DNA of 64,000 nt from Vicinamibacteria bacterium. GTDB lineage: Bacteria; Acidobacteriota; Vicinamibacteria; Marinacidobacterales; Marinacidobacteraceae. A program made the position numbers and the translations under genes. The notes below the pieces were generated by a model, which worked only from the letters and a program-made list of their open reading frames with translations, had not been told where the DNA came from and made no database searches. Positions 1 through 64,000 of the stretch are shown here, piece after piece. Position 1 is the stretch's first letter; each line of letters starts with the position of its first letter. The stretch is from contig CAXXLQ010000004.1 in the NCBI GenBank assembly GCA_963668695.2, positions 608,001 to 672,000 on the forward strand, written 5' to 3'.

Positions 1-1
1 G

Positions 2-532
2 GGCGGGGCGAATTTCGAGTTCGGTTACAACAACAGCATCGAGAACACATCCGAGGCATTCGCCATCCACCCGACGACGACCGTCCTGCCCGGCCGGCAC
101 GAGTACGACGAGTGGTTCGTGATGTTCTTTTCGAACCCCAGCCGCCCTCTGTCGTTGAACGCCCGTTTTGACACCGGCACCTTCTACTCCGGCACGCGGC
201 GCGCGCTCAACCTGAGCGCGGTGGCGCGGGCCGGCGGGAAGTTGACCGCCTATGTCGGTTGGAGCCGGAACGACATCGCGCTCGCCGAAGGAGAGTTCAC
301 GACCGACCTGCTCACCGCGCGGATCGCCTACACCTTCACCACCAGCATCTTCCTCAACGCACTGATCCAGTACAACAACGTTACCGAGGACTGGAGTTCG
401 AACATCCGGTTCAACATCATCCACCGGCCGCTGTCCGACTTCTTTGTCGTGCTCAACGACCGGCGCGACCCGATGGGGAATCGGATCGACCGGGCGTTCA
501 TTGCCAAGTACACCTACCTGCTCGATTTTTGA
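2..532 (+). CDS. 5'-truncated outer-membrane beta-barrel protein (DUF5916/carbohydrate-binding-family-9-associated-like), C-terminal part
   Basis: Frame is open from the window start. Amphipathic beta-strand pattern, 'NALIQYN..SSNIRFNIIHRPLSDFFVV', C-terminal Phe. Confidence 0.65.
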   Translation, partial: GGANFEFGYNNSIENTSEAFAIHPTTTVLPGRHEYDEWFVMFFSNPSRPLSLNARFDTGTFYSGTRRALNLSAVARAGGKLTAYVGWSRNDIALAEGEFTTDLLTARIAYTFTTSIFLNALIQYNNVTEDWSSNIRFNIIHRPLSDFFVVLNDRRDPMGNRIDRAFIAKYTYLLDF

Positions 533-565
533 TCGACATCCCAGACTCACCAGGAGGAAGGGCAC

Positions 566-964
566 ATGAAACAGCTACTCAGCCAACACAAGGACACCGC
601 GTATGCGCTTATGCGCATCGTGGCCGGCTTCCTGTTCTTCTGTCACGGCGCCCAGAAGCTCTTCGGAGTCATGGGCGGGACGCAACATAAACTGATGTCC
701 CTGCTCGGACTCGCGGGCGTAATCGAAACCGTCGCCGGCCTCGCGATCATGCTCGGCCTCATGACCGGCATCGCCGCCTTTATCAGCAGCGGCCAGATGG
801 CGGTCGCTTACTTCATGGCGCATCAGTTCCGCGCCGACGAAGCCGGAATGATGCTCGGCTGGTTCCCCATCGAGAACATGGGCGAACGGGCCGTGCTCTT
901 CTGCTTCGTGTTCCTGTTCATCGCGATGACCGGCGCGGGGAAGTGGAGCGTGGACAACCGCTGA
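566..964 (+). CDS. DoxX family membrane protein
   Basis: 'RIVAGFLFFCHGAQKLFG', 'G.MAVAYF..H', 'GAGKWSVD'; RBS CAGGAGG upstream. Confidence 0.9.
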   Translation: MKQLLSQHKDTAYALMRIVAGFLFFCHGAQKLFGVMGGTQHKLMSLLGLAGVIETVAGLAIMLGLMTGIAAFISSGQMAVAYFMAHQFRADEAGMMLGWFPIENMGERAVLFCFVFLFIAMTGAGKWSVDNR

Positions 965-1394
965 CCCTCCTGACTCTGAACACCATCCCGGCCTGATTCC
1001 CGTCGGCCGGCCCGTCGGCAGTGATATCCGGCGCGGGGAGGCGAAAACCTTGCCAGCGCCGGTTCGCGCCCGGCTTCACTTCACGGTGAGACGCAACATC
1101 GGCCCGACGGATCGTGAATCCGGATCGGCGCCGTGAGATTCGCCGCGGTTGCTCTACCGGCGCCCCGCGCGGCTTCCCTCAGCTTGCCCCACGCAGAGCT
1201 GCGAAGGGCCCACGCGGAGCTGCGCCGGGATTCCATCGCACCGCTCACCTGAGGCCTGGCGGGCTTCTGCCACCGGAGCGGCGGCAACCGCCTGGCGCGG
1301 CGCTTTTCGCTCTCCCGAGCCGGGTTGCGGCCGGGACGAAGCTTGCCGCGCCGGGTTGGGCGAACCGGGTTGGGCGAACGGGGTTCGGGCCGGG

Positions 1395-1799
1395 TCAGCG
1401 CCGCCGCCGGCGGCGGCGCTGCACGACCTTCACCTGGTCCGGTTCGGTGACGCCGATGAAAAGCTGATCGTTCTCCTGCATGACCTCGCCGGTGATTTGC
1501 AGGTTCCGTCCCTCGTAGCGCTTCACCGGATCCAGTTCCTTCCACAGGTGCACATGGGTTTCGGGGATGAGAGCCAGGAAACCCGACAGGAAGGAGATCC
1601 GAACGCCGGTGCCGCGGACCATCCGCACATCGAGGGCTCGACCCCCGACGGTGATCTCCTCGCCGACGTGATCGGCGCCCACGTCTCGGACCCCCACCAC
1701 CTCCACCTCTTCCGCGGGCGGGGGATCCTGCGCGAACGCCGCGGGGGTGATCAGGACCGCGAACGCGGACGCAGCCGCGAGTTTGTTGCGGAATCTCAT
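1395..1799 (-). CDS. Secreted OB-fold-like protein with C-terminal poly-Arg (paralog A)
   Basis: Start MRFRNK with GAGGAG RBS; AFA-Q signal peptide; homologous to 2082-2510; ends QRRRRRRR. Confidence 0.7.
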   Translation of the reverse strand: MRFRNKLAAASAFAVLITPAAFAQDPPPAEEVEVVGVRDVGADHVGEEITVGGRALDVRMVRGTGVRISFLSGFLALIPETHVHLWKELDPVKRYEGRNLQITGEVMQENDQLFIGVTEPDQVKVVQRRRRRRR

Positions 1800-1876
1800 G
1801 GCAGGCTCCTCGGTCGGCCCCTTGGTGGCGACGGACGGGAGAACCGCGCGAGCCAGCCGGGACCAGCACCGTACCT

Positions 1877-1906
1877 CTTTTAGCGAGAAGCGGGCTCCCG
1901 AGTCAA
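1877..1906 (-). promoter_or_regulatory. Putative sigma70 promoter (TTGACT-N18-TAAAAG)
   Basis: Matching promoter-like sequence at the same position upstream of paralog B. Confidence 0.45.
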
Positions 1907-2081
1907 TGGGCGACTTGGAACGGGGCCTCCTCGGCCCCCCGGGCAACCCATTCCCGGCCCGCCCGCGCCGGCACGGTGGAACCGTGCGGATGCGCTCAGT
2001 GCGGAGTCCCGGACCGCTGGCAGCGCTCGAACCGGGGACGGCGCCAGCCGCACCGGTCGCCCGAATCAGGTTCGGGCCGGA

Positions 2082-2510
2082 TCAGCGCCTCCGGCGGCGG
2101 CGCTGCCTGGGAATGATCTCGATCTGACTGCGGTCAGTGACCTTGATGAAGGGCAACTCGCTCTGCTCCTCGACCTCGCCGGTGATCTTGAGGATGCGCC
2201 CCCTGGCGTAGACCTTTACGGGGTCGGTTCCCTCCCAGTCGCCGAGGTTCGCCCGCGGGATGTACACCCGGAAGGGGTACTCGATGTGGGTCCTGTCGAA
2301 GTGGATGGTGACGCCCTGAACGGGGTTGTTCTCCGTTCTCGCGATGCGTCCCCGGACGACCAGCGACTCGCCGACTTGTTCGAGAGTGATCTCGTGCGGT
2401 GCGACGAACTCCTCCTCCTCGGCGGGAGGATCCTGGGCGAACGCCGCCGGCGCGATCAGGAAAGCGAGCCCGAACGCCGCAGCGGCCGGGACGGTCAAAC
2501 GTGGTCTCAT
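2082..2510 (-). CDS. Secreted OB-fold-like protein with C-terminal poly-Arg (paralog B)
   Basis: Start MRPRLTV with GAGGAGG RBS; AFA-QDPP signal peptide; 'GRILKITGEV..PFIKVT..QI'; ends RQRRRRRR. Confidence 0.7.
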   Translation of the reverse strand: MRPRLTVPAAAAFGLAFLIAPAAFAQDPPAEEEEFVAPHEITLEQVGESLVVRGRIARTENNPVQGVTIHFDRTHIEYPFRVYIPRANLGDWEGTDPVKVYARGRILKITGEVEEQSELPFIKVTDRSQIEIIPRQRRRRRR

Positions 2511-2587
2511 AGCAGCCTCCTCTGTCGGCCCCTTCTTGGCGACGGATAGGTGAACCGCATGAGCCAGTCGGGGCCAGTGCACTGCCC

Positions 2588-2617
2588 TTTGTAGCAACTT
2601 GTCCGCTCCCGAGTCAA
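2588..2617 (-). promoter_or_regulatory. Putative sigma70 promoter (TTGACT-N18-TACAAA)
   Basis: Paralogous to 1877-1906. Confidence 0.45.
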
Positions 2618-2650
2618 AGGGCGTTCTTGCGGAGTGCGGAGCGGATCCCG

Positions 2651-3370
2651 TCACTGGAGCGTTTCGGACCGCCGGCGCCCGTGTTCTTCGTAGTAGCGAC
2701 CGAACCGGGCCCGCCGCCGCCGGCGCCTGAGATCGTTCCACAGGAGGCCCAGGCGGGACTGTCGCCTCGGAATCAGGCCGTCGCGCCGCAGCAGGACATA
2801 CCCCACGACGAGTCCCCCGAGGTGAGCGATGTGGGAGACCCCATCGGATGTCGCCGAAAGGGAACCCGCCAGCGAAATGAAGCCGAACAGGATCACCATG
2901 TGGCGCGCGCTCATCGGCAGGATTCCGAGCAGATAGACCTGAGCTGACGGGAACAAGAGCCCGAAAGCCAGCAGCACGCCGTACACCGCTCCCGAAGCGC
3001 CGATATGCCGCGCATCGAAGAACGCCGGCAGCGGCAGCAAGGCGAAGAGTCCCGCCCCCACCCCGCAGAGCAGGTAGTAGCGGATGAAGCGGCGCCGGCC
3101 CCAGACCCGTTCGAGCTGCGATCCGAACATGTACAGCATGAACATGTTCATCAGCAGGTGGAACAAACCCCCGTGCAGGAACATGTAGGTGAAGAGACCC
3201 CAGACCTCGAGCGAGAGGACCGCGGGCGGATAGAGGCCGAAAAACCCGGTGACGGCCGGAAACACCAGCTGCACCAGATAGACCCCGCCCGTAATCAGGA
3301 TGAGTTGCTTCACGCCCGGCGGCATGGTTCCGGCCCCGAAGAGGGCGCCGGTTCGGTAGCTGCGGTACAT
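2651..3370 (-). CDS. Rhomboid family intramembrane serine protease
   Basis: 'TYMFLHGGLFHLLMNM', 'GASG', 'HLGG'. The longer ORF-track start lies inside a repeat. Confidence 0.92.
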   Translation of the reverse strand: MYRSYRTGALFGAGTMPPGVKQLILITGGVYLVQLVFPAVTGFFGLYPPAVLSLEVWGLFTYMFLHGGLFHLLMNMFMLYMFGSQLERVWGRRRFIRYYLLCGVGAGLFALLPLPAFFDARHIGASGAVYGVLLAFGLLFPSAQVYLLGILPMSARHMVILFGFISLAGSLSATSDGVSHIAHLGGLVVGYVLLRRDGLIPRRQSRLGLLWNDLRRRRRRARFGRYYEEHGRRRSETLQ

Positions 3371-3378
3371 GCTGGTCA

Positions 3379-4159
3379 ACAGCCGGTGGTGGAACCCGGG
3401 TGAGCGCCGAGCCCGGTGAGGCCCAGTTCTCCCGGTGGGGCCAGTTCTCCCGGTGGGGGCCCGGCTGACAAGGCGCGTGAGGGAGGAGCCCCCACCGGGA
3501 GAACTGGCCCGAGTGTATTTCGACCGAAACGCAACGATGAGCGGCGCAAAGCGGAGTGGTGAACAGCCGGTGGTGGAAGCCGCGTGAGCGCCGAGCCCGG
3601 TGAGGCCCAGTTCTCCCGGTGGGGCCAGTCCTCCCGGTGGGGCCAGTTCTCCCGGTGGGGGCCCGGTTGACAAGGCGCGTGAGGGAGGAGCCCCCACCGG
3701 GAGAACTGGCCCGAGTGTATTCCGACCGAAACGCAACGATGAGCGGCGCGCAGCGACGCGGTGAACAGCCGGTGGTGGAACCCACGTGAGCGCCGAGCCC
3801 GGTGAGGCCCAGTTCTCCCGGTGGGGCCAGTTCTCCCGGTGGGGGCCCGGCTGACAAGGCGCGCGAGGGAGGAGTCCCCACCGGGAGAACTGGCCCTGGT
3901 GTATTTCGACCGAAACGCAACGATGAGCGGCGCGAAGCGACGCGATTCAGCCGGGATGGATCGCTGGCCGAGCCCCCACCGGGAGAACTGGGCCGCGTGG
4001 GTTTCACTACCGGTTGTTTGGCCGGGATGGATCGCCGGCCGAGCCCCCACCGGGAGAACTGGGCCGCGTGGGCTCCGCCACCGGCTGTCTGGCCGGGATG
4101 GATCGCCGGGCGAGCCCCCACCGGGAGAACTGGGCCGCATGGTTTTCACCACCGGCTGT
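3379..4159. mobile_element. MITE-like family A, triple self-nested copy
   Basis: Three left termini (3379, 3563, 3765) and three right termini (4017, 4088, 4159); 13 copies of the 18-bp unit. Confidence 0.8.
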
Positions 4160-7008
4160 TAAGAAGCGCGCCGGGCCGCCGGCGCCGGCTCCAGAATCTC
4201 ACGCAGATAGCGCCCGGTCCAGGATTCGGTGTTCCGGGCCACCGCCTCCGGGGTCCCACAGACGACGACCTCGCCGCCGCGACCCCCGCCGTCGGGGCCG
4301 AGATCCACCAGGTAGTCGGCGGTCTTGATCACGTCCAGGTTGTGTTCGATCACTACCACCGTGTTCCCGGCGTCCACCAGACGGTCCAGGACCCGGAGCA
4401 GACGGGCGATGTCGTCGAAATGGAGCCCGGTGGTGGGCTCGTCGAGGATGTAGAGGGTGTCGCCGGTGGACCGCTTCGCAAGTTCGCGAGAGAGCTTGAC
4501 CCGCTGCGCCTCCCCTCCCGAAAGGGTCGGGGACGGTTGTCCCAGCCGGATGTAGCCGAGTCCCACATCCTGGAGCGTCTCGAGAATGTGCAGGATGCCG
4601 GGCTGGGACCGGAACACGGTGATGGCTTCGCTCACCGTGAGGTCGAGCACATCGGCGATGGACCGGCCCTGGTATCGAACCGTGAGCGTCTGGTCGTTGA
4701 AACGCCGTCCGCCGCACACCTGGCAGGACACGAAGACATCGGCCAGGAAGTGCATCTCCACCCGGATCATCCCGTCTCCGTGGCAGTGCTCGCAACGCCC
4801 GCCGGGCACGTTGAAGGAGAAGCGCCCCGGGCGATACCCCTGGGCGCGTGCCGCCGGCAGAGCGGCGAAGAGCAAGCGGATGCCGTCGAAAACCTTCGTG
4901 TAGGTGGCCGGGTTGGAACGCGGGGTGCGGCCGATGGGAGACTGGTCAATGTCCACCACCCTTCCGACGCGTTCCATCCCCTCGATGCGGGAGTGCGGAC
5001 CCACCGGACGCTCCGAGCGGTGGAGCGCGCGGGCGAGCGCCCGGTAGAGAACCTCGTACACGAGGGTGCTCTTGCCGGCGCCGGAGACTCCGGTCACGCA
5101 GGTGAAGGCTCCGAGCGGAATCCGGACATCCACTTCCTTCAGGTTGTTCGCGCGAGCCCCGACGATCCGGACGGAATGCGGTGCGGAGCGCCGGCGGGGC
5201 GGGACGGGGATCTCGAGATCTCCGCGGAGATAGCGTCCGGTGAGAGATTTCGGATCGTTCCGGATCTGCTCCGGAGACCCCTCGGCCACCACTTCCCCGC
5301 CGTAAACCCCAGCCCCCGGGCCGAAGTCCAGCACGTGGTCCGCGGACTCGATGGTCTCCCGGTCGTGCTCCACGACCACCACGGTGTTCCCGATGTCCCG
5401 CAGCCGATGCAGCGCTTCCAGGAGCTTCCCGTTGTCGCGTGGGTGCAGGCCGATGGACGGCTCGTCGAGGATGTAGATGACCCCCGTGAGCTCCGAGCCG
5501 ATCTGGCTGGCCAGCCGGATGCGCTGGGACTCGCCGCCCGAGAGGCTGGGCGCCAGGCGATCGAGCGAGAGGTAGCAGAGCCCCACGTCGGCGAGAAAAC
5601 GGAGCCGATTCCGGATTTCCTTGAGGAGTTCGGCGCCGATGACCAGCGCCGTGCCCTCGAGTTCGAGACTCCCCGCGAGTTCGAGAGCATCCTCGATGGC
5701 CATCGAGGAGATATCCGCGATGGTCCGGCCGCCCACCGTGACGGCGAGCGCCTCGGGACGCAAACGCGTGCCGTCACAGGCGCGGCAGGCGCGGCTCGAG
5801 AAGAAGCGCGCGTAATAGCGCCGCGCCCGGTCGGAGGAGGTTTCCCGCATCCGGCGGGTGAGCACGTTGAGCACTCCCTCCCATTGCACCGGTCGGGAAC
5901 TCTTTTGGTAATTGACGGGAATCCGCTCGCGGCCGGCGCCGGACAGCAGGATCTTCCGCTTGGCGGCGGCGAGACGCTCCCACGGGCGGTCGAGATCCAC
6001 CTCGAACCGCTTCGCCACCCCCCGAATCACCGTCGCCTCCCAGCCGTCCTTCTCGGCGAACCGGCCCCAAAACGCCACCGCGCCCTCGTTGATGCTCAGG
6101 CGCGGATCGGGGACCACGAGGTCCTCGTCCACCTCGCCGCGGGCGCCGAGGCCGTTGCACTCCTTGCACATGCCCTGGGGGCTGTTGAAGGAGAAGAGCT
6201 GCGGAGAAAGCTCGGGGAATCCGATGCCGCAGCTCGGGCAGCCGTTCTTTTCGGAGAAGACCCGGTCCCGGGACTCCCCTTCGACCGCCGCGATCACGAT
6301 GCCGTCCCCCTCGCGAAGCGCGGTCTCGACCGAATCGGTGACCCGCCCCCGCCATTCCTCGCTGACCGGCTCCTTTCGGGCCAGCCGGTCCACCACGATC
6401 TCGACGTTGTGCTTCTTTCGCTTCTCGAGGGCCTCGACTTCCTCGATGAGCTGGACCTCCCCGTCAATCCGCGCCCGGGAGAAGCCGCGGCGCAGGATGG
6501 TCTCCAGGGTGGAGCGGAACTCGCCCCGGCGGTTTTCGAGCACCGGCGCGAGGAGCAGAAACCGCGAGCCGGCCGGGAGATTCGCGAGTTCCTCGACGAT
6601 CTCCTGGGCGGTCTGCGGGCTTACCGCCCGGCCGCAGCGAGGACAGTGGGCGACCCCGACCCGGGCGAAGAGCACCCGCAGGTAGTCGGAAATCTCCGTG
6701 ATGGTCCCGACCGTGGAGCGGGGATTGTGGCTGGCCGACTTCTGATCGACCGAGATTGTCGGAGAGAGCCCCTGGATCGTGTCGTAGAGGGGCTTGTCCA
6801 TCTGCCCGAGGAACTGGCGGGCGTAGCTGGACAGCGATTCGACGTAGCGACGCTGACCTTCGGCGTAGAGGGTGTCGAGCGCCAGGGACGACTTTCCCGA
6901 CCCCGAGACCCCGCTCAGAACGACGAGGCGCTTCTTCGGAATACGAACGGTAATGTTCTTGAGATTGTGCTGCCTGGCGCCCCGCACCACGATGCGATCG
7001 GGCTCCAT
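4159..7008 (-). CDS. uvrA: Excinuclease ABC subunit A
   Basis: 'IVVRGARQHNLKN', two Walker A motifs (GVSGSGKS, GVSGAGKS), LSGGE signatures, Zn fingers. Confidence 0.98.
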   Translation of the reverse strand: MEPDRIVVRGARQHNLKNITVRIPKKRLVVLSGVSGSGKSSLALDTLYAEGQRRYVESLSSYARQFLGQMDKPLYDTIQGLSPTISVDQKSASHNPRSTVGTITEISDYLRVLFARVGVAHCPRCGRAVSPQTAQEIVEELANLPAGSRFLLLAPVLENRRGEFRSTLETILRRGFSRARIDGEVQLIEEVEALEKRKKHNVEIVVDRLARKEPVSEEWRGRVTDSVETALREGDGIVIAAVEGESRDRVFSEKNGCPSCGIGFPELSPQLFSFNSPQGMCKECNGLGARGEVDEDLVVPDPRLSINEGAVAFWGRFAEKDGWEATVIRGVAKRFEVDLDRPWERLAAAKRKILLSGAGRERIPVNYQKSSRPVQWEGVLNVLTRRMRETSSDRARRYYARFFSSRACRACDGTRLRPEALAVTVGGRTIADISSMAIEDALELAGSLELEGTALVIGAELLKEIRNRLRFLADVGLCYLSLDRLAPSLSGGESQRIRLASQIGSELTGVIYILDEPSIGLHPRDNGKLLEALHRLRDIGNTVVVVEHDRETIESADHVLDFGPGAGVYGGEVVAEGSPEQIRNDPKSLTGRYLRGDLEIPVPPRRRSAPHSVRIVGARANNLKEVDVRIPLGAFTCVTGVSGAGKSTLVYEVLYRALARALHRSERPVGPHSRIEGMERVGRVVDIDQSPIGRTPRSNPATYTKVFDGIRLLFAALPAARAQGYRPGRFSFNVPGGRCEHCHGDGMIRVEMHFLADVFVSCQVCGGRRFNDQTLTVRYQGRSIADVLDLTVSEAITVFRSQPGILHILETLQDVGLGYIRLGQPSPTLSGGEAQRVKLSRELAKRSTGDTLYILDEPTTGLHFDDIARLLRVLDRLVDAGNTVVVIEHNLDVIKTADYLVDLGPDGGGRGGEVVVCGTPEAVARNTESWTGRYLREILEPAPAARRAS

Positions 7009-7037
7009 GGACTGTTCCGGGAGTCTAAAGGTTGGGG

Positions 7038-7290
7038 GCGGCCAGTCCCCCCGGTGGGGGCCTAGCAGCGCTGGGCAGTTCTCCCGGTGGGGCCCTTCAG
7101 ACCGGCATCGCTCCCGGCAGGGGAGCGAAACTCCCAGCGCCAGTCCCCGCATGGCGCAGCCGGCAACGAGGATGGCGCAACGCAATCCCGCCCAGGAACG
7201 CCGGTCTTCAGGCCCCCACCGGGAGAACTGGCCAGCATCGCGGCCGCAGGCCGCGAAACTCCCGTCGCCAGTCCCCGCATGGACCAGCAA
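7038..7290. repeat. REP-like family B cluster carrying three 18-bp units
   Basis: GGAACGCCGGTCTTCAG..CC.GCATCGC motifs shared with 17720, 23391, 27660, 34998 and 49362. Confidence 0.6.
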
Positions 7291-7465
7291 AAACCCCAGG
7301 AACGCTGGCCCGTTCTTCCGGTGGAGGTCGGCACCGCGGCCCGACAGGGCCGCGAAACCGCGTGCCGCCCCGCGCCTGCGTGGCGGCCCTCTGAATGACG
7401 TGGGCGACACCGAAGCCCAATACACTCTTCGCTTCGTCCAACTCCGAAAGGCCCTCCCCGCACCC

Positions 7466-8398
7466 ATGCACAACTCCGCCGCCATCGGTTACGACCAGCC
7501 GCTGTTCATCCAGCCCTTCGACCACCGGGGCAGCTTCACGAAGTCCTTCTTCGGCTTCCGCGGCGCCCCGGAAATCTCTCCCGGCAGCGACCGATTCGCG
7601 CCGGTGGCGGCGGCGAAAAGCCTGATCTATCGCGGCCTCCTCCAGGCGATCGAGGGCGGCGTTCCGAAGGAGCAGGTGGGGATCCTGGTGGACGCCCAGT
7701 TCGGCAGCCAGATCCTGGCCGACGCCGACGCCCGGGGGATCCCGCGGGCGGTCTGTATCGAAAAGAGCGGCCAGCCAGTATTCGACTTCGAGTACGGCGC
7801 GGGGTGGGTGAACCACATCCGCTTTCACCGGCCGGACATCGTGAAGGTGCTGGTCCGCCTCCACCCCGACGACCCCGCGGCCGATACCGCGCAGCAACTC
7901 ACCCGGCTCAAGCTCGCGTCGGACTACCTGCACGGCCCGGAACGGCGCCTGTTCATGTTCGAGCTGCTGGTGCCGGCCACCACCGACGAGGACAAGGAAG
8001 CGGGCGCGACCTACGACCGTGACCTCCGCCCCGGCCACATGGTGCGAGCGATCCACCTGATCCAGGACTTCGGCATCGAGCCGGACATCTGGAAGATCGA
8101 GGGAGTGGACCGCGGAGAAGACGCGGAACGAGTCGCGGCGGCGGCTCGCAGCGGACCCGGCCGGGAGCGGGTCGGCTCCATCGTCCTGGGGCGCGGCTCC
8201 GATGCTGCACAGGTCCACGAGTGGCTGCGGGTAGCGGCCCCGGTGGACGGCTTCATCGGCTTCGCCGTCGGCCGCACCAACTTCCGCGAACCGCTGGGTT
8301 CGCACCTCGCCGGCCAGCTCGACGAGGCGGACGCCATCGCGCAAATCGCCGCCAACTACCGGTCCTGCGTGGACACCTGGCGCGCCGCCCGGGATTGA
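7466..8398 (+). CDS. DUF2090 / IolC-C-terminal-like aldolase-fold protein
   Basis: 'PFDHRGSF', 'GILVDAQFG', 'EKSGQ..FDFEYG', 'PDIWKIEG', 'VLGRG', 'GFAVGRT'. Confidence 0.8.
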   Translation: MHNSAAIGYDQPLFIQPFDHRGSFTKSFFGFRGAPEISPGSDRFAPVAAAKSLIYRGLLQAIEGGVPKEQVGILVDAQFGSQILADADARGIPRAVCIEKSGQPVFDFEYGAGWVNHIRFHRPDIVKVLVRLHPDDPAADTAQQLTRLKLASDYLHGPERRLFMFELLVPATTDEDKEAGATYDRDLRPGHMVRAIHLIQDFGIEPDIWKIEGVDRGEDAERVAAAARSGPGRERVGSIVLGRGSDAAQVHEWLRVAAPVDGFIGFAVGRTNFREPLGSHLAGQLDEADAIAQIAANYRSCVDTWRAARD

Positions 8399-8744
8399 GC
8401 GGCCCGGTCCAGGGACCGCGCATCCCGCTTTCTGATCACCTGACGCGCTGCCCTTCGTCGGCGCTTCCTACGTCCTAGCGGGCATCCAACGAGCAACGCT
8501 TGGTGGTTGCTGCATAGCTGGCGGCCGTCCATCCAGCGTCCTCCTTGGATACGGCAAGACAGTCATCGAGGAGCACGGCAGCCGCCTGCTCAGCACATTC
8601 ACACGGGAATTTCGCCGGTTCACACCGGAACCGAAAAAACGCGACTACCGCCAAAGCACGATCGGATCTTCGCTTTGCTCCGGGAGCGGAGGTAGTTCAG
8701 GACCTCCTGATCGCGTTCATCCGGGGTGAGCGGGGGAGGTCACC

Positions 8745-9047
8745 GTGCAGTACACGTTCTATGTCGAAATCTTGATGGTGGGCAGGGGTAAGGAAATCTC
8801 CTGGTCCGTAATGGATCCGAGCATGGGCTTCGTTGCGGAGGCAAAGACGCTGACAGATATTCTCCGGCGCGTTCAGCCCCACTACGAGCACATCGAGAAG
8901 ATTCTCAAGGAGCGCGACGGCGGTTCGACTGTCCATGTTGTGTTTGTCCCGCCTCGATACAGCATCCCCGCCCCCGGTCGCGCCGGATCGGTGCGCCCGC
9001 CGGGGTCGCTACGGATGCCCGCGGTCGACCTTGACGACCACAGTTAG
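8745..9047 (+). CDS. Hypothetical protein
   Basis: GTG start with GGGGGAGG RBS; ends 8 bp before the next ORF. Confidence 0.5.
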   Translation: MQYTFYVEILMVGRGKEISWSVMDPSMGFVAEAKTLTDILRRVQPHYEHIEKILKERDGGSTVHVVFVPPRYSIPAPGRAGSVRPPGSLRMPAVDLDDHS

Positions 9048-9055
9048 GCGGGATC

Positions 9056-9748
9056 ATGACGGAGAGGGGCGAGATGATCCGCAAACAGATAGCCCTGCCC
9101 GACCACCTGAGGCGGTTCCCGTGCCTGATGCCATGGGTCGGCAGGTTCTACCGGGACGACCTCCACCGGCGACTCCTGGTGGTTGCCGAGAGCCACTACC
9201 TGCCGGAGTCAGTCACCTGGCACCGGAATCCTGAAGCGTGGTACGCCAGCAGTCAGGATCGTTTGGATACGGAAGCGACTGGCTGGATTCACACTCAGGG
9301 GTGTGTGCGGTTCCACTGGAACGGCCCTTCCTTGATCTTTCCCAGGATCCGCGAACAGATCTCCATTTCCGTTGAGGCAGATGGAGTAGAGGAGGCGCCG
9401 GCCCCCGGACACTTCGAGCACATCGCGTTCATGAACTTCTTCCAGCGCCCGGCCCCTCACAAAGGCCGGAGCATTAGGGGTCACGTGGTCGAGCAGGACC
9501 TGGAGGTGGCGAGAGAGGTGCTCCGGTGGTTCATCACGACCCACGAGCCAGAGCTGGCCGTCGTCACCTCCGTATTCGCCAGCAAGCACGCCGGGCCGGT
9601 GTTCGAGGAGCGCGGCATCCCCTGGGGGCAAACTCCACACCCCGTTTGCGCCCATTGGCACCGGATCGTAAAGAAGTACGGAGGTATCTCCGGGGCTCAT
9701 CTGTTCCCGGTGTTCCTCACCGCGCACGAATGGATGAGAAGCCGCTGA
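9056..9748 (+). CDS. Hypothetical protein, uracil-DNA-glycosylase-like superfamily
   Basis: 'PWVG..Y...LLVVAESHY', 'AFMNFFQRP', 'PE..VV', late 'PHP' motif, in the order typical of the UDG-like fold. Confidence 0.55.
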   Translation: MTERGEMIRKQIALPDHLRRFPCLMPWVGRFYRDDLHRRLLVVAESHYLPESVTWHRNPEAWYASSQDRLDTEATGWIHTQGCVRFHWNGPSLIFPRIREQISISVEADGVEEAPAPGHFEHIAFMNFFQRPAPHKGRSIRGHVVEQDLEVAREVLRWFITTHEPELAVVTSVFASKHAGPVFEERGIPWGQTPHPVCAHWHRIVKKYGGISGAHLFPVFLTAHEWMRSR

Positions 9749-10004
9749 CCAGCCGGAGGGACCGTGAGAACACTCCGGAATGCCCGCACCTTCGCCGAGC
9801 GGAATGAGGCTCGGATCGTGTGAATTGCGAAGACTTGCGATGGTTTGGTAGCGTGAGTAGTCCGCGCCCTGCGGGGACGGCGGGCCTCGGGAGGCCTCGG
9901 CCTCCGGCATCAATGTGCGTAATTGCACGTTTTGTCCCTTCAGTGAGGAACCGTGCCACCAAAAAGTGGCCAATGCCGCCCGTCGTCCCCGCCCGGGTGC
10001 CGGA

Positions 10005-11486
10005 TCAACCAGCGCCCAGGCGTTCGCTGCCGGACCGGGCTGCTTCGACCAGCGCCGCCACCCGGCCCACGGTTTCCTCGAGGGTGAGATCGCTGGTGTC
10101 CAGCAGGTGCGCATCCCGGGCCCGGCGGAGCGGAGCCACCGCTCGGCCGGCATCCTTGTCGTCCCGGCGATGGAGTTCCGACTGGACCGCCCCTACGTCG
10201 CGGTCCCCCTCGTCGGAGGAGCGGCGGCGCGCTCGCACTTCGGGGCTCGCGTCCAGAAAGACCTTCACCGGCGCTTCGGGGAAGACCACGGTGCCGATGT
10301 CCCGGCCTTCGACGACGCCCCCCACCGCTGCCGCCTGCCGCCAGCGCTCGACCAGAACTTCGCGCAACTCGGGATGGACGGCGACCCGGGAGGCCCCCGC
10401 GGATACCTCCGGCTCGCGGACCGCAAGGGACACGTCTTCCCCGTCGAGGAACACGTGGCCCTCCCGATCGAGAATCACGCGATAGGCGAGAGTCCGCAGC
10501 GAGGGGCCGTCATCGAGATCCAGGTCCTGCCGCATCGCAGCCAGCGCGACCGCCCGCACCGACGCACCGGTGTTGAAGTAGGCCAACCCGAACCGCTCGG
10601 CGACCGCCCGGGCGACCGAGGTCTTGCCGGACCCCGCCGGCCCGTCGATCGCGACGACGAAGGCCGCCGGGGCGGTCGGGGTGGGGGGGCCGGGCGGTTC
10701 GGTACCCGACGACGCCAGGGAAGTCGCCGCTTCCCCCGAACACCGCTGGATCAACTCCCGCAGTTCCTCCACCTCACCCGCATCCAGCTTGCGCCAGCTC
10801 CCCGGGGTGAGCCCGATGTCGGCAAGACAACCGATCCGCGTGCGGTGCAATTCGAGGACCGGATGGCCCAGGACACTCAGCACCCGCCGGATCTCCCGGT
10901 TCCGGCCACCCAGGAGGGTGACCCGGAGCCGGGCGCGGCGCTTCGATTCCGCGCGGTGCGGGAAACGGGCAATGACCTCGATCTGATCGAGCTTCAGCCC
11001 CTGGCCATCCACCCGGACTCCGCGCTGCGCCCGTTCGAGCACCTCTTCCTCGGGAAGCCCGCGGACGGTGACGTAGTAGGTCTTGGGCAACCGGTAGCGG
11101 GGATGGGTGACCCGCTGAGCGAGTTCCCCATCGTCGGTCAGGAACACGAGCCCCGAACTGTTGCCGTCGAGCCGCCCCACCGGAACAAGCGAGCGGAACG
11201 AATGGGGAAGAAGATCCATCACCGTGGGCCGACGCGCCGGGTCCGACCGGGTCGTGAGATGGCCGAGGGGTTTGTTGAGAACCACGTACCGCCGAGGCTT
11301 GGCGCGGCTGCGGAGCCGCGTCCCGTCCACCCGGATGTCACTGAGCGCCGGGTCCGCCCGCACCCCCGGAACCCGAACCACCTCACCGTCCACGGTGACC
11401 CGGCCTTCGGCGATCATCTGCTCCGCGCTGCGGCGCGAGGCGATCCCGGCGGCCGCAATCAGCTTCTGGAGCCGCGCCGCCGTCAT
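10005..11486 (-). CDS. Fused RluB-type pseudouridine synthase and cytidylate kinase (Cmk)
   Basis: S4 domain 'RLQKLIAAAGIASRR' and catalytic 'PVGRLD'; then 'VAIDGPAGSGKTS', 'EGRDIGTVVFP', 'RRD..D..R..APL'. ATGA overlap with scpB. Confidence 0.9.
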   Translation of the reverse strand: MTAARLQKLIAAAGIASRRSAEQMIAEGRVTVDGEVVRVPGVRADPALSDIRVDGTRLRSRAKPRRYVVLNKPLGHLTTRSDPARRPTVMDLLPHSFRSLVPVGRLDGNSSGLVFLTDDGELAQRVTHPRYRLPKTYYVTVRGLPEEEVLERAQRGVRVDGQGLKLDQIEVIARFPHRAESKRRARLRVTLLGGRNREIRRVLSVLGHPVLELHRTRIGCLADIGLTPGSWRKLDAGEVEELRELIQRCSGEAATSLASSGTEPPGPPTPTAPAAFVVAIDGPAGSGKTSVARAVAERFGLAYFNTGASVRAVALAAMRQDLDLDDGPSLRTLAYRVILDREGHVFLDGEDVSLAVREPEVSAGASRVAVHPELREVLVERWRQAAAVGGVVEGRDIGTVVFPEAPVKVFLDASPEVRARRRSSDEGDRDVGAVQSELHRRDDKDAGRAVAPLRRARDAHLLDTSDLTLEETVGRVAALVEAARSGSERLGAG

Positions 11487-12160
11487 TCCGAGCCGTCTCC
11501 GCTTCCGGTACCGGCGCCGCGCCCGGCAGCGGTCTCCGGCTCCGCCGCGCTGCCCCCCGCCGGCGCCGGAACGGCCGCCGCCAGTGCGTCCTCGAACTCG
11601 CGGAGTTTCGGAAGATCCTCCAGCCGATCCAGTTCGAACCGCTCCAGGAATTCCTTTGTCGTTCCGTAGAGGAGCGGGCGTCCCACCACCTGCTTGCGTC
11701 CCCGGGAGCGGATCAGGCGGTGTTTCATGAGCGTGGCAATGACGCTTTGGGAGTTCACGCCGCGGATCTCGTTCAACTCGGGCACGGTGATCGGTTGCCG
11801 GTAAGCGATTACCGACAGCGCCTCGATCGCCGGCTCGGTGAGGGCCTGCTCCCGCTTCGGGGCCATGAGGCGCTCGATGGCCTCCCGCCATTCCATCCGG
11901 GTCGTGAGCTGGAAGCCCCCGGCAATCCGGGCCAGCCGAAGTCCGGAGCCCGAGTGTGAATACCGCACCTCCAGCTCGTCGAGCGCAAGCTGTACGACCC
12001 TCGCGTCGGTTTCGAGCGCCTGCGCCAGCCGTTCTGGCGTTACCGGGGCGCCGTGGGAGAAGAGCAGTGCCTCCACGGCGGCCGCGAGGCGGGCGCAGTC
12101 TTCGGCCGAATCCGGCGCCCCCTCGGGAGCGTCTGCGGGCTTCAGCGGGATATCCGACAA
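11483..12160 (-). CDS. scpB: SMC-Scp complex subunit ScpB
   Basis: 'VEALLF', 'IAYRQPIT..E...IRGV', 'GRPLLYGTTKEFL..F.L..L.DLP'. Start codon uncertain. Confidence 0.95.
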   Translation of the reverse strand: MSDIPLKPADAPEGAPDSAEDCARLAAAVEALLFSHGAPVTPERLAQALETDARVVQLALDELEVRYSHSGSGLRLARIAGGFQLTTRMEWREAIERLMAPKREQALTEPAIEALSVIAYRQPITVPELNEIRGVNSQSVIATLMKHRLIRSRGRKQVVGRPLLYGTTKEFLERFELDRLEDLPKLREFEDALAAAVPAPAGGSAAEPETAAGRGAGTGSGDGSE

Positions 12161-12164
12161 GGAC

Positions 12165-12995
12165 TCAGGCGGGCGCCAGCCCTGCGATACGGATGGGGCC
12201 GAAGCTCTCCTCCTGACCCACCGAGATCCGGCGGCGGCGGGCCAGTTCCAGGATCGCGAGGAACGCGGCTACCAGGGTCGCACGGTCCACGTTGCCTTCA
12301 ATCACCTCGAAGAGCAGTTCCTCGAAGTCCTGTTCGAACCCGGGCGGCACCGCCGTCTCGATGCGTCGGATCAGGACCGCCATGGAGATCCGGCGCTCGG
12401 GAAGCGGTACCCGGGGGCGCGACCTCGCCCGGACGACGACCCGCCGAAAAGCCTCGACCACCGCGAAGAGGTCCACCCGCAGCAGGCTTTCGGTCTCGGC
12501 GCCTGCCGCCTCGCCGTGGGCCGCGTCGTCCTCCACGAGTCCGAGGGTGGGCTGTCTGACCCATACCGATCGGCGGGCTTCGAGGCTCTCACGGAGCCGG
12601 CGGGCCGCGTCCCGATAGCGGGCGTAGTCCCGGAGGCGATCCTCCAGGTCGGCCAGCGGGTCCGCCTCCGCCCCCGCGGCGGCCGGGCTCGGCCGGGGAA
12701 GCAGGCGTCTCGCCTTGATGCGCAGCAGCGCGGTCGCCACTTTGAGGAATTCGGATCCCACCCGGAGGTCCAGCATCTCGAGGAGCTCGAGCGTCTCCAG
12801 GTACTGCCGGGTGATGGAAGCGATTTCGATCCGGAGCGGATCGGCCTGCCCCTCTCGCACCATGCGGAGGAGCAGTTCGAGCGGACCGTCGAATCCGGCC
12901 TCGGCGGGCGAATCCTCGCCGCCGTCGAAGCGGAGGTGAAACCCCTGGCCGGGAGTCCCGAGTTCGGTCTCGGGTTGGTAGAGGACCGCTTTCAT
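12165..12995 (-). CDS. scpA: Segregation and condensation protein ScpA
   Basis: 'FDGPLELLL', 'I.I..IT.QYL', 'FLAILEL', 'QEESFGPI'. Confidence 0.93.
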   Translation of the reverse strand: MKAVLYQPETELGTPGQGFHLRFDGGEDSPAEAGFDGPLELLLRMVREGQADPLRIEIASITRQYLETLELLEMLDLRVGSEFLKVATALLRIKARRLLPRPSPAAAGAEADPLADLEDRLRDYARYRDAARRLRESLEARRSVWVRQPTLGLVEDDAAHGEAAGAETESLLRVDLFAVVEAFRRVVVRARSRPRVPLPERRISMAVLIRRIETAVPPGFEQDFEELLFEVIEGNVDRATLVAAFLAILELARRRRISVGQEESFGPIRIAGLAPA

Positions 12996-12997
12996 TG

Positions 12998-13376
12998 GCA
13001 GTCCGTGGACAAGGTGGGGCGAGCACCGAGAGCGCCAGTTCTCCCGGTGGGGGCGAGGCGCCCGGCTGACAAGGCGCGCAAGGGAGGAATACCAGTGGTC
13101 TTTCGACCGAAGCGCAACGATGAGCGACGCGAAGCGGAGTGGTTCAGCCGGGATGCATCGCCGGCCGCTTCCGGAGCGGGGCGTGAGCACCGCGGAGACC
13201 CCAGAGCACGGGGGATGGAGGGCGGCAACAGCCGACTCCCATCCCTCCTACCTCGGGCTTCCGGAGCGGGGCGTGAGCACCGCGGAGACCCCGGAGCACG
13301 GGGAATGGAGGGCGGCAACAGCCGACCACCATCCCTTCTGACTCGGGAATGCCCGCTCACCTTGTTCACGGGCTGC
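12998..13376. mobile_element. MITE-like family A copy with internal 2x90-bp direct repeats
   Basis: Termini GCAGTCCGTGGACAAGG / CCTTGTTCACGGGCTGC (15/17 inverted match), TG on both flanks; direct repeats start at 13167 and 13257. Confidence 0.7.
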
Positions 13377-14394
13377 TGGCGACGGGCAAGCGAACCGCGG
13401 CGCGCACCCGCTCCATGGTGGCGCCGGCTACCTCCGACGCTTCTCGCCGGCCGGCGGCCAGCACGTCCTGCACGTCGTCGGGCCGCTTTTCGTATTCCCG
13501 CCGCCGCTCGCCGATCGGCGCGATCTCGGCGACCAGGTGGTCGGCCAGCGCGTTCTTGCATTGGATGCAACCGATCCCGGCCGAACGACAGCCCTCGGCC
13601 GCCCAACTCCGGGTCTTGTCGTCGGAGAAGATGCGGTGGAGATCGAAGACGGGGCACTTCGCCGGGTCTCCGGGGTCGCGTAGCCGCTTCCTCGCCGGAT
13701 CGGTCATCATCGTCCGCAGCTTCCCGCGGAGGGAGGCCTCGTCCTCGGCGATCCCGATCACGTTCCCGTAGCTCTTGGACATCTTCCGCCCATCGGTACC
13801 CGGCAACCGCGGGGACGGGGTCAGGCGCACCTCCGGCTCGGTGAGCACCGATCCGTAGATGGAGTTGAAGCGGCGGGCGATTTCCCGGGTCAACTCGATG
13901 TGGGGCTTTTGGTCCGCTCCTACGGGGACCACCGCAGCGTCGTACATGAGGATGTCCGCCGCCTGCAGGACGGGATACCCCAGGAAGCCGTAGGTATGGA
14001 GGTCCTTTTCCTTCAGCTCCTTGATCAGCTCCTTGTAGGTGGGAACGCGCTCCAGCCAGCCGAGCGGGACGACCATCGACAGGAGCAGATGGAGTTCCGC
14101 GTGCTCGGGAACCTGCGACTGGATGAACAGGGTGCAGCGCTTGGGATCGAGTCCCACCGCCAGCCAGTCCGTCGCGATCTCGAGAGTGCTCTTCCGGAGA
14201 TCGCTGGTATCCCGGTAGTCGGTGGTCAGCGCGTGCCAGTCGACGATGCAGTAGAAGGCGCTGAACTCGTCCTGCATCGCCACCCAGTTGCGGTAGGCCC
14301 CCACCAGGTGTCCCAGGTGGGACGACCCGGTGGGCCTCATCCCGGAGAGGAGGCGCGGACGCCCGCTACGTGGTTTCGTGCCCGTTTGTGTCAT
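13366..14394 (-). CDS. trpS: Tryptophan--tRNA ligase
   Basis: 'SGMRPTG..HLGH', 'YPVLQAADIL', 'VPVGADQ', 'KMSKSYGN'. Confidence 0.97.
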   Translation of the reverse strand: MTQTGTKPRSGRPRLLSGMRPTGSSHLGHLVGAYRNWVAMQDEFSAFYCIVDWHALTTDYRDTSDLRKSTLEIATDWLAVGLDPKRCTLFIQSQVPEHAELHLLLSMVVPLGWLERVPTYKELIKELKEKDLHTYGFLGYPVLQAADILMYDAAVVPVGADQKPHIELTREIARRFNSIYGSVLTEPEVRLTPSPRLPGTDGRKMSKSYGNVIGIAEDEASLRGKLRTMMTDPARKRLRDPGDPAKCPVFDLHRIFSDDKTRSWAAEGCRSAGIGCIQCKNALADHLVAEIAPIGERRREYEKRPDDVQDVLAAGRREASEVAGATMERVRAAVRLPVASSP

Positions 14395-14396
14395 AA

Positions 14397-14649
14397 ACAG
14401 CCTGTAGACAAAGTCACGCGGCCCAGTTCTCCCGGTGGGGGCTCGACCGGCGATGCATCCCGCCTGAACCGCGCCGCTTCGCGTCGCTCATCGTTGCGCT
14501 TCGGTCGAAATACACTCGGGCCAGTTCTCCCGGTGGGGGCTCCTCCCTCGCGCGCCTTGTCAGTCGGGCCCCCACCGGGAGAACTGGCCCCACCGGGAGA
14601 ACTGGGCCTCACCGGTCTCGGCACTCGCGTCACTTTATCCACAGGCTGT
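14397..14649. mobile_element. MITE-like family A copy
   Basis: ACAGCCTGTAGACAAAGT...ACTTTATCCACAGGCTGT; four 18-bp units. Confidence 0.8.
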
Positions 14650-14663
14650 TGAGCGTCGGCATT

Positions 14664-16520
14664 CTACGGGGCGCTCGGTCCGCCGTCCGAACGAAGACGG
14701 GCGTGGAGCCGGGCCGCGAGCGCGGGGCCTACCGTTTCGGCGAGCTCCGCTTGGGAAGCCTCCTTGACCCGCCGGAGGCTGCCGAAGCGGCTCAGGAGCG
14801 CCTGACGGCGCCGGGGGCCGATGCCGGGCACTCCGTCCAGGGCGGAGCGGAGCGTGGCGGCCCGGCGACTCTTGCGGTGGAAGGTGATCGCGAAACGGTG
14901 GGCCTCATCGCGGGCTCTTTGGAGGAGATGGAGCGCCGGGGAGTTCCGGGGAAGCCGGAGGGGTTCCGGAGCGCCGGGCAGAAAGATCTCCTCCTCGCGT
15001 TTGGCGAGGCCCGCGTGGGGAATGTGGGTGAGACCGAGGTCGTGGAGCGCGGAGGCTGCGGAACCGAGCTGGCCGCGCCCTCCGTCCACCAGGATCAAAT
15101 CCGGAAGCTCCTGCCCCTCGGTGAGCACCCGCCGGTAGCGGCGGAGCACCACCTCGTGCATCGAGGCGTAGTCGTCGGGCTTTCCGGACACGCTGCGGAT
15201 GCGGAACCGCCGGTAGGCCGAAGGGAGCGGCTCTCCCCGCTCGAAAACCACCATGGACGCCACCACCTGATGTCCGCCCAGATTCGAAATGTCGAACGCT
15301 TCAATGCGGCGGGGCTCGACGGAGAGCTGGAGCGCTTCCTGCAGGGCGCGGACCCGGGCGGCGGCCTTCCTGCCCGCTTCCCGGAAGTCGAGATCGAAGG
15401 CGAGACGGGCGTTCCGGCAGACCAGATCCACCATCCGGCGGCGGGAGCCCTTCACGGGAACGTGGATCTCGACCCGGCCGCCGCGCTTTTCCGCGAGCCA
15501 GTCCGCGACCAGCTCGCGTTCGGGAAAATCGAGCGGCGATTCGATCCGCGGCGGAGGACGGCGCCCCATCTCGTAGAACTGTTTCATCGACGCTTCCACG
15601 AGCCCGGCATCGTCCACCGGGGGCAGATCGGATAGCGAAAACGTATCCCGGTCCACCACTTTGCCGTTCCGCACCAGGAAAACCTGCAACTGGGCGCGAT
15701 TGCCCTCCCGGTAGAAGCCGAACACGTCGCGGGTCTGCCCGTCGGCCGCGGCCATCTTCTGGCGGTCGTTCAACTCGGCGAGGAGGTGCAGGCTGTCGCG
15801 CAGGCGGGCGGCCTCTTCGAAGCGCTCCCCTTCGGCTTCCTCGCGCATCCGGCGGGTGAGCGAGGTGGAGAGTTCGGTCGTCCGTCCGAGCAGGAAGAGC
15901 CGGGCCGCTTCCGACGCCTCGCGGTACTTGTCGACCGAGCAGATGGAATCCACGCAAGGCGCGATGCAGCGGCGGATCTGGTGCTGAAGACAGGGACGCG
16001 GACGCTTGCCGTTGAGTTGCTCGCGGCAGTTCCGGATGCCGAAGAGCCGGTGCACCAGACTCATGCTCCCGCGCGCGAGGCTCGCCGGGAAATACGGACC
16101 CGCGTAGGCGGCCCCGTCGGTGCCGGCGCCGCGCACGATGTGGACCCGCGGGTACTTCTCGTTCATGGTGAGCCGGACGAGCGGCGGATTCTTGTCGTCC
16201 CGCAGCAGGATGTTGTAGCGGGGCCGGCGCGTCTTGATCAGGTTGTTCTCGAGCAGCAGGGCCTCGCGCGCGGAGTCGGTGAGCACCACCTCCACATCGG
16301 CGATCTGGGAGAGCAGGTTCCCCTTCCGGGCGTCGGGTGGCGGAGTGCGGAGGTGCGACAGCACCCTGGCCCGCACCGAAGCGGCCTTGCCTACGTAGAG
16401 CGTCTTCCCCTCGGCGGAGCGAAAGAGATAGACCCCCGCGCTCTGCGGGAGGAGGGCGATCTTGTTCTCAAGACCGGCAGGAAAACCGGCCGTCATTTGG
16501 GGAATTGTAGGATGCGCCAC
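14664..16520 (-). CDS. uvrC: Excinuclease ABC subunit C
   Basis: GIY-YIG 'GVYLF..YVGKA', 'RIEAFDISN', 'PDLILVDGG.GQL', 'RDEAHRFA', HhH tail. Start may instead be the ATG at 16496. Confidence 0.97.
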   Translation of the reverse strand: MAHPTIPQMTAGFPAGLENKIALLPQSAGVYLFRSAEGKTLYVGKAASVRARVLSHLRTPPPDARKGNLLSQIADVEVVLTDSAREALLLENNLIKTRRPRYNILLRDDKNPPLVRLTMNEKYPRVHIVRGAGTDGAAYAGPYFPASLARGSMSLVHRLFGIRNCREQLNGKRPRPCLQHQIRRCIAPCVDSICSVDKYREASEAARLFLLGRTTELSTSLTRRMREEAEGERFEEAARLRDSLHLLAELNDRQKMAAADGQTRDVFGFYREGNRAQLQVFLVRNGKVVDRDTFSLSDLPPVDDAGLVEASMKQFYEMGRRPPPRIESPLDFPERELVADWLAEKRGGRVEIHVPVKGSRRRMVDLVCRNARLAFDLDFREAGRKAAARVRALQEALQLSVEPRRIEAFDISNLGGHQVVASMVVFERGEPLPSAYRRFRIRSVSGKPDDYASMHEVVLRRYRRVLTEGQELPDLILVDGGRGQLGSAASALHDLGLTHIPHAGLAKREEEIFLPGAPEPLRLPRNSPALHLLQRARDEAHRFAITFHRKSRRAATLRSALDGVPGIGPRRRQALLSRFGSLRRVKEASQAELAETVGPALAARLHARLRSDGGPSAP

Positions 16521-16525
16521 CTCTA

Positions 16526-16724
16526 GCAGCCTATGGTGGAACCCGGGCGGCGTTCGAGCAGCGATGCATCCCGGCTGAACCGCGCCGCTTTGCGGCGCTC
16601 GGCGTTGCGTTTCGGTCGAAATACACTCGGGCCAGTTCTCCCGGTGGGGGCTCCTCCCTCACGCGCCTTGTCAGCCGGGCACCTCCCCGCTCTCGGCACT
16701 CACCCGGGTTCCACCACCGGCTGC
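16526..16724. mobile_element. MITE-like family A copy (one 18-bp unit)
   Basis: TA|GCAGCCTATGGTGGAACCCGGG...CCCGGGTTCCACCACCGGCTGC. Confidence 0.8.
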
Positions 16725-16747
16725 CAAGACTAACCAAAAGGATTTTC

Positions 16748-17719
16748 ATGCCCCGAGCCATCCGCATCCAGCAGCACGGCGGACCCGAGGTGATGACCCT
16801 CGGCTCCGTCCCCGAATCCGCGCCCGGTCCCGAAGACGCCCTCGTCCGGGTCGAAGCGGCCGGAGTCAACTTCATCGACACCTACCACCGCACCGGGCTC
16901 TACCCGGTCCCCACCCCGTTCACGCCCGGGGTGGAGGGCGCCGGCGTCGTGGAAGCCGTGGGGTCCGGCGTTTCGGACCTGTCTCCCGGGGACCGGGTTG
17001 GATGGGTCATGCAAATGGGCAGCTACGCGGAGCAGGCCGTGCGGCCGGCGGCGAAGCTGGTCCGGCTTCCAGAGGGCGTGACGACCACCCAGGCCGCCGC
17101 CGCGCTCCTCCAGGGCATGACCGCGCACTACCTCGTCCGCTCCACCTTCCGGGTGCAGTCGGGGATGCCGGTGCTGGTCCACGCAGCCGCTGGCGGGATG
17201 GGGCTGTTGCTCTGCCAGATGTGCCGGGCGCTGGGCGCCCGGGTCTTCGGCACCGTGTCCACGGAAGCGAAGGCTCGAGCCGCGCGTGCCGCGGGCGCCG
17301 ACCACGTGATCCGCTACACCGAACAGGACTTCGCCGAGGCGATCCGGGAAGAACTAGGAGAGGAGAGGCTTGCGGTCGCTTACGACTCGGTGGGAGAGAC
17401 CACCTGGCGGAAGAGCCTCGGCCTGCTCCGGCCGCGGGGAATGCTCGTCCTGTTCGGCCAGTCGTCCGGACCAGTGCCCCCGATCGATCCGCTGCTGCTC
17501 GCCCAGAACGGGTCCCTCTTCATCACCCGGCCCACCCTCGGGGACTACGCCGCGACCCCGGACGAGTTGAAGTGGCGCGCCGGGGAAGTCCTCGACAGCG
17601 TTGCCAGCGGCAAACTCAACCTCACCATCGACCGGGAACTACCCCTGGCGGAGGCCGCAGAAGCCCACCGCCTCCTCGAGGGCCGCGCCACCACCGGAAA
17701 GCTGATCCTCCGGCCGTAG
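16748..17719 (+). CDS. qor: NADPH:quinone oxidoreductase (zeta-crystallin/MDR family)
   Basis: 'GVNFIDTY.RTGLY', 'PGVEGAG', 'VHAAAGGMG', 'GRATTGKLIL'. Confidence 0.92.
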   Translation: MPRAIRIQQHGGPEVMTLGSVPESAPGPEDALVRVEAAGVNFIDTYHRTGLYPVPTPFTPGVEGAGVVEAVGSGVSDLSPGDRVGWVMQMGSYAEQAVRPAAKLVRLPEGVTTTQAAAALLQGMTAHYLVRSTFRVQSGMPVLVHAAAGGMGLLLCQMCRALGARVFGTVSTEAKARAARAAGADHVIRYTEQDFAEAIREELGEERLAVAYDSVGETTWRKSLGLLRPRGMLVLFGQSSGPVPPIDPLLLAQNGSLFITRPTLGDYAATPDELKWRAGEVLDSVASGKLNLTIDRELPLAEAAEAHRLLEGRATTGKLILRP

Positions 17720-17995
17720 GGGAACGCCGGTCTTCAGGCCGGTGAGGCGGCGCGCAGGGCCGCAAGACCGCGGATCGCCGACCGCGAAGAAGCGCGGGGA
17801 CGGCTTGGAACGCCGACCTCTGGGCAGTTCTCCCGGTGGGGCCCGGCCCAGCGGCCCGCAGGGACGCGGCGGCGAAGACCCCGAACAACAGGATGGTTCC
17901 CGTCTCAGCGCGAACCCCCGCTAGCTGGGCAGCACCGTGACAGCGGGAACGCCGATCTCTGGCTAGTCGTCCCGGTGGGGGCCAGCATCGCGCGC
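17720..17995. repeat. REP-like family B cluster with 18-bp unit variants
   Basis: GGAACGCCG.. motifs at about 17721, 17807 and 17946. Confidence 0.55.
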
Positions 17996-18028
17996 CGGGC
18001 GGGTGAAAGGCGCAAGCGGTCCCTCTTT

Positions 18029-18050
18029 AGTGTTCTGTATATTGGACACT
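18029..18050. promoter_or_regulatory. Putative antitoxin operator AGTGTTC-N8-GGACACT
   Basis: Imperfect palindrome in an AT-rich patch just upstream of the HTH gene. Confidence 0.45.
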
Positions 18051-18081
18051 ACAGCATAGAGTGCTCTATATTCCATACGAT

Positions 18082-18423
18082 ATGCCGTCAGACCGCGACG
18101 CGACGCTCCCCCTCCCCACCCTCCCCATGCTCCGCAAGCTGGGCGCCGACCTCCGCGACGCCCGCCGACGCCGCCGCATCCCGACAGCGCTCATGGCTGA
18201 ACGCGCCATGCTGAGCCGCACCACTCTGCACCGGATCGAACGCGGGGACCCGGGAGTCGCACTCGGAAACTACGCGCGCGTTCTCTTCGTGCTCGGCCTC
18301 CATCGGCGGCTCGGGGATCTGGCCGACCCTGGACAAGACGTCGTTGGGCTGGATTTGGAAGCGGACCGGCTCCCCGAACGCATCCACCTGCGGGATCGCC
18401 TGTTCGAGTCGGAGGGATCCTGA
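18082..18423 (+). CDS. XRE-family HTH protein (putative antitoxin of HipA-like kinase)
   Basis: 'LG..LRDARRRRR....MAERA.LSRTTL.RIERGDPGV'; TGATG coupling to the kinase gene. Confidence 0.85.
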   Translation: MPSDRDATLPLPTLPMLRKLGADLRDARRRRRIPTALMAERAMLSRTTLHRIERGDPGVALGNYARVLFVLGLHRRLGDLADPGQDVVGLDLEADRLPERIHLRDRLFESEGS

Positions 18424-19688
18424 TGGACCGACGCGTGTTCGTGTATTCCGGCCGGAGCGATTTCAACGGCTGTGTCGGACGCCTCTGGCTGCGGGTGCGC
18501 GCGAATCGCGGAAGCGCTTCGTTTCAGTACGACCCGGGCTGGCTGCAACCGCCCGCCCGCTTTGCCCTGGATCCCACTCTGGAGCTGGGCGGCGGCGTCT
18601 ATCACACGGAATCCGGAAGGCAGTTGTTCGGCGCCTTCGACGATTCCGCCCCCGACCGCTGGGGACGCATGCTCCTGCGCCGAGCCGAACGGCGGGACGC
18701 ACAAAGGGAAGGACGACTCCCGCGCGCCCTCTCCGAGGGCGATTTTCTGCTCGGGGTGGACGATGAAACGCGCCAGGGAGCCCTGCGGTTTCGGGCAACG
18801 CCGGAAGGCCCCTTCCTCGCTCCTCCGTCCCCCACCCGCGTTCCGCCGCTCATGGAACTGCCCCGTCTGCTCGGCGCCGCCGACCGGGTCGCCGCCGAAT
18901 CGGAAGACGATGACGACCTGCGACTACTCCTCATGCCCGGTGCCTCGCTGGGCGGCGCACGGCCGAAGGCGTCGGTCCGGGACGGCGACAGGCGTCTTGC
19001 GTTCGCGAAATTCCCGAAGACCGATGACGAATGGAACGTCCCGCTTTGGGAAGCGGTCGCGCTCGCGCTGGCCTCGCGCGCGGGAATCACCACTTCGAGC
19101 TGGCGCCTGGAGACCGTGAGCGGCCGCCGCGTGCTGGTCCTCCATCGGTTCGACCGCGAAGGCGGGCGCCGCATCCCGTTCCTCTCCGCCATGACGATGC
19201 TGGGAGCAACCGACCACGAGCCGCGCTCGTATCCCGAAATCGCCGAGGCCATTCGCCGTTTCGGCGCCGCTCCCGCCGCCGACCTGAAGGAACTCTGGCG
19301 GCGCATCGTGTTCACGGTGCTGATCTCGAACCGGGACGATCACCTGCGCAACCACGGATTCCTTCGCCCGGGGGACCGCGGCTGGCGCCTTTCCCCGGCC
19401 TACGACCTGAACCCCACCCCGGCGCATGCTGGCGGCCGGTTTCTCGCCACCGCAATCGTCGCCGGGGACACGCGCGCCTCGCTGGAACTCGCTTTTGAGA
19501 CCGCTCGCTACTACGGGATTACGCCTTCCGCAGCCCCCGAAATCGTTGCGGAAGTCGCCGCGGTGGTCAGCGGCTGGCGCAACGAGGCATCCCGGTTCGG
19601 CCTCCGCCGCAGCGAGCAGGAACTCATGGCTTCGGCCTTCGAGCACGAGGAGTTCGACCGCGCCCGGCGCTCTCCGACCTCGCTTTGA
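18423..19688 (+). CDS. HipA-domain toxin kinase
   Basis: 'DSAPDRWGR', 'SLGGARPKA', 'AKFP', 'RFDR', 'NRDDHLRNHGF', 'LSPAYDLNP'. Confidence 0.92.
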   Translation: MDRRVFVYSGRSDFNGCVGRLWLRVRANRGSASFQYDPGWLQPPARFALDPTLELGGGVYHTESGRQLFGAFDDSAPDRWGRMLLRRAERRDAQREGRLPRALSEGDFLLGVDDETRQGALRFRATPEGPFLAPPSPTRVPPLMELPRLLGAADRVAAESEDDDDLRLLLMPGASLGGARPKASVRDGDRRLAFAKFPKTDDEWNVPLWEAVALALASRAGITTSSWRLETVSGRRVLVLHRFDREGGRRIPFLSAMTMLGATDHEPRSYPEIAEAIRRFGAAPAADLKELWRRIVFTVLISNRDDHLRNHGFLRPGDRGWRLSPAYDLNPTPAHAGGRFLATAIVAGDTRASLELAFETARYYGITPSAAPEIVAEVAAVVSGWRNEASRFGLRRSEQELMASAFEHEEFDRARRSPTSL

Positions 19689-20051
19689 CCGGAGTTCGCT
19701 CCGCATGGGCCGCGGCGCTCCGGGATTGACCATGGCTCGCCGGGATTGACCAGAGTTCCCCCCCGGGAAGGACTCCGCCTCGCTGCAAAAAGGGAATTCC
19801 GGTCTCCGGAAGCTGATTCCCACCAGAACGGAAAGCCCCCGGAAGCCGCCCATCTCCCCAGATACCGGCCGGGAGAGCCCGAATGGGGCTCGGCGTTCGG
19901 TTTCGCGGAAGCGCGTTGCATTCGTTCGCTGCTCCCAGCGCGGTGCAGGAAGGATCACTGGAATCCGCAATATTGACCAGAACTCCCGGTCGGTTTGACC
20001 AGAGCTCCACTCCGGTTTGACCATGGCTCCTGCCGAATTGACCATGGCTCC
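19685..20051. repeat. Seven degenerate TTGACCAKRGCTCC repeats
   Basis: Starts at 19685, 19726, 19746, 19973, 19995, 20017 and 20038. Confidence 0.6.
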
Positions 20052-20093
20052 GCAAAACGGCTGCCAGGCCGCCCGAGGCACGATCGGCGATCT

Positions 20094-20165
20094 TGTCGTG
20101 ATTCGACGACAACACTAGAATGTCTATGAAACACGATATCCTGAGTATGTCGTCGTTCAGCGACA
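20094..20165. promoter_or_regulatory. Three HipB-like operators TGTCG-N8-CGACA
   Basis: Sites at 20094, 20121 (degenerate) and 20148, 27-bp period, directly upstream of the hipB-like gene. Confidence 0.7.
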
Positions 20166-20183
20166 TACCGGAGGGATTGATCC

Positions 20184-20450
20184 ATGTTCATTCGTTCCGC
20201 CCGCACCCTCGGGATGCTCCTGCGCGAGCAGCGACGGCGGCGAGGACTGACCCAGGCGCAGCTCGCCCACCGGGCGGGCGTAAGCCGCCAGTGGCTGAGT
20301 AGTCTCGAACGGGGCCGGGAAGGCGCTGAACTCGGCCGCGTGCTCCGGACGCTGGCGAGCGCCGGGATCGTCCTGAAGTTCCAGGAACGCCCGGCGGCCG
20401 GTCTCGACCTGGACGCCATCATCGAGGCCCACCGGTCGGGGGCGGAATGA
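20184..20450 (+). CDS. HipB-like XRE antitoxin
   Basis: 'LTQAQLA.RAGVSRQWLS.LE.G'; ATGA overlap with hipA-like gene. Confidence 0.88.
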   Translation: MFIRSARTLGMLLREQRRRRGLTQAQLAHRAGVSRQWLSSLERGREGAELGRVLRTLASAGIVLKFQERPAAGLDLDAIIEAHRSGAE

Positions 20451-21718
20451 CCGAACTCGCGGTGGTCGCGAACCGCCGGCTGCTGGGGACCGTGACGCGC
20501 TCTCCCGGCGGCGACCTTTCCTTCGCCTACGAAGCGGCCTGGCGGCGAGATCCGGACGCCTTCACGCTCTCGCTCTCCATGCCGCTCCGGGCCGAACCGT
20601 TCCCGCGCGCCGCGGTCGAGCCGTGGCTCGCCGGCCTCCTCCCCGAAGACGAGGACGTGCTCCGCGCCTGGGGAGTTCGCTTTCAGGTTTCGCGGCGGAA
20701 CATCTTCGGCCTGCTCGGCGAGGTGGGCGAGGACTGCGCGGGCGCCGTGCAGTTCGTGCGGCCGGAGCGGCTCGACCGGGTGCTCGGCTCCGCCCCGCCG
20801 CCCGTCCAGTGGCTGACGACGGACGAGGTCGGGCGCCGGCTCGCCGACATCCGGTTAGACCCGGCGCTCAGCCGCCGCCCCGAAGACCCCGGACGGTTCT
20901 CCCTGCCGGGCGTCCAGCCGAAGACGGCGCTGCTCTTCGACGAGAGCCGGTGGGGCCTCCCCGCCGGGGCGACCCCGACCACCCACATCCTGAAGCCGGA
21001 AAGCCGGCGATTTCCCGGACTGGTCGAGAACGAGTGTCTCTGTCTGCGGCTCGCGCGCGCCGTTGGCCTCCCGGCCGCGACGAGCCGGATGGAGCGTTTC
21101 GGGGATCAGCTCGCGCTGGTGGTAACCCGCTACGACCGCCACAAAGTCGGATCCGATTGGGTCCGCCTCCATCAGGAGGACTTCTGCCAGGCCCTCGGAC
21201 TGTCACCGGAGCGGAAATACGAAAACGAAGGCGGCCCGACGGTGCGCGCGATGGTGGACCTCCTCCGCGCGGAGTCAACGAGGCCCGACGAGGATGTCCG
21301 CAACCTGACGCGCGCGGTGATGTTGAACTGGATACTCGGCGGCACCGATTCCCACGCGAAGAACTTCTCGCTGCTGATCGGCCGCGCCGGGCAGGCCCGG
21401 CTGGCGCCGCTCTACGACATCGCGAGTTTCCTTCCCTATGCAGAGGATCCACGGAGGCTCAAACTCTCGAACCGGATCGGCGGGAAGTACCGCGTCTACG
21501 GCATCGGCCGCCGCCAGTGGGAGCGCTTCCGCACCGAGAACGATCTTCCGTGGGACCCGATGTCGACGTGCCGCGAGCTGACGGGCCGCGTCCTGGACAC
21601 TCTGCCCACCGTGGTCTCCAAGGCCCAGAACGGCCCGGGTGACCGCCGGGTAGTCGAGAAACTCGCCGAGCGGTTGACGAACCGCGCCGAAGCCGCCCTC
21701 GTCCAGCTCCGGGATTGA
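20447..21718 (+). CDS. hipA: HipA-like serine/threonine kinase toxin
   Basis: 'LSLSMP', 'GLLPE', 'GEDCAGAVQF', 'FSLPGVQPK', 'THILKP', 'RLHQEDFCQALG', 'DSHAKNFS', 'LAPLYD'. Confidence 0.92.
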   Translation: MTELAVVANRRLLGTVTRSPGGDLSFAYEAAWRRDPDAFTLSLSMPLRAEPFPRAAVEPWLAGLLPEDEDVLRAWGVRFQVSRRNIFGLLGEVGEDCAGAVQFVRPERLDRVLGSAPPPVQWLTTDEVGRRLADIRLDPALSRRPEDPGRFSLPGVQPKTALLFDESRWGLPAGATPTTHILKPESRRFPGLVENECLCLRLARAVGLPAATSRMERFGDQLALVVTRYDRHKVGSDWVRLHQEDFCQALGLSPERKYENEGGPTVRAMVDLLRAESTRPDEDVRNLTRAVMLNWILGGTDSHAKNFSLLIGRAGQARLAPLYDIASFLPYAEDPRRLKLSNRIGGKYRVYGIGRRQWERFRTENDLPWDPMSTCRELTGRVLDTLPTVVSKAQNGPGDRRVVEKLAERLTNRAEAALVQLRD

Positions 21719-21788
21719 CAAGGAGAGTTGCCAAGAAGCCTGACGACGCCCGATACCAGGGACCGTGGAGCCGCGCGCGGCTGGCGAA

Positions 21789-21890
21789 TATCGGGGCATG
21801 ATTCCGTGCGGATCGAGGCATGATGCGGCACCGATCGACCCGTGATCCGCCTCGATATCGCGGCATGATCGGATCGCGGCATCATCCGCT
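21789..21890. repeat. Five degenerate ATCGCGGCATGATC repeats
   Basis: About 22-bp spacing, downstream of the second hipA. Confidence 0.5.
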
Positions 21891-22172
21891 GACTATGCGA
21901 TTGCGCTACTGAGCAAGTTTGCTCAATAGCGTAATCAGCTCTCGGGCCAGTACGAAGACGCCAGGTAAACCAGACTCGTCGAGCGCCCCGCGGAACCCCC
22001 GCGATTCCGCGCAAGACGCCCGTCACGCGATGAGGCCCGCGGCCGCCGCGCGAGATCGCTACGGCACCCGCCACCAGGGGGCGCCCAGGACTCCGGGAGC
22101 GATCCAACGAATTTCCTCCCCGGAGTGCGGACGTAGCCGTCGAACCACCGCCAGCATCCCGCATCGGTCTTA

Positions 22173-22390
22173 ACAGCCTGTGGCAAAACCCACACGGCGT
22201 TCGACCGGCGATCCATCCCGGCTGAACCGCGTCGCTGCGCGCCGCTCATCGTTGCGTTTCGGTCGAAATACACCCGGGCCAGTTCTCCCGGTGGGGGCTC
22301 CTCCCTCACGCGCCTTGTCAGCCGGGCGCCTCGCCGGCCAGTTCTCCCGGTGGGGGCCTCGGCGCTCACGTGGGTTTCACCACAGGCTGT
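22173..22390. mobile_element. MITE-like family A copy
   Basis: TA|ACAGCCTGTGG...CCACAGGCTGT|TA. Confidence 0.82.
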
Positions 22391-22404
22391 TACGAGTCAG
22401 CGCC

Positions 22405-22549
22405 GGGACCGCGAAGCCGCCCCGCGACTTCGGACCAGATTGGGCGTCACCCCGCCGAGCTCCGGTTCGATCCTTCGCTCAGCCACTGCCCCGAAGATCC
22501 CGGGCGGTTTTCGCTACCCGGCGTCCAGCCGAAGACGGCGCTGCTCTTC
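22405..22549 (+). pseudogene. hipA paralog fragment
   Basis: Encodes 'IGRHPAELRFDPSLSHCPEDPGRFSLPGVQPKTALLF', matching hipA at about 20828-20938; no start or context. Confidence 0.75.
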
Positions 22550-22562
22550 GGGAACGGGCCCG

Positions 22563-22892
22563 TCATCCCCGCGGCGACTCCGCGAACCCGGCCGGAATAT
22601 CCCGCGCCCCGTGCAGCACGCGCCAGACGGCGATGCTCGACTCCTGCTCGGCGTAGAAGATCAGATGCGGGAAGTCCGGGATCCGTCGAAAGCGCAGGCC
22701 GGGCAGCCCCAGTTCGTCGGCGTAACGGGGGGATCCGCTGAGAGGGTGTTCCCCGATGCTGCGGAGGGACTCCTCCACGGCCGCGATGAAATCGAAGGCC
22801 GCGGCAGCACCTCCCTCCATCAGGTAGTGGTCAACCGCCTCTTCGACATCCCGGCTCGCCCGCTCCCGCAGAACGACCGGCTTGCCCGTCAA
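22563..22892 (-). CDS. RelE/ParE family toxin
   Basis: 'A..DVEEA..HY', 'GSPRYA.EL.LPGLR', 'FPHLIFY', 'VWRVLHGARDIP'. Confidence 0.88.
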   Translation of the reverse strand: MTGKPVVLRERASRDVEEAVDHYLMEGGAAAAFDFIAAVEESLRSIGEHPLSGSPRYADELGLPGLRFRRIPDFPHLIFYAEQESSIAVWRVLHGARDIPAGFAESPRG

Positions 22893-23128
22893 CGCGGCCC
22901 GGATGCGCGAACCCGGGCCCGAAGCCGCGCGAAGTACTCGGCATCGGCAGCGGCCGCCTCGGGCGAGGCCGCACCTTCAAGAAGCAGATCGCGGAGACGC
23001 TGCCGATCCCGGTCCTTGCGGATCAACTCACGGACGTACTCGCTGGACGAGCCATAGCCGCGCGGGCTGACCTGGCCGTCCACGAAAGCCTTGAGCGACT
23101 CGGGCAGGGAAATGTTCATCGTGGCCAT
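22889..23128 (-). CDS. ParD-like ribbon-helix-helix antitoxin
   Basis: 'MATMNISLPESLKAFVD.QV..GYGSSSEYVRELIR'; overlaps the toxin start. Confidence 0.9.
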   Translation of the reverse strand: MATMNISLPESLKAFVDGQVSPRGYGSSSEYVRELIRKDRDRQRLRDLLLEGAASPEAAAADAEYFARLRARVRASGPR

Positions 23129-23554
23129 GCGGAGAGGCTGGCGTTCTTGGCAAACTTTGTCAAACCGCGGAGAATGTGCGGCGAAGAGCCGCCCCGAGCA
23201 GCATGGATGGGCGCGGCATCCACCCAGCACCGGGGCCGCCGTTTGGCGCCGGATGTCTGGATGCCGGTCCCCACCGGGAGAAACACCCATGATCGGGTCC
23301 GCCTGTTCACCCCGCCCGCATGAAAAGGTGGTGCGGCACTCACGTTGGCAGGGCCCGGCGTCATCGGCACAGGTTTCGCGCTCCCGCGCGATGCCGACCG
23401 GAGGTCGGCGTTCCCGTGCCTGCACGACACCCTTTCCCCGGGGATATGTGCCGAGACCTGCACCATCCTGGAAGTGAGCGACATGCAGGTTTCGACCGCC
23501 TCTCGGCGGTCGATGCCGGTCTGAAGGCCCCTACCGGGAGAACCGGCCAGCGCT

Positions 23555-23608
23555 CCCTGGATCCCCTGGATCCCCTTGATCCCCTTGATCCCCTGGATCC
23601 CCTGGATC
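23555..23608. repeat. VNTR, 6 x CCCTKGATC
   Basis: Directly visible tandem array 6 bp past the katG stop. Confidence 0.9.
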
Positions 23609-23614
23609 GGGTCG

Positions 23615-25804
<2,190 letters not shown>

Positions 25805-25985
25805 TCACGCTCGCTAGAAGGAGCGGTCCCTCGATCCACGGGAGGGACGGCAGCGAACGGATCGCGTGGAAACGGTCGGTGATCCTATCAATTGCGCGCC
25901 AGTCAGGCACCGAATCCACGAACGCGCGCCAAGTACGCTCTCCGGGCCGTGGGGCTTCCGACGTCCCTGCCGATTGGAGAAGAGC

Positions 25986-27554
25986 ATGAGACACCTCCCG
26001 AGCCAAGCCCTGATCGCCGGAAGCTGCGGGCTATTCGTCGCCGTCGGCGCGGCGGCCCAGACGCCCTATCCCGTGGACCGGGAGATGGTGGCGAAGATCC
26101 GCGAGGAGGGGCTCCACCGGTCCCAGCTTCCGGACACCCTCTCCTACCTGACCGATGTGCTCGGGGGCCGGCTCACCAACTCGGCGGCGATGGACCGGGC
26201 GCAGCGGTGGGCGCTCGAGGAGATGGCCGAGATCGGCCTTGAGAACACGGTCCGCGAGCCCTTCATGAACTACGGGGCGGGCTGGGACAACGAGTACTTC
26301 TCCCTGCACATGACGGCGCCGGTGTACCAGACGCTCGTGGGCTATCCCATCGCCCACACCCCGGGAGCGGACGGACGGCAGGCGCTGGAGGTCGTCATCG
26401 CGGACGTGCGGTCCCGGAACGACCTCGAAGCCCTGCGGGGCAAACTCCGGGGAATGGCGGTCCTCTCGACGCCGCCGGCGACGGTGGACCGAACCCGTTT
26501 CGCTACCGGAACCCCGCCGCGGACCGACGACGAGATGCGCCAGCTCGCCGAGAACGTGCTACCCAGGTTGGCCCAGGATCCCCTCTTCAGCAGCGAGTAC
26601 GCCGACCTTCCGCCCCATCCGGACGCCCTGACCCCGGTCGAACGTCTCGAGTTCTACATTGAAGAGGGCGCAGCCGCAGTGCTCGAGTCCCACAGCGGCT
26701 GGCCGGGCGCCGTGCGGGGGTTCGCCCGCCCGGGCGCCAAGGTGGACAGGTGGGACCGCGACGCGACCCTCGCTTCGCTGCCGATCATCGCGATCACCCC
26801 GGAGCACTACAACCGGATGTACCGCATCCGGCGGCGCGGCCTGCCGGTGACCATCGACCTCGAAGTCCGCAATCGGCACGGAGAGGAAGCGAGCGAGGCG
26901 AGCAACGTCCTGGGAGAGATCCCGGGGTCGGACCGCGCGGACGAAATCGTCATGCTCGGCGCCCATCTCGACAGTTGGCACGCGAGTCCGAACGCGAGCG
27001 ACAACACCTCGGGGGTGGCGGTCATGCTGGAGGCGATGCGCATCCTGAAGGCGGTCGGCGCTCAGCCGCGCCGGACGATCCGAATCGCGCTCTGGTCAGG
27101 CGAGGAACAGGGCATTTTCGGGTCGCGGGCCTACGTGAAGAAGCATTTCGGCGATCCCGGCGATCCGGAGGTGGGGACGAAACCCGACTACGACAACTTC
27201 TCCGTGTACTTCAATCAGGACTACGGCCCCGGCCGCTACCGGGGCGTCTGGCTCCAGGAGAACGAGCACGTGCGACCGATCTTCGAGGCCTGGATGGCCC
27301 CGTTCCACGACTTCGGGATGACCACCCTGGCCCCGGGAAGCGTGGGGAGCACCGACCACGTGCCGTTCGACGACGCGGGGCTGCCAGGTTTCCAGTTCCT
27401 GCAGGCGCGGGTGGGCGGCACCGGGGGCCACACGAACCTCGACTTCTACGACACCCTGCCGATCGACGACCTGAAGAAGAACGCCGTGGTGGTAGCGGCG
27501 TTCGTGTACCACGCGGCGATCGCGGACGAGAAGCTGCCGCGAAAGGGGCGATAG
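25986..27554 (+). CDS. Secreted M28-family metallopeptidase
   Basis: Signal peptide; 'GAHLDSWH', 'SDN', 'GEEQG', 'STDH', late His. Confidence 0.88.
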   Translation: MRHLPSQALIAGSCGLFVAVGAAAQTPYPVDREMVAKIREEGLHRSQLPDTLSYLTDVLGGRLTNSAAMDRAQRWALEEMAEIGLENTVREPFMNYGAGWDNEYFSLHMTAPVYQTLVGYPIAHTPGADGRQALEVVIADVRSRNDLEALRGKLRGMAVLSTPPATVDRTRFATGTPPRTDDEMRQLAENVLPRLAQDPLFSSEYADLPPHPDALTPVERLEFYIEEGAAAVLESHSGWPGAVRGFARPGAKVDRWDRDATLASLPIIAITPEHYNRMYRIRRRGLPVTIDLEVRNRHGEEASEASNVLGEIPGSDRADEIVMLGAHLDSWHASPNASDNTSGVAVMLEAMRILKAVGAQPRRTIRIALWSGEEQGIFGSRAYVKKHFGDPGDPEVGTKPDYDNFSVYFNQDYGPGRYRGVWLQENEHVRPIFEAWMAPFHDFGMTTLAPGSVGSTDHVPFDDAGLPGFQFLQARVGGTGGHTNLDFYDTLPIDDLKKNAVVVAAFVYHAAIADEKLPRKGR

Positions 27555-27737
27555 TGGTTCGGGCTATCCAGGCAGATTGGTTCCGGCGGTGCTGCGGCCG
27601 GGGGTGAACTCGCCGTCCCCGCATACGTCCGGGCCGTAATCGAGAGTAGCCGGGTGGGTCTCGCGGCCTTCGGCCGCGATGCCGGTCAGAGACCGGCCCA
27701 GTTCTCCCGGTGGGGGTTCCGCTGTCGCGCGCCCTTA

Positions 27738-27853
27738 ACAGCCTGTGGTGAAGCCCCGGCGGCGTTCGAGCGGCGATGCATCCCGGCTGAACCGCCCCCC
27801 CACCGGGAGAACTGGCCGCTCTCGGCGCTCACCCGGGTTCCACCACCGGCTGT
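27738..27853. mobile_element. MITE-like family A, internally deleted copy
   Basis: TTAA at both junctions; adjacent REP-like family B copy at 27660-27720. Confidence 0.78.
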
Positions 27854-27911
27854 TAACGCAGATCAGCAGCAGGCGGACCTCCCGCTGTTGCGCGCCTTCA
27901 GGCCGGCGGGC

Positions 27912-29189
27912 TCAGACCTCTCCCTCCCGGCGGTAGGCGTCGGCGAGCAGTTCCACCGGATGGGCGACCTCGGCGTCCAGTCCCGCGCGGCGGACGCCTT
28001 CGGCGAGCTGGAGCTGACAGCCGATGTTCCCGGTGGCGATGAGGTCGGGGCGCGCCGGAGCGATGTTCGCCATCTTGCGGTCGAGGACCGCCATCGAGGT
28101 GTCGTGCCGGGTCACGTTGTAGATCCCGGCGGAACCGCAGCACCGTTCGGGGTCCCGGACCGTCACGAGTTCCACGCCGGGCAGGCTGCGGAGGATCCCG
28201 AGCGGCTCCTCCCGGACCTTCTGGGCGTGGAACAGGTGGCAGGGGGCGTCGTACACGACCCGGAGAGGGTTAGCCCGCGGCCCGACGCCAGGTGGTTCGA
28301 AGCCGTTTTGCGCGAGGAAAGCCGAAACATCGGTGACCCGTTCCGAAAAATCCTCACCGCGCTCTTTGTTTCCGAGCAGCTCGCCGTACTCGGATAGCGC
28401 CGCGCCGCACCCGGCGGCAGTCGTCACCACCGGCAAATCGTCCGGAAACGCGCTCATGTTTCGCCGAGCCAGCGGGCGCGCCAGATCCGGAAGCCCGGCG
28501 TGAATATGGAGCGCCCCACAACACCCCTGCCCCTCCGGAACCACCACTTCCCAGCCGTTCCTCGAGAGCGCCTCCAGCGCCGCCCGGCTCGTCTCCGGAC
28601 GAAGGTGCGGCGCGACGCATCCCAGGAAAAGGGCCACTGTCCCGCGTGTGTCCCCCATCGAAGGGGTCCGCCGCGGCAGACGATCCCGGGCTGGAACATC
28701 CGGCAGCAGCCGCTCGCGCGCCGCGAGCTTCGGGAGCACCCGAGCCAGCATCGGACGGACAAGGCGGCGAAGACCGAGCCTCCCCGCCAGGCGCAACAGC
28801 GACATCGCCGCTTTCAACACCGCGGGCCGGCCCACCACCATCCCGAGCGCAAACCGTTTCAACACCCGCACCCGGAGCGGTTCGACCCGCTCCTCGCTGA
28901 GCAAGCCGCGCACTCCCTCGACGATGGCGCCGACTTCCACCCCCGCCGGACAGACGGTCTCGCAGCCGCGGCAGGCCAGACACTCGTAGAGGTCTTCCGC
29001 CAGACCGTCGCTCGCCGGAAGCCGCCCCTCGAGCAAAGCGCGGGCGTTGAATACCTGCCCACGGGGCGCGAGGGATTCGCGCGGAGCGTTCTCGTAGGCC
29101 GGGCAGGCCGGGAGGCAGAGACCGCAGTGGACGCAAGCGAGCGTCTTCTCGTAGATCCGGAGAGCCTCGCCACCAGTCGGTTGGATCAC
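27912..29189 (-). CDS. glcF: Glycolate oxidase Fe-S subunit-like
   Basis: 'CVHCGLCLPACP', 'CLACRGCETVCP', two CCG domains. Confidence 0.88.
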   Translation of the reverse strand: MIQPTGGEALRIYEKTLACVHCGLCLPACPAYENAPRESLAPRGQVFNARALLEGRLPASDGLAEDLYECLACRGCETVCPAGVEVGAIVEGVRGLLSEERVEPLRVRVLKRFALGMVVGRPAVLKAAMSLLRLAGRLGLRRLVRPMLARVLPKLAARERLLPDVPARDRLPRRTPSMGDTRGTVALFLGCVAPHLRPETSRAALEALSRNGWEVVVPEGQGCCGALHIHAGLPDLARPLARRNMSAFPDDLPVVTTAAGCGAALSEYGELLGNKERGEDFSERVTDVSAFLAQNGFEPPGVGPRANPLRVVYDAPCHLFHAQKVREEPLGILRSLPGVELVTVRDPERCCGSAGIYNVTRHDTSMAVLDRKMANIAPARPDLIATGNIGCQLQLAEGVRRAGLDAEVAHPVELLADAYRREGEV

Positions 29190-29342
29190 GGGGCGAATCT
29201 AACAGCCCGTGGAAAGAGCACCCCGCACGGTTTCCGACGACACCCCAACCGAATCGGACTGGTTCTGCGCGTGCGGGGCGCTCTTCCCACCGGGTGATGG
29301 CGGGAATGCTCAGCGATTCCCGCCATCGTTTCTCGCAGGGAG

Positions 29343-31019
29343 TGTACGAACGAGACATGGGTAACACAGTGGACCGGACACATGGGTAACACTTTGAGAG
29401 CCGTCATCCCGGACGTGATGGTGCGCGGCGGCGGTCTCTGGTGTCCGGACCTGGTCCGGCGGGGCGCCGGCGGGGGAGCGGTGGACCGTTGCGGTTAGGC
29501 GCCACTCCTTCCCGTCCAAATCCCTGCCGGGTTGAAGAGGATCAGGCTGTGGGAAGAGTGGGAAGAGCGTGCGCGTCCCCACCGCCCCCGCCGGACCATG
29601 CCCCCCGCGCTCATGCCCCACGCGTGCGCGCTTTCCACGCTTTCCACAGCGGCGGAACCGTCTCGGCGCTGGGGGCGCGACCCGCTGGGGTCCCGCGCCG
29701 ATCGCCCAGGGTGCGGAAGTCACTCGTCTCACCTTCCCCGTTCCTCGTTGGTTTGCCCAGGCCCGCGCCGCTTCCGACCCGGGTGGAGCAGCTTCCGCGA
29801 GCCACGCTCGATCAGGCCGAGTTCCAGATCCGCGAAGCGCACGACCCAGGGGCCTCCCGGAGTCTCCGCAATCCCGACCGGCTCCCCCGCCAACGCCATG
29901 CTCACGAAGATGTGACGACCGCCCCACTTGATCGAACCATCGCTCCTCACCTGCCGCACCGCATGCTCCGCGGCATACCACGGCTTCGGCAGCGGCTTCG
30001 GATACTCCCGCTCGGAACGACGGTAGAACGTCGCCGGGACCTCCTGACCCAGCGCCTCGTGCGGCCGCCGCTCGTTGAAATCCTCCCGATACCGGTCGAA
30101 CCGCTCCTGCTGCTCCGCTACCGTCGCCGCTGCTGGCCGCGTCGTCTCCTTCTGCAGCGTCGCGTGCATCCGCTCGTGAGACCCGTTCTGGAACGGCTTC
30201 CCCGGATCGATCCGCTCCAACCGGATCCCCGCCTTCACCCAATCCACCGACAACCGCGACAGGCCACCAACCCCCGGCCCCGCGAACGGCGTCCCGTTGT
30301 CCGAGCGCATGGCGCCCGGCACCCCGTAGCGCTCGAACAGCGTCTCCATCTCCTGACGCACTTCCTCCGTCCGAATCGGAAGGATCACCAACGACAGGAT
30401 GAACCGGCTGCTCAAATCCGTGACCGTCAGCGGGTCGCAGCGCACCCCGTCCCGCGTCCGGAACCACCCCTTGAAGTCGATGCCCCAGATGTCGTTCGGG
30501 GCCTTCGGCTCCCGCAGCGGCCCGCTGCGCCTCCACCGCCGCCGCTGGCTACGCCCGTCGGGACTCACCAAGCCCTCCCTGCGGAGCACCTCGCCGATCG
30601 TGCTCGGCGCTGGCCACCCAACTCCCGGATACCGTCTCTCCAACTGCCAGCGCAGCTTCTTCGGGCCCCAGTGCGGCCGCTCCCGACGAACCTCCACGAT
30701 CGCCGCCACCTTTTCCGCAGACAACGCGTTCGCCCGCCGCCGCGGAGCTCGCGACCGGTCCTCCAGACCTCGCGTCCCTTCCTGGTCATACCGCCGCAGC
30801 CACTTGTAGCCCGTCTTCCGGCTCACCCCGAACTGCTCGCACAGCGACGCCACCGAACAATCCCCCCGCAGGCGCGCCACAACGAACTCCTTCCTCAGTT
30901 CCATAGGACTTCTCTCTTTCCAGGGCATCGATCTCCCTCCCGATCGTTGCCCACCATCTCACCAAAACTGTCACCTATGTGTCCGGTCCAAGCTGTTACC
31001 CATGTCTCCGGTCCGCACA
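29343..31019 (-). mobile_element. IS481-family insertion sequence
   Basis: TGT...ACA ends, repeated ACATGGGTAACA subterminal motifs, 4-bp GGAG target duplication. Confidence 0.9.
29729..30928 (-). CDS. IS481-family transposase (rve/DDE)
   Basis: 'MPWKE', HTH 'GVSRKTGYKW', 'W.IDFKG', 'SDNG.PF', 'QNG.HERMH.T', 'RPHEAL'. Confidence 0.93.
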   Translation of the reverse strand: MPWKERSPMELRKEFVVARLRGDCSVASLCEQFGVSRKTGYKWLRRYDQEGTRGLEDRSRAPRRRANALSAEKVAAIVEVRRERPHWGPKKLRWQLERRYPGVGWPAPSTIGEVLRREGLVSPDGRSQRRRWRRSGPLREPKAPNDIWGIDFKGWFRTRDGVRCDPLTVTDLSSRFILSLVILPIRTEEVRQEMETLFERYGVPGAMRSDNGTPFAGPGVGGLSRLSVDWVKAGIRLERIDPGKPFQNGSHERMHATLQKETTRPAAATVAEQQERFDRYREDFNERRPHEALGQEVPATFYRRSEREYPKPLPKPWYAAEHAVRQVRSDGSIKWGGRHIFVSMALAGEPVGIAETPGGPWVVRFADLELGLIERGSRKLLHPGRKRRGPGQTNEERGR

Positions 31020-31122
31020 GGAGGGGAAACCCCTCCCCGCTCCCCGCACCCCTCCCCCGCGGCGCTCCGCGCCGCGGACAAGACCGCTTTCGCCACCGCC
31101 GGCGAAGCACAACGGCGCCCCC

Positions 31123-32352
31123 TCAGAAGGGCATCCGGCCGGGGGCCAGAACCCCATCGGGATCGAAGGCCGCCTTGATGCGGCGTGAGAGCGCTCCGAC
31201 CGGTGCGGGCGGCGGCGGGTAGCAGGCGGGATGGTCTCGCTTCCAGCCAGCCGGGGCGGTTTCGACAATCGCGGAGACGCCCGGTTCTCTGCCCAGAGCT
31301 TCGAGGGCCGCGTCGCAGTCGGTCGTCGGGACTGACGCGATGGCGCGTCGCTGGTCGGGGAAGGCGACGGGCGGACCGAACGCGGCGAGTCTCCACACGG
31401 TGCGTAGCAAGGCCTCCCGGGGACCGCGAAGCGAAAGACCCAGCGTTTTCTGCCGATGGGGAACCACGGCGGCGAAATCCCGGACCCCTGCCCAGAACTC
31501 CTCCTCGTCGGAGCCCTCGAGGATTCTCCCCGTCCCTCCCGCGGCCTTCACCACCCCGTCCGGGGACACCGCGGCTTCCTCCCTGAGTCCCTCGAAACGT
31601 ATTGCCAGGCGAAAGCCTCCTTCTTCGGGAAGCCCGGGGAGGCCCGTTCCCGGAGGTACCACCGCGACCGCCGCCGGACCGGGCGCCGCGGCGGCCGCCG
31701 CCAGCACCCGGTCCGCAAACCGTTCGACCGAATCAGAAATCGGGAGGCGCGCGACCACCGTGCGCGAGGCTTCGGGAAACGCCCGGAGCCGCACGGTGAC
31801 CCGCGTGATGGCGCCCAGGGTCCCGAGCGAGCCGGTGAAGAGCTTGGTCAACTCGTAACCCGTCACGTTCTTTACGACCCGCCCGCCGGATCGGATGCGT
31901 GTCCCGGCGGCCAGCACCGCCGACAGGCCGAGCAGGAGATCCCGGGGACGAGACCCGGGAACCACGCGGAACCCGGGGTCGCCCGCGGCGATCACGCCTC
32001 CGAGGGTCGCCCGTTCCGGTAGGGGAGGGTCGAGAGGAAGGAACTGTCGGTGGGGCGCCAGTGCGCGGTTCAACGCCCCGACGGTCGTACCCGCCCAGGC
32101 CTCGACGGTCAGATCCTGGACGTGGTGCTCGATCACCCCCGACAGGCCACCGATGTCCAGCACCCGATCGGCACGCACCGGGGCGCCCAACTCCAGGCGA
32201 GTGCCGCCTCCCCGAAGGACCACCTTTTCTCCGGCGCGGGAGGCCGCGGCGAGAACGCTTCCCACCTCCTCCTCGCAGGCGGGTGCCGAAGTCCGGCCGA
32301 CCGGGACGCCGTCCAGCGTGACCGCGACAGTCGGGGGTTCAGGCCGGTTCAC
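31123..32352 (-). CDS. glcE: Glycolate oxidase FAD-binding subunit-like
   Basis: 'LPLDPP..ATLGG', 'GGRVVKNVTGYEL.KLF.GSLGTLG', 'IKAAFDP'. Confidence 0.85.
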   Translation of the reverse strand: MNRPEPPTVAVTLDGVPVGRTSAPACEEEVGSVLAAASRAGEKVVLRGGGTRLELGAPVRADRVLDIGGLSGVIEHHVQDLTVEAWAGTTVGALNRALAPHRQFLPLDPPLPERATLGGVIAAGDPGFRVVPGSRPRDLLLGLSAVLAAGTRIRSGGRVVKNVTGYELTKLFTGSLGTLGAITRVTVRLRAFPEASRTVVARLPISDSVERFADRVLAAAAAAPGPAAVAVVPPGTGLPGLPEEGGFRLAIRFEGLREEAAVSPDGVVKAAGGTGRILEGSDEEEFWAGVRDFAAVVPHRQKTLGLSLRGPREALLRTVWRLAAFGPPVAFPDQRRAIASVPTTDCDAALEALGREPGVSAIVETAPAGWKRDHPACYPPPPAPVGALSRRIKAAFDPDGVLAPGRMPF

Positions 32353-32367
32353 CGGGTACCTCCCGGA

Positions 32368-33828
32368 TCAGATCCAGGCGCCCGGGATCGCGGCGACCCG
32401 GCCCGGCAATCCACTCTCGGGGCCGCTCTCGGGAAGGGCTGCCCGCGACTCGCCGCAGCCGGCTCGCACCGGAAAAATCTTGCCCGGGTTCAGCAGCCCT
32501 TGCCGGTTCCACGCGTCCCGGACCCGGCGCATCGCCTCGATGTCATCCTCTCCAAAGAGCAGATGAAGGGAATCGCGCTTCTCGATCCCCACCCCGTGCT
32601 CGCCGGACAGCACCCCACCGAGCCGGACGCACATCACGAGCAACTCGTGGCTCGCGGCGAGCACCCGGGCCTTTTCGTCCGGATTCCGCCCGTCGTAGGA
32701 CATGCAAGGATGGAGGTTCCCGTCCCCCGCGTGAAACACGTTCGCGATCCGGAGGCCGTGGCGTTTTCCGATTCTCTCGACTTCCGCAATGGCCTCGGGG
32801 AGCGCGGAGCGGGGAACCACCCCGTCCTGCACGTAGAGATCGGTCGAGATACGGCCCATGGCGCCGAAGGCGAACTTGCGGCCGCGCCAGAGCAGTTCCC
32901 GCTCCGCCGCGTCACTCGCGACCCGAATCTCGAGGGCCCCGCAGTCCTGGAGGATGCGGTCCACCTCGGTTCGCTGCCGGGCGACCGCCTCGCTGGCGCC
33001 GTCAAGCTCGAGAAGAAGTACCGCCCCGGCACCCTTCGGGTAGCCCGCTCCGATGCCGGCCTCGACCACCTCGATCGTGGCCGCGTCGAGCATCTCCATC
33101 GCCACCGGAACGATGCCGGCGGCAACGATCCGGGAGACGGCTTCGCAAGCCGGCACCAGACCGCCGAAGGGCGCCAGCAGGGTCTCGACGGTCTCCGGAA
33201 GGGGGAGCAGCCGCACCGTGGCTTCGGTGGCGATCCCGAGGGTGCCCTCGGAACCGATGAAGAGTCCGAGCAGGTCGTAGCCGGCGTCATCCTCCGAGAG
33301 GACCACCACCTCGCCGTCGTCGAGGACCACGGTCGCCGACAGGATGTGCGAAGTGGTCGCCCCCAGCTTGAAACAGTGCGGTCCTCCCGAGTTCTCGGCG
33401 ATGTTGCCTCCGAGAGTGCAGGCGGACTGGCTCGACGGGTCGGGAGCGAAGAAGAGTCCGAAGGGAGCGGCGGCCCGCGATATCTCGAGGTTGACCACCC
33501 CCGTCTGACAGCGGGCGATCCGCTCCCGGGCGTTGATCTCGAGGACCTTGCTCATGCCCGCCAGCGAAATCACCACCCCGCCCTCGATCGGGGTCGCGCC
33601 TCCGGAAAGACCGGTCCCGGCCCCGCGCGCGGTGAAGGGGACGCCGGCGGCGGCGCAAGCCCGCACTACCGCGGACACTTCGGCGGTGGTGCGGGGGAGC
33701 GCCACGGCCTGGGGCGCACTGCGGTAGGCGGTGCTCCCGTCACATTCGTAGGGAAGCGTGTGCTCCGGACGGACGAGAAAACCGTGTCGCCCGAGGAGAG
33801 GTCGAAGTGCGGCGGCAAGCGCTTCCAT
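32368..33828 (-). CDS. glcD: Glycolate oxidase subunit D-like FAD-linked oxidase
   Basis: 'RGAGTGLSGGA', 'APDPSSQ.ACT.GGN.AENSGG', 'HAGDGNLHP', 'GEHGVG.EK'. Confidence 0.9.
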   Translation of the reverse strand: MEALAAALRPLLGRHGFLVRPEHTLPYECDGSTAYRSAPQAVALPRTTAEVSAVVRACAAAGVPFTARGAGTGLSGGATPIEGGVVISLAGMSKVLEINARERIARCQTGVVNLEISRAAAPFGLFFAPDPSSQSACTLGGNIAENSGGPHCFKLGATTSHILSATVVLDDGEVVVLSEDDAGYDLLGLFIGSEGTLGIATEATVRLLPLPETVETLLAPFGGLVPACEAVSRIVAAGIVPVAMEMLDAATIEVVEAGIGAGYPKGAGAVLLLELDGASEAVARQRTEVDRILQDCGALEIRVASDAAERELLWRGRKFAFGAMGRISTDLYVQDGVVPRSALPEAIAEVERIGKRHGLRIANVFHAGDGNLHPCMSYDGRNPDEKARVLAASHELLVMCVRLGGVLSGEHGVGIEKRDSLHLLFGEDDIEAMRRVRDAWNRQGLLNPGKIFPVRAGCGESRAALPESGPESGLPGRVAAIPGAWI

Positions 33829-33924
33829 CAGCGAGATCCCGGAAATAGGTTGAAGGGCAACCACCACCCGTCGGCGCGGTCACGCCCCGAAGTATCCCAG
33901 CCCCGGCGTCAATCCGCGTCGTTA

Positions 33925-34380
33925 ACAGCCTGTGGTGAAACCCGCGTGAGCGCCGAGAGCGGCCAGTTCTCCCGGTGGGGGCGAGGCGCCCGGCTGGCAA
34001 GGCGCGTGAGGGAGGAGCCCCCACCGGGAGAACTGGCCCGAGTGTATTTCGACCGAAACGCAACGCAGAGCGCCGCGAAGCGCCAGTTCTCCCGGTGGGG
34101 GGGCGGTTCAGCCGGGATGCATCGCCGGTCGAACGCCGCGTGGGTTTTGCCACAGGCTGTTAACAGCCTCTGGTGGAACCCGGGTGAGCGCCGAGAGCGG
34201 CCAGTTCTCCCGGTGGGGGCGAGGCGCCCGCCTGACAAGGCGCGTGAGGGAGGAGCCCCCACCGGGAGAACTGGCCCGAGTGTATTTCGACCGAAACGCA
34301 ACGAAGAGCGCCGCAAAGCGGCGCGGTTCAGGCGGGATGCATCGCCGGTCGAACGCCGCGTGGGTTTTGCCACAGGCTGT
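33925..34380. mobile_element. Two tandem MITE-like family A copies sharing a TA (33925-34160, 34163-34380)
   Basis: Junction CACAGGCTGT-TA-ACAGCC. Confidence 0.82.
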
Positions 34381-34494
34381 TCAAGGGCTCACTGGCCAGC
34401 CAGTCTCACGCTGGTGGCGCTTGTTATACTGGCTTTCCGTTTGCTCGCTCCGGCCCCACGCCGACAGCGGGTAGGCCGGGTCAAGGAGTCCCAG

Positions 34495-34998
34495 ATGCAG
34501 AGCGTACTGACGCAACCGACGGTCAAGGTCGCCCAGCCGGAGTCCGGCCAGGACGTGTTCCGCGGCCAGATGAAGGTCATGCATCGGACGCTGAAAGTGG
34601 TCACGGATTCGCGCGTGGAACTGCACAACATCAGCGACCGCGTACGCGACCAGGTCCGGGATTCGGGCATCAAGGCCGGTTTCCTCATCCTCTCGACGCT
34701 TCACACCACGACCGCGCTTTTCCTGAACGAATTCCAGGCGGCCCTGATGGCCGACCTCACCGAGTGCCTCGAGCGGCTCGTGGACACCGAGGACGGTTAC
34801 CTCCACAACTGCGAAGACTGTTCCGATTGCGAGCGGAAGAATGCTGACGCGCACCTCCGCGCGGCGCTGCTCGGTCACAACGTGACCGTTCCGATCCACG
34901 AGGGAGAGATCAGCCTCGGACAGTGGCAGAGCATCCTCTTCGCGGAACTCGACGGGCCGCGCCAGCGGACGGTCACCGCTCACCTGATCGGAGTCTAG
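34495..34998 (+). CDS. yjbQ: YjbQ (UPF0047) family protein
   Basis: 'HTTTAL..NE', 'Y.HN', 'NADAHL', 'LGQWQ.I.F.ELDGPR.R'; AAGGAG RBS. Confidence 0.88.
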   Translation: MQSVLTQPTVKVAQPESGQDVFRGQMKVMHRTLKVVTDSRVELHNISDRVRDQVRDSGIKAGFLILSTLHTTTALFLNEFQAALMADLTECLERLVDTEDGYLHNCEDCSDCERKNADAHLRAALLGHNVTVPIHEGEISLGQWQSILFAELDGPRQRTVTAHLIGV

Positions 34999-35120
34999 GA
35001 ACGCCGGTCTCCAGACCGGCATCGCCGCCCGGAGGGCGGCGAGATCCCCGACGTCAGCCTCACCGATAGCTCCTGACCCCGCTACCGGGAACACGGCTCG
35101 GACAACACCGGATAGAGCCT

Positions 35121-35828
35121 GTGCCCTCGCCATCAGCAGGACCCCCGGTAGCCATCGTCACGGGCGCCAGTCAGGGGATCGGAGCCGCAACCGCCGTGAA
35201 GCTCGCCGAGCGTGGTTTCGCCGTCGCGCTGGCGGCGCGCCGCCCGATGGGTCTCGTCTCGATCGAGAATCGGATCCGGGAAACGGGCGGGTTCGCCTTT
35301 GTTGCCCCGACCGACATCACGGAATCGGGCCAGGTACGCGAGTTGGTCGCGGAAACCGAGAGGCGTTTTGGTCCCGTGGGATTGCTGGTGAACGCCGCGG
35401 GCGCGGCCTTTCGCGCTCCCCTTACCGCCACCTCCGAGGCGGACTTCGACCGGGTCCTGGGAGTGAATCTGAAGGGCGTGTTCCTCGCTACCAAGGCCGT
35501 TCTGCCGGCGATGATCGAACGGAGAAGCGGCCGCATCGTGAACCTGGCGGCGGTGGCGGCTCGGATCGGCGCTTCCCGGTTGGCCGCCTATGGCGCCTCG
35601 AAGTGGGGTGTCGTGGGGTTCACCAAGGCATGCGCGGAGGAACTGCGGCCCGCCGGAATCTCGGTGTTCGCGGTTTGCCCCGGTTCCGTGGATACCGAGT
35701 CCTACCGAACGGTGATCCCGGGCGCAAAGCCGAGGTCCAGCCCCGAAGCGGTGGCGGATGTCATTGTCTGGCTCGGCAGCGAAGCTCCCGCAGCCATGTC
35801 CGGCAGCGTGTTGGATGCGCCCGGGTAA
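35121..35828 (+). CDS. SDR family oxidoreductase
   Basis: 'TGASQGIG', 'VNAAG', 'YGASK', 'CPG.VDT'. Confidence 0.9.
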   Translation: MPSPSAGPPVAIVTGASQGIGAATAVKLAERGFAVALAARRPMGLVSIENRIRETGGFAFVAPTDITESGQVRELVAETERRFGPVGLLVNAAGAAFRAPLTATSEADFDRVLGVNLKGVFLATKAVLPAMIERRSGRIVNLAAVAARIGASRLAAYGASKWGVVGFTKACAEELRPAGISVFAVCPGSVDTESYRTVIPGAKPRSSPEAVADVIVWLGSEAPAAMSGSVLDAPG

Positions 35829-35839
35829 AGGTGAAGATC

Positions 35840-37808
35840 ATGAAGAGACTCCAAGCAGCCTGTGAACAAAGTCACGCGGCCCAGTTCTCCCGGTGGGGAC
35901 TTGAGCGGCGATCCATCCCGGCTGGCCCCCACCGGGAGAACTGGCCGCCCCGCTTCGCGTGGCTCATCGTTGCGCTTCGGTCGGAATACACCAGGTATTC
36001 GTCCCTCGCACGCCTTGTCAGCCGGGCGCCTCGCCCCCACCGGGAGAATTGGCGCTCTCGGCGCTCTCGCCACTTTGTCCACAGGCTGCTAACCCTCCTG
36101 GCCGTCGCGGGCGTCGCCCCGACGGGCCTCGCCTGCGGCCCCTCCGGGCCGGCCGCCGATGCGATCTACCGCAATGCGAAAGTGGTAACCGCCGACGACG
36201 ACTTCAACATCGCCGAGGCTTTCGCGGTGGTGGATGGACGGTTCGCGGCGGTGGGCTCGGAGGAGGCAGTCGAGGAAGCCTTTCCCGGCGGCGCCGCGGA
36301 GGTCGTGGATCTCCAGGGGAAGACGGTCCTTCCGGGGTTCAACGACAACCACATCCACCTCGGCCCCGGCCGGGCCCTGCAGCGCTGGGAAGACGGGCTG
36401 GTACCCGGACTGCCGGAATGGTCGGCGGAGGCGACCGAGCCGGACGAGCTCTTCGCCGCGCTGGAGGCGGAGGCAGCTACGAGGTCGCCGGGCGAGTGGA
36501 TTCGCGGCGGGCTCACCCGGATGGACTGGCCGAACAGCCGGATCCCGGACCGCTGGCTCCTGGACGAGGCCGCCCCCGACAACCCGGTGATGCTCACCCG
36601 CGGGCCCCACACCTACTTGCTGAACTCACCGGCGCTGCAACTCGCGGGAATCGACCGCAACACGCCCGACCCGGAGGGGGGCTGGATCTTCCGCGACGCG
36701 AACGGCGAACCGACCGGCCGCGTCCTCGAAGCGGCGCGCCGGATCGTGGATCGAGTCCTTCCCCCGGCGCCGGAAGTCCCCTACGAGAGGGGCATCGAGA
36801 CCATGCGCGCGACGCTGGGCAAGCTGGCCGCCATGGGGATCACCAGCGTGAACATCGCCGGGGTCCGGCCGAGGGGGATTCCGGCGGTGCGGGACCTCTA
36901 CGCCCGCTACGGCGAGGAGCTACCGCGGGCGACGATGCAGGTGCGCCTGAGCCCCGGCCACGACACCTACGACGACCCGGAGGAAGGGATACGGCGCGAG
37001 ACCCAAGCGCTCGAAGAACTCGGCTTCGTTACCGGCGAGGGGGACTCCCGTTTCCGGGTCGGCGCGGTGAAGATGAGCATTGACGGCGGCCTGAGCGCTC
37101 CGGTGTTCTGGTCGCTCGAGCCCTACGAGGGCCGGCCCGACTTCTTCGGCGCCATCCGCATCCCGGCCGAGGTCTTCCATCCGGTCGCGAAAGCGAGCCC
37201 ACGAACTCGGCTGGCAGCTCGGCATCCACACCATGGGCGACGGCGCCGTGAAGATGGTGGCGGAAGCGATGGCCCGCATCCTGGACGAAATCCCCCGCGA
37301 GGACCACCGGCACTACCTGCACCACGTGGCGGTCAAACCACCCGCGGACACCATCGCGCTCATGGCGGAGCACGGCATCATGGTGGCGAGCCAGCCGTCC
37401 TTCACCGTGGGGCTCGGCGCCTACGCCGAGGAGGCGCTCACCGCCGAACGGGAAGCAACCCAGAATCCGACCCGTTCCCTGCTCGACGCCGGAGTTCGCG
37501 TCTCCCACGGCTCCGACTCGGCGCCTTACGGGCCGCTGATCACGATCTGGACCGCGGTCACCCGGCGGGGCTTCGACGGCGAGGTGCACGGGCCGGAAGA
37601 AGCGGTCAGCATCGAGGAAGCGATCCGCCTGCACACCCGGGAGCCGGCCTTCTTCACCTTCGAAGAGAGCGAGAAGGGCACCATCGCCGAGGGCATGTTG
37701 GCCGACTTCATCGTGCTGTCCGACGACATTCTCACGGTCCCGGTGGACGACATCCGCGACCTGCGGGTCGAGCGAACGTTCATCGGCGGCCGGGAGGTCA
37801 AGCCGTAA
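35840..37808 (+). pseudogene. Amidohydrolase-3 (YtcJ-like) lipoprotein with in-frame MITE in the signal peptide and a +1 frameshift
   Basis: 'DLQGKTVLPGFNDNHIH', 'K..IDG', 'HGSDS', 'KGTI..G.LADF'. An extra A at 37190-37192 separates 'PVAK' from 'RAHELGWQLGIHTMGD'. May be a sequencing error. Confidence 0.75.
35855..36089. mobile_element. MITE-like family A copy inside a coding region
   Basis: GCAGCCTGTG...CACAGGCTGC; 235 bp plus 2 bp = 79 codons, frame open. Confidence 0.85.
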
Positions 37809-37843
37809 GGGCGGCGCGACCGCCCCCAGGGGGGGAGATTCCC

Positions 37844-38245
37844 TTAGAGAGTCTTTACGGTCTCCGGCTGGATGTAGTAGGCGACCCGCACTTCCCCGGG
37901 GCGGCGCCACTCGTAGCGATCGGTCCCGATGTACTTGCGGGCGAGGCGGTCGATCCCCTCTTCCGCGCCTTCCTCGGCAACTTTTACCACCCGGCCCCGG
38001 ATCATCAGTGCCTTGAAGGGATCGTCCGGATGGGTGGCGGAGAGCGCCACCCGCGCATCGCGCCGGATGTTGATGTCCTTGACCCGCCCTGCCGCGGAAT
38101 TCACGACGATCAGATCGCCGTCGGTCTCCGCCCACACCGGGGAAACCTGGGGGCTGCCGTCGGCCATCAGGGTGGCCAGGTGGACATAGGCCCGGGTCGC
38201 CAGGAATTCCTGGACTTCCGGGGAGAGGGTGTTCGTTCTGGGCAT
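37844..38245 (-). CDS. PPOX-class (pyridoxamine 5'-phosphate oxidase-like, putatively F420-dependent) oxidoreductase
   Basis: 'LAT.MADGSPQVSPVW', 'GRVK..NIRRD.RV', 'IDRLARKY.G..Y'. Confidence 0.85.
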   Translation of the reverse strand: MPRTNTLSPEVQEFLATRAYVHLATLMADGSPQVSPVWAETDGDLIVVNSAAGRVKDINIRRDARVALSATHPDDPFKALMIRGRVVKVAEEGAEEGIDRLARKYIGTDRYEWRRPGEVRVAYYIQPETVKTL

Positions 38246-38268
38246 GTCTTGGAGTCTCCCGGCGGCTG

Positions 38269-39351
38269 TCAGTTCGATTCCGTCAGTTCCCGCTCGACCT
38301 CATCCCTGAGTTGTTCGGACGGCACCGCGCCGCCAACGTATCGCCCGTTCACGAACACGGCGGGCGTCCCACCCTGTCCGAGCGCCATGGCGGCTTCAAA
38401 GTCCGTCTGCACCCTGCCGTAGTGGCGGCCCGAGTTGACGCATTCGGCGAACGCTTCGGTGTCGAGTCCCAGGAGCACCGCGTGCTGCTCGAGGTTGTCC
38501 GGCGAGAGGTTTTCGTCGGTCCAGAGCGCGTCGTGGTATTCCCAGAACTTCCCCTGGTCCTCCGCGCAGATCGAGGCCTCAGCGGCCTTCTGCGCCAGCG
38601 GATGCATGTTGCGCAGCGGGTAGTGCCGGAAAACGAGGCGGATCTTCCCCTCGTACTCCTCGGCTTCGCGGAGCTGGTCGAGGGTGGTGTTGAAGCGGCG
38701 GCAATAGGGGCACTCGAAATCGGAGAAGACCACGATCTCCACCGGCGCGTCTTCGGGACCTATCGTTGAATGGCCTTCCGTCTCGATCGCCACCCGGTAG
38801 GCGGGTACGGCCAGATTCCATTCGGCCTCGCCCAACAAGCGGTTGCCGGCCATTTCGATATTCCGCGTCATCTTCTGGTTCGCAATCTGCCGCCGGAGGC
38901 TGGTCCCGATCTCTTCGAGTGACCGTCCCCCGAACTGCTGGCGGTTCTGGTTGTACACGTTCTGGACCTCTTCGTCGCTGACTTCCGGAAGGCCGATCTC
39001 GTTCGTGTAGTACTGGTTCAGGGTCATCCCCTTCTCCGCGGCCGCGGCCATGAGCAGTTGCTCCCGCGCCGCCCGCACCACGCTCTCCTCCAGCAACTCG
39101 TGGCTCTTCGTGTAGTAGTCGCTCCGGAGCTGAGCGAGTTGGAACCGATCCCGCTCCGAGAGATCGTCGAGAGTGATCTCCTCACCGTTCAGGATCCCGA
39201 GCACCTCGGAGTCCACACTGTCCGGAAGAAGCGAGCCAGAGCCGCGGGCCTGGCCCCCGGAACCGGCGGCGGCGCCGCCCTCGCAGCCTACGAAGGCGAA
39301 GAGAGAGACGATGGCCGCAATCGGAGCGGCCGTCCGAAAGAACATGCGCAT
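38269..39351 (-). CDS. DsbA/thioredoxin-domain lipoprotein
   Basis: Lipobox FVGC; 'FSDFECPYC', 'RHYPL', 'GTPA.FVNG'. Confidence 0.88.
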   Translation of the reverse strand: MRMFFRTAAPIAAIVSLFAFVGCEGGAAAGSGGQARGSGSLLPDSVDSEVLGILNGEEITLDDLSERDRFQLAQLRSDYYTKSHELLEESVVRAAREQLLMAAAAEKGMTLNQYYTNEIGLPEVSDEEVQNVYNQNRQQFGGRSLEEIGTSLRRQIANQKMTRNIEMAGNRLLGEAEWNLAVPAYRVAIETEGHSTIGPEDAPVEIVVFSDFECPYCRRFNTTLDQLREAEEYEGKIRLVFRHYPLRNMHPLAQKAAEASICAEDQGKFWEYHDALWTDENLSPDNLEQHAVLLGLDTEAFAECVNSGRHYGRVQTDFEAAMALGQGGTPAVFVNGRYVGGAVPSEQLRDEVERELTESN

Positions 39352-39471
39352 GAGAGACACCTCGTTCTCGAGCGAATCAGGGCCGCCGACGCACGGCGCC
39401 CGCTAACGGCCAAGCGCCACTATTCGCGAGAAACCGAAAGGATACCCCGTCGCGAGGAGTCTGTCCGGGTA

Positions 39472-39610
39472 GTGGCGTGAGCACCGAGACCGGTGAGGCG
39501 CCCGGCTGACAAGGCGCAAATCGGGAGGCATACCGACGTATGCCGACTGATTTGGAACGCCGAGCGAAGCGGTTCAGCCGGGATGATTCGCCGGTCGAAT
39601 GCCGCGCCAC
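39472..39610. mobile_element. Diverged relative of family A lacking 18-bp units
   Basis: Shares GAGGCGCCCGGCTGACAAGGCGC and GGTTCAGCCGGGATG..TCGCCGGTCGAA blocks; TA-flanked; 15-bp inverted repeat 39463-39477 / 39605-39619. Confidence 0.65.
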
Positions 39611-40071
39611 TACCCGGACCGACTCCTTCCGGATGGGCTTTCAACGAGCAGGGTGTAAGGCCCGTCGTTCAGCAGGGAGACCTCCATCATCGCCCCGAAG
39701 CGGCCGGTGCCCACCGGAACCGCGAGTTCCCGGAGCTCGGCGCAGAATTCCTCGTAGAGCGCTTCGGCCTCCGGCCCCGGGGCTGCCCGGGTAAAGGAGG
39801 GACGCCTCCCCTTGCGGCAGTTCCCCAGCAGGGTGAACTGGGACACGGCGAGCACCTCGCCACCGATCTCGAGGACGCTTCTCTCCGGTTGTGCCTCGGG
39901 GGCTCGAAACATCCGGAGCCCGGCGATCTTCTTCGCGAGCCAGGCGGCGTCCTCCGGGGTATCGGAGACCGAAACCCCAAGCAGGACCAGGAGTCCCTCT
40001 CCGATTTCGGAGACGAGTTGACCGCCTACCGAAACCGAGGCACGGGAGACCCGCTGAACGACCGCAATCAC
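39610..40071 (-). CDS. dtd: D-aminoacyl-tRNA deacylase
   Basis: 'AVVQRV..ASV', 'VSQFTL', 'KGRRPSF', 'TGRFGAMM.V.L.NDGP'. Confidence 0.96.
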   Translation of the reverse strand: MIAVVQRVSRASVSVGGQLVSEIGEGLLVLLGVSVSDTPEDAAWLAKKIAGLRMFRAPEAQPERSVLEIGGEVLAVSQFTLLGNCRKGRRPSFTRAAPGPEAEALYEEFCAELRELAVPVGTGRFGAMMEVSLLNDGPYTLLVESPSGRSRSG

Positions 40072-40089
40072 CAGGCTGTCACCACTCGC

Positions 40090-41835
40090 TCACCCCGGGA
40101 TACCGCGCGGTGGGCCGTTTCCCGCACCGGGAGCGATCCCGTACGCCCGCAAAAGATCCGAGACAGTGACCACCGCCTGGAGCTGGTGGACGTCCACCCG
40201 GCTCACCACGGGAAGAGTGTCCATGCGGAGCCGGCCCATGGTGGCCAGCACGTGGTCGATGGGCTGGTCGGCGTGGGCGTAGGGAAACTTCCGGCCTCTC
40301 ACCAGGTCGCCGAGTCGGTCCTGATCCTGTCCCCAGGCGTGGAATCGCTCCAACTCGGCGAGCGTGATCAACCCCGAGATCCGGTTCCCCTCGGCCACCG
40401 GCCACGCACGCTTGCCGCTGAGCGCCACCCGTTCGATGGCGTCCTCGACGGTCAGGTCCGGAGGAAGCAACTCCCGCGGCGGGCGCATCGCGGCCCGCAC
40501 CACCGGATGGGGCTCCTCGTCCTCCGTGGAGGGAAGCTGGATCCCGTCCTGCGCCGCAAGGGCCTCGTACACCGATACGGGCTGGAGCCGCCGGGAGACG
40601 AAAAACGAGGTCAGGTTCGCAATCATTATCGGCACGATGACCGCGTAGCTCTGGGTGATCTCGAAGATCATGAAGACCGACGCCATCGGGACCCGGAGGA
40701 TCCCGGCGAACGCCGCCCCCATACCCACCAGGGCGTAGGGGCCGGGTCCGGATGCGAAGTCGAACCAGAGGTTGGCCACGCTGCCCACCACCCCGCCCAG
40801 CATGGCGCCGAGGAAGATGCTGGGGCCGAAGATCCCTCCGGCGTTGCCGGAGGCGTAGGCGACGACCACCAGGACGAGGTGGACGGCAAGGAGAACCGCC
40901 ATCCGTCCCATGGGCAACTCACCCGCCAGCGCCTCGCCCACGGGGCCGTAACCCACCCCGAAGAAGCCGGGAAGCAACAACCAGGCGGCGGCCACCGCCA
41001 CCCCGCCGAGTGCCGGCTGGAACCAGCGGCTCGCCACCGGAAGCCGGCGGATTTGGGCACGCAGCCAGAGCAGGGTGCGCACGAACCCGACCGACATCAG
41101 CCCCCCGAGCACCCCGAGCACGGCATAGATGAGGAGTTCCGCAGGATGCCCGAGCTCGTAGGCGGGAACCGAGAAGAGCGGTTCGTCGCCAAGCGAAAGC
41201 CTGAGCACCAGCCAGCTCGCCACCGCGCTCAGAACCACCGAGCCGAGCACCCGCGCGTGGAGATTTCCGACGATTTCCTCCAGCGAGAACAGGATCGCGG
41301 CGATCGGGGTGTTGAAGGCCGCGGCGATCGCCGCCGCCGTCCCGACCGGTATCAGTTGCCGCCGCTGCTCGGTGTCGAGCCCGAGGGCTTCTCCCACGGA
41401 GGAAGCGATCCCGGCCCCGATCTGCGCGGACGGGCCCTCGCGCCCCAGCGGGATGCCGGCGCCCAGGGTGAGCACCCCGCAGACGTACTTCCCAAAGGCT
41501 GTGCGGAACGGAATCCGACCGTCGTTCGCGACCAGCGCCGCCTTGGTCTGCGGAATCCCGCTTCCGCGGGCTTCGCCGAACCAGCGGTGCATCAGGAAGC
41601 CGGCAGCCAACGCCCCCAGGACCGGCGCGGCAAAGCGGATCGCTCCGAGCGCCTGCCCGTGAATCATCACTTCGGTGAGCCATTCGGTCACCACGATGAA
41701 GGACACGATGACCGCACCTACCAGCGCTCCGATCCCCAGGTTGAGACCGGTGAAGAAGCCGGAAGAGCGAAGGAACTCCCGCGACGACAGGGCCTCGGCA
41801 ATCCGGGAGACCAGGTGAACCCGGACCCGGCTCAT
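40090..41835 (-). CDS. ClC-family chloride channel/antiporter with CBS domains
   Basis: 'GSGIPQ', 'GREGP', 'AFNTP', 'GGIFGP'; CBS pair; ATGA overlap. Confidence 0.93.
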   Translation of the reverse strand: MSRVRVHLVSRIAEALSSREFLRSSGFFTGLNLGIGALVGAVIVSFIVVTEWLTEVMIHGQALGAIRFAAPVLGALAAGFLMHRWFGEARGSGIPQTKAALVANDGRIPFRTAFGKYVCGVLTLGAGIPLGREGPSAQIGAGIASSVGEALGLDTEQRRQLIPVGTAAAIAAAFNTPIAAILFSLEEIVGNLHARVLGSVVLSAVASWLVLRLSLGDEPLFSVPAYELGHPAELLIYAVLGVLGGLMSVGFVRTLLWLRAQIRRLPVASRWFQPALGGVAVAAAWLLLPGFFGVGYGPVGEALAGELPMGRMAVLLAVHLVLVVVAYASGNAGGIFGPSIFLGAMLGGVVGSVANLWFDFASGPGPYALVGMGAAFAGILRVPMASVFMIFEITQSYAVIVPIMIANLTSFFVSRRLQPVSVYEALAAQDGIQLPSTEDEEPHPVVRAAMRPPRELLPPDLTVEDAIERVALSGKRAWPVAEGNRISGLITLAELERFHAWGQDQDRLGDLVRGRKFPYAHADQPIDHVLATMGRLRMDTLPVVSRVDVHQLQAVVTVSDLLRAYGIAPGAGNGPPRGIPG

Positions 41836-43562
41836 CGGCTTTCCTGCTCGCGCGGAACGTGGGTCGCGCGACCCAGCACGAGACCGACGATCACCGTCAC
41901 CGCCGTCCCGATCAGGTTGTAGTAGAGGTAGGAAATGCCGGTAACCCCGAGCCACCGAGGCAGGAGGTCAGCGACCCACACGGCGGCGATCCCACAAAGA
42001 ACCGCGGGGAAGGCCCGGCGGGCGCCCCGGTTCGGGAAGATAGCGGCGAGGACAAACGCTCCGAGGATGGGACCGTAGAAGAAGGATCCCACGCGGTTTA
42101 CCGCTTCTACCGCCGACCCCAACCGCCCCATGTAAAAGGCAGCCCCGGTCGCGACCGTTCCCCAGAACACGATCCCCACCCGGCCGGCGATCAGGTCGTG
42201 CCGATCGGAAGTCGGACCGCGGAGGAAGCGGCCCCCCAAGCGGCTTCGAAAGCGGCGGTAGAAGTCCACCACGCTGGCGGTCGAGAGCGCCGATAGTTCC
42301 GACTCCACGGTGGACATCGCCGCGGCCAGCACCGCGATGAGGATCAGGCCGACGATTCCGGGGGGTAACTGGGTGAACACGAAGGTCGGGAATACGTGGT
42401 TCGTATCGCTCCATGGCTCGCCTTTCACCTCGGACGCGGTGCGCACCGCCTCGGCGCGCGTCTCCTGAAACACGAGGTCGGCAGCGACGAACCGCTCCCT
42501 GAGCGCCGCCTCCGAGGAGCCGGCATCGGCCTCGGCGAAATCGAGCGCGGCCGTCCGGCGCTCGGCGAAGGCGGTTTCGTAGCGCGCCTCCATCGCCTCC
42601 ATCTCCTCGGGTTGCGCCGCCCGCGTTTCGGCGAGAGTCACCGGATCGAAGAGCACGGGCGGCTTCTCGAACTGGTAGAAGACGAAGAGAAGCGCCCCGG
42701 TGAGCAGAATCACGAACTGCACCGGCAGCTTGGCGAAAGCGTTGAAGATCAGCGAAAAGCGGCTGTCTCGAAGCGAACGGCCGGTGAGGTAACGCTGGAC
42801 CTGGCTCTGGTCGCAGCCGAAATAGGAGAGCATCAGGAAGAGCCCGCCCAGGAGCCCCGTCCAGACGGTGTAGGTCTGGCGCGGGTCGGGGTCGAACGAC
42901 AGCGTTTCCAGGCGGCCCGTTGACCCGGCAAGCCGCAGCGCCTCCCCGAGGCTCACCTCGTCGGGCAGTCCCCAGATCACCGATCCGAGGCAGAAGAGAA
43001 TGCCGAGCATGATGATCAGCATTTGCCACGTCTCGACCCACATCACGGCGCGCATCCCGCCCATCGCGGTGTAGATCGTGGCGAACCCGCCGATAAGCAG
43101 GATCGTGACGGTCTCGTCGAGCGAGAAGACGACCGAAAGGACCACCGACGGCGCGTAGATCACCACGGCTCCGGACAGCGCCCTCCCAAACAGGAAGAGA
43201 AGGCTCGTGAGGGAGCGGGTGTGCGGACCGCAACGCTGCTCCAGAAACTCGTAGGCCGTGAACACCCGGGCGCGGTAGAACAGCGGTACCAGGGTGAAAC
43301 ACAGGATCACCATGGCGATGGGCAGGGCGAAGTAGATCTGGATGAATCGCATCCCGTCCACGTAGGCCTGGCCGGTCGTTCCGACCAGCGTGATCGCGCT
43401 CGCCTGGGTGGCCATTACCGAAAGGCCCATGGCGTACCAGGGCATGGACCGGCGGGCGAGGAAGTAGTCCTCGAGCCCTCGGTTGCCGCGCCCGGTCCGG
43501 TAGCCGACGGCGATGATCAGGCCGAAGTAGGCGGCAACGACGATCCAGTCGAGGAGCTGCAA
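41832..43562 (-). CDS. Sodium:solute symporter
   Basis: 'DYFLA.R.MPW', 'SVMATQASAIT', 'YFGCDQSQVQRYL', 'AAAMST'. Confidence 0.93.
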   Translation of the reverse strand: MQLLDWIVVAAYFGLIIAVGYRTGRGNRGLEDYFLARRSMPWYAMGLSVMATQASAITLVGTTGQAYVDGMRFIQIYFALPIAMVILCFTLVPLFYRARVFTAYEFLEQRCGPHTRSLTSLLFLFGRALSGAVVIYAPSVVLSVVFSLDETVTILLIGGFATIYTAMGGMRAVMWVETWQMLIIMLGILFCLGSVIWGLPDEVSLGEALRLAGSTGRLETLSFDPDPRQTYTVWTGLLGGLFLMLSYFGCDQSQVQRYLTGRSLRDSRFSLIFNAFAKLPVQFVILLTGALLFVFYQFEKPPVLFDPVTLAETRAAQPEEMEAMEARYETAFAERRTAALDFAEADAGSSEAALRERFVAADLVFQETRAEAVRTASEVKGEPWSDTNHVFPTFVFTQLPPGIVGLILIAVLAAAMSTVESELSALSTASVVDFYRRFRSRLGGRFLRGPTSDRHDLIAGRVGIVFWGTVATGAAFYMGRLGSAVEAVNRVGSFFYGPILGAFVLAAIFPNRGARRAFPAVLCGIAAVWVADLLPRWLGVTGISYLYYNLIGTAVTVIVGLVLGRATHVPREQESR

Positions 43563-43576
43563 GGAAAAGCCCGCTA

Positions 43577-43793
43577 ACAGCCTATGGGCAAGGTGGCGCG
43601 AGCGCCGAGGCCAGTGAGGCCCAGTTCTCCCGGTGGGGCCAGTTCTCCCGGTGGGGGCCCGGCTGACAAGGCGCGCGAGGAAGGAATACCGAGCGTATTT
43701 CGACCGAAGCGCAACGATGAGCGACGCGAAACGGAGTGGTTCAGCCGGGATGCATCGCCGGTCAAACGCCGCGTGACTTTGTCCATAGGCTGC
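43577..43793. mobile_element. MITE-like family A copy
   Basis: TA|ACAGCCTATGG...CCATAGGCTGC|TA. Confidence 0.82.
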
Positions 43794-43930
43794 TAAGACC
43801 CGAAGACCCGGGAGAACACGAAGAGGAGGATGTAGACGGAGAGAGTGGTCAGCAGCACGGCCGCATAGAGCCGCCGCCAGGAGCGGAAGAACCCCCGCCG
43901 AGAGGGGGGTTGATCGGTTGGGTTCTGCAT
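43793..43930 (-). CDS. Small (45-aa) single-TM protein preceding the symporter
   Basis: Translated by hand: MQNPTDQPPSRRGFFRSWRRLYAAVLLTTLSVYILLFVFSRVFGS; GGGAG RBS; below the ORF-track cutoff. Confidence 0.7.
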   Translation of the reverse strand: MQNPTDQPPSRRGFFRSWRRLYAAVLLTTLSVYILLFVFSRVFGS

Positions 43931-44034
43931 GGGGCTCCCGGCTAGACTGACTGGCCGGGCCGGACGCTTATCGGCCCGCGCCGGGAGATTCTAGGAGGCG
44001 GGGCCTTCTCCTCCCAGGCAAAGGGAGCGCAGTG

Positions 44035-46791
44035 ATGACTACTCCACGAAGGATGCGACGGTTCGCGCCTTTGACTCTCGCGCTGTCGGTCGCGGCAATG
44101 GTCGCGGCCGGCGCCCCGTCCGCCTCGGCCCAACTTCGCCCCCTCGCCGAAGATCGCGGCGCCACCGGACTGGGTCTCGCGCTCCGAAAGATCGAGAGCG
44201 GCGTCTCGGTGCTCACCATCACGGCGCACCCCGACGACGAGAACAACGCCCTGCACGCCTTGCTCAGCCGCGGCCTGGGCGCGAGGGTTTCGCTCCTGAC
44301 CCTCACCCGCGGCGGCGGCGGACAAAACGAGATCGGCCCCGAACTCTTCGATGGACTGCGGTTGCTCCGCACCGAAGAACTCCGGACGTCCCACCGGCTC
44401 GACGGGGTGGAGCAGTACTTCGGAATGGTCTCCGACTTCGGATACTCGTTCAGCGTCGAGGAGACCTTCGAGAAATGGGGCCACGAGCAGACGCTCGGCG
44501 AGGTGGTGCGGATGCTCCGGACCCTTCGGCCCGACGTGGTCATCACCCTGCCGCCTGCCGGGACCGGCGGCGGCCAGCACCATCAAGCGGCGGGCCGGCT
44601 CGCCCACGAGGCCTTCGACGCGGCCGGGGATCCGGACCGCTTCCCGGAGCACGCGGAACTCGGTCTGATGCCCTGGCGGCCGCTGCGCCTGCTGGTGGGA
44701 GGCGTGGGCGGCGGGTCGGCGGCCGGCGAGGCGCGGACCGTCCGCATCGAGACCGCGGTCTGGGATCCGCTTCTCGGCCGCACCTATGCGGACCTCGGAC
44801 AGGAAGCGCGTTCGGCGCACCGCTGCCAGGGAATGGGCCAGGTGCGTGGCGGGCCGACCGGATTTCCCTCGGTGCTGGTGGAAACGCGCGGAGCGCAGGA
44901 CGGCGCCGCGCTCGGGCCGGAAGGGGCCGACGGCCTCTTTGCGGGGATTCCGACCGGGGTAGAGCGCCTGGGGGATTTCGTGGCCGGCACTCCGGAAGCG
45001 ACCGCAGAGGCCACGTCCAGGCTGGTCGCCCTCCGCCAGGCCGTAGCCCAGGCCGCTCAGGCTTTTTCGGCGATCGCGCCGGCAGACACGCTTCCGGGTC
45101 TCCGGAAGGCGCTGACCGCGGCGCGAAGCCTGCGGCGCGAAGCCCTTCCCGACGGGCTCACCAGTGAGAGCCGGGACGAGATCGAGCATCGGATGGCGCT
45201 TCGGGAAGTCCAGATCCAGCGCGCGATTGCGCTCGCCCACGGACTCGTGGTGGACGCGGTAGCGGAGTCCGGGGTGGTTGTTCCGGGCGGCAGTTTCGGG
45301 GCGCAGATCTCTGTCCTTGGCGGCCCCGCCGCGGCCACGATCACCGGAATCGAAATCGAGGCACCCGATGGCTGGGAGGTCAGCCAATCGCTGCCGTCCC
45401 CGGGAACGCCTCCCGGTCCCGGGCCGCGCCGGCGCCCCCTGCCCCCTCCGATCGGCCCTGACGATCTCCCCCTCGAATCGAGCCCTGCCAGCCCGCTCCG
45501 CGCGGAGTTCGGAGTCTCGGTGGGGAACGCCGCGGCCCTGAGCCGCCAGCCCTGGCGGAGCGTTCCCGGCGCGGACCGCTTTGCAGCGTGGTCGGGAGAT
45601 TTGTTCGGGCTCCCGGCGCAGCCCCCTCAGGTGGTGGCGCGCGTCGCCTTCGAGTCCGCAGGCATTCCCGTCGAGATCCGCAGCCCGGTCGAGTATCGCT
45701 ACGACGGTCCCTGGGTCGGAACGGAAAAACAAAAAGAAGTCTCGATCCTGCCGGTCGCCTCGGCGGCGATCTCACCGGAGATCGTAGTCTTCCCCCGGGG
45801 GCAGAACCCCCGCCGACTGACCGTCTCCGTGGTGTACCGGGGCGACGGAGCAGCGGGCTTCGAGGCCTCGCTCGAGGCGCCGGCGGGGTGGACCGTCTAC
45901 CCGCAGAGCAGGCCGGTCTCCTTTTCCGGAGCCGGTGAGACGCGGGTCGAGTTCGAAGTGAGCGCCCCGGACGGCGCGGCGGACGGCAGCTACCGGCTGG
46001 GCGCCGCGGTACGGCCCACCGGGGGCGGTGACCCCTTCACCGAAACCGTCCAGGAGGTCGCCTACCACCACATCGAGACCCGCTACCTCTTCCGGCCCGC
46101 CGAGGCTTCGGCACGGGTGCTTGATGCAACCGTGGCGCCGGTCCGCGTCGGATACGTCGAAGGGGTTGGGGACGAAGTCGCCGAAGCCATCGCGCAACTC
46201 GGACTGCCCCTGACCTTCCTCGACGAACAGGCGCTCGCCGAGGGAGACCTCTCGGTGTTCGACACCATCGTTCTCGGAGTGCGGGCCTACCTGGCCCGGC
46301 CCGATCTCAGGACCCACAACCAGCGCCTGCTCGATTTCGTGGCCGGCGGCGGCACGCTGCTCGTCCAGTACAACAAGTTCGAGTTCAACGCGGGGCCCTG
46401 GGGGCCTTACCCGGTGTCCGTCGGCCGGGGGCGGATCACCGCGGAAGACGCCCCGATGCAGGTGCTGATACCGGATCATCCGGTCTTCGCCGGGCCGAAC
46501 CGGATCGACGAGACCGATTGGGACGGCTGGGTGCAGGAGCGCGGACTGTATTTCCTGGCGCCGGGGGGCGATCCCGCCTATCGGGATCTGCTCGCCTCGG
46601 AGGATCCCTTCGAGTACAACGCCGGAGAAAAGCGCGGCATCCTGGTGGAGGCCCGGCACGGCGACGGACGGTGGCTCTACCTCGGTCTCGGACTCTGGCG
46701 GCAGCTTCCTGCTGGCACCCCGGGCGCCTATCGGCTGCTCGCGAATCTCCTGAGCCTCGGATACCAGCCGGACACGACCGACGAACCCTGA
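44035..46791 (+). CDS. Secreted PIG-L/LmbE-family deacetylase with C-terminal Ig-like and GATase-like domains
   Basis: 'AHPDDE', 'TRG.GGQN.IG', 'RTEEL', 'DFGYS', 'GGQHHQAAG', 'GWVQERGLYF'. Confidence 0.85.
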   Translation: MTTPRRMRRFAPLTLALSVAAMVAAGAPSASAQLRPLAEDRGATGLGLALRKIESGVSVLTITAHPDDENNALHALLSRGLGARVSLLTLTRGGGGQNEIGPELFDGLRLLRTEELRTSHRLDGVEQYFGMVSDFGYSFSVEETFEKWGHEQTLGEVVRMLRTLRPDVVITLPPAGTGGGQHHQAAGRLAHEAFDAAGDPDRFPEHAELGLMPWRPLRLLVGGVGGGSAAGEARTVRIETAVWDPLLGRTYADLGQEARSAHRCQGMGQVRGGPTGFPSVLVETRGAQDGAALGPEGADGLFAGIPTGVERLGDFVAGTPEATAEATSRLVALRQAVAQAAQAFSAIAPADTLPGLRKALTAARSLRREALPDGLTSESRDEIEHRMALREVQIQRAIALAHGLVVDAVAESGVVVPGGSFGAQISVLGGPAAATITGIEIEAPDGWEVSQSLPSPGTPPGPGPRRRPLPPPIGPDDLPLESSPASPLRAEFGVSVGNAAALSRQPWRSVPGADRFAAWSGDLFGLPAQPPQVVARVAFESAGIPVEIRSPVEYRYDGPWVGTEKQKEVSILPVASAAISPEIVVFPRGQNPRRLTVSVVYRGDGAAGFEASLEAPAGWTVYPQSRPVSFSGAGETRVEFEVSAPDGAADGSYRLGAAVRPTGGGDPFTETVQEVAYHHIETRYLFRPAEASARVLDATVAPVRVGYVEGVGDEVAEAIAQLGLPLTFLDEQALAEGDLSVFDTIVLGVRAYLARPDLRTHNQRLLDFVAGGGTLLVQYNKFEFNAGPWGPYPVSVGRGRITAEDAPMQVLIPDHPVFAGPNRIDETDWDGWVQERGLYFLAPGGDPAYRDLLASEDPFEYNAGEKRGILVEARHGDGRWLYLGLGLWRQLPAGTPGAYRLLANLLSLGYQPDTTDEP

Positions 46792-46910
46792 AACGGATTC
46801 CGTTCGCAAACGCCAGCAAGCGGCCGTCCGATGAAATTTAGTGTTCTTTAGTCAGAATTCTAAATTTCGAGACGTTCCTTGTCCTCTGTCAGCGGGACAT
46901 CTCCCTTACG

Positions 46911-47528
46911 GTGAGAGCGAAGTTGGTGTTCGCGGGTTTGCCGAATCTCCTGAGGAAGCTGGTGGACTCAAGGACTTACGCGGAACGCATGTTCCGTGTT
47001 TGTTTCCTGGACCGACTTGGCCCCGAGGATAGTGAGGACGCGATCCGCCGGCCGATCGCGGACGCAGCCCGTCCACTCGCGTTGACCGACGACTCGGTGG
47101 GCAAAATCGTCGAGAGTTCCGGCGGCTATCCGTACTTCCTGCAGTTCATTTGCAAGGAGGTGTACGACGCGTTCCTTCAGCGCGTTGGCGAGGGCCAGGA
47201 ACTGTCAGTTCCGCTTCCGGAGATTGCAAGGAAGTTGGACTCCGATTTCTTTGCCGGACGGTGGGCGCGGTGTTCCGATCGTCAGAGGGACCTGCTGGGT
47301 CTGATCGCGCGGCTCGAGAGCCCCGATACCGAGTTCGCAGTCAAGGACGTCGAAACCCTGTCCCGCGACCTCCTGGACAAACCCTTTAGTGCCAGTCACA
47401 TCGTTCAGATGTTGGCCGCGCTCGAACGCAAAGGGTTGATCTTCAAAGATCGGCGGGCACGCTACGCCTTCGCTGTCCCGCTGTTCGGGCAGTTCATCCG
47501 CAGGGAACTCGCCAGCGCAGCCGCCTGA
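46911..47528 (+). pseudogene. 5'-truncated AAA+ ATPase (lid and winged-helix part only)
   Basis: 'AGLPNL..SRTYAERMF', 'S.GYPYFLQ', C-terminal wHTH-like; no Walker A/B upstream. Confidence 0.6.
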
Positions 47529-47762
47529 AGTTTAGAGTCGTTTAGTCTGGATCCTAAATTCGGACTGATATCGCATCTGCGGATGCGTCTTCGGGGCCGA
47601 ACAGTTCCGCCGCAGCGATGGGAAAGGAGCGGGTGCGTCCCGTCGAAGACCCGGAAGCGGTGAGTCTGCATCGCGAATCGCGTACTCTCTCGCCGCTTTG
47701 GCCAGTCGCACTAGGTTCGCGGGGAGCGACACTGGAATCTGCTGCACCGGGCGACGGACGGT

Positions 47763-49211
47763 ATGACGCGCGAGCGGATCGGACTGGTTCTCGGGCTGGC
47801 CCTGCTGGTCGGGATCGCCGTCTTCCCGATTCCCGGAATCCCCGACGAGGCGCGCCGAATGCTGGCGGTGGCCGCGATCATGGCCACCTGGTGGGTTACC
47901 GAGGCGGCGCCGCTGGCGGTGACGTCGCTGCTGCCGCTGGTGCTGCTCCCGGTGCTCGGGATCACGAACGCGGCGGGAGCGGCCGCGCCCTACGCGAACC
48001 ACCTCGTCTACCTCTTCCTCGGGGGATTCATGATCGCCCAGGCGATGCAGCGCTGGAACCTGCACCGCCGGTTCGCTCTCCGGATCGTGATGGCGATGGG
48101 CAGTTCACCGCCCCGCCTGGTGCTCGGGTTCATGGTGGCGTCCGCCTTCCTCTCCATGTGGGTCTCGAACACGGCCACCACGGCGATGATGATGCCCATC
48201 GGAGTGGCGGTGGTCGCGGAGATCTCGCGCGCGGTACACGGAGAGCGGCGCCCCGCGCCCGGGGAGTTCCCCTTCGCGGTGTGCCTGATGCTCGGCTGCG
48301 CCTACGGCGCGTCCATTGGGGGATTCGCAACCCTGATCGGAACCCCTCCCAACGTGTTCCTCGCCGGCTTCCTCGAGGAGGAGATGGGCATCCAGATCAC
48401 CTTCGTGCGTTGGCTCGCTTTCGCCATGCCGCTGACCATCATCTTCCTGCCGGCGACCTGGCTCTGGCTCACCAAGTTCGCATTTCCGATCCGCATCCGG
48501 GATATCCCCGGCGGGGTGGCGCCCGTGCGCGCCGCCTACGCGGCGCTCGGGCCGATCTCGACCCCGGAAAAGAGGCTCACCGCCCTCTTCGGCGGGACCG
48601 CTCTCCTTTGGGTGCTGCGTCCGGTCTGGACCCAGTTTCTGCCAACCGGGAGCTTCATCACCGACTCCACGATCGCCATGGCGGCGACGGTGCTGTGCTT
48701 CCTCGTTCCCGCCGGGAACACCGGCTCCCGGGAGCGCATCCTGAACTGGGAGTGGGGAGTGCGCATCCCCTGGGATGTCCTCATCCTGATCGGTGGGGGG
48801 TTTTCGCTCGCGAACGGGTTGGAGGTGAGCGGCCTCTCGCAAGTCCTCGGTGACCGCCTTGCCGGGGCCTCGGCGCTCCCCACGGCCCTGTTCGTGGTGC
48901 TGGTGGTGGTCTTCATCATTCTGCTGACCGAACTTGCCTCGAACCTGGCCTCGACCGCGATGATGGTTCCCATCCTCGCCGCGGTGGCCGTCGGCGCCGC
49001 CATCCCGCCTCTGATGCTGCTGGTGCCGGTCACCGTCGCCGCCTCCTGCGCCTTCATGTTGCCGGCGGCCACTCCTCCGAACGCCATCGTGTTCGGGACC
49101 GGCCACTTCACCATCCCCCAGATGGTGCGCGCCGGGATCGGCGTGAACATCATCGGCGCCATCCTCACCTGCCTGTTCGCCGTCTTCTGGCTGCCGGTGG
49201 TCTTTGGCTGA
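47763..49211 (+). CDS. SLC13/DASS family sodium:anion symporter
   Basis: 'LSMWVSNTAT', 'IGTPPN', 'LTELASN', 'AFMLPAATPPNAI'. Confidence 0.93.
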   Translation: MTRERIGLVLGLALLVGIAVFPIPGIPDEARRMLAVAAIMATWWVTEAAPLAVTSLLPLVLLPVLGITNAAGAAAPYANHLVYLFLGGFMIAQAMQRWNLHRRFALRIVMAMGSSPPRLVLGFMVASAFLSMWVSNTATTAMMMPIGVAVVAEISRAVHGERRPAPGEFPFAVCLMLGCAYGASIGGFATLIGTPPNVFLAGFLEEEMGIQITFVRWLAFAMPLTIIFLPATWLWLTKFAFPIRIRDIPGGVAPVRAAYAALGPISTPEKRLTALFGGTALLWVLRPVWTQFLPTGSFITDSTIAMAATVLCFLVPAGNTGSRERILNWEWGVRIPWDVLILIGGGFSLANGLEVSGLSQVLGDRLAGASALPTALFVVLVVVFIILLTELASNLASTAMMVPILAAVAVGAAIPPLMLLVPVTVAASCAFMLPAATPPNAIVFGTGHFTIPQMVRAGIGVNIIGAILTCLFAVFWLPVVFG

Positions 49212-49361
49212 CGGGGCGGAGGGCGGTCGCGCGGTGAGCGATCGCCCCCCGCCCTCCCGAGGTGACAAAGTGGGTGTCGTTTATCCGGGACACATTGGGT
49301 GTCGCTTGACAAGCGTTTCGCCATCCCAGATTGGGTCCCGGCTATGGGCGACGGTAGCGGC

Positions 49362-49517
49362 GGGAGTTTCGCGGCCTGCGGCCGCGATGCCGGTCTGAAG
49401 GCCGCTACCGCGAGAACCGACCGGCGCTCCCAGCCCTCCCCGCGCTTTTTCTTCATCGGGAGTACGCGCTTTCGCGGCCCTCCGGGCCGCGATGCCGACC
49501 TGAAGGTCGGCGTTCCC
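49362..49517. repeat. REP-like family B cluster
   Basis: GATGCCGGTCTGAAG..CCGGCGCTCCC and GATGCCGACCTGAAGGTCGGCGTTCCC. Confidence 0.6.
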
Positions 49518-49523
49518 GCACGG

Positions 49524-49573
49524 CCTCACCTGCCTGTTCGCCGTCTTCTCGGTGCCGGTGGTCTTCGGTTGAC
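49524..49573 (+). repeat. Duplicate of the last 50 bp of the SLC13 gene
   Basis: 46/50 identical to 49163-49212, including the stop codon. Confidence 0.8.
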
Positions 49574-49611
49574 CGCTTCGGTTGATCGGGGGCCATTAGC
49601 ATTCCGGTGCC

Positions 49612-50295
49612 ATGAACGTCGCCGCCAAGGACCGCTTCACCACCCGCCTGTGGGCCGGGATCGAATCCATCTATGCGGAGATCCTCCGCCACCCCTTCCT
49701 CGACGGCCTTGCCGACGGCACCCTCGACCGGCAGGCATTCCGCTTCTACGTGATCGAGGACGCCCTCTACCTCCACGAATTCGCGCGGGCCGTGGCCATC
49801 CTCGGCGGCAAGGCTCCGCACCCGGACATCACCGAGGCGCTCTGCGGTGACGCGGTAGCCACGATTCAGGGAGAGCGCGAACAACTGGGGCAGTTCCTGA
49901 CCGAGCTCGGCAGCTCCCGCGAGGAACTCTTCACCCGCCCGCCAGCTCCCACAAACCGCGCCTACACCAGTTATTTCCTGTCGCAGGTCCATTCGCGGCC
50001 CTTCCACGAAGGACTCGCCGCCGTCCTTCCCTGCTACTGGATCTACGCCGAAGTGGGCAAGGAACTGCTGAAGCGTCCTCCCTCGCCGGATCCGCTCTAC
50101 CGCCGCTGGATCGAAAGCTACGGCAGCGAGGAGTACGACGCGGTCGTGCAGCGGGTCGTGCGCCTGACGGACGAGGCCGCCGAGGGTCTCGGCGACCAGG
50201 CCCGCCGGGCGATGGCCCGCCACTTCGCCATGAGTTCGCGCTACGAGTGGATGTTCTGGGACATGGCCTGGCGGCAGGAAGCCTGGCCGCTCTAG
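49612..50295 (+). CDS. tenA: Thiaminase II
   Basis: 'HPF...L.DGTL', 'F.FY..ED..YL', 'LPCYWIY', 'Y..WI..Y', 'EWMFWD'. Confidence 0.92.
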   Translation: MNVAAKDRFTTRLWAGIESIYAEILRHPFLDGLADGTLDRQAFRFYVIEDALYLHEFARAVAILGGKAPHPDITEALCGDAVATIQGEREQLGQFLTELGSSREELFTRPPAPTNRAYTSYFLSQVHSRPFHEGLAAVLPCYWIYAEVGKELLKRPPSPDPLYRRWIESYGSEEYDAVVQRVVRLTDEAAEGLGDQARRAMARHFAMSSRYEWMFWDMAWRQEAWPL

Positions 50296-50391
50296 CCGCC
50301 CGGGGAGCAAGCACCCCGCATGGCGCCCCGGGGGAGAAACACACCGAGTCTCGGAGGTTCTTGGCATGCAGGGCGCTTTCTCCCCGGGCAA

Positions 50392-50609
50392 GCAGCCTGT
50401 AGACAGAGTCTCGTGGCGTTCGAGCGGCGTTGCATCCCGGCTGAACCGCCCCGCTTCGCGTGGCTCATCGTTGCGCTTCGGTCGAAATACACCCGGTATG
50501 CCTCCCTCGCGCGCCTTGTCAGCCGGACCCCCACCGGGAGAACTGGGCCTCGCCCCCACCGGGAGGACTGGCCGCTCTCGGCGCTCACGCCACTCTGTCC
50601 ACAGGCTGC
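50392..50609. mobile_element. MITE-like family A copy
   Basis: GCAGCCTGTAGACAGAGT...ACTCTGTCCACAGGCTGC. Confidence 0.8.
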
Positions 50610-50628
50610 TGGTGGCGCGAATCGCTCC

Positions 50629-50706
50629 GCGATTCCCTCCACCGTTTCTCGCGGGGAGGGGAAACCGTCTCCCCACACCCCTCCCCCGCGACGCTCCGCG
50701 CCGCGC
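50629..50706. repeat. Repeat family C, intact copy
   Basis: Matches the reconstructed empty site of the IS481 (29313-29342 joined to 31024-31076). Confidence 0.7.
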
Positions 50707-50767
50707 GACCCCTAAAGTCGCCTTTCTCCACAGCCTGCCAAGGAGGGAGAGGCGAGAGGGCTGAGTC

Positions 50768-52129
50768 TCAGCGAATCCAGACCGTCTTCTTGTTCGTGAA
50801 CTCGATGAGCCCGTCCGGGCCGAGTTCACGGCCGAAACCGCTGTCCTTCGTCCCGCCGAAGGGGACGCGGGGATCTGATTTGGTGATGCCGTTCACGAAC
50901 ACGGCCCCGGATTCGATTTCCGGCACGAGCCGTTCCGCCCGCTTCGGGTCGGATGTCCAGAGCGAAGACCCCAGCCCATAGTTCGTCCGGTTGGCGATCT
51001 CCACCGCCTCCGCCTCGTCCCCAAAGGGGACCACCGTAGCGACCGGCCCGAAGAGTTCTTCCTCGGCGGCCGGGGCTCCCGCGGGCGGCCCCGCCAGAAT
51101 CCCGGTGGCGGAAAAGAACCCGCGTTCCGGCGCGGTTCCCCGGTAGAGGAGTTCCGTACCGGCGCGAACCGAGTGCGCGACCTGCTCCTCGAGACGGTCG
51201 CGGAGATCTTGCCGGGCCAAGGGTCCCACTGCGGTCTCCGGCGCCAGCGGGTCCCCCACCGTCGTTTCGCGAAACCGCGTCTCAAAGACCGCAAGGAACG
51301 CATCAAGCACCGTTCGCTGCACGAGAAAGCGTTTGGCGGCGATGCAGCTCTGCCCGGAATTGATGAGCCGCGCCCCGGCGCCCGCTGTAGCTGCCTCCTC
51401 CACATCGCAGTCCTCGAACACGATGAAGGGATCGCTCCCGCCGAGCTCGGCGACCATCGGCTTGAGACTGCGGCCCGCGACCGCGGCGACCTCGCTGCCG
51501 GCGCGGGAACTCCCGGTGAGCGTCACTCCCCGAATCCGCCGGTCGGCGATGCAGGTGGCCGCCTGCTCGTTTGTCAGGAACAGATTCTGGATGAGCCCCT
51601 CCGGCGCGCCCGCCTCGCGATACAACTCGACGATCCGGAGCGCGCACTGGGGCACCGACGGCGCGTGCTTGAGAACCATCGGGTTCCCGGTGAGGAAGTT
51701 GGGCGCCGATACCCGGATGACCTGCCAGAGCGGGAAGTTCCAGGGCATGACGGCAAGGATCGGCCCGCTGGGATCGAAGCGCACGAAGGCGTCGCTCCCG
51801 TCGGATTCGTAGTGCCGAGGGCGGAGCGACTCCTCCGCGGTCTCGGCGTAGTGCCTCGCGACCCAGGCGCACTTTTGGGCCTCGGCGACTCCCTGGGCGA
51901 GCGGCTTTCCCATCTCCAGAGCCATGAGCCCCGCCAGCTCACCCGCCTGCGCTTGCAACAGATCCGCCAGGCGCTCGTTCACGGCGCGCCGCTCGGCAAA
52001 GGGAGACCGGCGCCAGGAGCGGAACGCGGCATCGGCGCGGGAGAGGACTGCATCGACCTCGCGGCCGGTAGCCGTCGGGAACTCGGCCACGAGTTCCTCG
52101 GTGGCGGGGTTCAGGGAGCGGTAGAGCAT
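50768..52129 (-). CDS. NAD(P)-dependent succinate-semialdehyde dehydrogenase-like aldehyde dehydrogenase
   Basis: 'MPWNFP.WQ', 'LTGS', 'ELGGSDP', 'NSGQSCIAAKRF', 'EELFGP', 'PFGG.K.SGFGRE'. Confidence 0.92.
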   Translation of the reverse strand: MLYRSLNPATEELVAEFPTATGREVDAVLSRADAAFRSWRRSPFAERRAVNERLADLLQAQAGELAGLMALEMGKPLAQGVAEAQKCAWVARHYAETAEESLRPRHYESDGSDAFVRFDPSGPILAVMPWNFPLWQVIRVSAPNFLTGNPMVLKHAPSVPQCALRIVELYREAGAPEGLIQNLFLTNEQAATCIADRRIRGVTLTGSSRAGSEVAAVAGRSLKPMVAELGGSDPFIVFEDCDVEEAATAGAGARLINSGQSCIAAKRFLVQRTVLDAFLAVFETRFRETTVGDPLAPETAVGPLARQDLRDRLEEQVAHSVRAGTELLYRGTAPERGFFSATGILAGPPAGAPAAEEELFGPVATVVPFGDEAEAVEIANRTNYGLGSSLWTSDPKRAERLVPEIESGAVFVNGITKSDPRVPFGGTKDSGFGRELGPDGLIEFTNKKTVWIR

Positions 52130-52166
52130 CGAGTCCGGAGCCCGCGGCGGGTACGACGGGCTGATG

Positions 52167-53369
52167 TCACGGGCGGGCGCCCGGAGGGTGTAAGCGGTTG
52201 TACTTTCGGCCGACCTCCAGCAGGTCTTCGATCGAAATCGCCTCCCGGGTGTTTCCGTTCCGGCCGGTAACGGTGGTGGCCTTGAGCATCGAGTTGTAGA
52301 CCGCCTCCTCGGTGGCCTCGATCGCGGCCTGGAAGAGCGGCGACAGCCGGTCGCCTCGCAGGACGCCACCGTCCTCCGTCGGGGAGTCGCTGCCGAACGA
52401 ACTCCGGAGAGACTCGGCCGACGAGAACGCGATCACGAAGTCGCCGCTTCCGTGGGACGAGGTAGCGCCGGTGCGGGCGAGACCCAGCATGACCCGGCGA
52501 GCCAGCCGGGTGAGACCCAGCGAGCGAATCGGGGCATCGGTGGCGACCACCATCATGATGGAGCCGTCGGGATTGTCCTGGGAGTCCCCTCCCGCGGCGT
52601 CATCCGCGCCGCGCAGTTGGTCGCGAAGGTAGTAGCGGTCCAATTCCTCGCCGACGGGGATCCCGTCCATGATGAGGATTCCTCCGTAGTTGCTCTGAAC
52701 GAGCGTCCCTACGGTGTATCCGCCGAGGCTCTCGGGGAGACGCCGCGAGGAAGTGCCGATCCCGCCCTTCCAGCCAAAGACGGAAGTTCCGGTTCCGGCC
52801 CCCACCGCACCCTCGGCTACCGGTCCCGAGGAAGCGCTCCGGATCGCCTCGAGCACGTGGCTTTCCTTCACGTGGAGTCCCCGGATGTCGTTGAGGTATC
52901 CGTCGTTCGTCTCCCCGACGAGCGGATTCACCGAACCGACGTTTTCGTTGCCGGGAAGACCGAGAACATGGGTCACGACGGCGCGCGCCGCATCCCACAC
53001 CGAGAGCGTGTTGGTCAGCACGATCGGGGTTTCAATGGTCCCGAGTTCCACCACCTGGGTGGATCCGACCAGTTTGCCGAAGGCGTTGCCGATATGGATC
53101 GCACCCGGAACCTTGTCCTGAAAGATGTTTCCGGCGTGGGGCAGAATCGCGGTGACCCCGGTTCGGATGTGATCCCCCTCCGTGATGGTCACCTGCCCGA
53201 CCTGGACCCCGGGTACATCGGTGATCGCGTTTTGCGGTCCGGGGTCGAGAACTCCGGGCGCCAGACCGATGTCCCGTGCCCGGGGCCGGGCATCCCCTTG
53301 CCCGAGGGCCAGCGGAGCTGCGAGCAGACCGGCGGCGAGCGCGGCCAGAATGCGGTGCACGTTTTTCAT
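52167..53369 (-). CDS. DmpA/P1 (S58) family aminopeptidase, secreted
   Basis: 'NAITDV.GV.VG', 'GETNDG.LNDI', 'EGAVGAGTG', 'DGSIM.VVATDAP', 'GSGD'. Confidence 0.92.
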   Translation of the reverse strand: MKNVHRILAALAAGLLAAPLALGQGDARPRARDIGLAPGVLDPGPQNAITDVPGVQVGQVTITEGDHIRTGVTAILPHAGNIFQDKVPGAIHIGNAFGKLVGSTQVVELGTIETPIVLTNTLSVWDAARAVVTHVLGLPGNENVGSVNPLVGETNDGYLNDIRGLHVKESHVLEAIRSASSGPVAEGAVGAGTGTSVFGWKGGIGTSSRRLPESLGGYTVGTLVQSNYGGILIMDGIPVGEELDRYYLRDQLRGADDAAGGDSQDNPDGSIMMVVATDAPIRSLGLTRLARRVMLGLARTGATSSHGSGDFVIAFSSAESLRSSFGSDSPTEDGGVLRGDRLSPLFQAAIEATEEAVYNSMLKATTVTGRNGNTREAISIEDLLEVGRKYNRLHPPGARP

Positions 53370-53482
53370 CAGAACCTCCGGAATCGGCAGCCGGAACTAC
53401 CAACCCCGGAGAATACGGGAACCGTGTCGCCGCCGGACCAAACGGAACATTCCTGACACACGATTCGTAGCCTCCAACCATC

Positions 53483-54289
53483 ATGGTTCACGGGAAAGCG
53501 CGCGGCACGGGGCTTGGCGGACACCCTCTCGCTCTCTTGCTCGGGGTATCGGCGCTGACCGGCGCGGCGAGCTGCGCCGTCCCCTTCCAGCGGGAGCCGA
53601 ACGTTGAAGAAACGGTCAGCTTTACCGAGCCGTTTCGGGCAGGCGAGCTTCTCGATCTGAGGAACATCGACGGCCGCGTCGCGGTCGCCTCCTGGGACCG
53701 GGAAGAAGCGGAGATCGTCGCGCGCAAGGTGGGACCGAGCAGCGCGGCGCTCAAAGGAATCCGGGTGGAGGTCAACCGCTCGTCGCGGGGACTCCAGGTT
53801 CGCACCCGATATCCGAAAAAGAGCCGGATGTGGGGACAGCGATACGGCACCGTGCACTATTCCATCCGGCTGCCGCAGACGGCCGATCTCAGGATCTCCA
53901 CGGTCCACGGGCCCATCGAAGTGGATGGGATCTCGGGGGAGGTCGAAGCACAGACGGTGAGCGGCTCCCTCCGTCTGACCGGACAACGGGGGAACGTGAA
54001 CGCCAAGACGGTCAACGGGCGCATCGAGTGTGAGCTCGACAGCTTCGGAGAGGGAGAAAAACACTCTCTCCGCACCGTGAACGGCGGGGTCCAGTTGACG
54101 CTCGGCCCCGAAGCCAGCGGCCAGGTGGACGCGAGGGCCATCAACGGCCGGGTCATCATGGAGCTGGCCGGCCTGGAGCATCTCGACACCCCCAGCCGGC
54201 GCCACAAGAACGTGCGGGTCGGCGACGGTGGCGGCGAGTGCCGGGTACGTACCGTGAACGGGACCATCCACGTCCTCAATAGTCAGTAG
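53483..54289 (+). CDS. DUF4097 beta-strand-repeat lipoprotein
   Basis: Lipobox AASC; repeated 'TV(N/S)G.I' motifs. Confidence 0.8.
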   Translation: MVHGKARGTGLGGHPLALLLGVSALTGAASCAVPFQREPNVEETVSFTEPFRAGELLDLRNIDGRVAVASWDREEAEIVARKVGPSSAALKGIRVEVNRSSRGLQVRTRYPKKSRMWGQRYGTVHYSIRLPQTADLRISTVHGPIEVDGISGEVEAQTVSGSLRLTGQRGNVNAKTVNGRIECELDSFGEGEKHSLRTVNGGVQLTLGPEASGQVDARAINGRVIMELAGLEHLDTPSRRHKNVRVGDGGGECRVRTVNGTIHVLNSQ

Positions 54290-54424
54290 ACCGGATCCCG
54301 CACAGTCCGGTGCTGCTGGTCCGGACACCCTTACGCTGGCGAGCCATCCTCCGGTCGCCTGGGCGGGTGGCGCCAGCGAATCCGCAAGCTTCGGGCAGAA
54401 TCACCCGGATCATGAGGATTTTCG

Positions 54425-54913
54425 ATGATTCAGCAGTTGACGTATCTCTATGGTTTCAACCTGGGCGTCGCCCGGGCGCTCGTGGACGAACTGACCCCCG
54501 AACAGATGGTCGAACAGCCGCACGGCGTGGTCAATCATCCGGCTTGGTCGCTCGGCCACCTGGTGATGACAGCCGATGGACTTGCCCGGCTACTCGGGCT
54601 CGAGTCGGAGGTCCGCGAGGGTTGGGGGGAGGTCTTCGCGACCGGGGGAATTCCTTCGAATGACCCGTCCCGCTACCCCTCGAAAGACGAACTGCTCGAC
54701 GCGCTCGAGGGACAGCACCGGCGCAACACTGCCGCGGTGGCACGGGTCGAGCCTGCGTGGTTTGCCGCGCCGAACCCGAATGAGAGGCGGCGGAAGCGCT
54801 TTCCGACGGTGGGGGACGTGGCCATCTTTCTCATGACCTCGCACGAGATGCTCCACCTCGGCCAGGTGGCGGCCTGGCGGCGGGCAATGGGGCTGGCGCC
54901 AGCCCGCAGGTAA
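54425..54913 (+). CDS. DinB family protein
   Basis: 'NHPAW.LGHL', 'HE..H.GQ...WRR'. Confidence 0.85.
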   Translation: MIQQLTYLYGFNLGVARALVDELTPEQMVEQPHGVVNHPAWSLGHLVMTADGLARLLGLESEVREGWGEVFATGGIPSNDPSRYPSKDELLDALEGQHRRNTAAVARVEPAWFAAPNPNERRRKRFPTVGDVAIFLMTSHEMLHLGQVAAWRRAMGLAPARR

Positions 54914-54983
54914 CCCCCGCGAGCAGCGCCCGCGGAAGGGGCGGCTGTTCTCCATGCCGCCCACCGGATATAAACCCCGGTTC

Positions 54984-56006
54984 ATGTACCAGTTTGTGCG
55001 TTTCGGAATCCTTCTTCTCCTCCTCGCGGCCGCTTCTCACGGAGCGGCACAGCCTCTTCCGGAGGTCCACCTCATCGGCACCGGAGGCACGATTTCCGGG
55101 GGCGCGGGAGGACCGCTGAACGCCGGCGACCTCCGCGCAGCGCTGCCCGCCCTTTCTTCGGTGGCTTCGGTCACCACGGAGGACTTCGTTCGGATCGGAA
55201 GTTCCCGGATGCACCCGGAACTCCAGTTCCAGCTCGCCGAGCGCATCGCCGCGGTCTTCGCCGAGCGCCCGGGACTCGCCGGGATCGTGGTGACCCATGG
55301 CACCGACTCGCTCGAGGAAACTGCCTTCCTCGTGGACGTGGTGCTTCCGTCCGGTCGGCCGGTGGTCTTCGCCGCCGCACAGCGTCCACCGAGTTACGAG
55401 GACTCCGACGGACCCCGCAACCTGCTGAATGCGATCCGCGTCGCCGGCTCCGGCAGAACCCGCGATCTTGGAGTTCTCGTCGTCCTGAACGGTCAGATCC
55501 ACGCCGCGCGTGAGGTCAAAAAAACCCATTCGATCGCTCTCCACGCCTTCGTCTCACCGGACACCGGGCCGGTCGGCATGGTCGACGACGGGGAGGTCCT
55601 GCTCTTCAGCAGCCCCGAGCGCCGCATCCATCTTCCCTCCGCGAGTGTGGAGCCGCGGGTGGAACTCGTCCGTCTGACCGCCGGCGGTGGCGCCACCGCT
55701 ATCCGCGGAGCGGTGGAGGCCGGCGCCCGGGGCATCGTCGTCGAGGTCTTCGGGCGAGGTAACGCGCCGCCACCCGTCACCGAAGCGGTTTCCGCCGCCA
55801 TCCAGGCGGGCGCGCTCGTGGTTTACACCACCCGCACCGGAGCCGGACGGGTGGTGCTCTCCGCTGCCCAGCGCGATACCGGAGTGATCTCAGGGGGAGA
55901 CCTGGACGGTCTCAAAGCGCGGATCCTGCTGACTGTCGCGCTCGGAGCGGGCCGGACTGGCGAAGAGATTGCCGCCGCGTTTCGAACACTGGCCGGGGCC
56001 GGGTAG
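54984..56006 (+). CDS. Asparaginase/glutaminase, secreted
   Basis: 'GTGGTI', 'THGTDSLEETA', 'SDGPRNL'; signal peptide. Confidence 0.92.
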   Translation: MYQFVRFGILLLLLAAASHGAAQPLPEVHLIGTGGTISGGAGGPLNAGDLRAALPALSSVASVTTEDFVRIGSSRMHPELQFQLAERIAAVFAERPGLAGIVVTHGTDSLEETAFLVDVVLPSGRPVVFAAAQRPPSYEDSDGPRNLLNAIRVAGSGRTRDLGVLVVLNGQIHAAREVKKTHSIALHAFVSPDTGPVGMVDDGEVLLFSSPERRIHLPSASVEPRVELVRLTAGGGATAIRGAVEAGARGIVVEVFGRGNAPPPVTEAVSAAIQAGALVVYTTRTGAGRVVLSAAQRDTGVISGGDLDGLKARILLTVALGAGRTGEEIAAAFRTLAGAG

Positions 56007-56086
56007 CCCGTCGAGCGGTCCCCGGGCGGGGCCACCGGTGCCGTCGAGAGTTGGCACCCGTGGTCTTTGGTTGCGTTCGGGCCCCG

Positions 56087-57007
56087 TCAGCGAAGTACGA
56101 GGCGGAGCGGCGGCCCTTCCCCCCGAGAGAGAACGACCGCGTCCGCCGGTTCGAGTGCGAGCACGGTGTATTCCCCGACGCGGTCACCGACTGCGACGAG
56201 CGTTGTCTCGCCGCGATAGAAGAGCGCCGCCCGGACCGGAGTTCCCGAGCCGACATCGACGAAGCCGTGGAGTTCGGGGGTCTCGGAAGCAGACGTCGCG
56301 ACTGGAACCGCCGTTTCCGGGGGCTTCTCGAATGGATCGTCCGGAGTGGGGGCCGCAAGCGGGGCCGGCTCCACCTCGTCCGGTCTCTCCGTGGAGGCGG
56401 AAGCCGTCCGTTCGGGCGCGGGCACTGACTCCAGCCAGGCGAACAACGCTTCCATTCGCGGATCGTCGGCGAACCGAACTGCATCCACCGCAGTGAACGA
56501 GACCGCCGGGTCCGGCCAGAGGGCGAATACCGTAGCCGTGAGCGTTCCGAGGCCGCCGCGGAACGCGAGCGTCGCCCGCTCGGTGCGGAGCGGCCACCCT
56601 CTTCCTTCGACCGCGGACAGGAAACGGGACAGTGCGGCGGGATCACCCAGCAGCGTGACCCGGGCCTCGGCGCCGACTGTCCCTTCCGGCGGACGAACGA
56701 GCGGCTGGAGCCGAGATGCCGAGAGTTCCACGCCGTGGTCCCCGGCCACCTGCAGGAAAAACTCGCGTACGGCGGCGGCGCTGGCGGGAGGGGGAGCGCG
56801 CTCGGCGAGCTTCTCCGCCACCCGGAGAAAATGCTTGCGCCGCTCCCGCTCCCGCTCGCTGGCGGTGTCTTCGCGTGCCGACCGCGTTTGCTCTTCGAGT
56901 GTCGCAGCAAGTTCATCGGCAGCGTGGCGCTGCTCGGCCCAGACGAACCAGGCGAGCAACCCGGACAGCAGGGCCAGCAGGAACCGGAGCCGAAGGCGTT
57001 CGTCCAT
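56087..57007 (-). CDS. PilO/GspM-like membrane platform protein with C-terminal GspC/PilP-like domain
   Basis: N-terminal TM, coiled coil, 'G....L.RFL..VE', Pro-rich linker, 'V..GD.VG.Y.V'. Confidence 0.55.
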   Translation of the reverse strand: MDERLRLRFLLALLSGLLAWFVWAEQRHAADELAATLEEQTRSAREDTASERERERRKHFLRVAEKLAERAPPPASAAAVREFFLQVAGDHGVELSASRLQPLVRPPEGTVGAEARVTLLGDPAALSRFLSAVEGRGWPLRTERATLAFRGGLGTLTATVFALWPDPAVSFTAVDAVRFADDPRMEALFAWLESVPAPERTASASTERPDEVEPAPLAAPTPDDPFEKPPETAVPVATSASETPELHGFVDVGSGTPVRAALFYRGETTLVAVGDRVGEYTVLALEPADAVVLSRGEGPPLRLVLR

Positions 57008-57011
57008 ACCG

Positions 57012-57554
57012 CTAGCGACGCCCCACCTCGAGTTGAGTGGTAATCCTTACGAGCACCGCGCCGTCCGTCTGACGCGTCTCGCTGATCACTTCCGTGGAGA
57101 GCACCGAATCGTGATTCGCCAGTCCCGACAGAAAGCGGGCAACGGCAGCGGCAGAAGTCGCGTCAGCCGCAATGACTGCCTCCACCCGGCCGGGGCCGGT
57201 CGCGGGGCGAACCTCGAGCCCGGCAATCCGGATATCCGAAGGGGCAATCCCCATCACGGTGTCCAGTGCAGCACTGATGTCGGGGGCATTGACCACCCCG
57301 GCGAGGAGCAGGACCGCCGCTTCCCGGGCGCGCTCGGGTTCGACGAGTGGCGCCGCGGCGCCTCCCGTACCGGATGACGGCAGCCCGCTCGAAGCTGAAA
57401 GCCCAGGCGCCGCCAGTTCCACTCGCACTCCCCAGAGCGATGCGGCGCCCCACACGACACTCACGAACATCCCGGCGACCAGCACGTCCAGGGCCCGGAG
57501 AACACCAGGGCGGACGCCCTTGCCGAGCTGAATGCCAACGGGTAGTCGAGCCAT
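57012..57554 (-). CDS. PilN-like protein
   Basis: Start MARLPVG; TM followed by 'P.DIRI..L', 'F.S.L' pattern; lies between the pilM-like and pilO-like genes. Confidence 0.55.
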   Translation of the reverse strand: MARLPVGIQLGKGVRPGVLRALDVLVAGMFVSVVWGAASLWGVRVELAAPGLSASSGLPSSGTGGAAAPLVEPERAREAAVLLLAGVVNAPDISAALDTVMGIAPSDIRIAGLEVRPATGPGRVEAVIAADATSAAAVARFLSGLANHDSVLSTEVISETRQTDGAVLVRITTQLEVGRR

Positions 57555-57559
57555 CGTTA

Positions 57560-57830
57560 ACAGCCTGTGGTGAAGCCCGCGTGAGCGCCGAGAGCGGGGA
57601 GGCCCAGTTCTCCCGGTGGGGCCAGTCCTCCCGGTGGGGGCCCGGCTGACAAGGCGCGTGAGGGAGGAGCCCCCACCGGGAGAACTGGCCCGAGTGTATT
57701 TCGACCGAAACGCAACGCAGAGCGCCGCAAAGCGCCAGTTCTCCCGGTGGGGGGGCGGTTCAGGCGGGATGGATCGCCGCTCGAGCCCCCACCGGGAGAA
57801 CTGGGCCGCGTGGGTTTTGCCACAGGCTGT
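57560..57830. mobile_element. MITE-like family A copy
   Basis: TTAA at both junctions; five 18-bp units. Confidence 0.85.
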
Positions 57831-58765
57831 TAACCATCCGTAGTCGCGACGGGAGTCGATCGGAGCGGCGCCGGCCTTTCGCCGACCCGTCGCAGGAGCG
57901 CGGCGAGCGCTCCCTCGGTCACCGGAGACACTGCGGAAGATTCGGGGCCCTCGCCGGTGTCGCGGACCTCGACGAGCGTATGACCAGCCGAACGCAGGAC
58001 GTCCGCGGCCACCGTCGCGCCATCCCCCCAGACCACAACGGGATGCCTCCCGCTTTGTGTCGCACGCCGAACCGCGAGCGCCGGCGGTTCCGGATCCAGC
58101 GCGGCGCGGAGTTTCATTCGAAAACCCGTAAGGCGCCGGCCCGAAGCGGCGGCGAATACAAAGTGGCGGCGGTGCAGCAGTAGCAGCAGCCGCCGGCCCG
58201 CATCGCTCGAGAAGCGCGCGAGCCACTCCGGAAGTACCGCGAGGCTGGTGGCGTCCACCCACCGGACCCGGAGACCGGCCGCCTCAACGGCCGCCTCATA
58301 CTGCTGGACAACCGGGGATCCCGTCACCGCCCCCAGCACGGAGCGGCGTCCGCGGGAACCCGAAGTCAGCGTTCCGAAACGGAACCGCCCGTCGAGTTTG
58401 TGGAGTTCGGGACCTGAACTTGCGGTCAAACCACGGACCAATTCGCTGCGCAGCTTGCGTACGGCTCGCGATCCGGCGACCTCAGACAGCGCGGCATGGG
58501 CAGCGCGATCGGGCAACGCGATCACGGCGTCAGCGAATCTGCTGCCCGGTGAAGCAAGAGTGCCGAGAGCGGCTCGGACCGCCCGGGCCGCCTCCACCGA
58601 CGAGCCCAGGTTCGGCTCGGTTGGCGAGGGAGTCAGCAAGTCCCCGGGCAGGCGCCAGGTGATCCAGCGACCATCACTGGTTCGAACGAGAACGTGATCT
58701 CGCCGAAACGCCATCGCCACGGCCTGCCGTCGAGGACCGAGGGGAGGAAAGGAGAGCAGGGACAA
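57830..58765 (-). CDS. PilM-like (actin-like fold) protein
   Basis: 'L.PS..EPN', 'IALPD', 'V.QYE...EAAGL....VD..SLA'. Start uncertain. Confidence 0.6.
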   Translation of the reverse strand: MSLLSFPPLGPRRQAVAMAFRRDHVLVRTSDGRWITWRLPGDLLTPSPTEPNLGSSVEAARAVRAALGTLASPGSRFADAVIALPDRAAHAALSEVAGSRAVRKLRSELVRGLTASSGPELHKLDGRFRFGTLTSGSRGRRSVLGAVTGSPVVQQYEAAVEAAGLRVRWVDATSLAVLPEWLARFSSDAGRRLLLLLHRRHFVFAAASGRRLTGFRMKLRAALDPEPPALAVRRATQSGRHPVVVWGDGATVAADVLRSAGHTLVEVRDTGEGPESSAVSPVTEGALAALLRRVGERPAPLRSTPVATTDG

Positions 58766-58795
58766 GACGCGGGCCGTTGGGACGGATTCAGCCTA

Positions 58796-59049
58796 GCAGC
58801 CGGTGGTGAAACCCACGCGGCGTTCGACCGGCGATCCATCCCGGCTGAACCACTCCGCTTCGCTGCGTTCTGCGTTGCGTTTCGGTCGAAATACACCCGG
58901 GCCAGTTCTCCCGGTGGGGGCTCCTCCCTCACGCGCCTTGTCAGCCGGGCCCCCACCGGGAGGACTGGCCCCACCGGGAGAACTGGGCCTCGCCCCCACC
59001 GGGAGAACTGGCCGCTCTCGGCGCTCACCCGGGTTCCACCACCGGCTGC
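58796..59049. mobile_element. MITE-like family A copy
   Basis: CTAG at both junctions. Confidence 0.85.
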
Positions 59050-59051
59050 TA

Positions 59052-60191
59052 GTGTGGTGTCCCGCAAATGGCGATGATAATATGGGGTCCTCCCAGGAGG
59101 TCCCCATGCCGAAAGGACGCCCCCTGTCGCCACTCGTCCTCGATGAGGAACAGCGAGGCCAACTGATGGCCCTGTCCCGATCCACCTCCATGCCCCACGG
59201 ACTGGTGCAGCGGGCGCGGCTGATTCTCGCGAGCGCCGAAGGCCTCTCCAACCAGGCGGTGGCGGAACGCGTCGGCCTCACGCCCAACGTCGTGGGGAAG
59301 TGGCGACGCCGCTTCCGGGAGGCCGGGGTCACCGGCCTCCACGACGAACTCCGCCCGGGACGGCCGCGCACCTACAGCGACGAGAAAGTGGCGACGCTCA
59401 TCCACCATGCCCTCCAGGAAGAGCCCGACAATGCCACCCATTGGAGCGTGCGCTCCATGGCGGACGCGCAGGGAGTCTCCAAGAGCACGGTGCAGCGCTG
59501 GTTCACCCTGTGCGGCGTCAAGCCGCACCTGACCCGGACCTTCAAGCTCTCTACCGACCCCTTCTTCATCGAGAAAGTCCGGGACATCGTGGGGCTCTAC
59601 CTCCATCCACCGGACAACGCCATGGTCCTCTGCGTGGACGAAAAGTCCCAGATCCAGGCCTTGAACCGCACCCAGCGAGCCTTGCCCCTGGGCCTGGGCT
59701 ATGTCGAGGGCTACACCCACGACTACCTCCGCCACGGCACCACCACCCTCTTCGCCGCCCTGGATGCCGCCACCGGAAAGGTCATCGCTCGCTGCCGCCA
59801 GCGGCACCGCCATCAGGAGTTCCTCGACTTCCTGCGTCTCATCGACCGCGAAACTCCGGGAGATCTTGACCTCCACCTGGTGGTCGACAACTACGCCACC
59901 CACAAACACCCCAAGGTCCGCGCCTGGCTGGCCCGCCGACCTCGTTTCCACCTCCACTTCACCCCGACCTATGCCTCCTGGCTCAACCAGGTGGAGCGCT
60001 GGTTCGGACTCATCAGCCAGCAGGCCATCAAGCGCGGCAGTTTCCAAAGCGTCACCCAGTTGAAGCAGACGATCATGGCTTTCACCGACCAATACAACCA
60101 CAACTCCACCCCCTTCGTCTGGGTCGCCACCGCACAATCCATCCTGGAGAAGCTGGAACGACTAGCAACTCGTATTTACAGGACACCACAC
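59052..60191 (+). mobile_element. IS630-family insertion sequence
   Basis: TIR GTGTGGTGTCCYGYAAAT (16/18), TA duplication at 59050-59051 and 60192-60193. Confidence 0.92.
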
Positions 60192-60194
60192 TAG
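59106..60194 (+). CDS. IS630-family transposase
   Basis: '[10 protein letters not shown]', 'HDY.RHGT', 'VVDNYATHK', '[16 protein letters not shown]'; CAGGAGG RBS; stop codon uses the target TA. Confidence 0.95.
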
Positions 60195-60272
60195 CAGCCG
60201 GTGGACAAAGTGACGTGAGCGCCGAGGCCCCCACCGGGAGAACTGGGCCGCGTGACTTTGTCTACCGGCGGC
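60194..60272. mobile_element. Minimal MITE-like family A copy (ends plus one 18-bp unit)
   Basis: GCAGCCGGTGGACAAAGT...ACTTTGTCTACCGGCGGC. Confidence 0.7.
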
Positions 60273-60588
60273 TGGCGCCAGCGACGATACAGGCCGCAGA
60301 GGGCGCGCGATACGGCATCTCGTCGACGCGGCAACAACGGGATGGACGGTCTCGACGCACGTCCCACCGACTGTCGAAACCCGTCGGTTTTCAACGCCCC
60401 ACAGTAGAAGAGATCGCCAATTCCGGACTTGGTATCCGGTGGTAGGATGAGTGATCGGGCTGCGGGCAGCGTCCGCCCGTGCGAACCAGCGCGGCGGCCG
60501 TTTTCCCGCTTGATTACCGTTCGAACGAGTTCCAGCGCTTCGACAACTGTCGCAGATCGTTCGGTATCCGGTCGCAAAACCGGGATCC

Positions 60589-60621
60589 GAACGAGCCCTG
60601 AACGAGCCCTGAACGAGCCCT
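60589..60621. repeat. 3 x GAACGAGCCCT tandem repeat
   Basis: Perfect 11-bp units about 40 bp upstream of the EF-G-like gene. Confidence 0.85.
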
Positions 60622-60663
60622 GGTTCGGAGCGATTCCCTAACGAGGCCACAACCTGGAGAAGC

Positions 60664-62730
60664 ATGCGCGACTATCAGACCGCCGAACTTCGCACTCTCG
60701 CCGTGGCCGGACATGGAACGTCCGGCAAGACAACGCTCGTCTCGGCGCTCCTCTACGCCGCCAGCGCGGTAACCCGCCTCGCCCGTGTCGAAGATGGGAA
60801 CACGACGACCGACTTTGACGAGGACGAGATCGAACGCGGCATCAGCCTGAGTGCGGCGCCAACCCATTTCGACTGGGGCGGCACCAAAATTAATCTGCTG
60901 GACACGCCGGGTTACAGCAACTTCCTCACCGAGGCGAAACTGGCCATGCCCGTCGTCGACACCGCCCTCATTTCGGTGTGCGCGGTGGATGGAGTGGGCG
61001 TCAACACGGAACGGGTCTGGGGTTTCGCGGAGGAAAACCGCGCGGCGGCCATCTTTGCCATCAACCGCATGGATCGCGACCGAGCGTCGTTCGAGCGCAC
61101 CCTGAGCGCGATCCAGGAGTCCTTCGGGCGCACCGCCATCCCTGTCCAGTTGCCCATCGGAAACGAGGCCGGCTTTTCGGGAGTCGTGGACCTCATCGCG
61201 TTAAAGGCAATCACGGGTCCCGGGCCGGACGGGAAGGGAGCGAAGACCGGCGACGTACCAGCCGAGCTGATGGAGCAGGTTGAGACGGCTCGCAACGAAC
61301 TCATGGAACTGATCGCCGAATCGGACGAGGAACTCCTGGACCAGTTCTTTTCGGAGGGAGAGTTGACGCCGGAGCAAATGATCCGGGGCCTGCGAACGGC
61401 AGTGGCCGCCCGTTTGATCTTCCCGGTGACAGTGGTATCGGGGGCCCAAAACCTGGGAACCACGGCGCTCCTCGATTTGATCGTTGCGGCCACTCCCGAC
61501 CCCGCCGGGCGGGGACCAGCCCGTGGAGTGAGCGGGGATGGCGAGCCGGTGGAACGCGACGTTGACGGCTCCGCACCCGCCAGCGTCTACGTGTTCAAGA
61601 CCATCGCCGACCCCTTCGCGGGGCGGCTCAGCCTGTTCCGGGTCATGACCGGAACCCTGGGTCCCGACACCCAACTCAGGAACCTGACGACCGGCGGCGC
61701 GGGGCGGACTGGCGGCTTGAACGTCGTGAACGGGAAGGCCTTGGATCCGGTGTCGAAGCTGTCGGCAGGCGATCTCGGCTGTTTCGCCAAGCTGCGGGAA
61801 ACATTCACCGGGGACACGCTGGCCTCGGACGATGGGATCCGCTTCGTGCGCCCCGAGGCGCCCCATCCGGTCATCAGCTTCGCAATCGAACCCAAGTCCC
61901 GGGGAGATGAGGAAAAGATCTCTCAGGCGCTCCAGCGGCTTCGCGAGGAGGATCTGACACTGAGATTCGACCGCGACCAGGAACTGCTCCTCTCGGGTAC
62001 CGGGCAGCTCCACATCGAGGTGGTGGTATCCCGGCTGAAGCGAAAGTTCGGAGTCGAAGTCGAGTTGAAGCCTCCGCGGGTGCCGTATCGCGAGACGATC
62101 GCCGTAACCGCCGAGGCCCACGGGCGTCACAAGAAGCAGACCGGTGGTCATGGCCAGTTCGCCGACTGCCGCGTGCGCGTCGAGCCGATCGAACGAGGCA
62201 AGGACTTCGAGTTCGTGAGCAAGATCGTCGGCGGCGCCATCCCGCGCCAGTTCATCTCGGCCATCGAGAAGGGATTTCAAGACGCCCGACAAAAGGGGTA
62301 TCTGGCGGGTTACCCCGTCGTGGACTTCCGGGCAACGGTGTTCGACGGCAAGTTCCACGCCGTCGATTCGTCAGAGATCGCGTTCAGGATCGCGGCGTCC
62401 CTCGCGTTCAAGGACGCCATGGCCAAGTGCCGGCCGACGCTCCTGGAGCCGATCATGTCCGTCGTGATCACCGTTCCCGACGACAACACCGGGGACGTTC
62501 TCGGCGATCTGAACGCCCGCCGGGGCCGGACGCAGGGCATGGACCGGAAGGGCTCGCAAACCGCGATCACGGCACAGGTCCCTATGGCCGAAATGCTCAC
62601 TTACGAGCCGACCCTGACCTCCCTGACCGGGGGACGGGGGGGCTTCCAAATGGAATTCTCCCATTACGACCCCGTCCCCTCGAATCTGGCGAAGTCGTTG
62701 ATCGACGCCTACCAGACGCGTAACGACTGA
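60664..62730 (+). CDS. Elongation factor G paralog (EF-G2-like)
   Basis: 'GHGTSGKTT', 'ERGIS', 'DTPG', 'NRMD', 'KKQTGGHGQF', 'H.VDSSE.AF'; non-canonical G1 motif. Confidence 0.9.
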   Translation: MRDYQTAELRTLAVAGHGTSGKTTLVSALLYAASAVTRLARVEDGNTTTDFDEDEIERGISLSAAPTHFDWGGTKINLLDTPGYSNFLTEAKLAMPVVDTALISVCAVDGVGVNTERVWGFAEENRAAAIFAINRMDRDRASFERTLSAIQESFGRTAIPVQLPIGNEAGFSGVVDLIALKAITGPGPDGKGAKTGDVPAELMEQVETARNELMELIAESDEELLDQFFSEGELTPEQMIRGLRTAVAARLIFPVTVVSGAQNLGTTALLDLIVAATPDPAGRGPARGVSGDGEPVERDVDGSAPASVYVFKTIADPFAGRLSLFRVMTGTLGPDTQLRNLTTGGAGRTGGLNVVNGKALDPVSKLSAGDLGCFAKLRETFTGDTLASDDGIRFVRPEAPHPVISFAIEPKSRGDEEKISQALQRLREEDLTLRFDRDQELLLSGTGQLHIEVVVSRLKRKFGVEVELKPPRVPYRETIAVTAEAHGRHKKQTGGHGQFADCRVRVEPIERGKDFEFVSKIVGGAIPRQFISAIEKGFQDARQKGYLAGYPVVDFRATVFDGKFHAVDSSEIAFRIAASLAFKDAMAKCRPTLLEPIMSVVITVPDDNTGDVLGDLNARRGRTQGMDRKGSQTAITAQVPMAEMLTYEPTLTSLTGGRGGFQMEFSHYDPVPSNLAKSLIDAYQTRND

Positions 62731-62927
62731 TCCCCTCGGGGACGCGCGTCCGGTCCGGCGCGCTGATCCGCGGCTGCCGTAATGCGCTCCGCGGGAGGGC
62801 ACTTCCGCGCATCTCGTCGGCCTCGGAGGTCGTTGCTCCCGCTTCCCGATCCCGGCTCAGGGATCGCGGCGGGAGGCGCGCATGCTTCCCGGAACCACCC
62901 CCGTGGTACCGGGGGGCGGGGTGTTTA

Positions 62928-63462
62928 GCAGCCCCTGGACAAAGTCATGCGGCCCAGTTCCCCCGCTGGGGGCCTCGCCGCTCACACCCCCGGTTCCACA
63001 GGCTCCTAGCAGCCTGTGGCAAAACCCACGCGGCGTTCGACGGGCGATGCATCCCGCCCAAACAGCCGGTGATGAAACCCACGCGGCCCAGTTCTCCCGG
63101 TGGGGGCTCGGCCAGCGATCCATCCCGTCTGAACCGCGTCGCTTCGCGCCGCTCATCGTTGCGTTTCGGTCGGAATACACTCGGGCCAGTTCTCCCGGTG
63201 GGGGCTCCTCCCTCACGCGCCTTGTCAGTCGGGCGCCTCCCCGGCCTCGGCGCTCACGTGGGTTCCACCACCGGCTGTTCACCGCCCCGCTTCGCGGGGC
63301 TCTGCGTTGCGCTTCGGTCGAAATACACCCGGGCCAGTTCTCCCGGTGGGGGCTCCTCCCTCGCGCGCCTTGTCAGCCGGGCCCCCACCGGGAGGACTGG
63401 CCCCACCGGGAGAACTGGGCCTCGCCCGTCTCGGCGCTCACGCAGGTTTCACCACAGGCTCC
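62928..63462. mobile_element. Family A cluster: minimal copy 62928-63006 plus nested pair (outer 63009-63462, inner 63062-63278)
   Basis: Shared TA at 63007-63008; nesting junctions mirror those at 3379-4159. Confidence 0.8.
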
Positions 63463-63815
63463 TAGTCGACGAACTCGATGCGCGCCATCGGGGCCCCATC
63501 GCCCTGGCGGGGACCGAGCTTGAGGATCCGCGTGTAGCCGCCGGGGCGCTCGAGGAAACGCGGCGCCACATCGCTGAAGAGATGACGGACTATCTGTTTT
63601 CGCGGCAGAATCTGGAGCGCGCGGCGGCGCGCCGCCAGATCGGACCGACGCCCCAAGGTGACGAGGCGCTCGACGAACGGCCGTACCTCCTTCGCCTTGG
63701 CTAGCGTCGTCCGCAGGTGCCCGTGTTCAATCAGAGTGGCAGCCAGATTCCTCAGCAGGGCTCGCCGGTGCGACGGCCGGCGGCCAAGCTTGCGGTGCGC
63801 GATCTGGTGACGCAT
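63462..63815 (-). CDS. rplQ: 50S ribosomal protein L17
   Basis: 'MRH...RKLGR..SHR.ALLRNL', 'TT.AKAKE', 'RPGGYTRI', 'R.GDGAPM'. Confidence 0.97.
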   Translation of the reverse strand: MRHQIAHRKLGRRPSHRRALLRNLAATLIEHGHLRTTLAKAKEVRPFVERLVTLGRRSDLAARRRALQILPRKQIVRHLFSDVAPRFLERPGGYTRILKLGPRQGDGAPMARIEFVD

Positions 63816-63816
63816 A

Positions 63817-63999
63817 TCAACTTTGTCCCATCCCGAGCTTCAGACCGAGACCCTCGAGAATCCGCTCCACTTCTTCGATGCTCTTCCGTCCGATGTTCCG
63901 CTCGCGAAGCAACTCCTGTTCGCTCTTGACCACCAGATCGCCGATTGTCGCAATGTCGGCGTTTCGCAGTCCGTTATACGCACGCACCGAAAGCTGGTC
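63817..63999 (-). CDS. rpoA: RNA polymerase alpha subunit, C-terminal part (truncated by the window)
   Basis: Translated by hand: 'LSVRAYNGLRNADIATIGDLVVKSEQELLRERNIGRKSIEEV..LGLKLGM'; directly precedes rplQ. Confidence 0.93.
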   Translation of the reverse strand, partial: DQLSVRAYNGLRNADIATIGDLVVKSEQELLRERNIGRKSIEEVERILEGLGLKLGMGQS

Positions 64000-64000
64000 G

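Follow-up and report, generated by a model that had tools for sequence, protein, structure and literature searches.

Several kinds of short dispersed repeat have been described in bacteria, and the SDRs of cyanobacteria are the closest to the object analysed here. SDR1-8 of the Nostocaceae, units of 21-27 nt, were reportedly described by Elhai and colleagues in 2008 (Genome Research, volume 18, page 1484), and an RNA route is said to have been proposed for them. SDRs are suspected to be mobile; we know of no enzyme that moves them, and to our knowledge the mechanism by which a word of about 20 bases spreads in bacteria has not become known since their description. REPs are imperfect palindromes of approximately 20-40 nt, mostly arranged as inverted doublets, with a single-copy RAYT (Y1_Tnp) gene flanked by the repeat, whereas MITEs have terminal inverted repeats and a target-site duplication and span approximately 50-500 bp. 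Mosaic intergenic repeats include the BIMEs of E. coli and the NIMEs of Neisseria, the latter composed of dRS3 and RS units. DUS/USS words occur in thousands of copies on both strands, with family-level conservation and frequent inverted pairs; species with the same word have similar numbers of it, in genes and spacers alike, and possess uptake machinery with a fitting receptor. Published accounts locate SDR5 precisely inside HIP1 (PMC4390886) and describe SDRs as restricted to one lineage (PMC5861425). REPINs are characterized by an over-represented short word, often in inverted hairpin-forming pairs (Bertels and Rainey 2011, PMC3116915), one end of a REP is tagged by GTAG or CGTC (Di Nocera et al. 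2013, PMC3733652), and BIME/PU elements are mentioned (PMC2884548).

Here, a word of 18 bases, CCCCACCGGGAGAACTGG (hereafter U), was followed up in a 64-kb stretch of DNA (the window) from a sponge-associated acidobacterium (Acidobacteriota, Vicinamibacteria). The original prediction of roughly 55-60 copies in both orientations, single or in tandem runs of two or three, agrees with the 58 copies found at up to three mismatches, 45 of them exact, against shuffle expectations of 0.18 and 0.00; one triple lies at 3607-3660. Direct reading confirmed that U is non-palindromic and that none of its six frames contains a stop codon, and its internal complementarity reaches at most 3 bp, or 5 bp when the GGC/GCC flanks are counted. 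The count that had been proposed for the whole genome and its relatives gave 1,288 exact copies in the 4.1-Mb genome (G000), a number that rises to 1,631 when two mismatches are allowed; the copies are arranged in 612 islands, of which 270 are singletons. All 15 genus relatives searched hold U (6-631 copies each; 564 in G001), as do 17 of 18 genomes of the family and many separate MAG records; none of the 12 genomes searched from two sister families contained it, and beyond the lineage it was seen only as single stray matches. A genome of another genus, G018, has 220 copies, with an identical 18-mer set in diverged backbones. Mean per-base identity is 99.2% for U (816 copies) and 88.7% for the MITE backbone that carries it. 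U is among the smallest DNA units that seem to spread by themselves.

Compared by their descriptions, U and the SDRs are the same kind of object, and the candidate for an undescribed system thus has a precedent. Both are units of about 20 nt, dispersed in high copy number, single or tandem, which occupy precise fixed positions inside other repeats, and U shares with SDRs its presence or absence at orthologous sequence and its confinement to a single coherent lineage. U differs in its host phylum, in its size of 18-20 nt, just below that of SDRs, in the lack of an evident self-hairpin, and in that no reverse transcriptase was found in its genome, as against the RNA route reportedly proposed for SDRs. 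The replaced-flank signature described below was measured here for U. With REPs and REPINs, U shares over-representation, intergenic clusters and mosaics and a word conserved above its surroundings, but it is non-palindromic, neither it nor its complement reads GTAG or CGTC, and orthologs differ by a single 18-mer rather than a doublet. Nor was a RAYT found in G000, where a PF01797 profile search for a Y1/HUH gene gave 0 matches (none in G004 and G018 either) and no TnpB was found. With 18 nt, no inverted ends and no duplication, U is not a MITE; its initial description as discrete and far smaller than one is borne out, its boundaries are sharp, and it has several positions in at least two repeat families. 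BIMEs and NIMEs resemble it as short conserved repeats combined with limited modules of variable order and number (U-53 nt-U, U-7 nt-U); however, U comes and goes alone at fixed backbone points, and once in a gene, whereas their modules are described otherwise. Copy number, both strands, family-level conservation and inverted pairs recall DUS/USS, but U is very uneven within one genus, nearly limited to repeats and block-wise in origin.

The copies in the window and their settings are as follows (U positions are start coordinates unless a range is given; + and - give the strand; mismatches to U, abbreviated mm, in brackets).

3380..4160: repeat array of three MITE-type units of ~190-200 bp and three 71-bp units, with 13 U at 3423, 3441, 3490, 3607, 3625 (1 mm), 3643, 3692, 3809, 3827, 3876, 3974, 4045 and 4116
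7042..7326: REP-like cluster, U at 7042 (2 mm), 7075 (1 mm), 7214 and 7309 (3 mm)
13035..13052, -: U at MITE site s42
14398..14646: MITE with four U at 14423-, 14521-, 14570+ and 14588+
16523..16734: MITE with one U at 16632-
17824..17980, -: two degenerate U at 17824 (1 mm) and 17963 (3 mm)
22279..22355, -: two U, 59 bp apart
23529..23546, +: degenerate U (2 mm)
27680..27815: REP-like palindrome with U outside the right arm (27698-), then a MITE fragment with U (27798+)
33921..34375: two head-to-tail MITEs with five U at 33963-, 34019+, 34083-, 34201- and 34257+
34998..35050: empty site, a REP-like palindrome that lacks U
35881..36052: MITE with three U at 35881-, 35927+ and 36035+ (1 mm)
43621..43656, -: double U inside a MITE
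50443..50571, +: right half of a MITE, s126 empty (50443-50458), single U of s49 at 50529, U of s42 at 50554 (1 mm)
57604..57804: MITE with five U at 57604-, 57622- (1 mm), 57671+, 57735- and 57787+
58814..59011: MITE with s160 empty (58814-58826) and four U at 58902-, 58951+ (1 mm), 58969+ and 58994+
60229..60246, +: single U
62954..63418: repeat island with six U at 62954- (2 mm), 63088-, 63186-, 63334-, 63383+ (1 mm) and 63401+
63029-63045 and 63231-63240: empty sites of that island

The carriers of U are a MITE of about 190 bp, present in approximately 650 copies with five main sites, and a REP-like palindrome with several sites; unique DNA carries it rarely. In total, at least 10 distinct positions are used, in two orientations and two different repeat families. 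The larger carrier does qualify as a MITE: about 25 bp at its two ends can pair, and relatives differ in which whole copies they possess. With the first of the two head-to-tail copies at 33921..34375 as the backbone reference, occupancy was scored on 418 near-full copies. Site s42 was filled in 129 of them, s80 in 192, s126 in 47, s160 in 180, and s49 in 148 or 149 (58 single, 90 double and one run of five). The five sites are filled in nearly combinatorial fashion: 40 patterns of occupancy occur, and pairs of sites correlate at -0.04 to 0.40. The state of U is associated with the adjoining 1-3 bases at these sites (Cramer's V of approximately 0.5 to 0.99), and a few bases away V drops to mostly about 0.05-0.2, s126 excepted. 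Backbone variants among themselves show a mean V of 0.43 at 1 bp and 0.15-0.2 beyond 10 bp: the MITE family is strongly reticulate overall. Since association is also low across the backbone, the free assortment of U sites need not imply that U is mobile. Nor does the MITE require U; some relatives keep it nearly U-free, and G010 has 92 MITE loop motifs with 6 exact U, compared with 611 motifs and 1,288 exact U in G000.

An empty counterpart was available genome-wide for 196 site classes. Net gain was 18 bp in 113 classes, 19 bp in 52, 15-17 bp in 14, 21 bp in one and 36 bp in the 16 double-unit classes, and no target duplication was seen among them, in line with the predicted gain of 18 or sometimes 19 bp without consistent duplication. 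In 176 of the 196 classes, 1-3 flanking bases are replaced along with U. The two bases 5' of U read GC at the filled sites of 152 classes and in 1,217 of 1,480 U runs genome-wide, so that the GC noted earlier at filled sites whose empty forms differ is general. Because this GC nearly always accompanies U, the unit is in practice one of 20 bases. The replaced flanks constrain the mechanism, as they point to a templated patch rather than to cut-and-paste insertion. Every filled/empty pair named at the outset was confirmed: GGGC^GCCTC holds two units at 14570-14605 and none at 63231-63240; AACCGCC(C)^CGCTT carries U at 57735-57752 but not at 50443-50458; CACGCGGC^GYTCG carries it at 63088-63105 but not at 58814-58826; and, in the REP-like family, GGAAC^GCCGGTCT contains U at 27698-27715 and lacks it at 34998. 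Each site keeps its own fixed filled allele, including the s49 single, which runs in the opposite direction (GGGC to GGAC); this is exactly what conversion of old alleles between paralogs predicts.

Comparison of relatives supports the gain or loss of U at orthologous copies of resident repeats, as well as one such change in a unique gene. Between G000 and G001, 19 usable island pairs (5,235 aligned columns, 231 substitutions) contain 11 clean U-only indels, unpolarised as to gain or loss, and every one of them shows the usual flank change of its site. The island at 62900-63290 (390 bp) and its counterpart in G001 show three U-only differences and 2 base changes. The G001 ortholog does not have the unit at 7075, being 19 bp shorter with altered flanks. 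Of the MITE at 14398..14646, G001 has neither the double unit nor the one at 14423; the MITE is identical in G004 and wholly missing in G008. The MITE at 13035 has s126 empty in G000 and G004 and filled in G008, and the G004 ortholog of 50443..50571 lacks the unit at 50529, with GGGC instead of GGAC; in G000, the units at 50529 and 50554 are spaced by GCCTCGC. At the REP of 27680..27815, G000 and G004 share one U position, whereas G001 carries U at the palindrome centre in the opposite orientation. Other differences concern whole repeats. The array at 3380..4160 is entirely missing in G004 and G001, and the MITE at 16523..16734 and both copies of 33921..34375 are absent in G004, G001 and G008. 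The MITE at 43621 is likewise absent in G004 and G001, both of which have another MITE about 300 bp away. U had been described only from intergenic DNA and repeats, apart from copies carried into one gene by the MITE; genome-wide, this is corrected by one conserved AcrB-family gene, in which GC plus U replaces CG, in frame, in G000 and G001. Of the other genus genomes, 0 of 8 aligned at this position carry U, and match lengths in six more fit the empty form. This gene is the only clean insertion of U into unique DNA that was found; four other unique-looking sites were rejected as degenerate repeats, old, or native look-alike sequence. The presence/absence insertion originally described is not a clean one, as flanking bases are replaced with it.

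We give about an even chance to the explanation that U is a very small dispersed repeat, itself the copied unit, written as a short templated patch in the manner of an SDR. A copy of U would be written into a new place with replacement of 1-3 target bases, a net gain of 18 or 19 bp and no target duplication. The acceptors would mostly be GC-rich, hairpin-forming repeats (the five MITE sites and the REP-like palindrome) and occasionally unique DNA. Once inside a repeat, U would be multiplied passively when that repeat transposes, and short-patch conversion between repeat copies could toggle it on and off. As to the molecular route, we favour either copy-choice (template switching) or a short-patch repair that GC-rich microhomology would prime where DNA is stalled at hairpins, and a U-binding protein may assist the copying. 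The patch signature, the fixed sites with freely combined U states, the association of these states with the adjoining bases, the U-only changes at orthologous repeats, the REP-like element with U at different positions, the insertion into the AcrB-family gene, the U-poor MITEs of relatives and the identical 18-mer in G018 support this explanation, as do the abundance of U and its higher identity than that of its carriers. Against it stand the reticulate MITE family, the fixed filled allele of each site, the repeated flanks of most sites, and the finding of no dedicated enzyme and of only one clean insertion into unique DNA. It is rather unlikely that a dedicated templated-insertion machinery writes U with its 5' GC (20 nt) into hairpin DNA, replacing 1-3 target bases, in genomes in which neither a reverse transcriptase nor a RAYT nor TnpB was found; were it so, no smaller DNA unit would be known to be actively mobilised, and the machinery would be a natural short-patch writer. 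This lineage is a much better data set for the spread of a word of about 20 bases. It offers about 1,300 near-identical copies, a small set of defined acceptor sites that each occur with and without U, complete genomes from several close relatives with differences at single sites, and sister species with the carrier repeat and almost no U; with these, the mechanism, direction of change and any co-travelling gene can be tested directly.

The main rival, in our estimate rather unlikely, is that U is instead a conserved internal part of an old repeat superfamily, such as a protein-binding or structural piece, that is not self-mobile. Ectopic gene conversion would then reshuffle two old alleles per site, with and without U, among the approximately 650 copies, and MITE transposition would multiply them. 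The site-specific, invariant alleles, the odd s49 single included, agree with this, as do the low association across the whole backbone and the location of U within repeats, both flanks being repeated at 1,315 of 1,478 sites (89%). Whole-MITE gain and loss is, moreover, common between relatives, and one difference between G001 and G000 has several changes close by, as in a conversion tract. However, such a scheme would hardly place U in the AcrB-family gene, of which no paralog carries U at that place, or at so many positions and orientations in two families, most with the same 5' GC. Beyond the usual 1-3 flanking bases, the aligned changes occur, with that one exception, without a nearby difference despite approximately 11% backbone divergence; U is also much more uniform than its carriers, and G010 keeps its MITEs with hardly any U.

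That U is a binding site of the host, recognised for instance by a nucleoid or terminator factor or by a receptor for DNA uptake, with U-carrying alleles favoured as for DUS/USS, is improbable. More than 1,000 copies on both strands without replichore orientation bias (Fisher p = 0.36), exact conservation over two genera, 227 convergent pairs able to form hairpins (1,232 exact copies on C4) and the tolerated in-frame copy would suit it, but species of a single genus that have the identical word hold anywhere from 6 to 1,288 exact copies, the sites lie in repeats and are not distributed through genes, and copies appear as 18-20-bp patches rather than through point changes of similar words. We consider still less likely that U is a by-product of a known transposase, whether as the REP that belongs to a RAYT (HUH) gene or as what an IS110-family element targets, ends in or leaves behind. 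The sole IS110-family copy does lie at the centre of a REP-like palindrome, inserted at GCCGACCGGAGGTC^, the kind of place where U sits in other REP-like copies, and of the 13 other genus genomes searched, 12 have Y1_Tnp genes. The excision footprint proposed in the original prediction is nevertheless not supported: no half of U flanks that IS110 copy, which is not inserted in U, and no Y1/HUH gene was found in the genome; the ends of the copy are unlike U, and the nearest U lie approximately 100 and 200 bp outside it. No close IS110 copies were found in G001 with its 564 U, U-rich G000, G004 and G018 have no Y1_Tnp match, and U was near only 1 of 4 Y1_Tnp loci inspected in relatives; U is also non-palindromic, untagged by GTAG or CGTC, and unbiased by replichore. 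An adapter, primer or assembly error has a negligible chance, and nothing was found in its favour. In 4 runs from 4 studies, contigs stack 70-500-fold on U-carrying repeats relative to neighbouring unique DNA, contrary to what an assembly artefact would give; all 15 genus genomes searched and many separate MAG records contain U, and its positions are conserved between orthologous loci.

Within the arrays, direct copies of U lie 53 nt apart in 109 cases, giving a 71-bp period, and U-7 nt-U arrangements also occur. The commonest exact 53-nt interval was found 13 times, and three intervals in the window are near-identical; a CRISPR array was rejected, as the intervals look like copies of one repeat unit and not unique spacers. 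The U-bearing repeats fragment short-read assemblies of these sponge-associated bacteria.

The 18-bp unit CCCCACCGGGAGAACTGG, hereafter U, occurs in the window 45 times exactly and 58 times at up to three mismatches, compared with 0.00 and 0.18 copies predicted by shuffles, which bears out the roughly 55–60 copies of the original prediction. Extending the count to the whole genome and to relatives, as had been proposed there, yielded 1,288 exact copies (1,631 at up to two mismatches) in the 4.10 Mb, four-contig assembly of the source Vicinamibacteria bacterium (G000; 67.5% G+C), a total slightly inflated by the 56 copies on contigs C1 and C3, and 6–631 exact copies in all 15 of 15 other genus genomes. 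These two contigs repeat stretches of contig C4 at 100% identity (C1:39416-40516 = C4:393900-395000; C3:8283-9742 = C4:3513198-3514657), a duplication that may explain the assembly's 9.3% 'contamination' figure. U was also found in two more genera of the family (220 copies in G018, 4 in G016) and was absent from 12/12 genomes searched in two sister families. Public genomes matching U were recorded as Acidobacteriota/Vicinamibacteria MAGs, several labelled 'Candidatus Marinacidobacterium', and the runs containing the window are labelled sponge metagenomes. Exact matches in Actinobacteria and other MAGs were dismissed as stray and consistent with chance, which would give ~17 across 596 Gb if all four bases were equally frequent, and a phage link was set aside, the viral_contigs search giving one stray match. 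No Rfam family reached its gathering score in the window.

U is genuine sequence and no artefact. The window is covered by contigs from four runs in four studies, with repeat bins at 70–500 times the depth of neighbouring unique DNA; this read-derived evidence consists of Logan contigs, which end at the repeats. Together with the presence of U throughout the genus, this pile-up contradicts the adapter or artefact origin considered in the original prediction. In G000, U forms 612 islands, 270 of them with a single copy, and its runs comprise 1,336 singles, 140 doubles, two triples, one of four and one of five units. The sole common variant is A13G (156 copies). Per-base identity is 99.2% for U copies versus 88.7% for the backbone of its main carrier, and the same exact word lies within diverged backbones in G018.

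Deleting U in silico leaves that main carrier as a ~190-bp element, the MITE, whose ends pair over ~25 bp and which folds as one long hairpin. A BLAST search with its backbone returned 813 pieces in G000, covering each position ~600–660 times, 418 of them near full length. Because close relatives have or lack entire copies at orthologous sites, the carrier behaves as an active MITE. Two genus genomes, G001 and G004, are about 91–96% identical to G000 and collinear over the window region. The whole MITE array at 3380-4160 is absent from the orthologous place in both, and the whole copies at 16523-16734 and 33921-34375 are absent from the orthologous sites of these two and of a third relative, G008; hence the MITE itself has been mobile recently. 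As for an autonomous parent, MITE end pairs 0.5–6 kb apart enclose ordinary-looking frames or duplicated contig pieces, with no transposase seen by inspection. A REP-like palindrome, GCCGGTCT..AGACCGGC, flanked by GGAAC, forms a second carrier unrelated to the MITE and bears U at its side or centre in both orientations. Both flanks were repeated at 1,315 of 1,478 U sites, one flank at 140 and neither at 23, most of these last being degenerate copies from the same repeat families.

Within the MITE, U occupies five main sites and a few rare positions, and occupancy was scored over the 418 near-full-length copies.

Main U sites of the MITE, with strand, occupancy and alleles (^, junction)
s42, strand -, filled in 129 copies; empty TC[A/G/C]C^CG, filled TCGC-U-C-CG
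s49, strand -, filled as 58 single, 90 double and one run of 5; single: empty GGGC, filled GGAC-U
s80, strand +, filled in 192 copies; empty GGAAT^ACC, filled GGAGC-U-CCC
s126, strand -, filled in 47 copies; empty GT, TC or GC, filled CC-U
s160, strand +, filled in 180 copies; empty GAAC^GCC, filled GAGC-U-GCC

Copies showed 40 occupancy patterns, 102/418 being wholly empty, with pairwise correlations between sites of -0.04 to 0.40. Nearly all doubles lie at s49, and 79 have the form [A13G][canonical]. DNA folding of 60 natural U-free copies placed four of these sites within paired stretches and the fifth, s49, at the stem edge; a structural rule for acceptor sites was rejected, as no loop or centre position was shared. 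The MITE need not carry U, and relatives differ widely in the ratio of U to MITE, which is high in G000, G001, G004, G008, G009 and G003 and low in G010, G007 and G012.

MITE loop motif (conserved motif, up to 1 mismatch) and exact U, per genome
G000: motif 611, U 1,288
G004: motif 419, U 631
G008: motif 367, U 525
G001: motif 289, U 564
G010 (2 contigs): motif 92, U 6
G007: motif 49, U 5
G012: motif 31, U 6

In the U-poor genomes, U mostly adjoins REP-like palindromes or occupies a GC-rich hairpin loop.

Every filled/empty pair described in the original prediction was read and found correct, and its claim of insertion holds in part. The genome-wide comparison covered the 196 outer-flank classes for which an empty counterpart exists, comprising 1,029 filled runs and 2,071 empty sites. 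Net gain was mostly 18 bp (113 classes; 19 bp in 52, 15–17 bp in 14, 21 bp in one, and 36 bp in 16 double classes), the 5' dinucleotide of the filled allele was GC in 152/196 and no target duplication was seen, but flank bases differed between filled and empty alleles in 176/196. The event is thus a patch, not a clean insertion; among the main MITE sites, only the s49 double is clean. The state of U is tightly associated with adjoining bases, V being ~0.5–0.99 across the five sites; elsewhere the association is mostly at ~0.05–0.2, except around s126. A caution is that backbone variants likewise show little association with one another, with a mean V of 0.43 at 1 bp and 0.15–0.2 beyond 10 bp; the MITE family is mosaic regardless.

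The original prediction saw U only in intergenic DNA and repeats, apart from copies that the MITE carried into one gene, which agrees with the predominance of repeated flanks. Genome-wide there is an exception at G000:C4:394434, where an 833-codon open frame matching the AcrB/AcrD/AcrF family (E = 5.5e-168) contains U in frame, read as PHRENW. This site holds GC+U in G000 and G001, and two bases (CG or TG) in G008, G004, G013, G007, G002, G012, G010 and G006, a net gain of 18 bp; match lengths in six further genus genomes fit the empty form. This site shares its signature with the repeats, although there is no paralog from which a homologous filled allele could have come. It is the only clean unique-DNA case among the candidates examined; C4:1946700 and C4:741790 are additional candidate loci in unique context. 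C4:452414 and C4:1898241 proved to be degenerate REP-like contexts, and C4:2597724 had no usable ortholog for comparison. C4:2611741 was rejected as a native look-alike: its U-like word closes a coding-like frame, and the genus genome G014 has CCACCGGGAGGAG at that place; in the G004 ortholog, a 12-nt piece of this word is tandemly duplicated. C4:1220078 was rejected as a clean new site, its U-like 18-mer (two mismatches) being common to G001 and G008, which makes it an older insertion or else a native look-alike; it lies in frame, downstream of an apparent signal peptide in an open frame.

Orthologous repeats differ by single units. Between G000 and G001, the island at 62900-63290 shows three U-only changes (one unit in G001 only, two in G000 only) against two base substitutions, each change carrying its site's usual flank change. 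For the MITE at 14398-14646, G004 has an identical copy, the G001 copy is missing both the s49 double and the s160 unit, and G008 has no copy. Other single-unit differences lie at 7075, 13000 (filled in G008 only) and 50529, and one orthologous REP-like element has U outside its right arm in G000 and G004 and inverted, at the centre, in G001. An automated G000–G001 pass over ~480 kb of G001 anchored 42 merged island pairs, of which the 19 at ≥85% identity were used and the 23 below were dropped; these 19 pairs (5,235 columns, 231 substitutions) contained 11 clean U-only indels, with the unit in G000 in eight and in G001 in three.

We favour the view that U itself spreads by being copied, in the form of a short templated patch, to new locations, because one signature (5' GC gained, 1–3 target bases replaced, no duplication) recurs at many unrelated positions, because it reappears in the unique AcrB-family gene, because orthologous copies change by single units with no other nearby difference bar one case, and because sister species hold U-poor MITE populations. 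Taken together, these four lines favour patch copying. The main rival, in which old two-allele sites are reshuffled by conversion between paralogs, accounts for the site-specific alleles and the mosaic MITE family, yet it leaves unexplained the AcrB case, the single signature shared by many sites and the U-poor MITEs. Under patch copying, carriers would subsequently amplify U, and conversion between copies would switch it. One plausible route, needing no special enzyme, would be copy-choice at hairpin-stalled DNA, with priming by GC-rich microhomology. At the AcrB site, synthesis could exit the target at ..CCCG, copy GC-U-CGG from a donor and re-enter at CGGG, which would give the observed junction; G000 contains 18 GC-U-CGG donors.

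Searches of G000 gave no match to Y1_Tnp/RAYT or RVT_1 and a sub-threshold scrap of a TnpB zinc ribbon. Y1_Tnp genes (RAYT/IS200-like) were found in 12/13 other genus genomes searched and in none of G000, G004 and G018; the genes may be partnered by the family of REP-like palindromes, and U lay near one of four Y1_Tnp loci inspected. G000 has a single IS110-family copy (C4:~482100-483900; 415-aa DEDD transposase), inserted at a REP-like palindrome centre, GCCGACCGGAGGTC^...AAGGTCCGGCG, with the same junctions in G004. Close copies number six to seven each in G004 and G008, with none found in G001, and thus do not track U abundance; the element was rejected as the source of U. The earlier idea of an IS110 or HUH footprint is accordingly not sustained, the lone IS110 copy being unrelated to U and Y1_Tnp being unmatched in G000. 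U orientation showed no bias by replichore in G000 (p = 0.36).

Assignment of U as a REPIN-RAYT, MITE, uptake sequence, IS110 target or CRISPR fails in each case on at least one tested defining feature. The closest known objects are the small dispersed repeats of Nostocaceae, which are ~20 nt long and suspected to be mobile; we know of no established mechanism for their movement. Papers citing these repeats describe precise placement inside other repeats and occurrence in one lineage (PMC5861425, PMC4390886, PMC2884548). Compared with these descriptions, U belongs to another phylum and is slightly shorter, and its host genome has no reverse transcriptase match. We regard U as genuine and striking, a new form within a class of repeat that is rare and little understood.

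Several composite arrangements accompany U. Arrays of U plus a 53-nt unit, with a 71-bp period (window 3974-4133), comprise 109 adjacent pairs genome-wide, and U-GCCTCGC-U, with a 25-bp period, occurs 84 times. In the G001 ortholog of window position 7214, a 21-nt segment interrupts a U copy between its second and third bases. With three copies in G000, it was rejected as a second large family; it may represent a small insert nested within U. At G000:C4:311969, C4:793856 and C1:7623, a near-identical segment lies ahead of a truncated U, beside a MITE end.

Follow-up and report, generated by a model that had tools for sequence, protein, structure and literature searches.

A high-copy MITE family at operon junctions of a marine acidobacterium, probably placed mainly by its choice of target

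Introduction

Why should small repeats take up nearly all of the space between neighbouring genes and share bases with their stop codons? The question is raised by a stretch of 64,000 nucleotides (the window; positions 608,001 to 672,000 of contig CAXXLQ010000004.1, assembly GCA_963668695.2) from a Vicinamibacteria bacterium. The original prediction described here an abundant MITE-like family that fills operon junctions and supplies stop codons, and suggested that the element is looped out or processed out of the mRNA. We have followed the family through the genome and the genus. The reading that we favour, at a probability of roughly 0.8, is that the repeats are a high-copy, modular, non-autonomous transposon (MITE) and that the junction pattern arises mainly from target choice and purifying selection.

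The repeat family

Termini were located by a motif scan and a 34-nt terminus HMM. The window holds 14 elements or arrays bounded by RCAGCC...GGCTGY and one degenerate copy, or 15 loci and about 4.2 kb (Table 1), close to the earlier count of about 15 loci and about 4.3 kb. The 32 window termini fit one consensus and make up terminal inverted repeats, imperfect and about 30 bp long (RCAGCC.GTGG... / ...CCAC.GGCTGY). Genome-wide, the terminus HMM finds 1458 termini, and 434 well-formed blocks sum to 142,377 bp, which is 3.5% of the genome. MITE copies are usually about 180-240 bp long, with a median of 217 bp among 499 pairs. Their interior is built of swappable modules around the palindrome-forming motif CCCCACCGGGAGAACTGG, copies of which also lie at 7037-7343, 17807-17997 and 23266-23557, outside the complete elements. 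ORFs that run through the elements have no Pfam match, and in an Rfam search of the window no family reached its gathering score. The inverted repeats, the TA flanks, the small non-coding multi-copy form and a presence/absence polymorphism between genomes bear out the description of a MITE-like family with TA duplication.

Table 1. Members of the repeat family in the window and the features next to them.
Feature	Position	Strand	Context
Composite MITE array, 781 bp, 3 left and 3 right termini	3379..4159		uvrA/rhomboid junction
uvrA stop TAA	4159-4161	minus	flanking TA plus R of composite MITE array
rhomboid ATG	3369-3371	minus	8 nt from composite MITE array
Degenerate, internally duplicated MITE	13005..13365		trpS/scpA; scpA ATG 2 nt past other end
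MITE, 253 bp	14397..14649		from uvrC stop TAG 14664-14666 to trpS ATG 14392-14394 (2 nt); marker motifs in sense orientation
MITE, 199 bp	16526..16724		divergent uvrC and adh; 29 nt to uvrC ATG 16496, 23 nt to adh ATG 16748
MITE, 218 bp	22173..22390		intergenic, downstream of second hipA-like gene
Short MITE, 116 bp	27738..27853		TTAA at both flanks
Tandem MITE pair, 33925-34160 and 34163-34380	33925..34380		one TA common to both
MITE, 235 bp	35855..36089		after short-chain dehydrogenase gene
MITE, 217 bp, TA both sides	43577..43793		45-aa ORF stop TAG 43793-43795; symporter TTG 43560-43562, 14 nt
MITE, 218 bp	50392..50609		convergent pair of TenA-like gene and aldehyde dehydrogenase gene
MITE, 271 bp, TA both sides	57560..57830		ORF 57830-58765 ('pilM-like') / ORF 57012-57554 ('pilN-like'), ATG 5 nt
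'pilM-like' ORF stop TAA	57830-57832		flanking TA plus element's R
MITE, 254 bp	58796..59049		adjoins left end of IS630-family insertion sequence
IS630-family insertion sequence, outside MITE family	59050..60193	+	occupies TA between two MITE copies; inverted repeats begin GTGTGGTGTCC
IS630 transposase ORF	59106-60194		stop TAG 60192-60194
Mini-MITE, about 79 bp	60194..60272		adjoins IS630 right end; first base completes transposase stop TAG
Cluster of three or four MITE copies	62928..63462		EF-G-like gene / rplQ
rplQ stop TAG	63462-63464	minus	completed by last base of MITE cluster

Insertion at TA and the overlap with stop codons

The elements insert at TA with duplication and prefer a YTAR context. 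TA adjoins 786 of the 1458 termini, against a genomic TA frequency of 1.16%, and 166 of the 499 paired elements agree with a TA duplication of 2 bp and complementary R...Y ends; 18 have non-complementary ends. Most copies have Y or R just outside the TA, the contexts being TTAA (243), CTAG (240), TTAG (124) and CTAA (96). Some insertions cannot be traced back to a plain TA duplication, for at several junctions one flank of the copy has no clean TA. Examples are the copies at uvrA/rhomboid in G000, the genome of the window (TA/TG), and at uvrC/trpS (CA/TT), and those of G007 and G009.

YTAR is rare in this genome of 67.6% GC. The motif includes the stop codons TAA and TAG, and such stops make up a large share of the YTAR sites that can be hit harmlessly, often a few bases ahead of the next gene. 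Both MITE ends begin with a purine, so that a stop codon hit at its TA is always restored as TAA or TAG, and the MITE then becomes nearly the whole "intergenic" space of a once-tight operon junction.

The junctions of the window fit this scheme in most details. All six stop codons said to overlap an element (those of uvrA, trpS, the 45-aa ORF, the 'pilM-like' ORF, the IS630 transposase and rplQ) do so, and in all of them except trpS the stop is the flanking TA plus the first R of the element. The trpS stop, a TGA at 13366-13368, lies within the degenerate MITE terminus, which supplies the last three codons as well as the stop; only trpS gains codons from an element. Genome-wide, TA+R at one end is the stop of a called gene in 141 of the 434 blocks. 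The claim that the family supplies stop codons is nevertheless not supported in that form, for the target owns the TA and empty orthologous sites already bear a stop at the same place. The MITE thus takes the place of the final base of a stop that was already there and creates none. On the start side, a distance of 2-14 bp from the element is found as described for rhomboid, trpS, scpA, the symporter and the 'pilN-like' ORF, and some starts follow a GC-rich stem of over 20 bp at a distance of 2-8 nt. It is not found for uvrC, which begins at the conserved ATG at 16496, 29 nt off, and not at the GTG at 16520. The uvrC site was also rejected as an operon junction, the region being divergent between uvrC and adh. 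No Pfam family matches either of the ORFs named 'pilM-like' and 'pilN-like' at E<=0.1; the genus keeps both in 16 of 16 genomes.

Empty sites in related genomes

Comparison with orthologous empty operons had been proposed as a check. For six sites of the window, 7-16 genomes of the genus were used; all six sites have empty counterparts, with 1-4 genomes filled at each and the others empty. At uvrC/trpS 3 of 12 loci are filled, and the empty form is TAG, 14 nt and ATG. The trpS/scpA junction is likewise filled in 3 of 12 (the element is also in G004 and G008), and in the 9 of 12 loci that lack it the two genes either overlap in ATGA or GTGA or stand a few nt apart. The uvrA/rhomboid junction is filled in 4 of 16 genomes, and in the 12 of 16 empty ones the stop is followed by 4-9 nt and the start. 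The 'pilM-like'/'pilN-like' pair is filled in 3 of 16, where the copy of G008 comes from a different subfamily. The junction of the 45-aa ORF and the symporter is filled in 1 of 16 and empty in the other 15. Among 8 genomes, only G000 has an element between uvrC and adh; the divergent spacer of the 7 relatives is just 28-52 nt. Before insertion the junctions measured only -4 to about 20 nt, and most had no Shine-Dalgarno (SD) motif. Such empty forms show that the elements landed in junctions that were already tight. A 12-nt remnant of a terminus in other species appears to supply the GTG start of scpA.

The original prediction had also argued that the elements leave little or no room for a ribosome-binding site. 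The element is indeed almost the whole intergenic space, but the argument loses force because the empty junctions have no SD motif either and SD use looks low genome-wide (26% of called starts are preceded by the core SD motif, compared with 12.5% for a control window). The downstream genes, which had no such motif even before insertion, are most likely translated by SD-independent initiation.

How much of the position is target choice

Blocks are placed between called genes in 431 of 434 cases, yet 73% of TA dinucleotides lie in coding sequence. As a null set we used YTAR sites that carry no element and lie in intervals of <=500 nt free of elements. Stop codons hold 45.7% of the observed insertions, against 32.8% of the YTAR null. 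A position <=15 nt from a start is seen for 29.7% against 18.8%. The gene calls are home-made (3036 genes, 81% of the genome), with approximate starts, and the trimming rule shifts called starts toward element ends in 13 genes. Target availability accounts for most of the positional bias. The caveat of the original prediction, that TA scarcity lies behind the bias, is largely right; an enrichment at stops and starts of about 1.4-1.6-fold over the YTAR null is left. Co-directional intervals hold 281 of 431 blocks and make up 2149 of all 3025 intervals. Co-directional junctions with a residual spacer of <=30 nt are not depleted (64 of 431 blocks, against 142 of 2411 YTAR sites).

Orientation and the transcribed element

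The MITEs are presumably transcribed through as very stable hairpins. The transcribed strand of the uvrC/trpS copy has a predicted fold of -174.6 kcal/mol (z = -11.1). In co-directional intervals the two orientations stand at 172:91 (p = 7e-7), and at 44:13 where the residual spacer is <=30 nt; there is no such bias by replichore, and none in divergent intervals (37:31). The disfavoured strand is predicted to fold at -0.61 kcal/nt and the favoured one at -0.52, and the orientation favoured in operons has no strong stem followed by a U-rich run. Selection acts on MITEs in transcripts, the less stable orientation being about twice as common between co-directional genes. We infer that the bias reflects removal of the more polar orientation. 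Assembled RNA contigs break at the repeats, and no contig bridges or skips an element.

What do the elements do at the junctions?

The original prediction would have the termini pair in the mRNA, so that the element is looped out or is excised by, for instance, RNase III, the stop meets the start and coupling is kept. The MITE hairpins would then be tolerated, perhaps co-opted operon spacers whose stem is opened by the ribosome or by RNase III and whose ends are occasionally recruited as coding sequence. The uvrC/trpS copy is predicted to fold with the base of its stem 13 nt past the uvrC stop and 2 nt short of the trpS AUG. Since the empty junctions are tight and have no SD motif, coupling was probably needed there and is physically broken by the MITE. 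Downstream genes are intact in several element-bearing species, the same junctions have been struck repeatedly by different subfamilies in different species, tight junctions are not depleted, and the genome encodes an RNase III homologue. Neisseria Correia elements, which are reported to be cut by RNase III at their inverted repeats (PMC10969869; PMC2649163), offer a precedent. Against this, the terminal 25 nt pair with the opposite end in the predicted folds of 95-100% of 236 copies whatever their context, convergent, divergent and co-directional alike, and the pairing is slightly weaker at tight junctions (18.9 of 25 terminal nt, against 20.6-20.8 elsewhere). Operons favour the orientation whose RNA is less stable, and YTAR availability mostly accounts for the positional bias. 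Looping out or processing would be geometrically possible in the modelled folds and is unsupported; we hold a functional spacer to be improbable. If it were true, a start 2-8 nt behind a stem would be exposed and expression would be coupled across an insert of 200-800 nt.

Somewhat less probable still is an outward promoter or ribosome-binding signal (or both) inside the element that drives the downstream gene and makes the junction position harmless or useful. One strand could bear such a signal, as the orientation bias is present only where a co-directional gene lies downstream. Between uvrC and adh only 29 and 23 nt of non-element DNA are left for two promoters, and promoter formation at the ends of Correia elements has been reported (PMC2649163). 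In a phylum whose promoters are uncharacterised, a sigma-70 consensus scan of 3001-23000 found 2 promoter-like sites, which matches the shuffled level and places none in an element. Neither GGAG nor GAGG occurs in about the final 20 nt of the termini, uvrC has its conserved TACAAT box outside the element, and the even orientations in divergent intervals also speak against this reading. The repeats might instead be palindromic units of the REP/BIME type, spread by a RAYT (Y1/HUH) transposase and not by cut-and-paste. The interior made from a short palindrome-forming motif that also lies outside complete elements would suit such units, as would the missing DDE partner. The 30-bp terminal inverted repeats with TA duplication, the clean presence/absence at empty sites and 0 Y1_Tnp (PF01797) matches in G000, which is 91.7% complete, make this very unlikely. 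The evidence is thus best read as a transposon placed mainly by target choice and purifying selection.

The mobilising enzyme

No transposase with matching ends had been seen in the window, and a search of the whole genome gives the same result. Only 8 terminus pairs of G000 are spaced 600-4000 bp apart; six are empty of called genes, and the other two flank ordinary ones, for an amidase and for a NuoN-like protein. The five IS630 types of the genus, present in 6 of 16 genomes, have unrelated inverted repeats, which begin GTGTGGTGTCC, TACATAGCGCC, GTGTCRTGTCAC or GTAGAGCGATTCC against RCAGCCNGTGG in the MITE. Resident IS630 copies use the same CTAG/TA targets as the MITEs, and 8 of 12 type-A copies adjoin a MITE terminus. 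Of the 34 DDE_3 matches of the genus, 31 are in the four genomes with the most copies of the core motif (1303, 644, 581 and 546); a DDE_3 match is absent in 10 of 16 genomes and the core motif is present in 16 of 16. IS630 elements duplicate TA. TA-duplicating insertion is the behaviour of IS630/Tc1-mariner-type transposases, and we infer mobilisation in trans by such an enzyme.

Comparison with known repeats

Several bacterial repeats resemble the MITEs described here. The repeat unit of pneumococcus (RUP) is a small non-coding, high-copy element with a hairpin fold that lies near insertion sequences, and a link to IS630 has been proposed for it (PMC3049150). The MITEs share these characters and have terminal inverted repeats as RUP does. 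They differ in that the RUP inverted repeats resemble those of its IS630 partner, the presumed mover IS630-Spn1, whereas none of the genus's five IS630 types has MITE ends, and they are longer, modular and rich in GC, at about 430 blocks in a 4.1-Mb genome. The Correia elements of Neisseria (CREE/NEMIS) are described as abundant, co-transcribed with their neighbours, whose expression they can affect, and folded into a hairpin that is an RNase III substrate (PMC10969869; PMC2649163). They are likewise abundant inverted-repeat elements and the best precedent for the idea that an element is processed out. There is no sequence similarity and no match to Rfam or another family, and the host here is an uncultured marine acidobacterium. 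The BOX element of Streptococcus pneumoniae is modular with variable internal units, and it encodes the stop codon of a gene in 36 cases (PMC3049150), so repeat-supplied stops were already known. The same paper reports that pneumococcal repeats are enriched between convergent genes and argues that they are poorly tolerated between co-transcribed ones (PMC3049150). In contrast, 281 of the 431 blocks here lie between co-directional genes, 64 of them with a residual spacer of <=30 nt. Chunjie, a MITE found in Geobacter uraniireducens (PMC3184786; PMC10969869), is A+T-rich and has 9-bp direct repeats (PMC3184786); its target therefore differs from that of the MITE here, and presumably its transposase family does too.

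The repeats are ordinary selfish DNA and not a designed operon spacer.

A Dense Family of TA-Flanked Elements

The window has a GC content of 67.6% and harbors a dense repeat family. Outward-facing termini of the form RCAGCC.GTGG... were located at 14 blocks by a motif scan combined with a 34-nt terminus HMM. Together with a degenerate copy these blocks amount to ~4.2 kb, in agreement with the total estimated in the original prediction. No Rfam family reached its gathering score within the window. The terminus HMM finds 1458 termini in the source genome (G000), where 434 well-formed blocks occupy 142,377 bp, or 3.5% of 4.1 Mb. The median length is 217 bp (499 simple pairs), and an internal 16-mer, CCACCGGGAGAACTGG, occurs 1303 times. 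Within the order, the core motif is limited to a single family, where 21 of 27 genomes have it, as against none of the 33 searched in other families.

Miniature inverted-repeat (MITE) blocks in the window.
Feature	Position	Basis
781-bp array, uvrA/rhomboid	3379-4159	terminus scan + HMM
Degenerate copy, trpS/scpA	~13005-13365	
Block, uvrC/trpS	14397-14649	terminus scan + HMM
Block, divergent uvrC and adh region	16526-16724	terminus scan + HMM
Block	22173-22390	terminus scan + HMM
Block	27738-27853	terminus scan + HMM
Block, tandem with next	33925-34160	terminus scan + HMM
Block, tandem with preceding	34163-34380	terminus scan + HMM
Block	35855-36089	terminus scan + HMM
Block, small ORF/symporter	43577-43793	terminus scan + HMM
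Block	50392-50609	terminus scan + HMM
Block, between ORF 57830-58765 and ORF 57012-57554	57560-57830	terminus scan + HMM
Block	58796-59049	terminus scan + HMM
Block	60194-60272	terminus scan + HMM
Block	62928-63462	terminus scan + HMM

TA lies beside 786 of the 1458 termini, against a genomic TA frequency of 1.16%. The remaining termini are mostly inside composite arrays and have fixed neighbors (CAAA, 176; TGAA, 154). The TA is usually bordered by Y on its left side and by R on its right (TTAA 243, CTAG 240, TTAG 124, CTAA 96). Two models of the target were compared, a 4-bp YTAR duplication and a 2-bp TA duplication in which the R...Y bases are part of the element. Agreement with the 2-bp model was seen for 166 pairs; a further count is that of pairs whose ends are not complementary, 18. 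An IS5- or piggyBac-like 4-bp duplication was rejected, since 72 pairs with unequal 4-mers fit TA duplication with R...Y ends and only 18 pairs fit the 4-bp model alone. TA is therefore duplicated, and YTAR is preferred. One TA is common to the tandem copies at 34160/34163. The family has all the features that define a MITE, apart from a known autonomous partner.

In the uvrA/rhomboid array, three ~202-bp units that each open with a left terminus precede three 71-bp units that each close with a right terminus; this +++--- pattern is seen in ten blocks genome-wide. A second repeat set (7037-7343, 17807-17997, 23266-23557, and 49385-49431; families D18 and D19) has the CCGGGAGAAC core in common with the MITEs but different flanks and no RCAGCC termini, and may be a separate family or old fragments. 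The window also contains two adjacent pairs of HTH and HipA-like kinase genes with a ParE-like toxin gene (18061-19688, 20184-21718, and 22563-22892), a 125-nt direct repeat (20815-20939 and 22426-22550), and an IS481-like transposase gene (rve_3, LZ_Tnp_IS481; 29729-30928). The match of a 191-aa ORF (37233-37808) to Amidohydro_3 is confined to the C-terminal part of that profile (positions 284-471 of 472); the gene may be broken, or it may begin farther upstream.

Mobilizing Enzyme and Association With IS630

A search of the whole source genome found no transposase bounded by MITE ends, which bears out for the genome what had been noted for the window. No transposase is enclosed by terminus pairs 600-4000 bp apart, and the genome has no Y1/RAYT gene. 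The neighboring IS630 (59050-60193; loci L041-L061) was rejected as the autonomous partner, as it has its own ends and occupies exactly the TA between two MITE copies; the stop of its transposase gene is completed by the first base of the adjoining MITE. IS630-family (DDE_3) genes are found in 6 of the 16 genomes of the genus and belong to five types, each with its own inverted repeats and CTAG/TA flanks and none similar to the MITE ends. Eight of the 12 type-A copies across the genus abut a MITE terminus, and the four genomes with the most copies of the core motif account for 31 of 34 DDE_3 matches. The association is circumstantial, the genomes concerned forming one clade. MITE flanks seem to be preferred landing sites of IS630.

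Operon Junctions Before and After Insertion

It was originally proposed that the elements fill operon junctions and supply stop codons. The overlaps themselves are real. The flanking TA and the first purine of the element form the stops of uvrA (TAA), the 45-aa ORF (TAG), ORF 57830-58765 (TAA), the IS630 transposase gene (TAG), and rplQ (TAG), while the TGA of trpS sits within a degenerate terminus. Starts lie a short distance behind the element: 8 nt for rhomboid, 2 nt for trpS and for scpA, 14 nt for the TTG of the symporter, and 5 nt for ORF 57012-57554. A similar claim for uvrC did not hold. Its true start is the ATG at 16496, 29 nt from the element, with 7 of 7 relatives aligning from residue 1, and the site is a divergent region rather than an operon junction. 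The names pilM and pilN given to ORF 57830-58765 and ORF 57012-57554 lack Pfam support, although both ORFs and their adjacency are conserved in all 16 genomes of the genus; Pfam likewise gave no name to the 45-aa ORF.

Orthologous loci in sister species reveal the junctions without the element; none of the conclusions depends on the unpublished genome G027. Between uvrC and trpS, 9 of 12 loci are empty and read TAG, 14 nt, and ATG with no GGAG-like motif, and the site is filled in G000, G001, and G004. At trpS/scpA, the two genes overlap by ATGA or GTGA, or lie a few nucleotides apart, in 9 of 12 loci; where the site is filled (G000, G004, and G008), the element terminus contributes the final three codons of trpS together with its stop. 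The uvrA/rhomboid junction is empty in 12 of 16 genomes (TAG or TGA, 4-9 nt, start) and is filled in G000, G008, G007, and G009 by insertions of different subfamilies. The 57830/57554 pair is empty in 13 of 16 (stop, 1-12 nt, start); one insertion is common to G000 and G001, and the copy in G008 is of a different subfamily. The small ORF/symporter site is filled in G000 only, the other 15 having a stop, 8-20 nt, and TTG or GTG. The elements therefore landed in junctions that were already tight, and the stop codon pre-existed; that the elements supply stops is not supported as proposed. Most of the downstream genes lacked a Shine-Dalgarno motif before insertion, and the same junctions were struck more than once within the genus.

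At the trpS/scpA junctions counted as empty in G011, G003, G010, and G002 (loci L005, L006, L009, and L012), ~12 nt match the MITE terminus (ACAGCCCGTGAA) and constitute the final codons of trpS, its stop, and the GTG start of scpA. They may be what a deletion across a short TGAA repeat left of a former element. In G001 and G004 (loci L087 and L092) another MITE, ending ...GGCTGT TA, directly precedes the small ORF and creates TAATG with its ATG. This adds one more insertion abutting a start, elsewhere in the same symporter operon. In relatives, uvrC and the divergent alcohol-dehydrogenase gene are separated by just 28-52 nt (loci L062-L068). A conserved TACAAT box within this region (window 16497-16525) ends 7 nt 5' of the uvrC ATG, and its position suggests that the uvrC mRNA is leaderless. 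This box and the weak Shine-Dalgarno signal hint that leaderless or Shine-Dalgarno-independent initiation is common in the organism.

Position Relative to Target Availability

Our own gene calls, made by codon-usage score, comprise 3036 genes covering 81% of the genome, with stops TGA (1874), TAG (855), and TAA (307). A called stop is touched with TA+R by 141 of 434 blocks, and 431 of the 434 were assigned to intervals between called genes. Coding sequence holds 73% of TA and 22% of YTAR sites, and nearly all blocks are nonetheless intergenic; insertions into genes have therefore been removed. Array sides that face a gene start number 418; the distance to that start is ≤15 nt for 91 of them and ≤5 nt for 36. 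Co-directional intervals in which a stop touches the element and a start lies ≤15 nt from its other side number 28, and those with a residual spacer of ≤30 nt number 70.

The null was drawn from YTAR sites that carry no insertion, within element-free intervals of ≤500 nt. Stop codons hold 32.8% of these null sites, and the observed share is 45.7% when any overlap with the 3' end of a gene is counted (odds ratio 1.7); positions ≤15 nt from a start hold 18.8% of null sites vs. 29.7% observed (odds ratio 1.8). Target choice therefore explains most of the positional pattern. The original caveat that the bias could partly reflect TA scarcity in high-GC DNA thus largely holds. The small remainder over the YTAR null may reflect selection against promoter-region insertions or a bias in our own start calls. 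Co-directional intervals hold 281 of 431 blocks and make up 2149 of 3025 intervals; this lack of depletion differs from the pneumococcal repeats as described in one account of them (PMC3049150).

RNA Structure and Orientation

The original prediction suggested that the elements may loop out in mRNA or be processed out. As RNA, the uvrC/trpS copy is predicted to fold at -174.6 kcal/mol (z = -11.1), with a terminal stem closing 13 nt past the uvrC stop and 2 nt ahead of the trpS AUG. Predicted folds of 236 simple copies show pairing of the terminal 25 nt with the opposite end in 95-100% of cases whatever the context, and this pairing is no better at tight junctions (18.9 nt vs. 20.6-20.8 elsewhere). 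Four metatranscriptome runs, compared as assembled contigs with window 12000-17000, include parts of trpS and uvrC as well as element sequence. Element sequence has a high summed depth, which adds up many copies and organisms. Among the contigs listed, which break at repeats, none runs from one gene through an element into the next gene, and none shows a precise join across an element; such joints as occur connect repeated modules from different copies. RNase III is encoded in the genome.

Element interiors are asymmetric, and orientation was scored by three marker motifs. Between co-directional genes the markers are on the non-transcribed strand in 172 cases vs. 91 on the transcribed strand (p = 7e-7), and with residual spacers of ≤30 nt in 44 vs. 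13. Divergent intervals have no orientation bias (37:31). Replication strand bias was ruled out as the source, there being none along the replichores. In nearly every copy the disfavored strand has the more stable fold (-0.61 vs. -0.52 kcal/nt, p = 2e-40); this strand also carries a long GC stem followed by GUGUAUUUCG. We infer that the more polar orientation has been purged from operons. The orientation bias speaks for selection at the level of the transcript but does not speak for a positive role. In a generic promoter and terminator scan of 3001-23000, counts were no higher than in shuffles; one terminator-like match, a stem and then GTGTATTTCG on the strand designated F, falls in the 22173-22390 copy and only hints at polarity of the F orientation.

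Comparison With Known Elements and Significance

TA-targeting MITEs and stop-overlapping repeats are both already well known, and one MITE, Chunjie, has reportedly been found inside an operon. In behavior the elements resemble, as these are described in the accounts cited, RUP with its proposed IS630 link (PMC3049150), the modular BOX elements, which encode the stop codon of 36 genes (PMC3049150), Correia elements, whose processing by RNase III is a precedent for the processing idea (PMC10969869, PMC2649163), and Chunjie as a MITE (PMC3184786, PMC10969869). A full-text literature search on MITEs, Acidobacteria, and sponge found no description of this family. What is new here is the empty-site reconstruction for five operon junctions, the quantitative null for position, and the orientation bias.

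A density of ~430 blocks is noteworthy in an uncultured marine/sponge acidobacterium. Such elements distort gene calls through extended ORFs and false starts, and they break short-read RNA and DNA assemblies. At least 28 and up to ~70 tight operon junctions carry a GC-rich hairpin of 200-800 nt directly before a start codon, including those of the essential-looking trpS and scpA. They provide a natural test bed for translation starts that lack a Shine-Dalgarno motif behind a strong stem, for the avoidance of polarity, and for selection on element orientation in transcripts.
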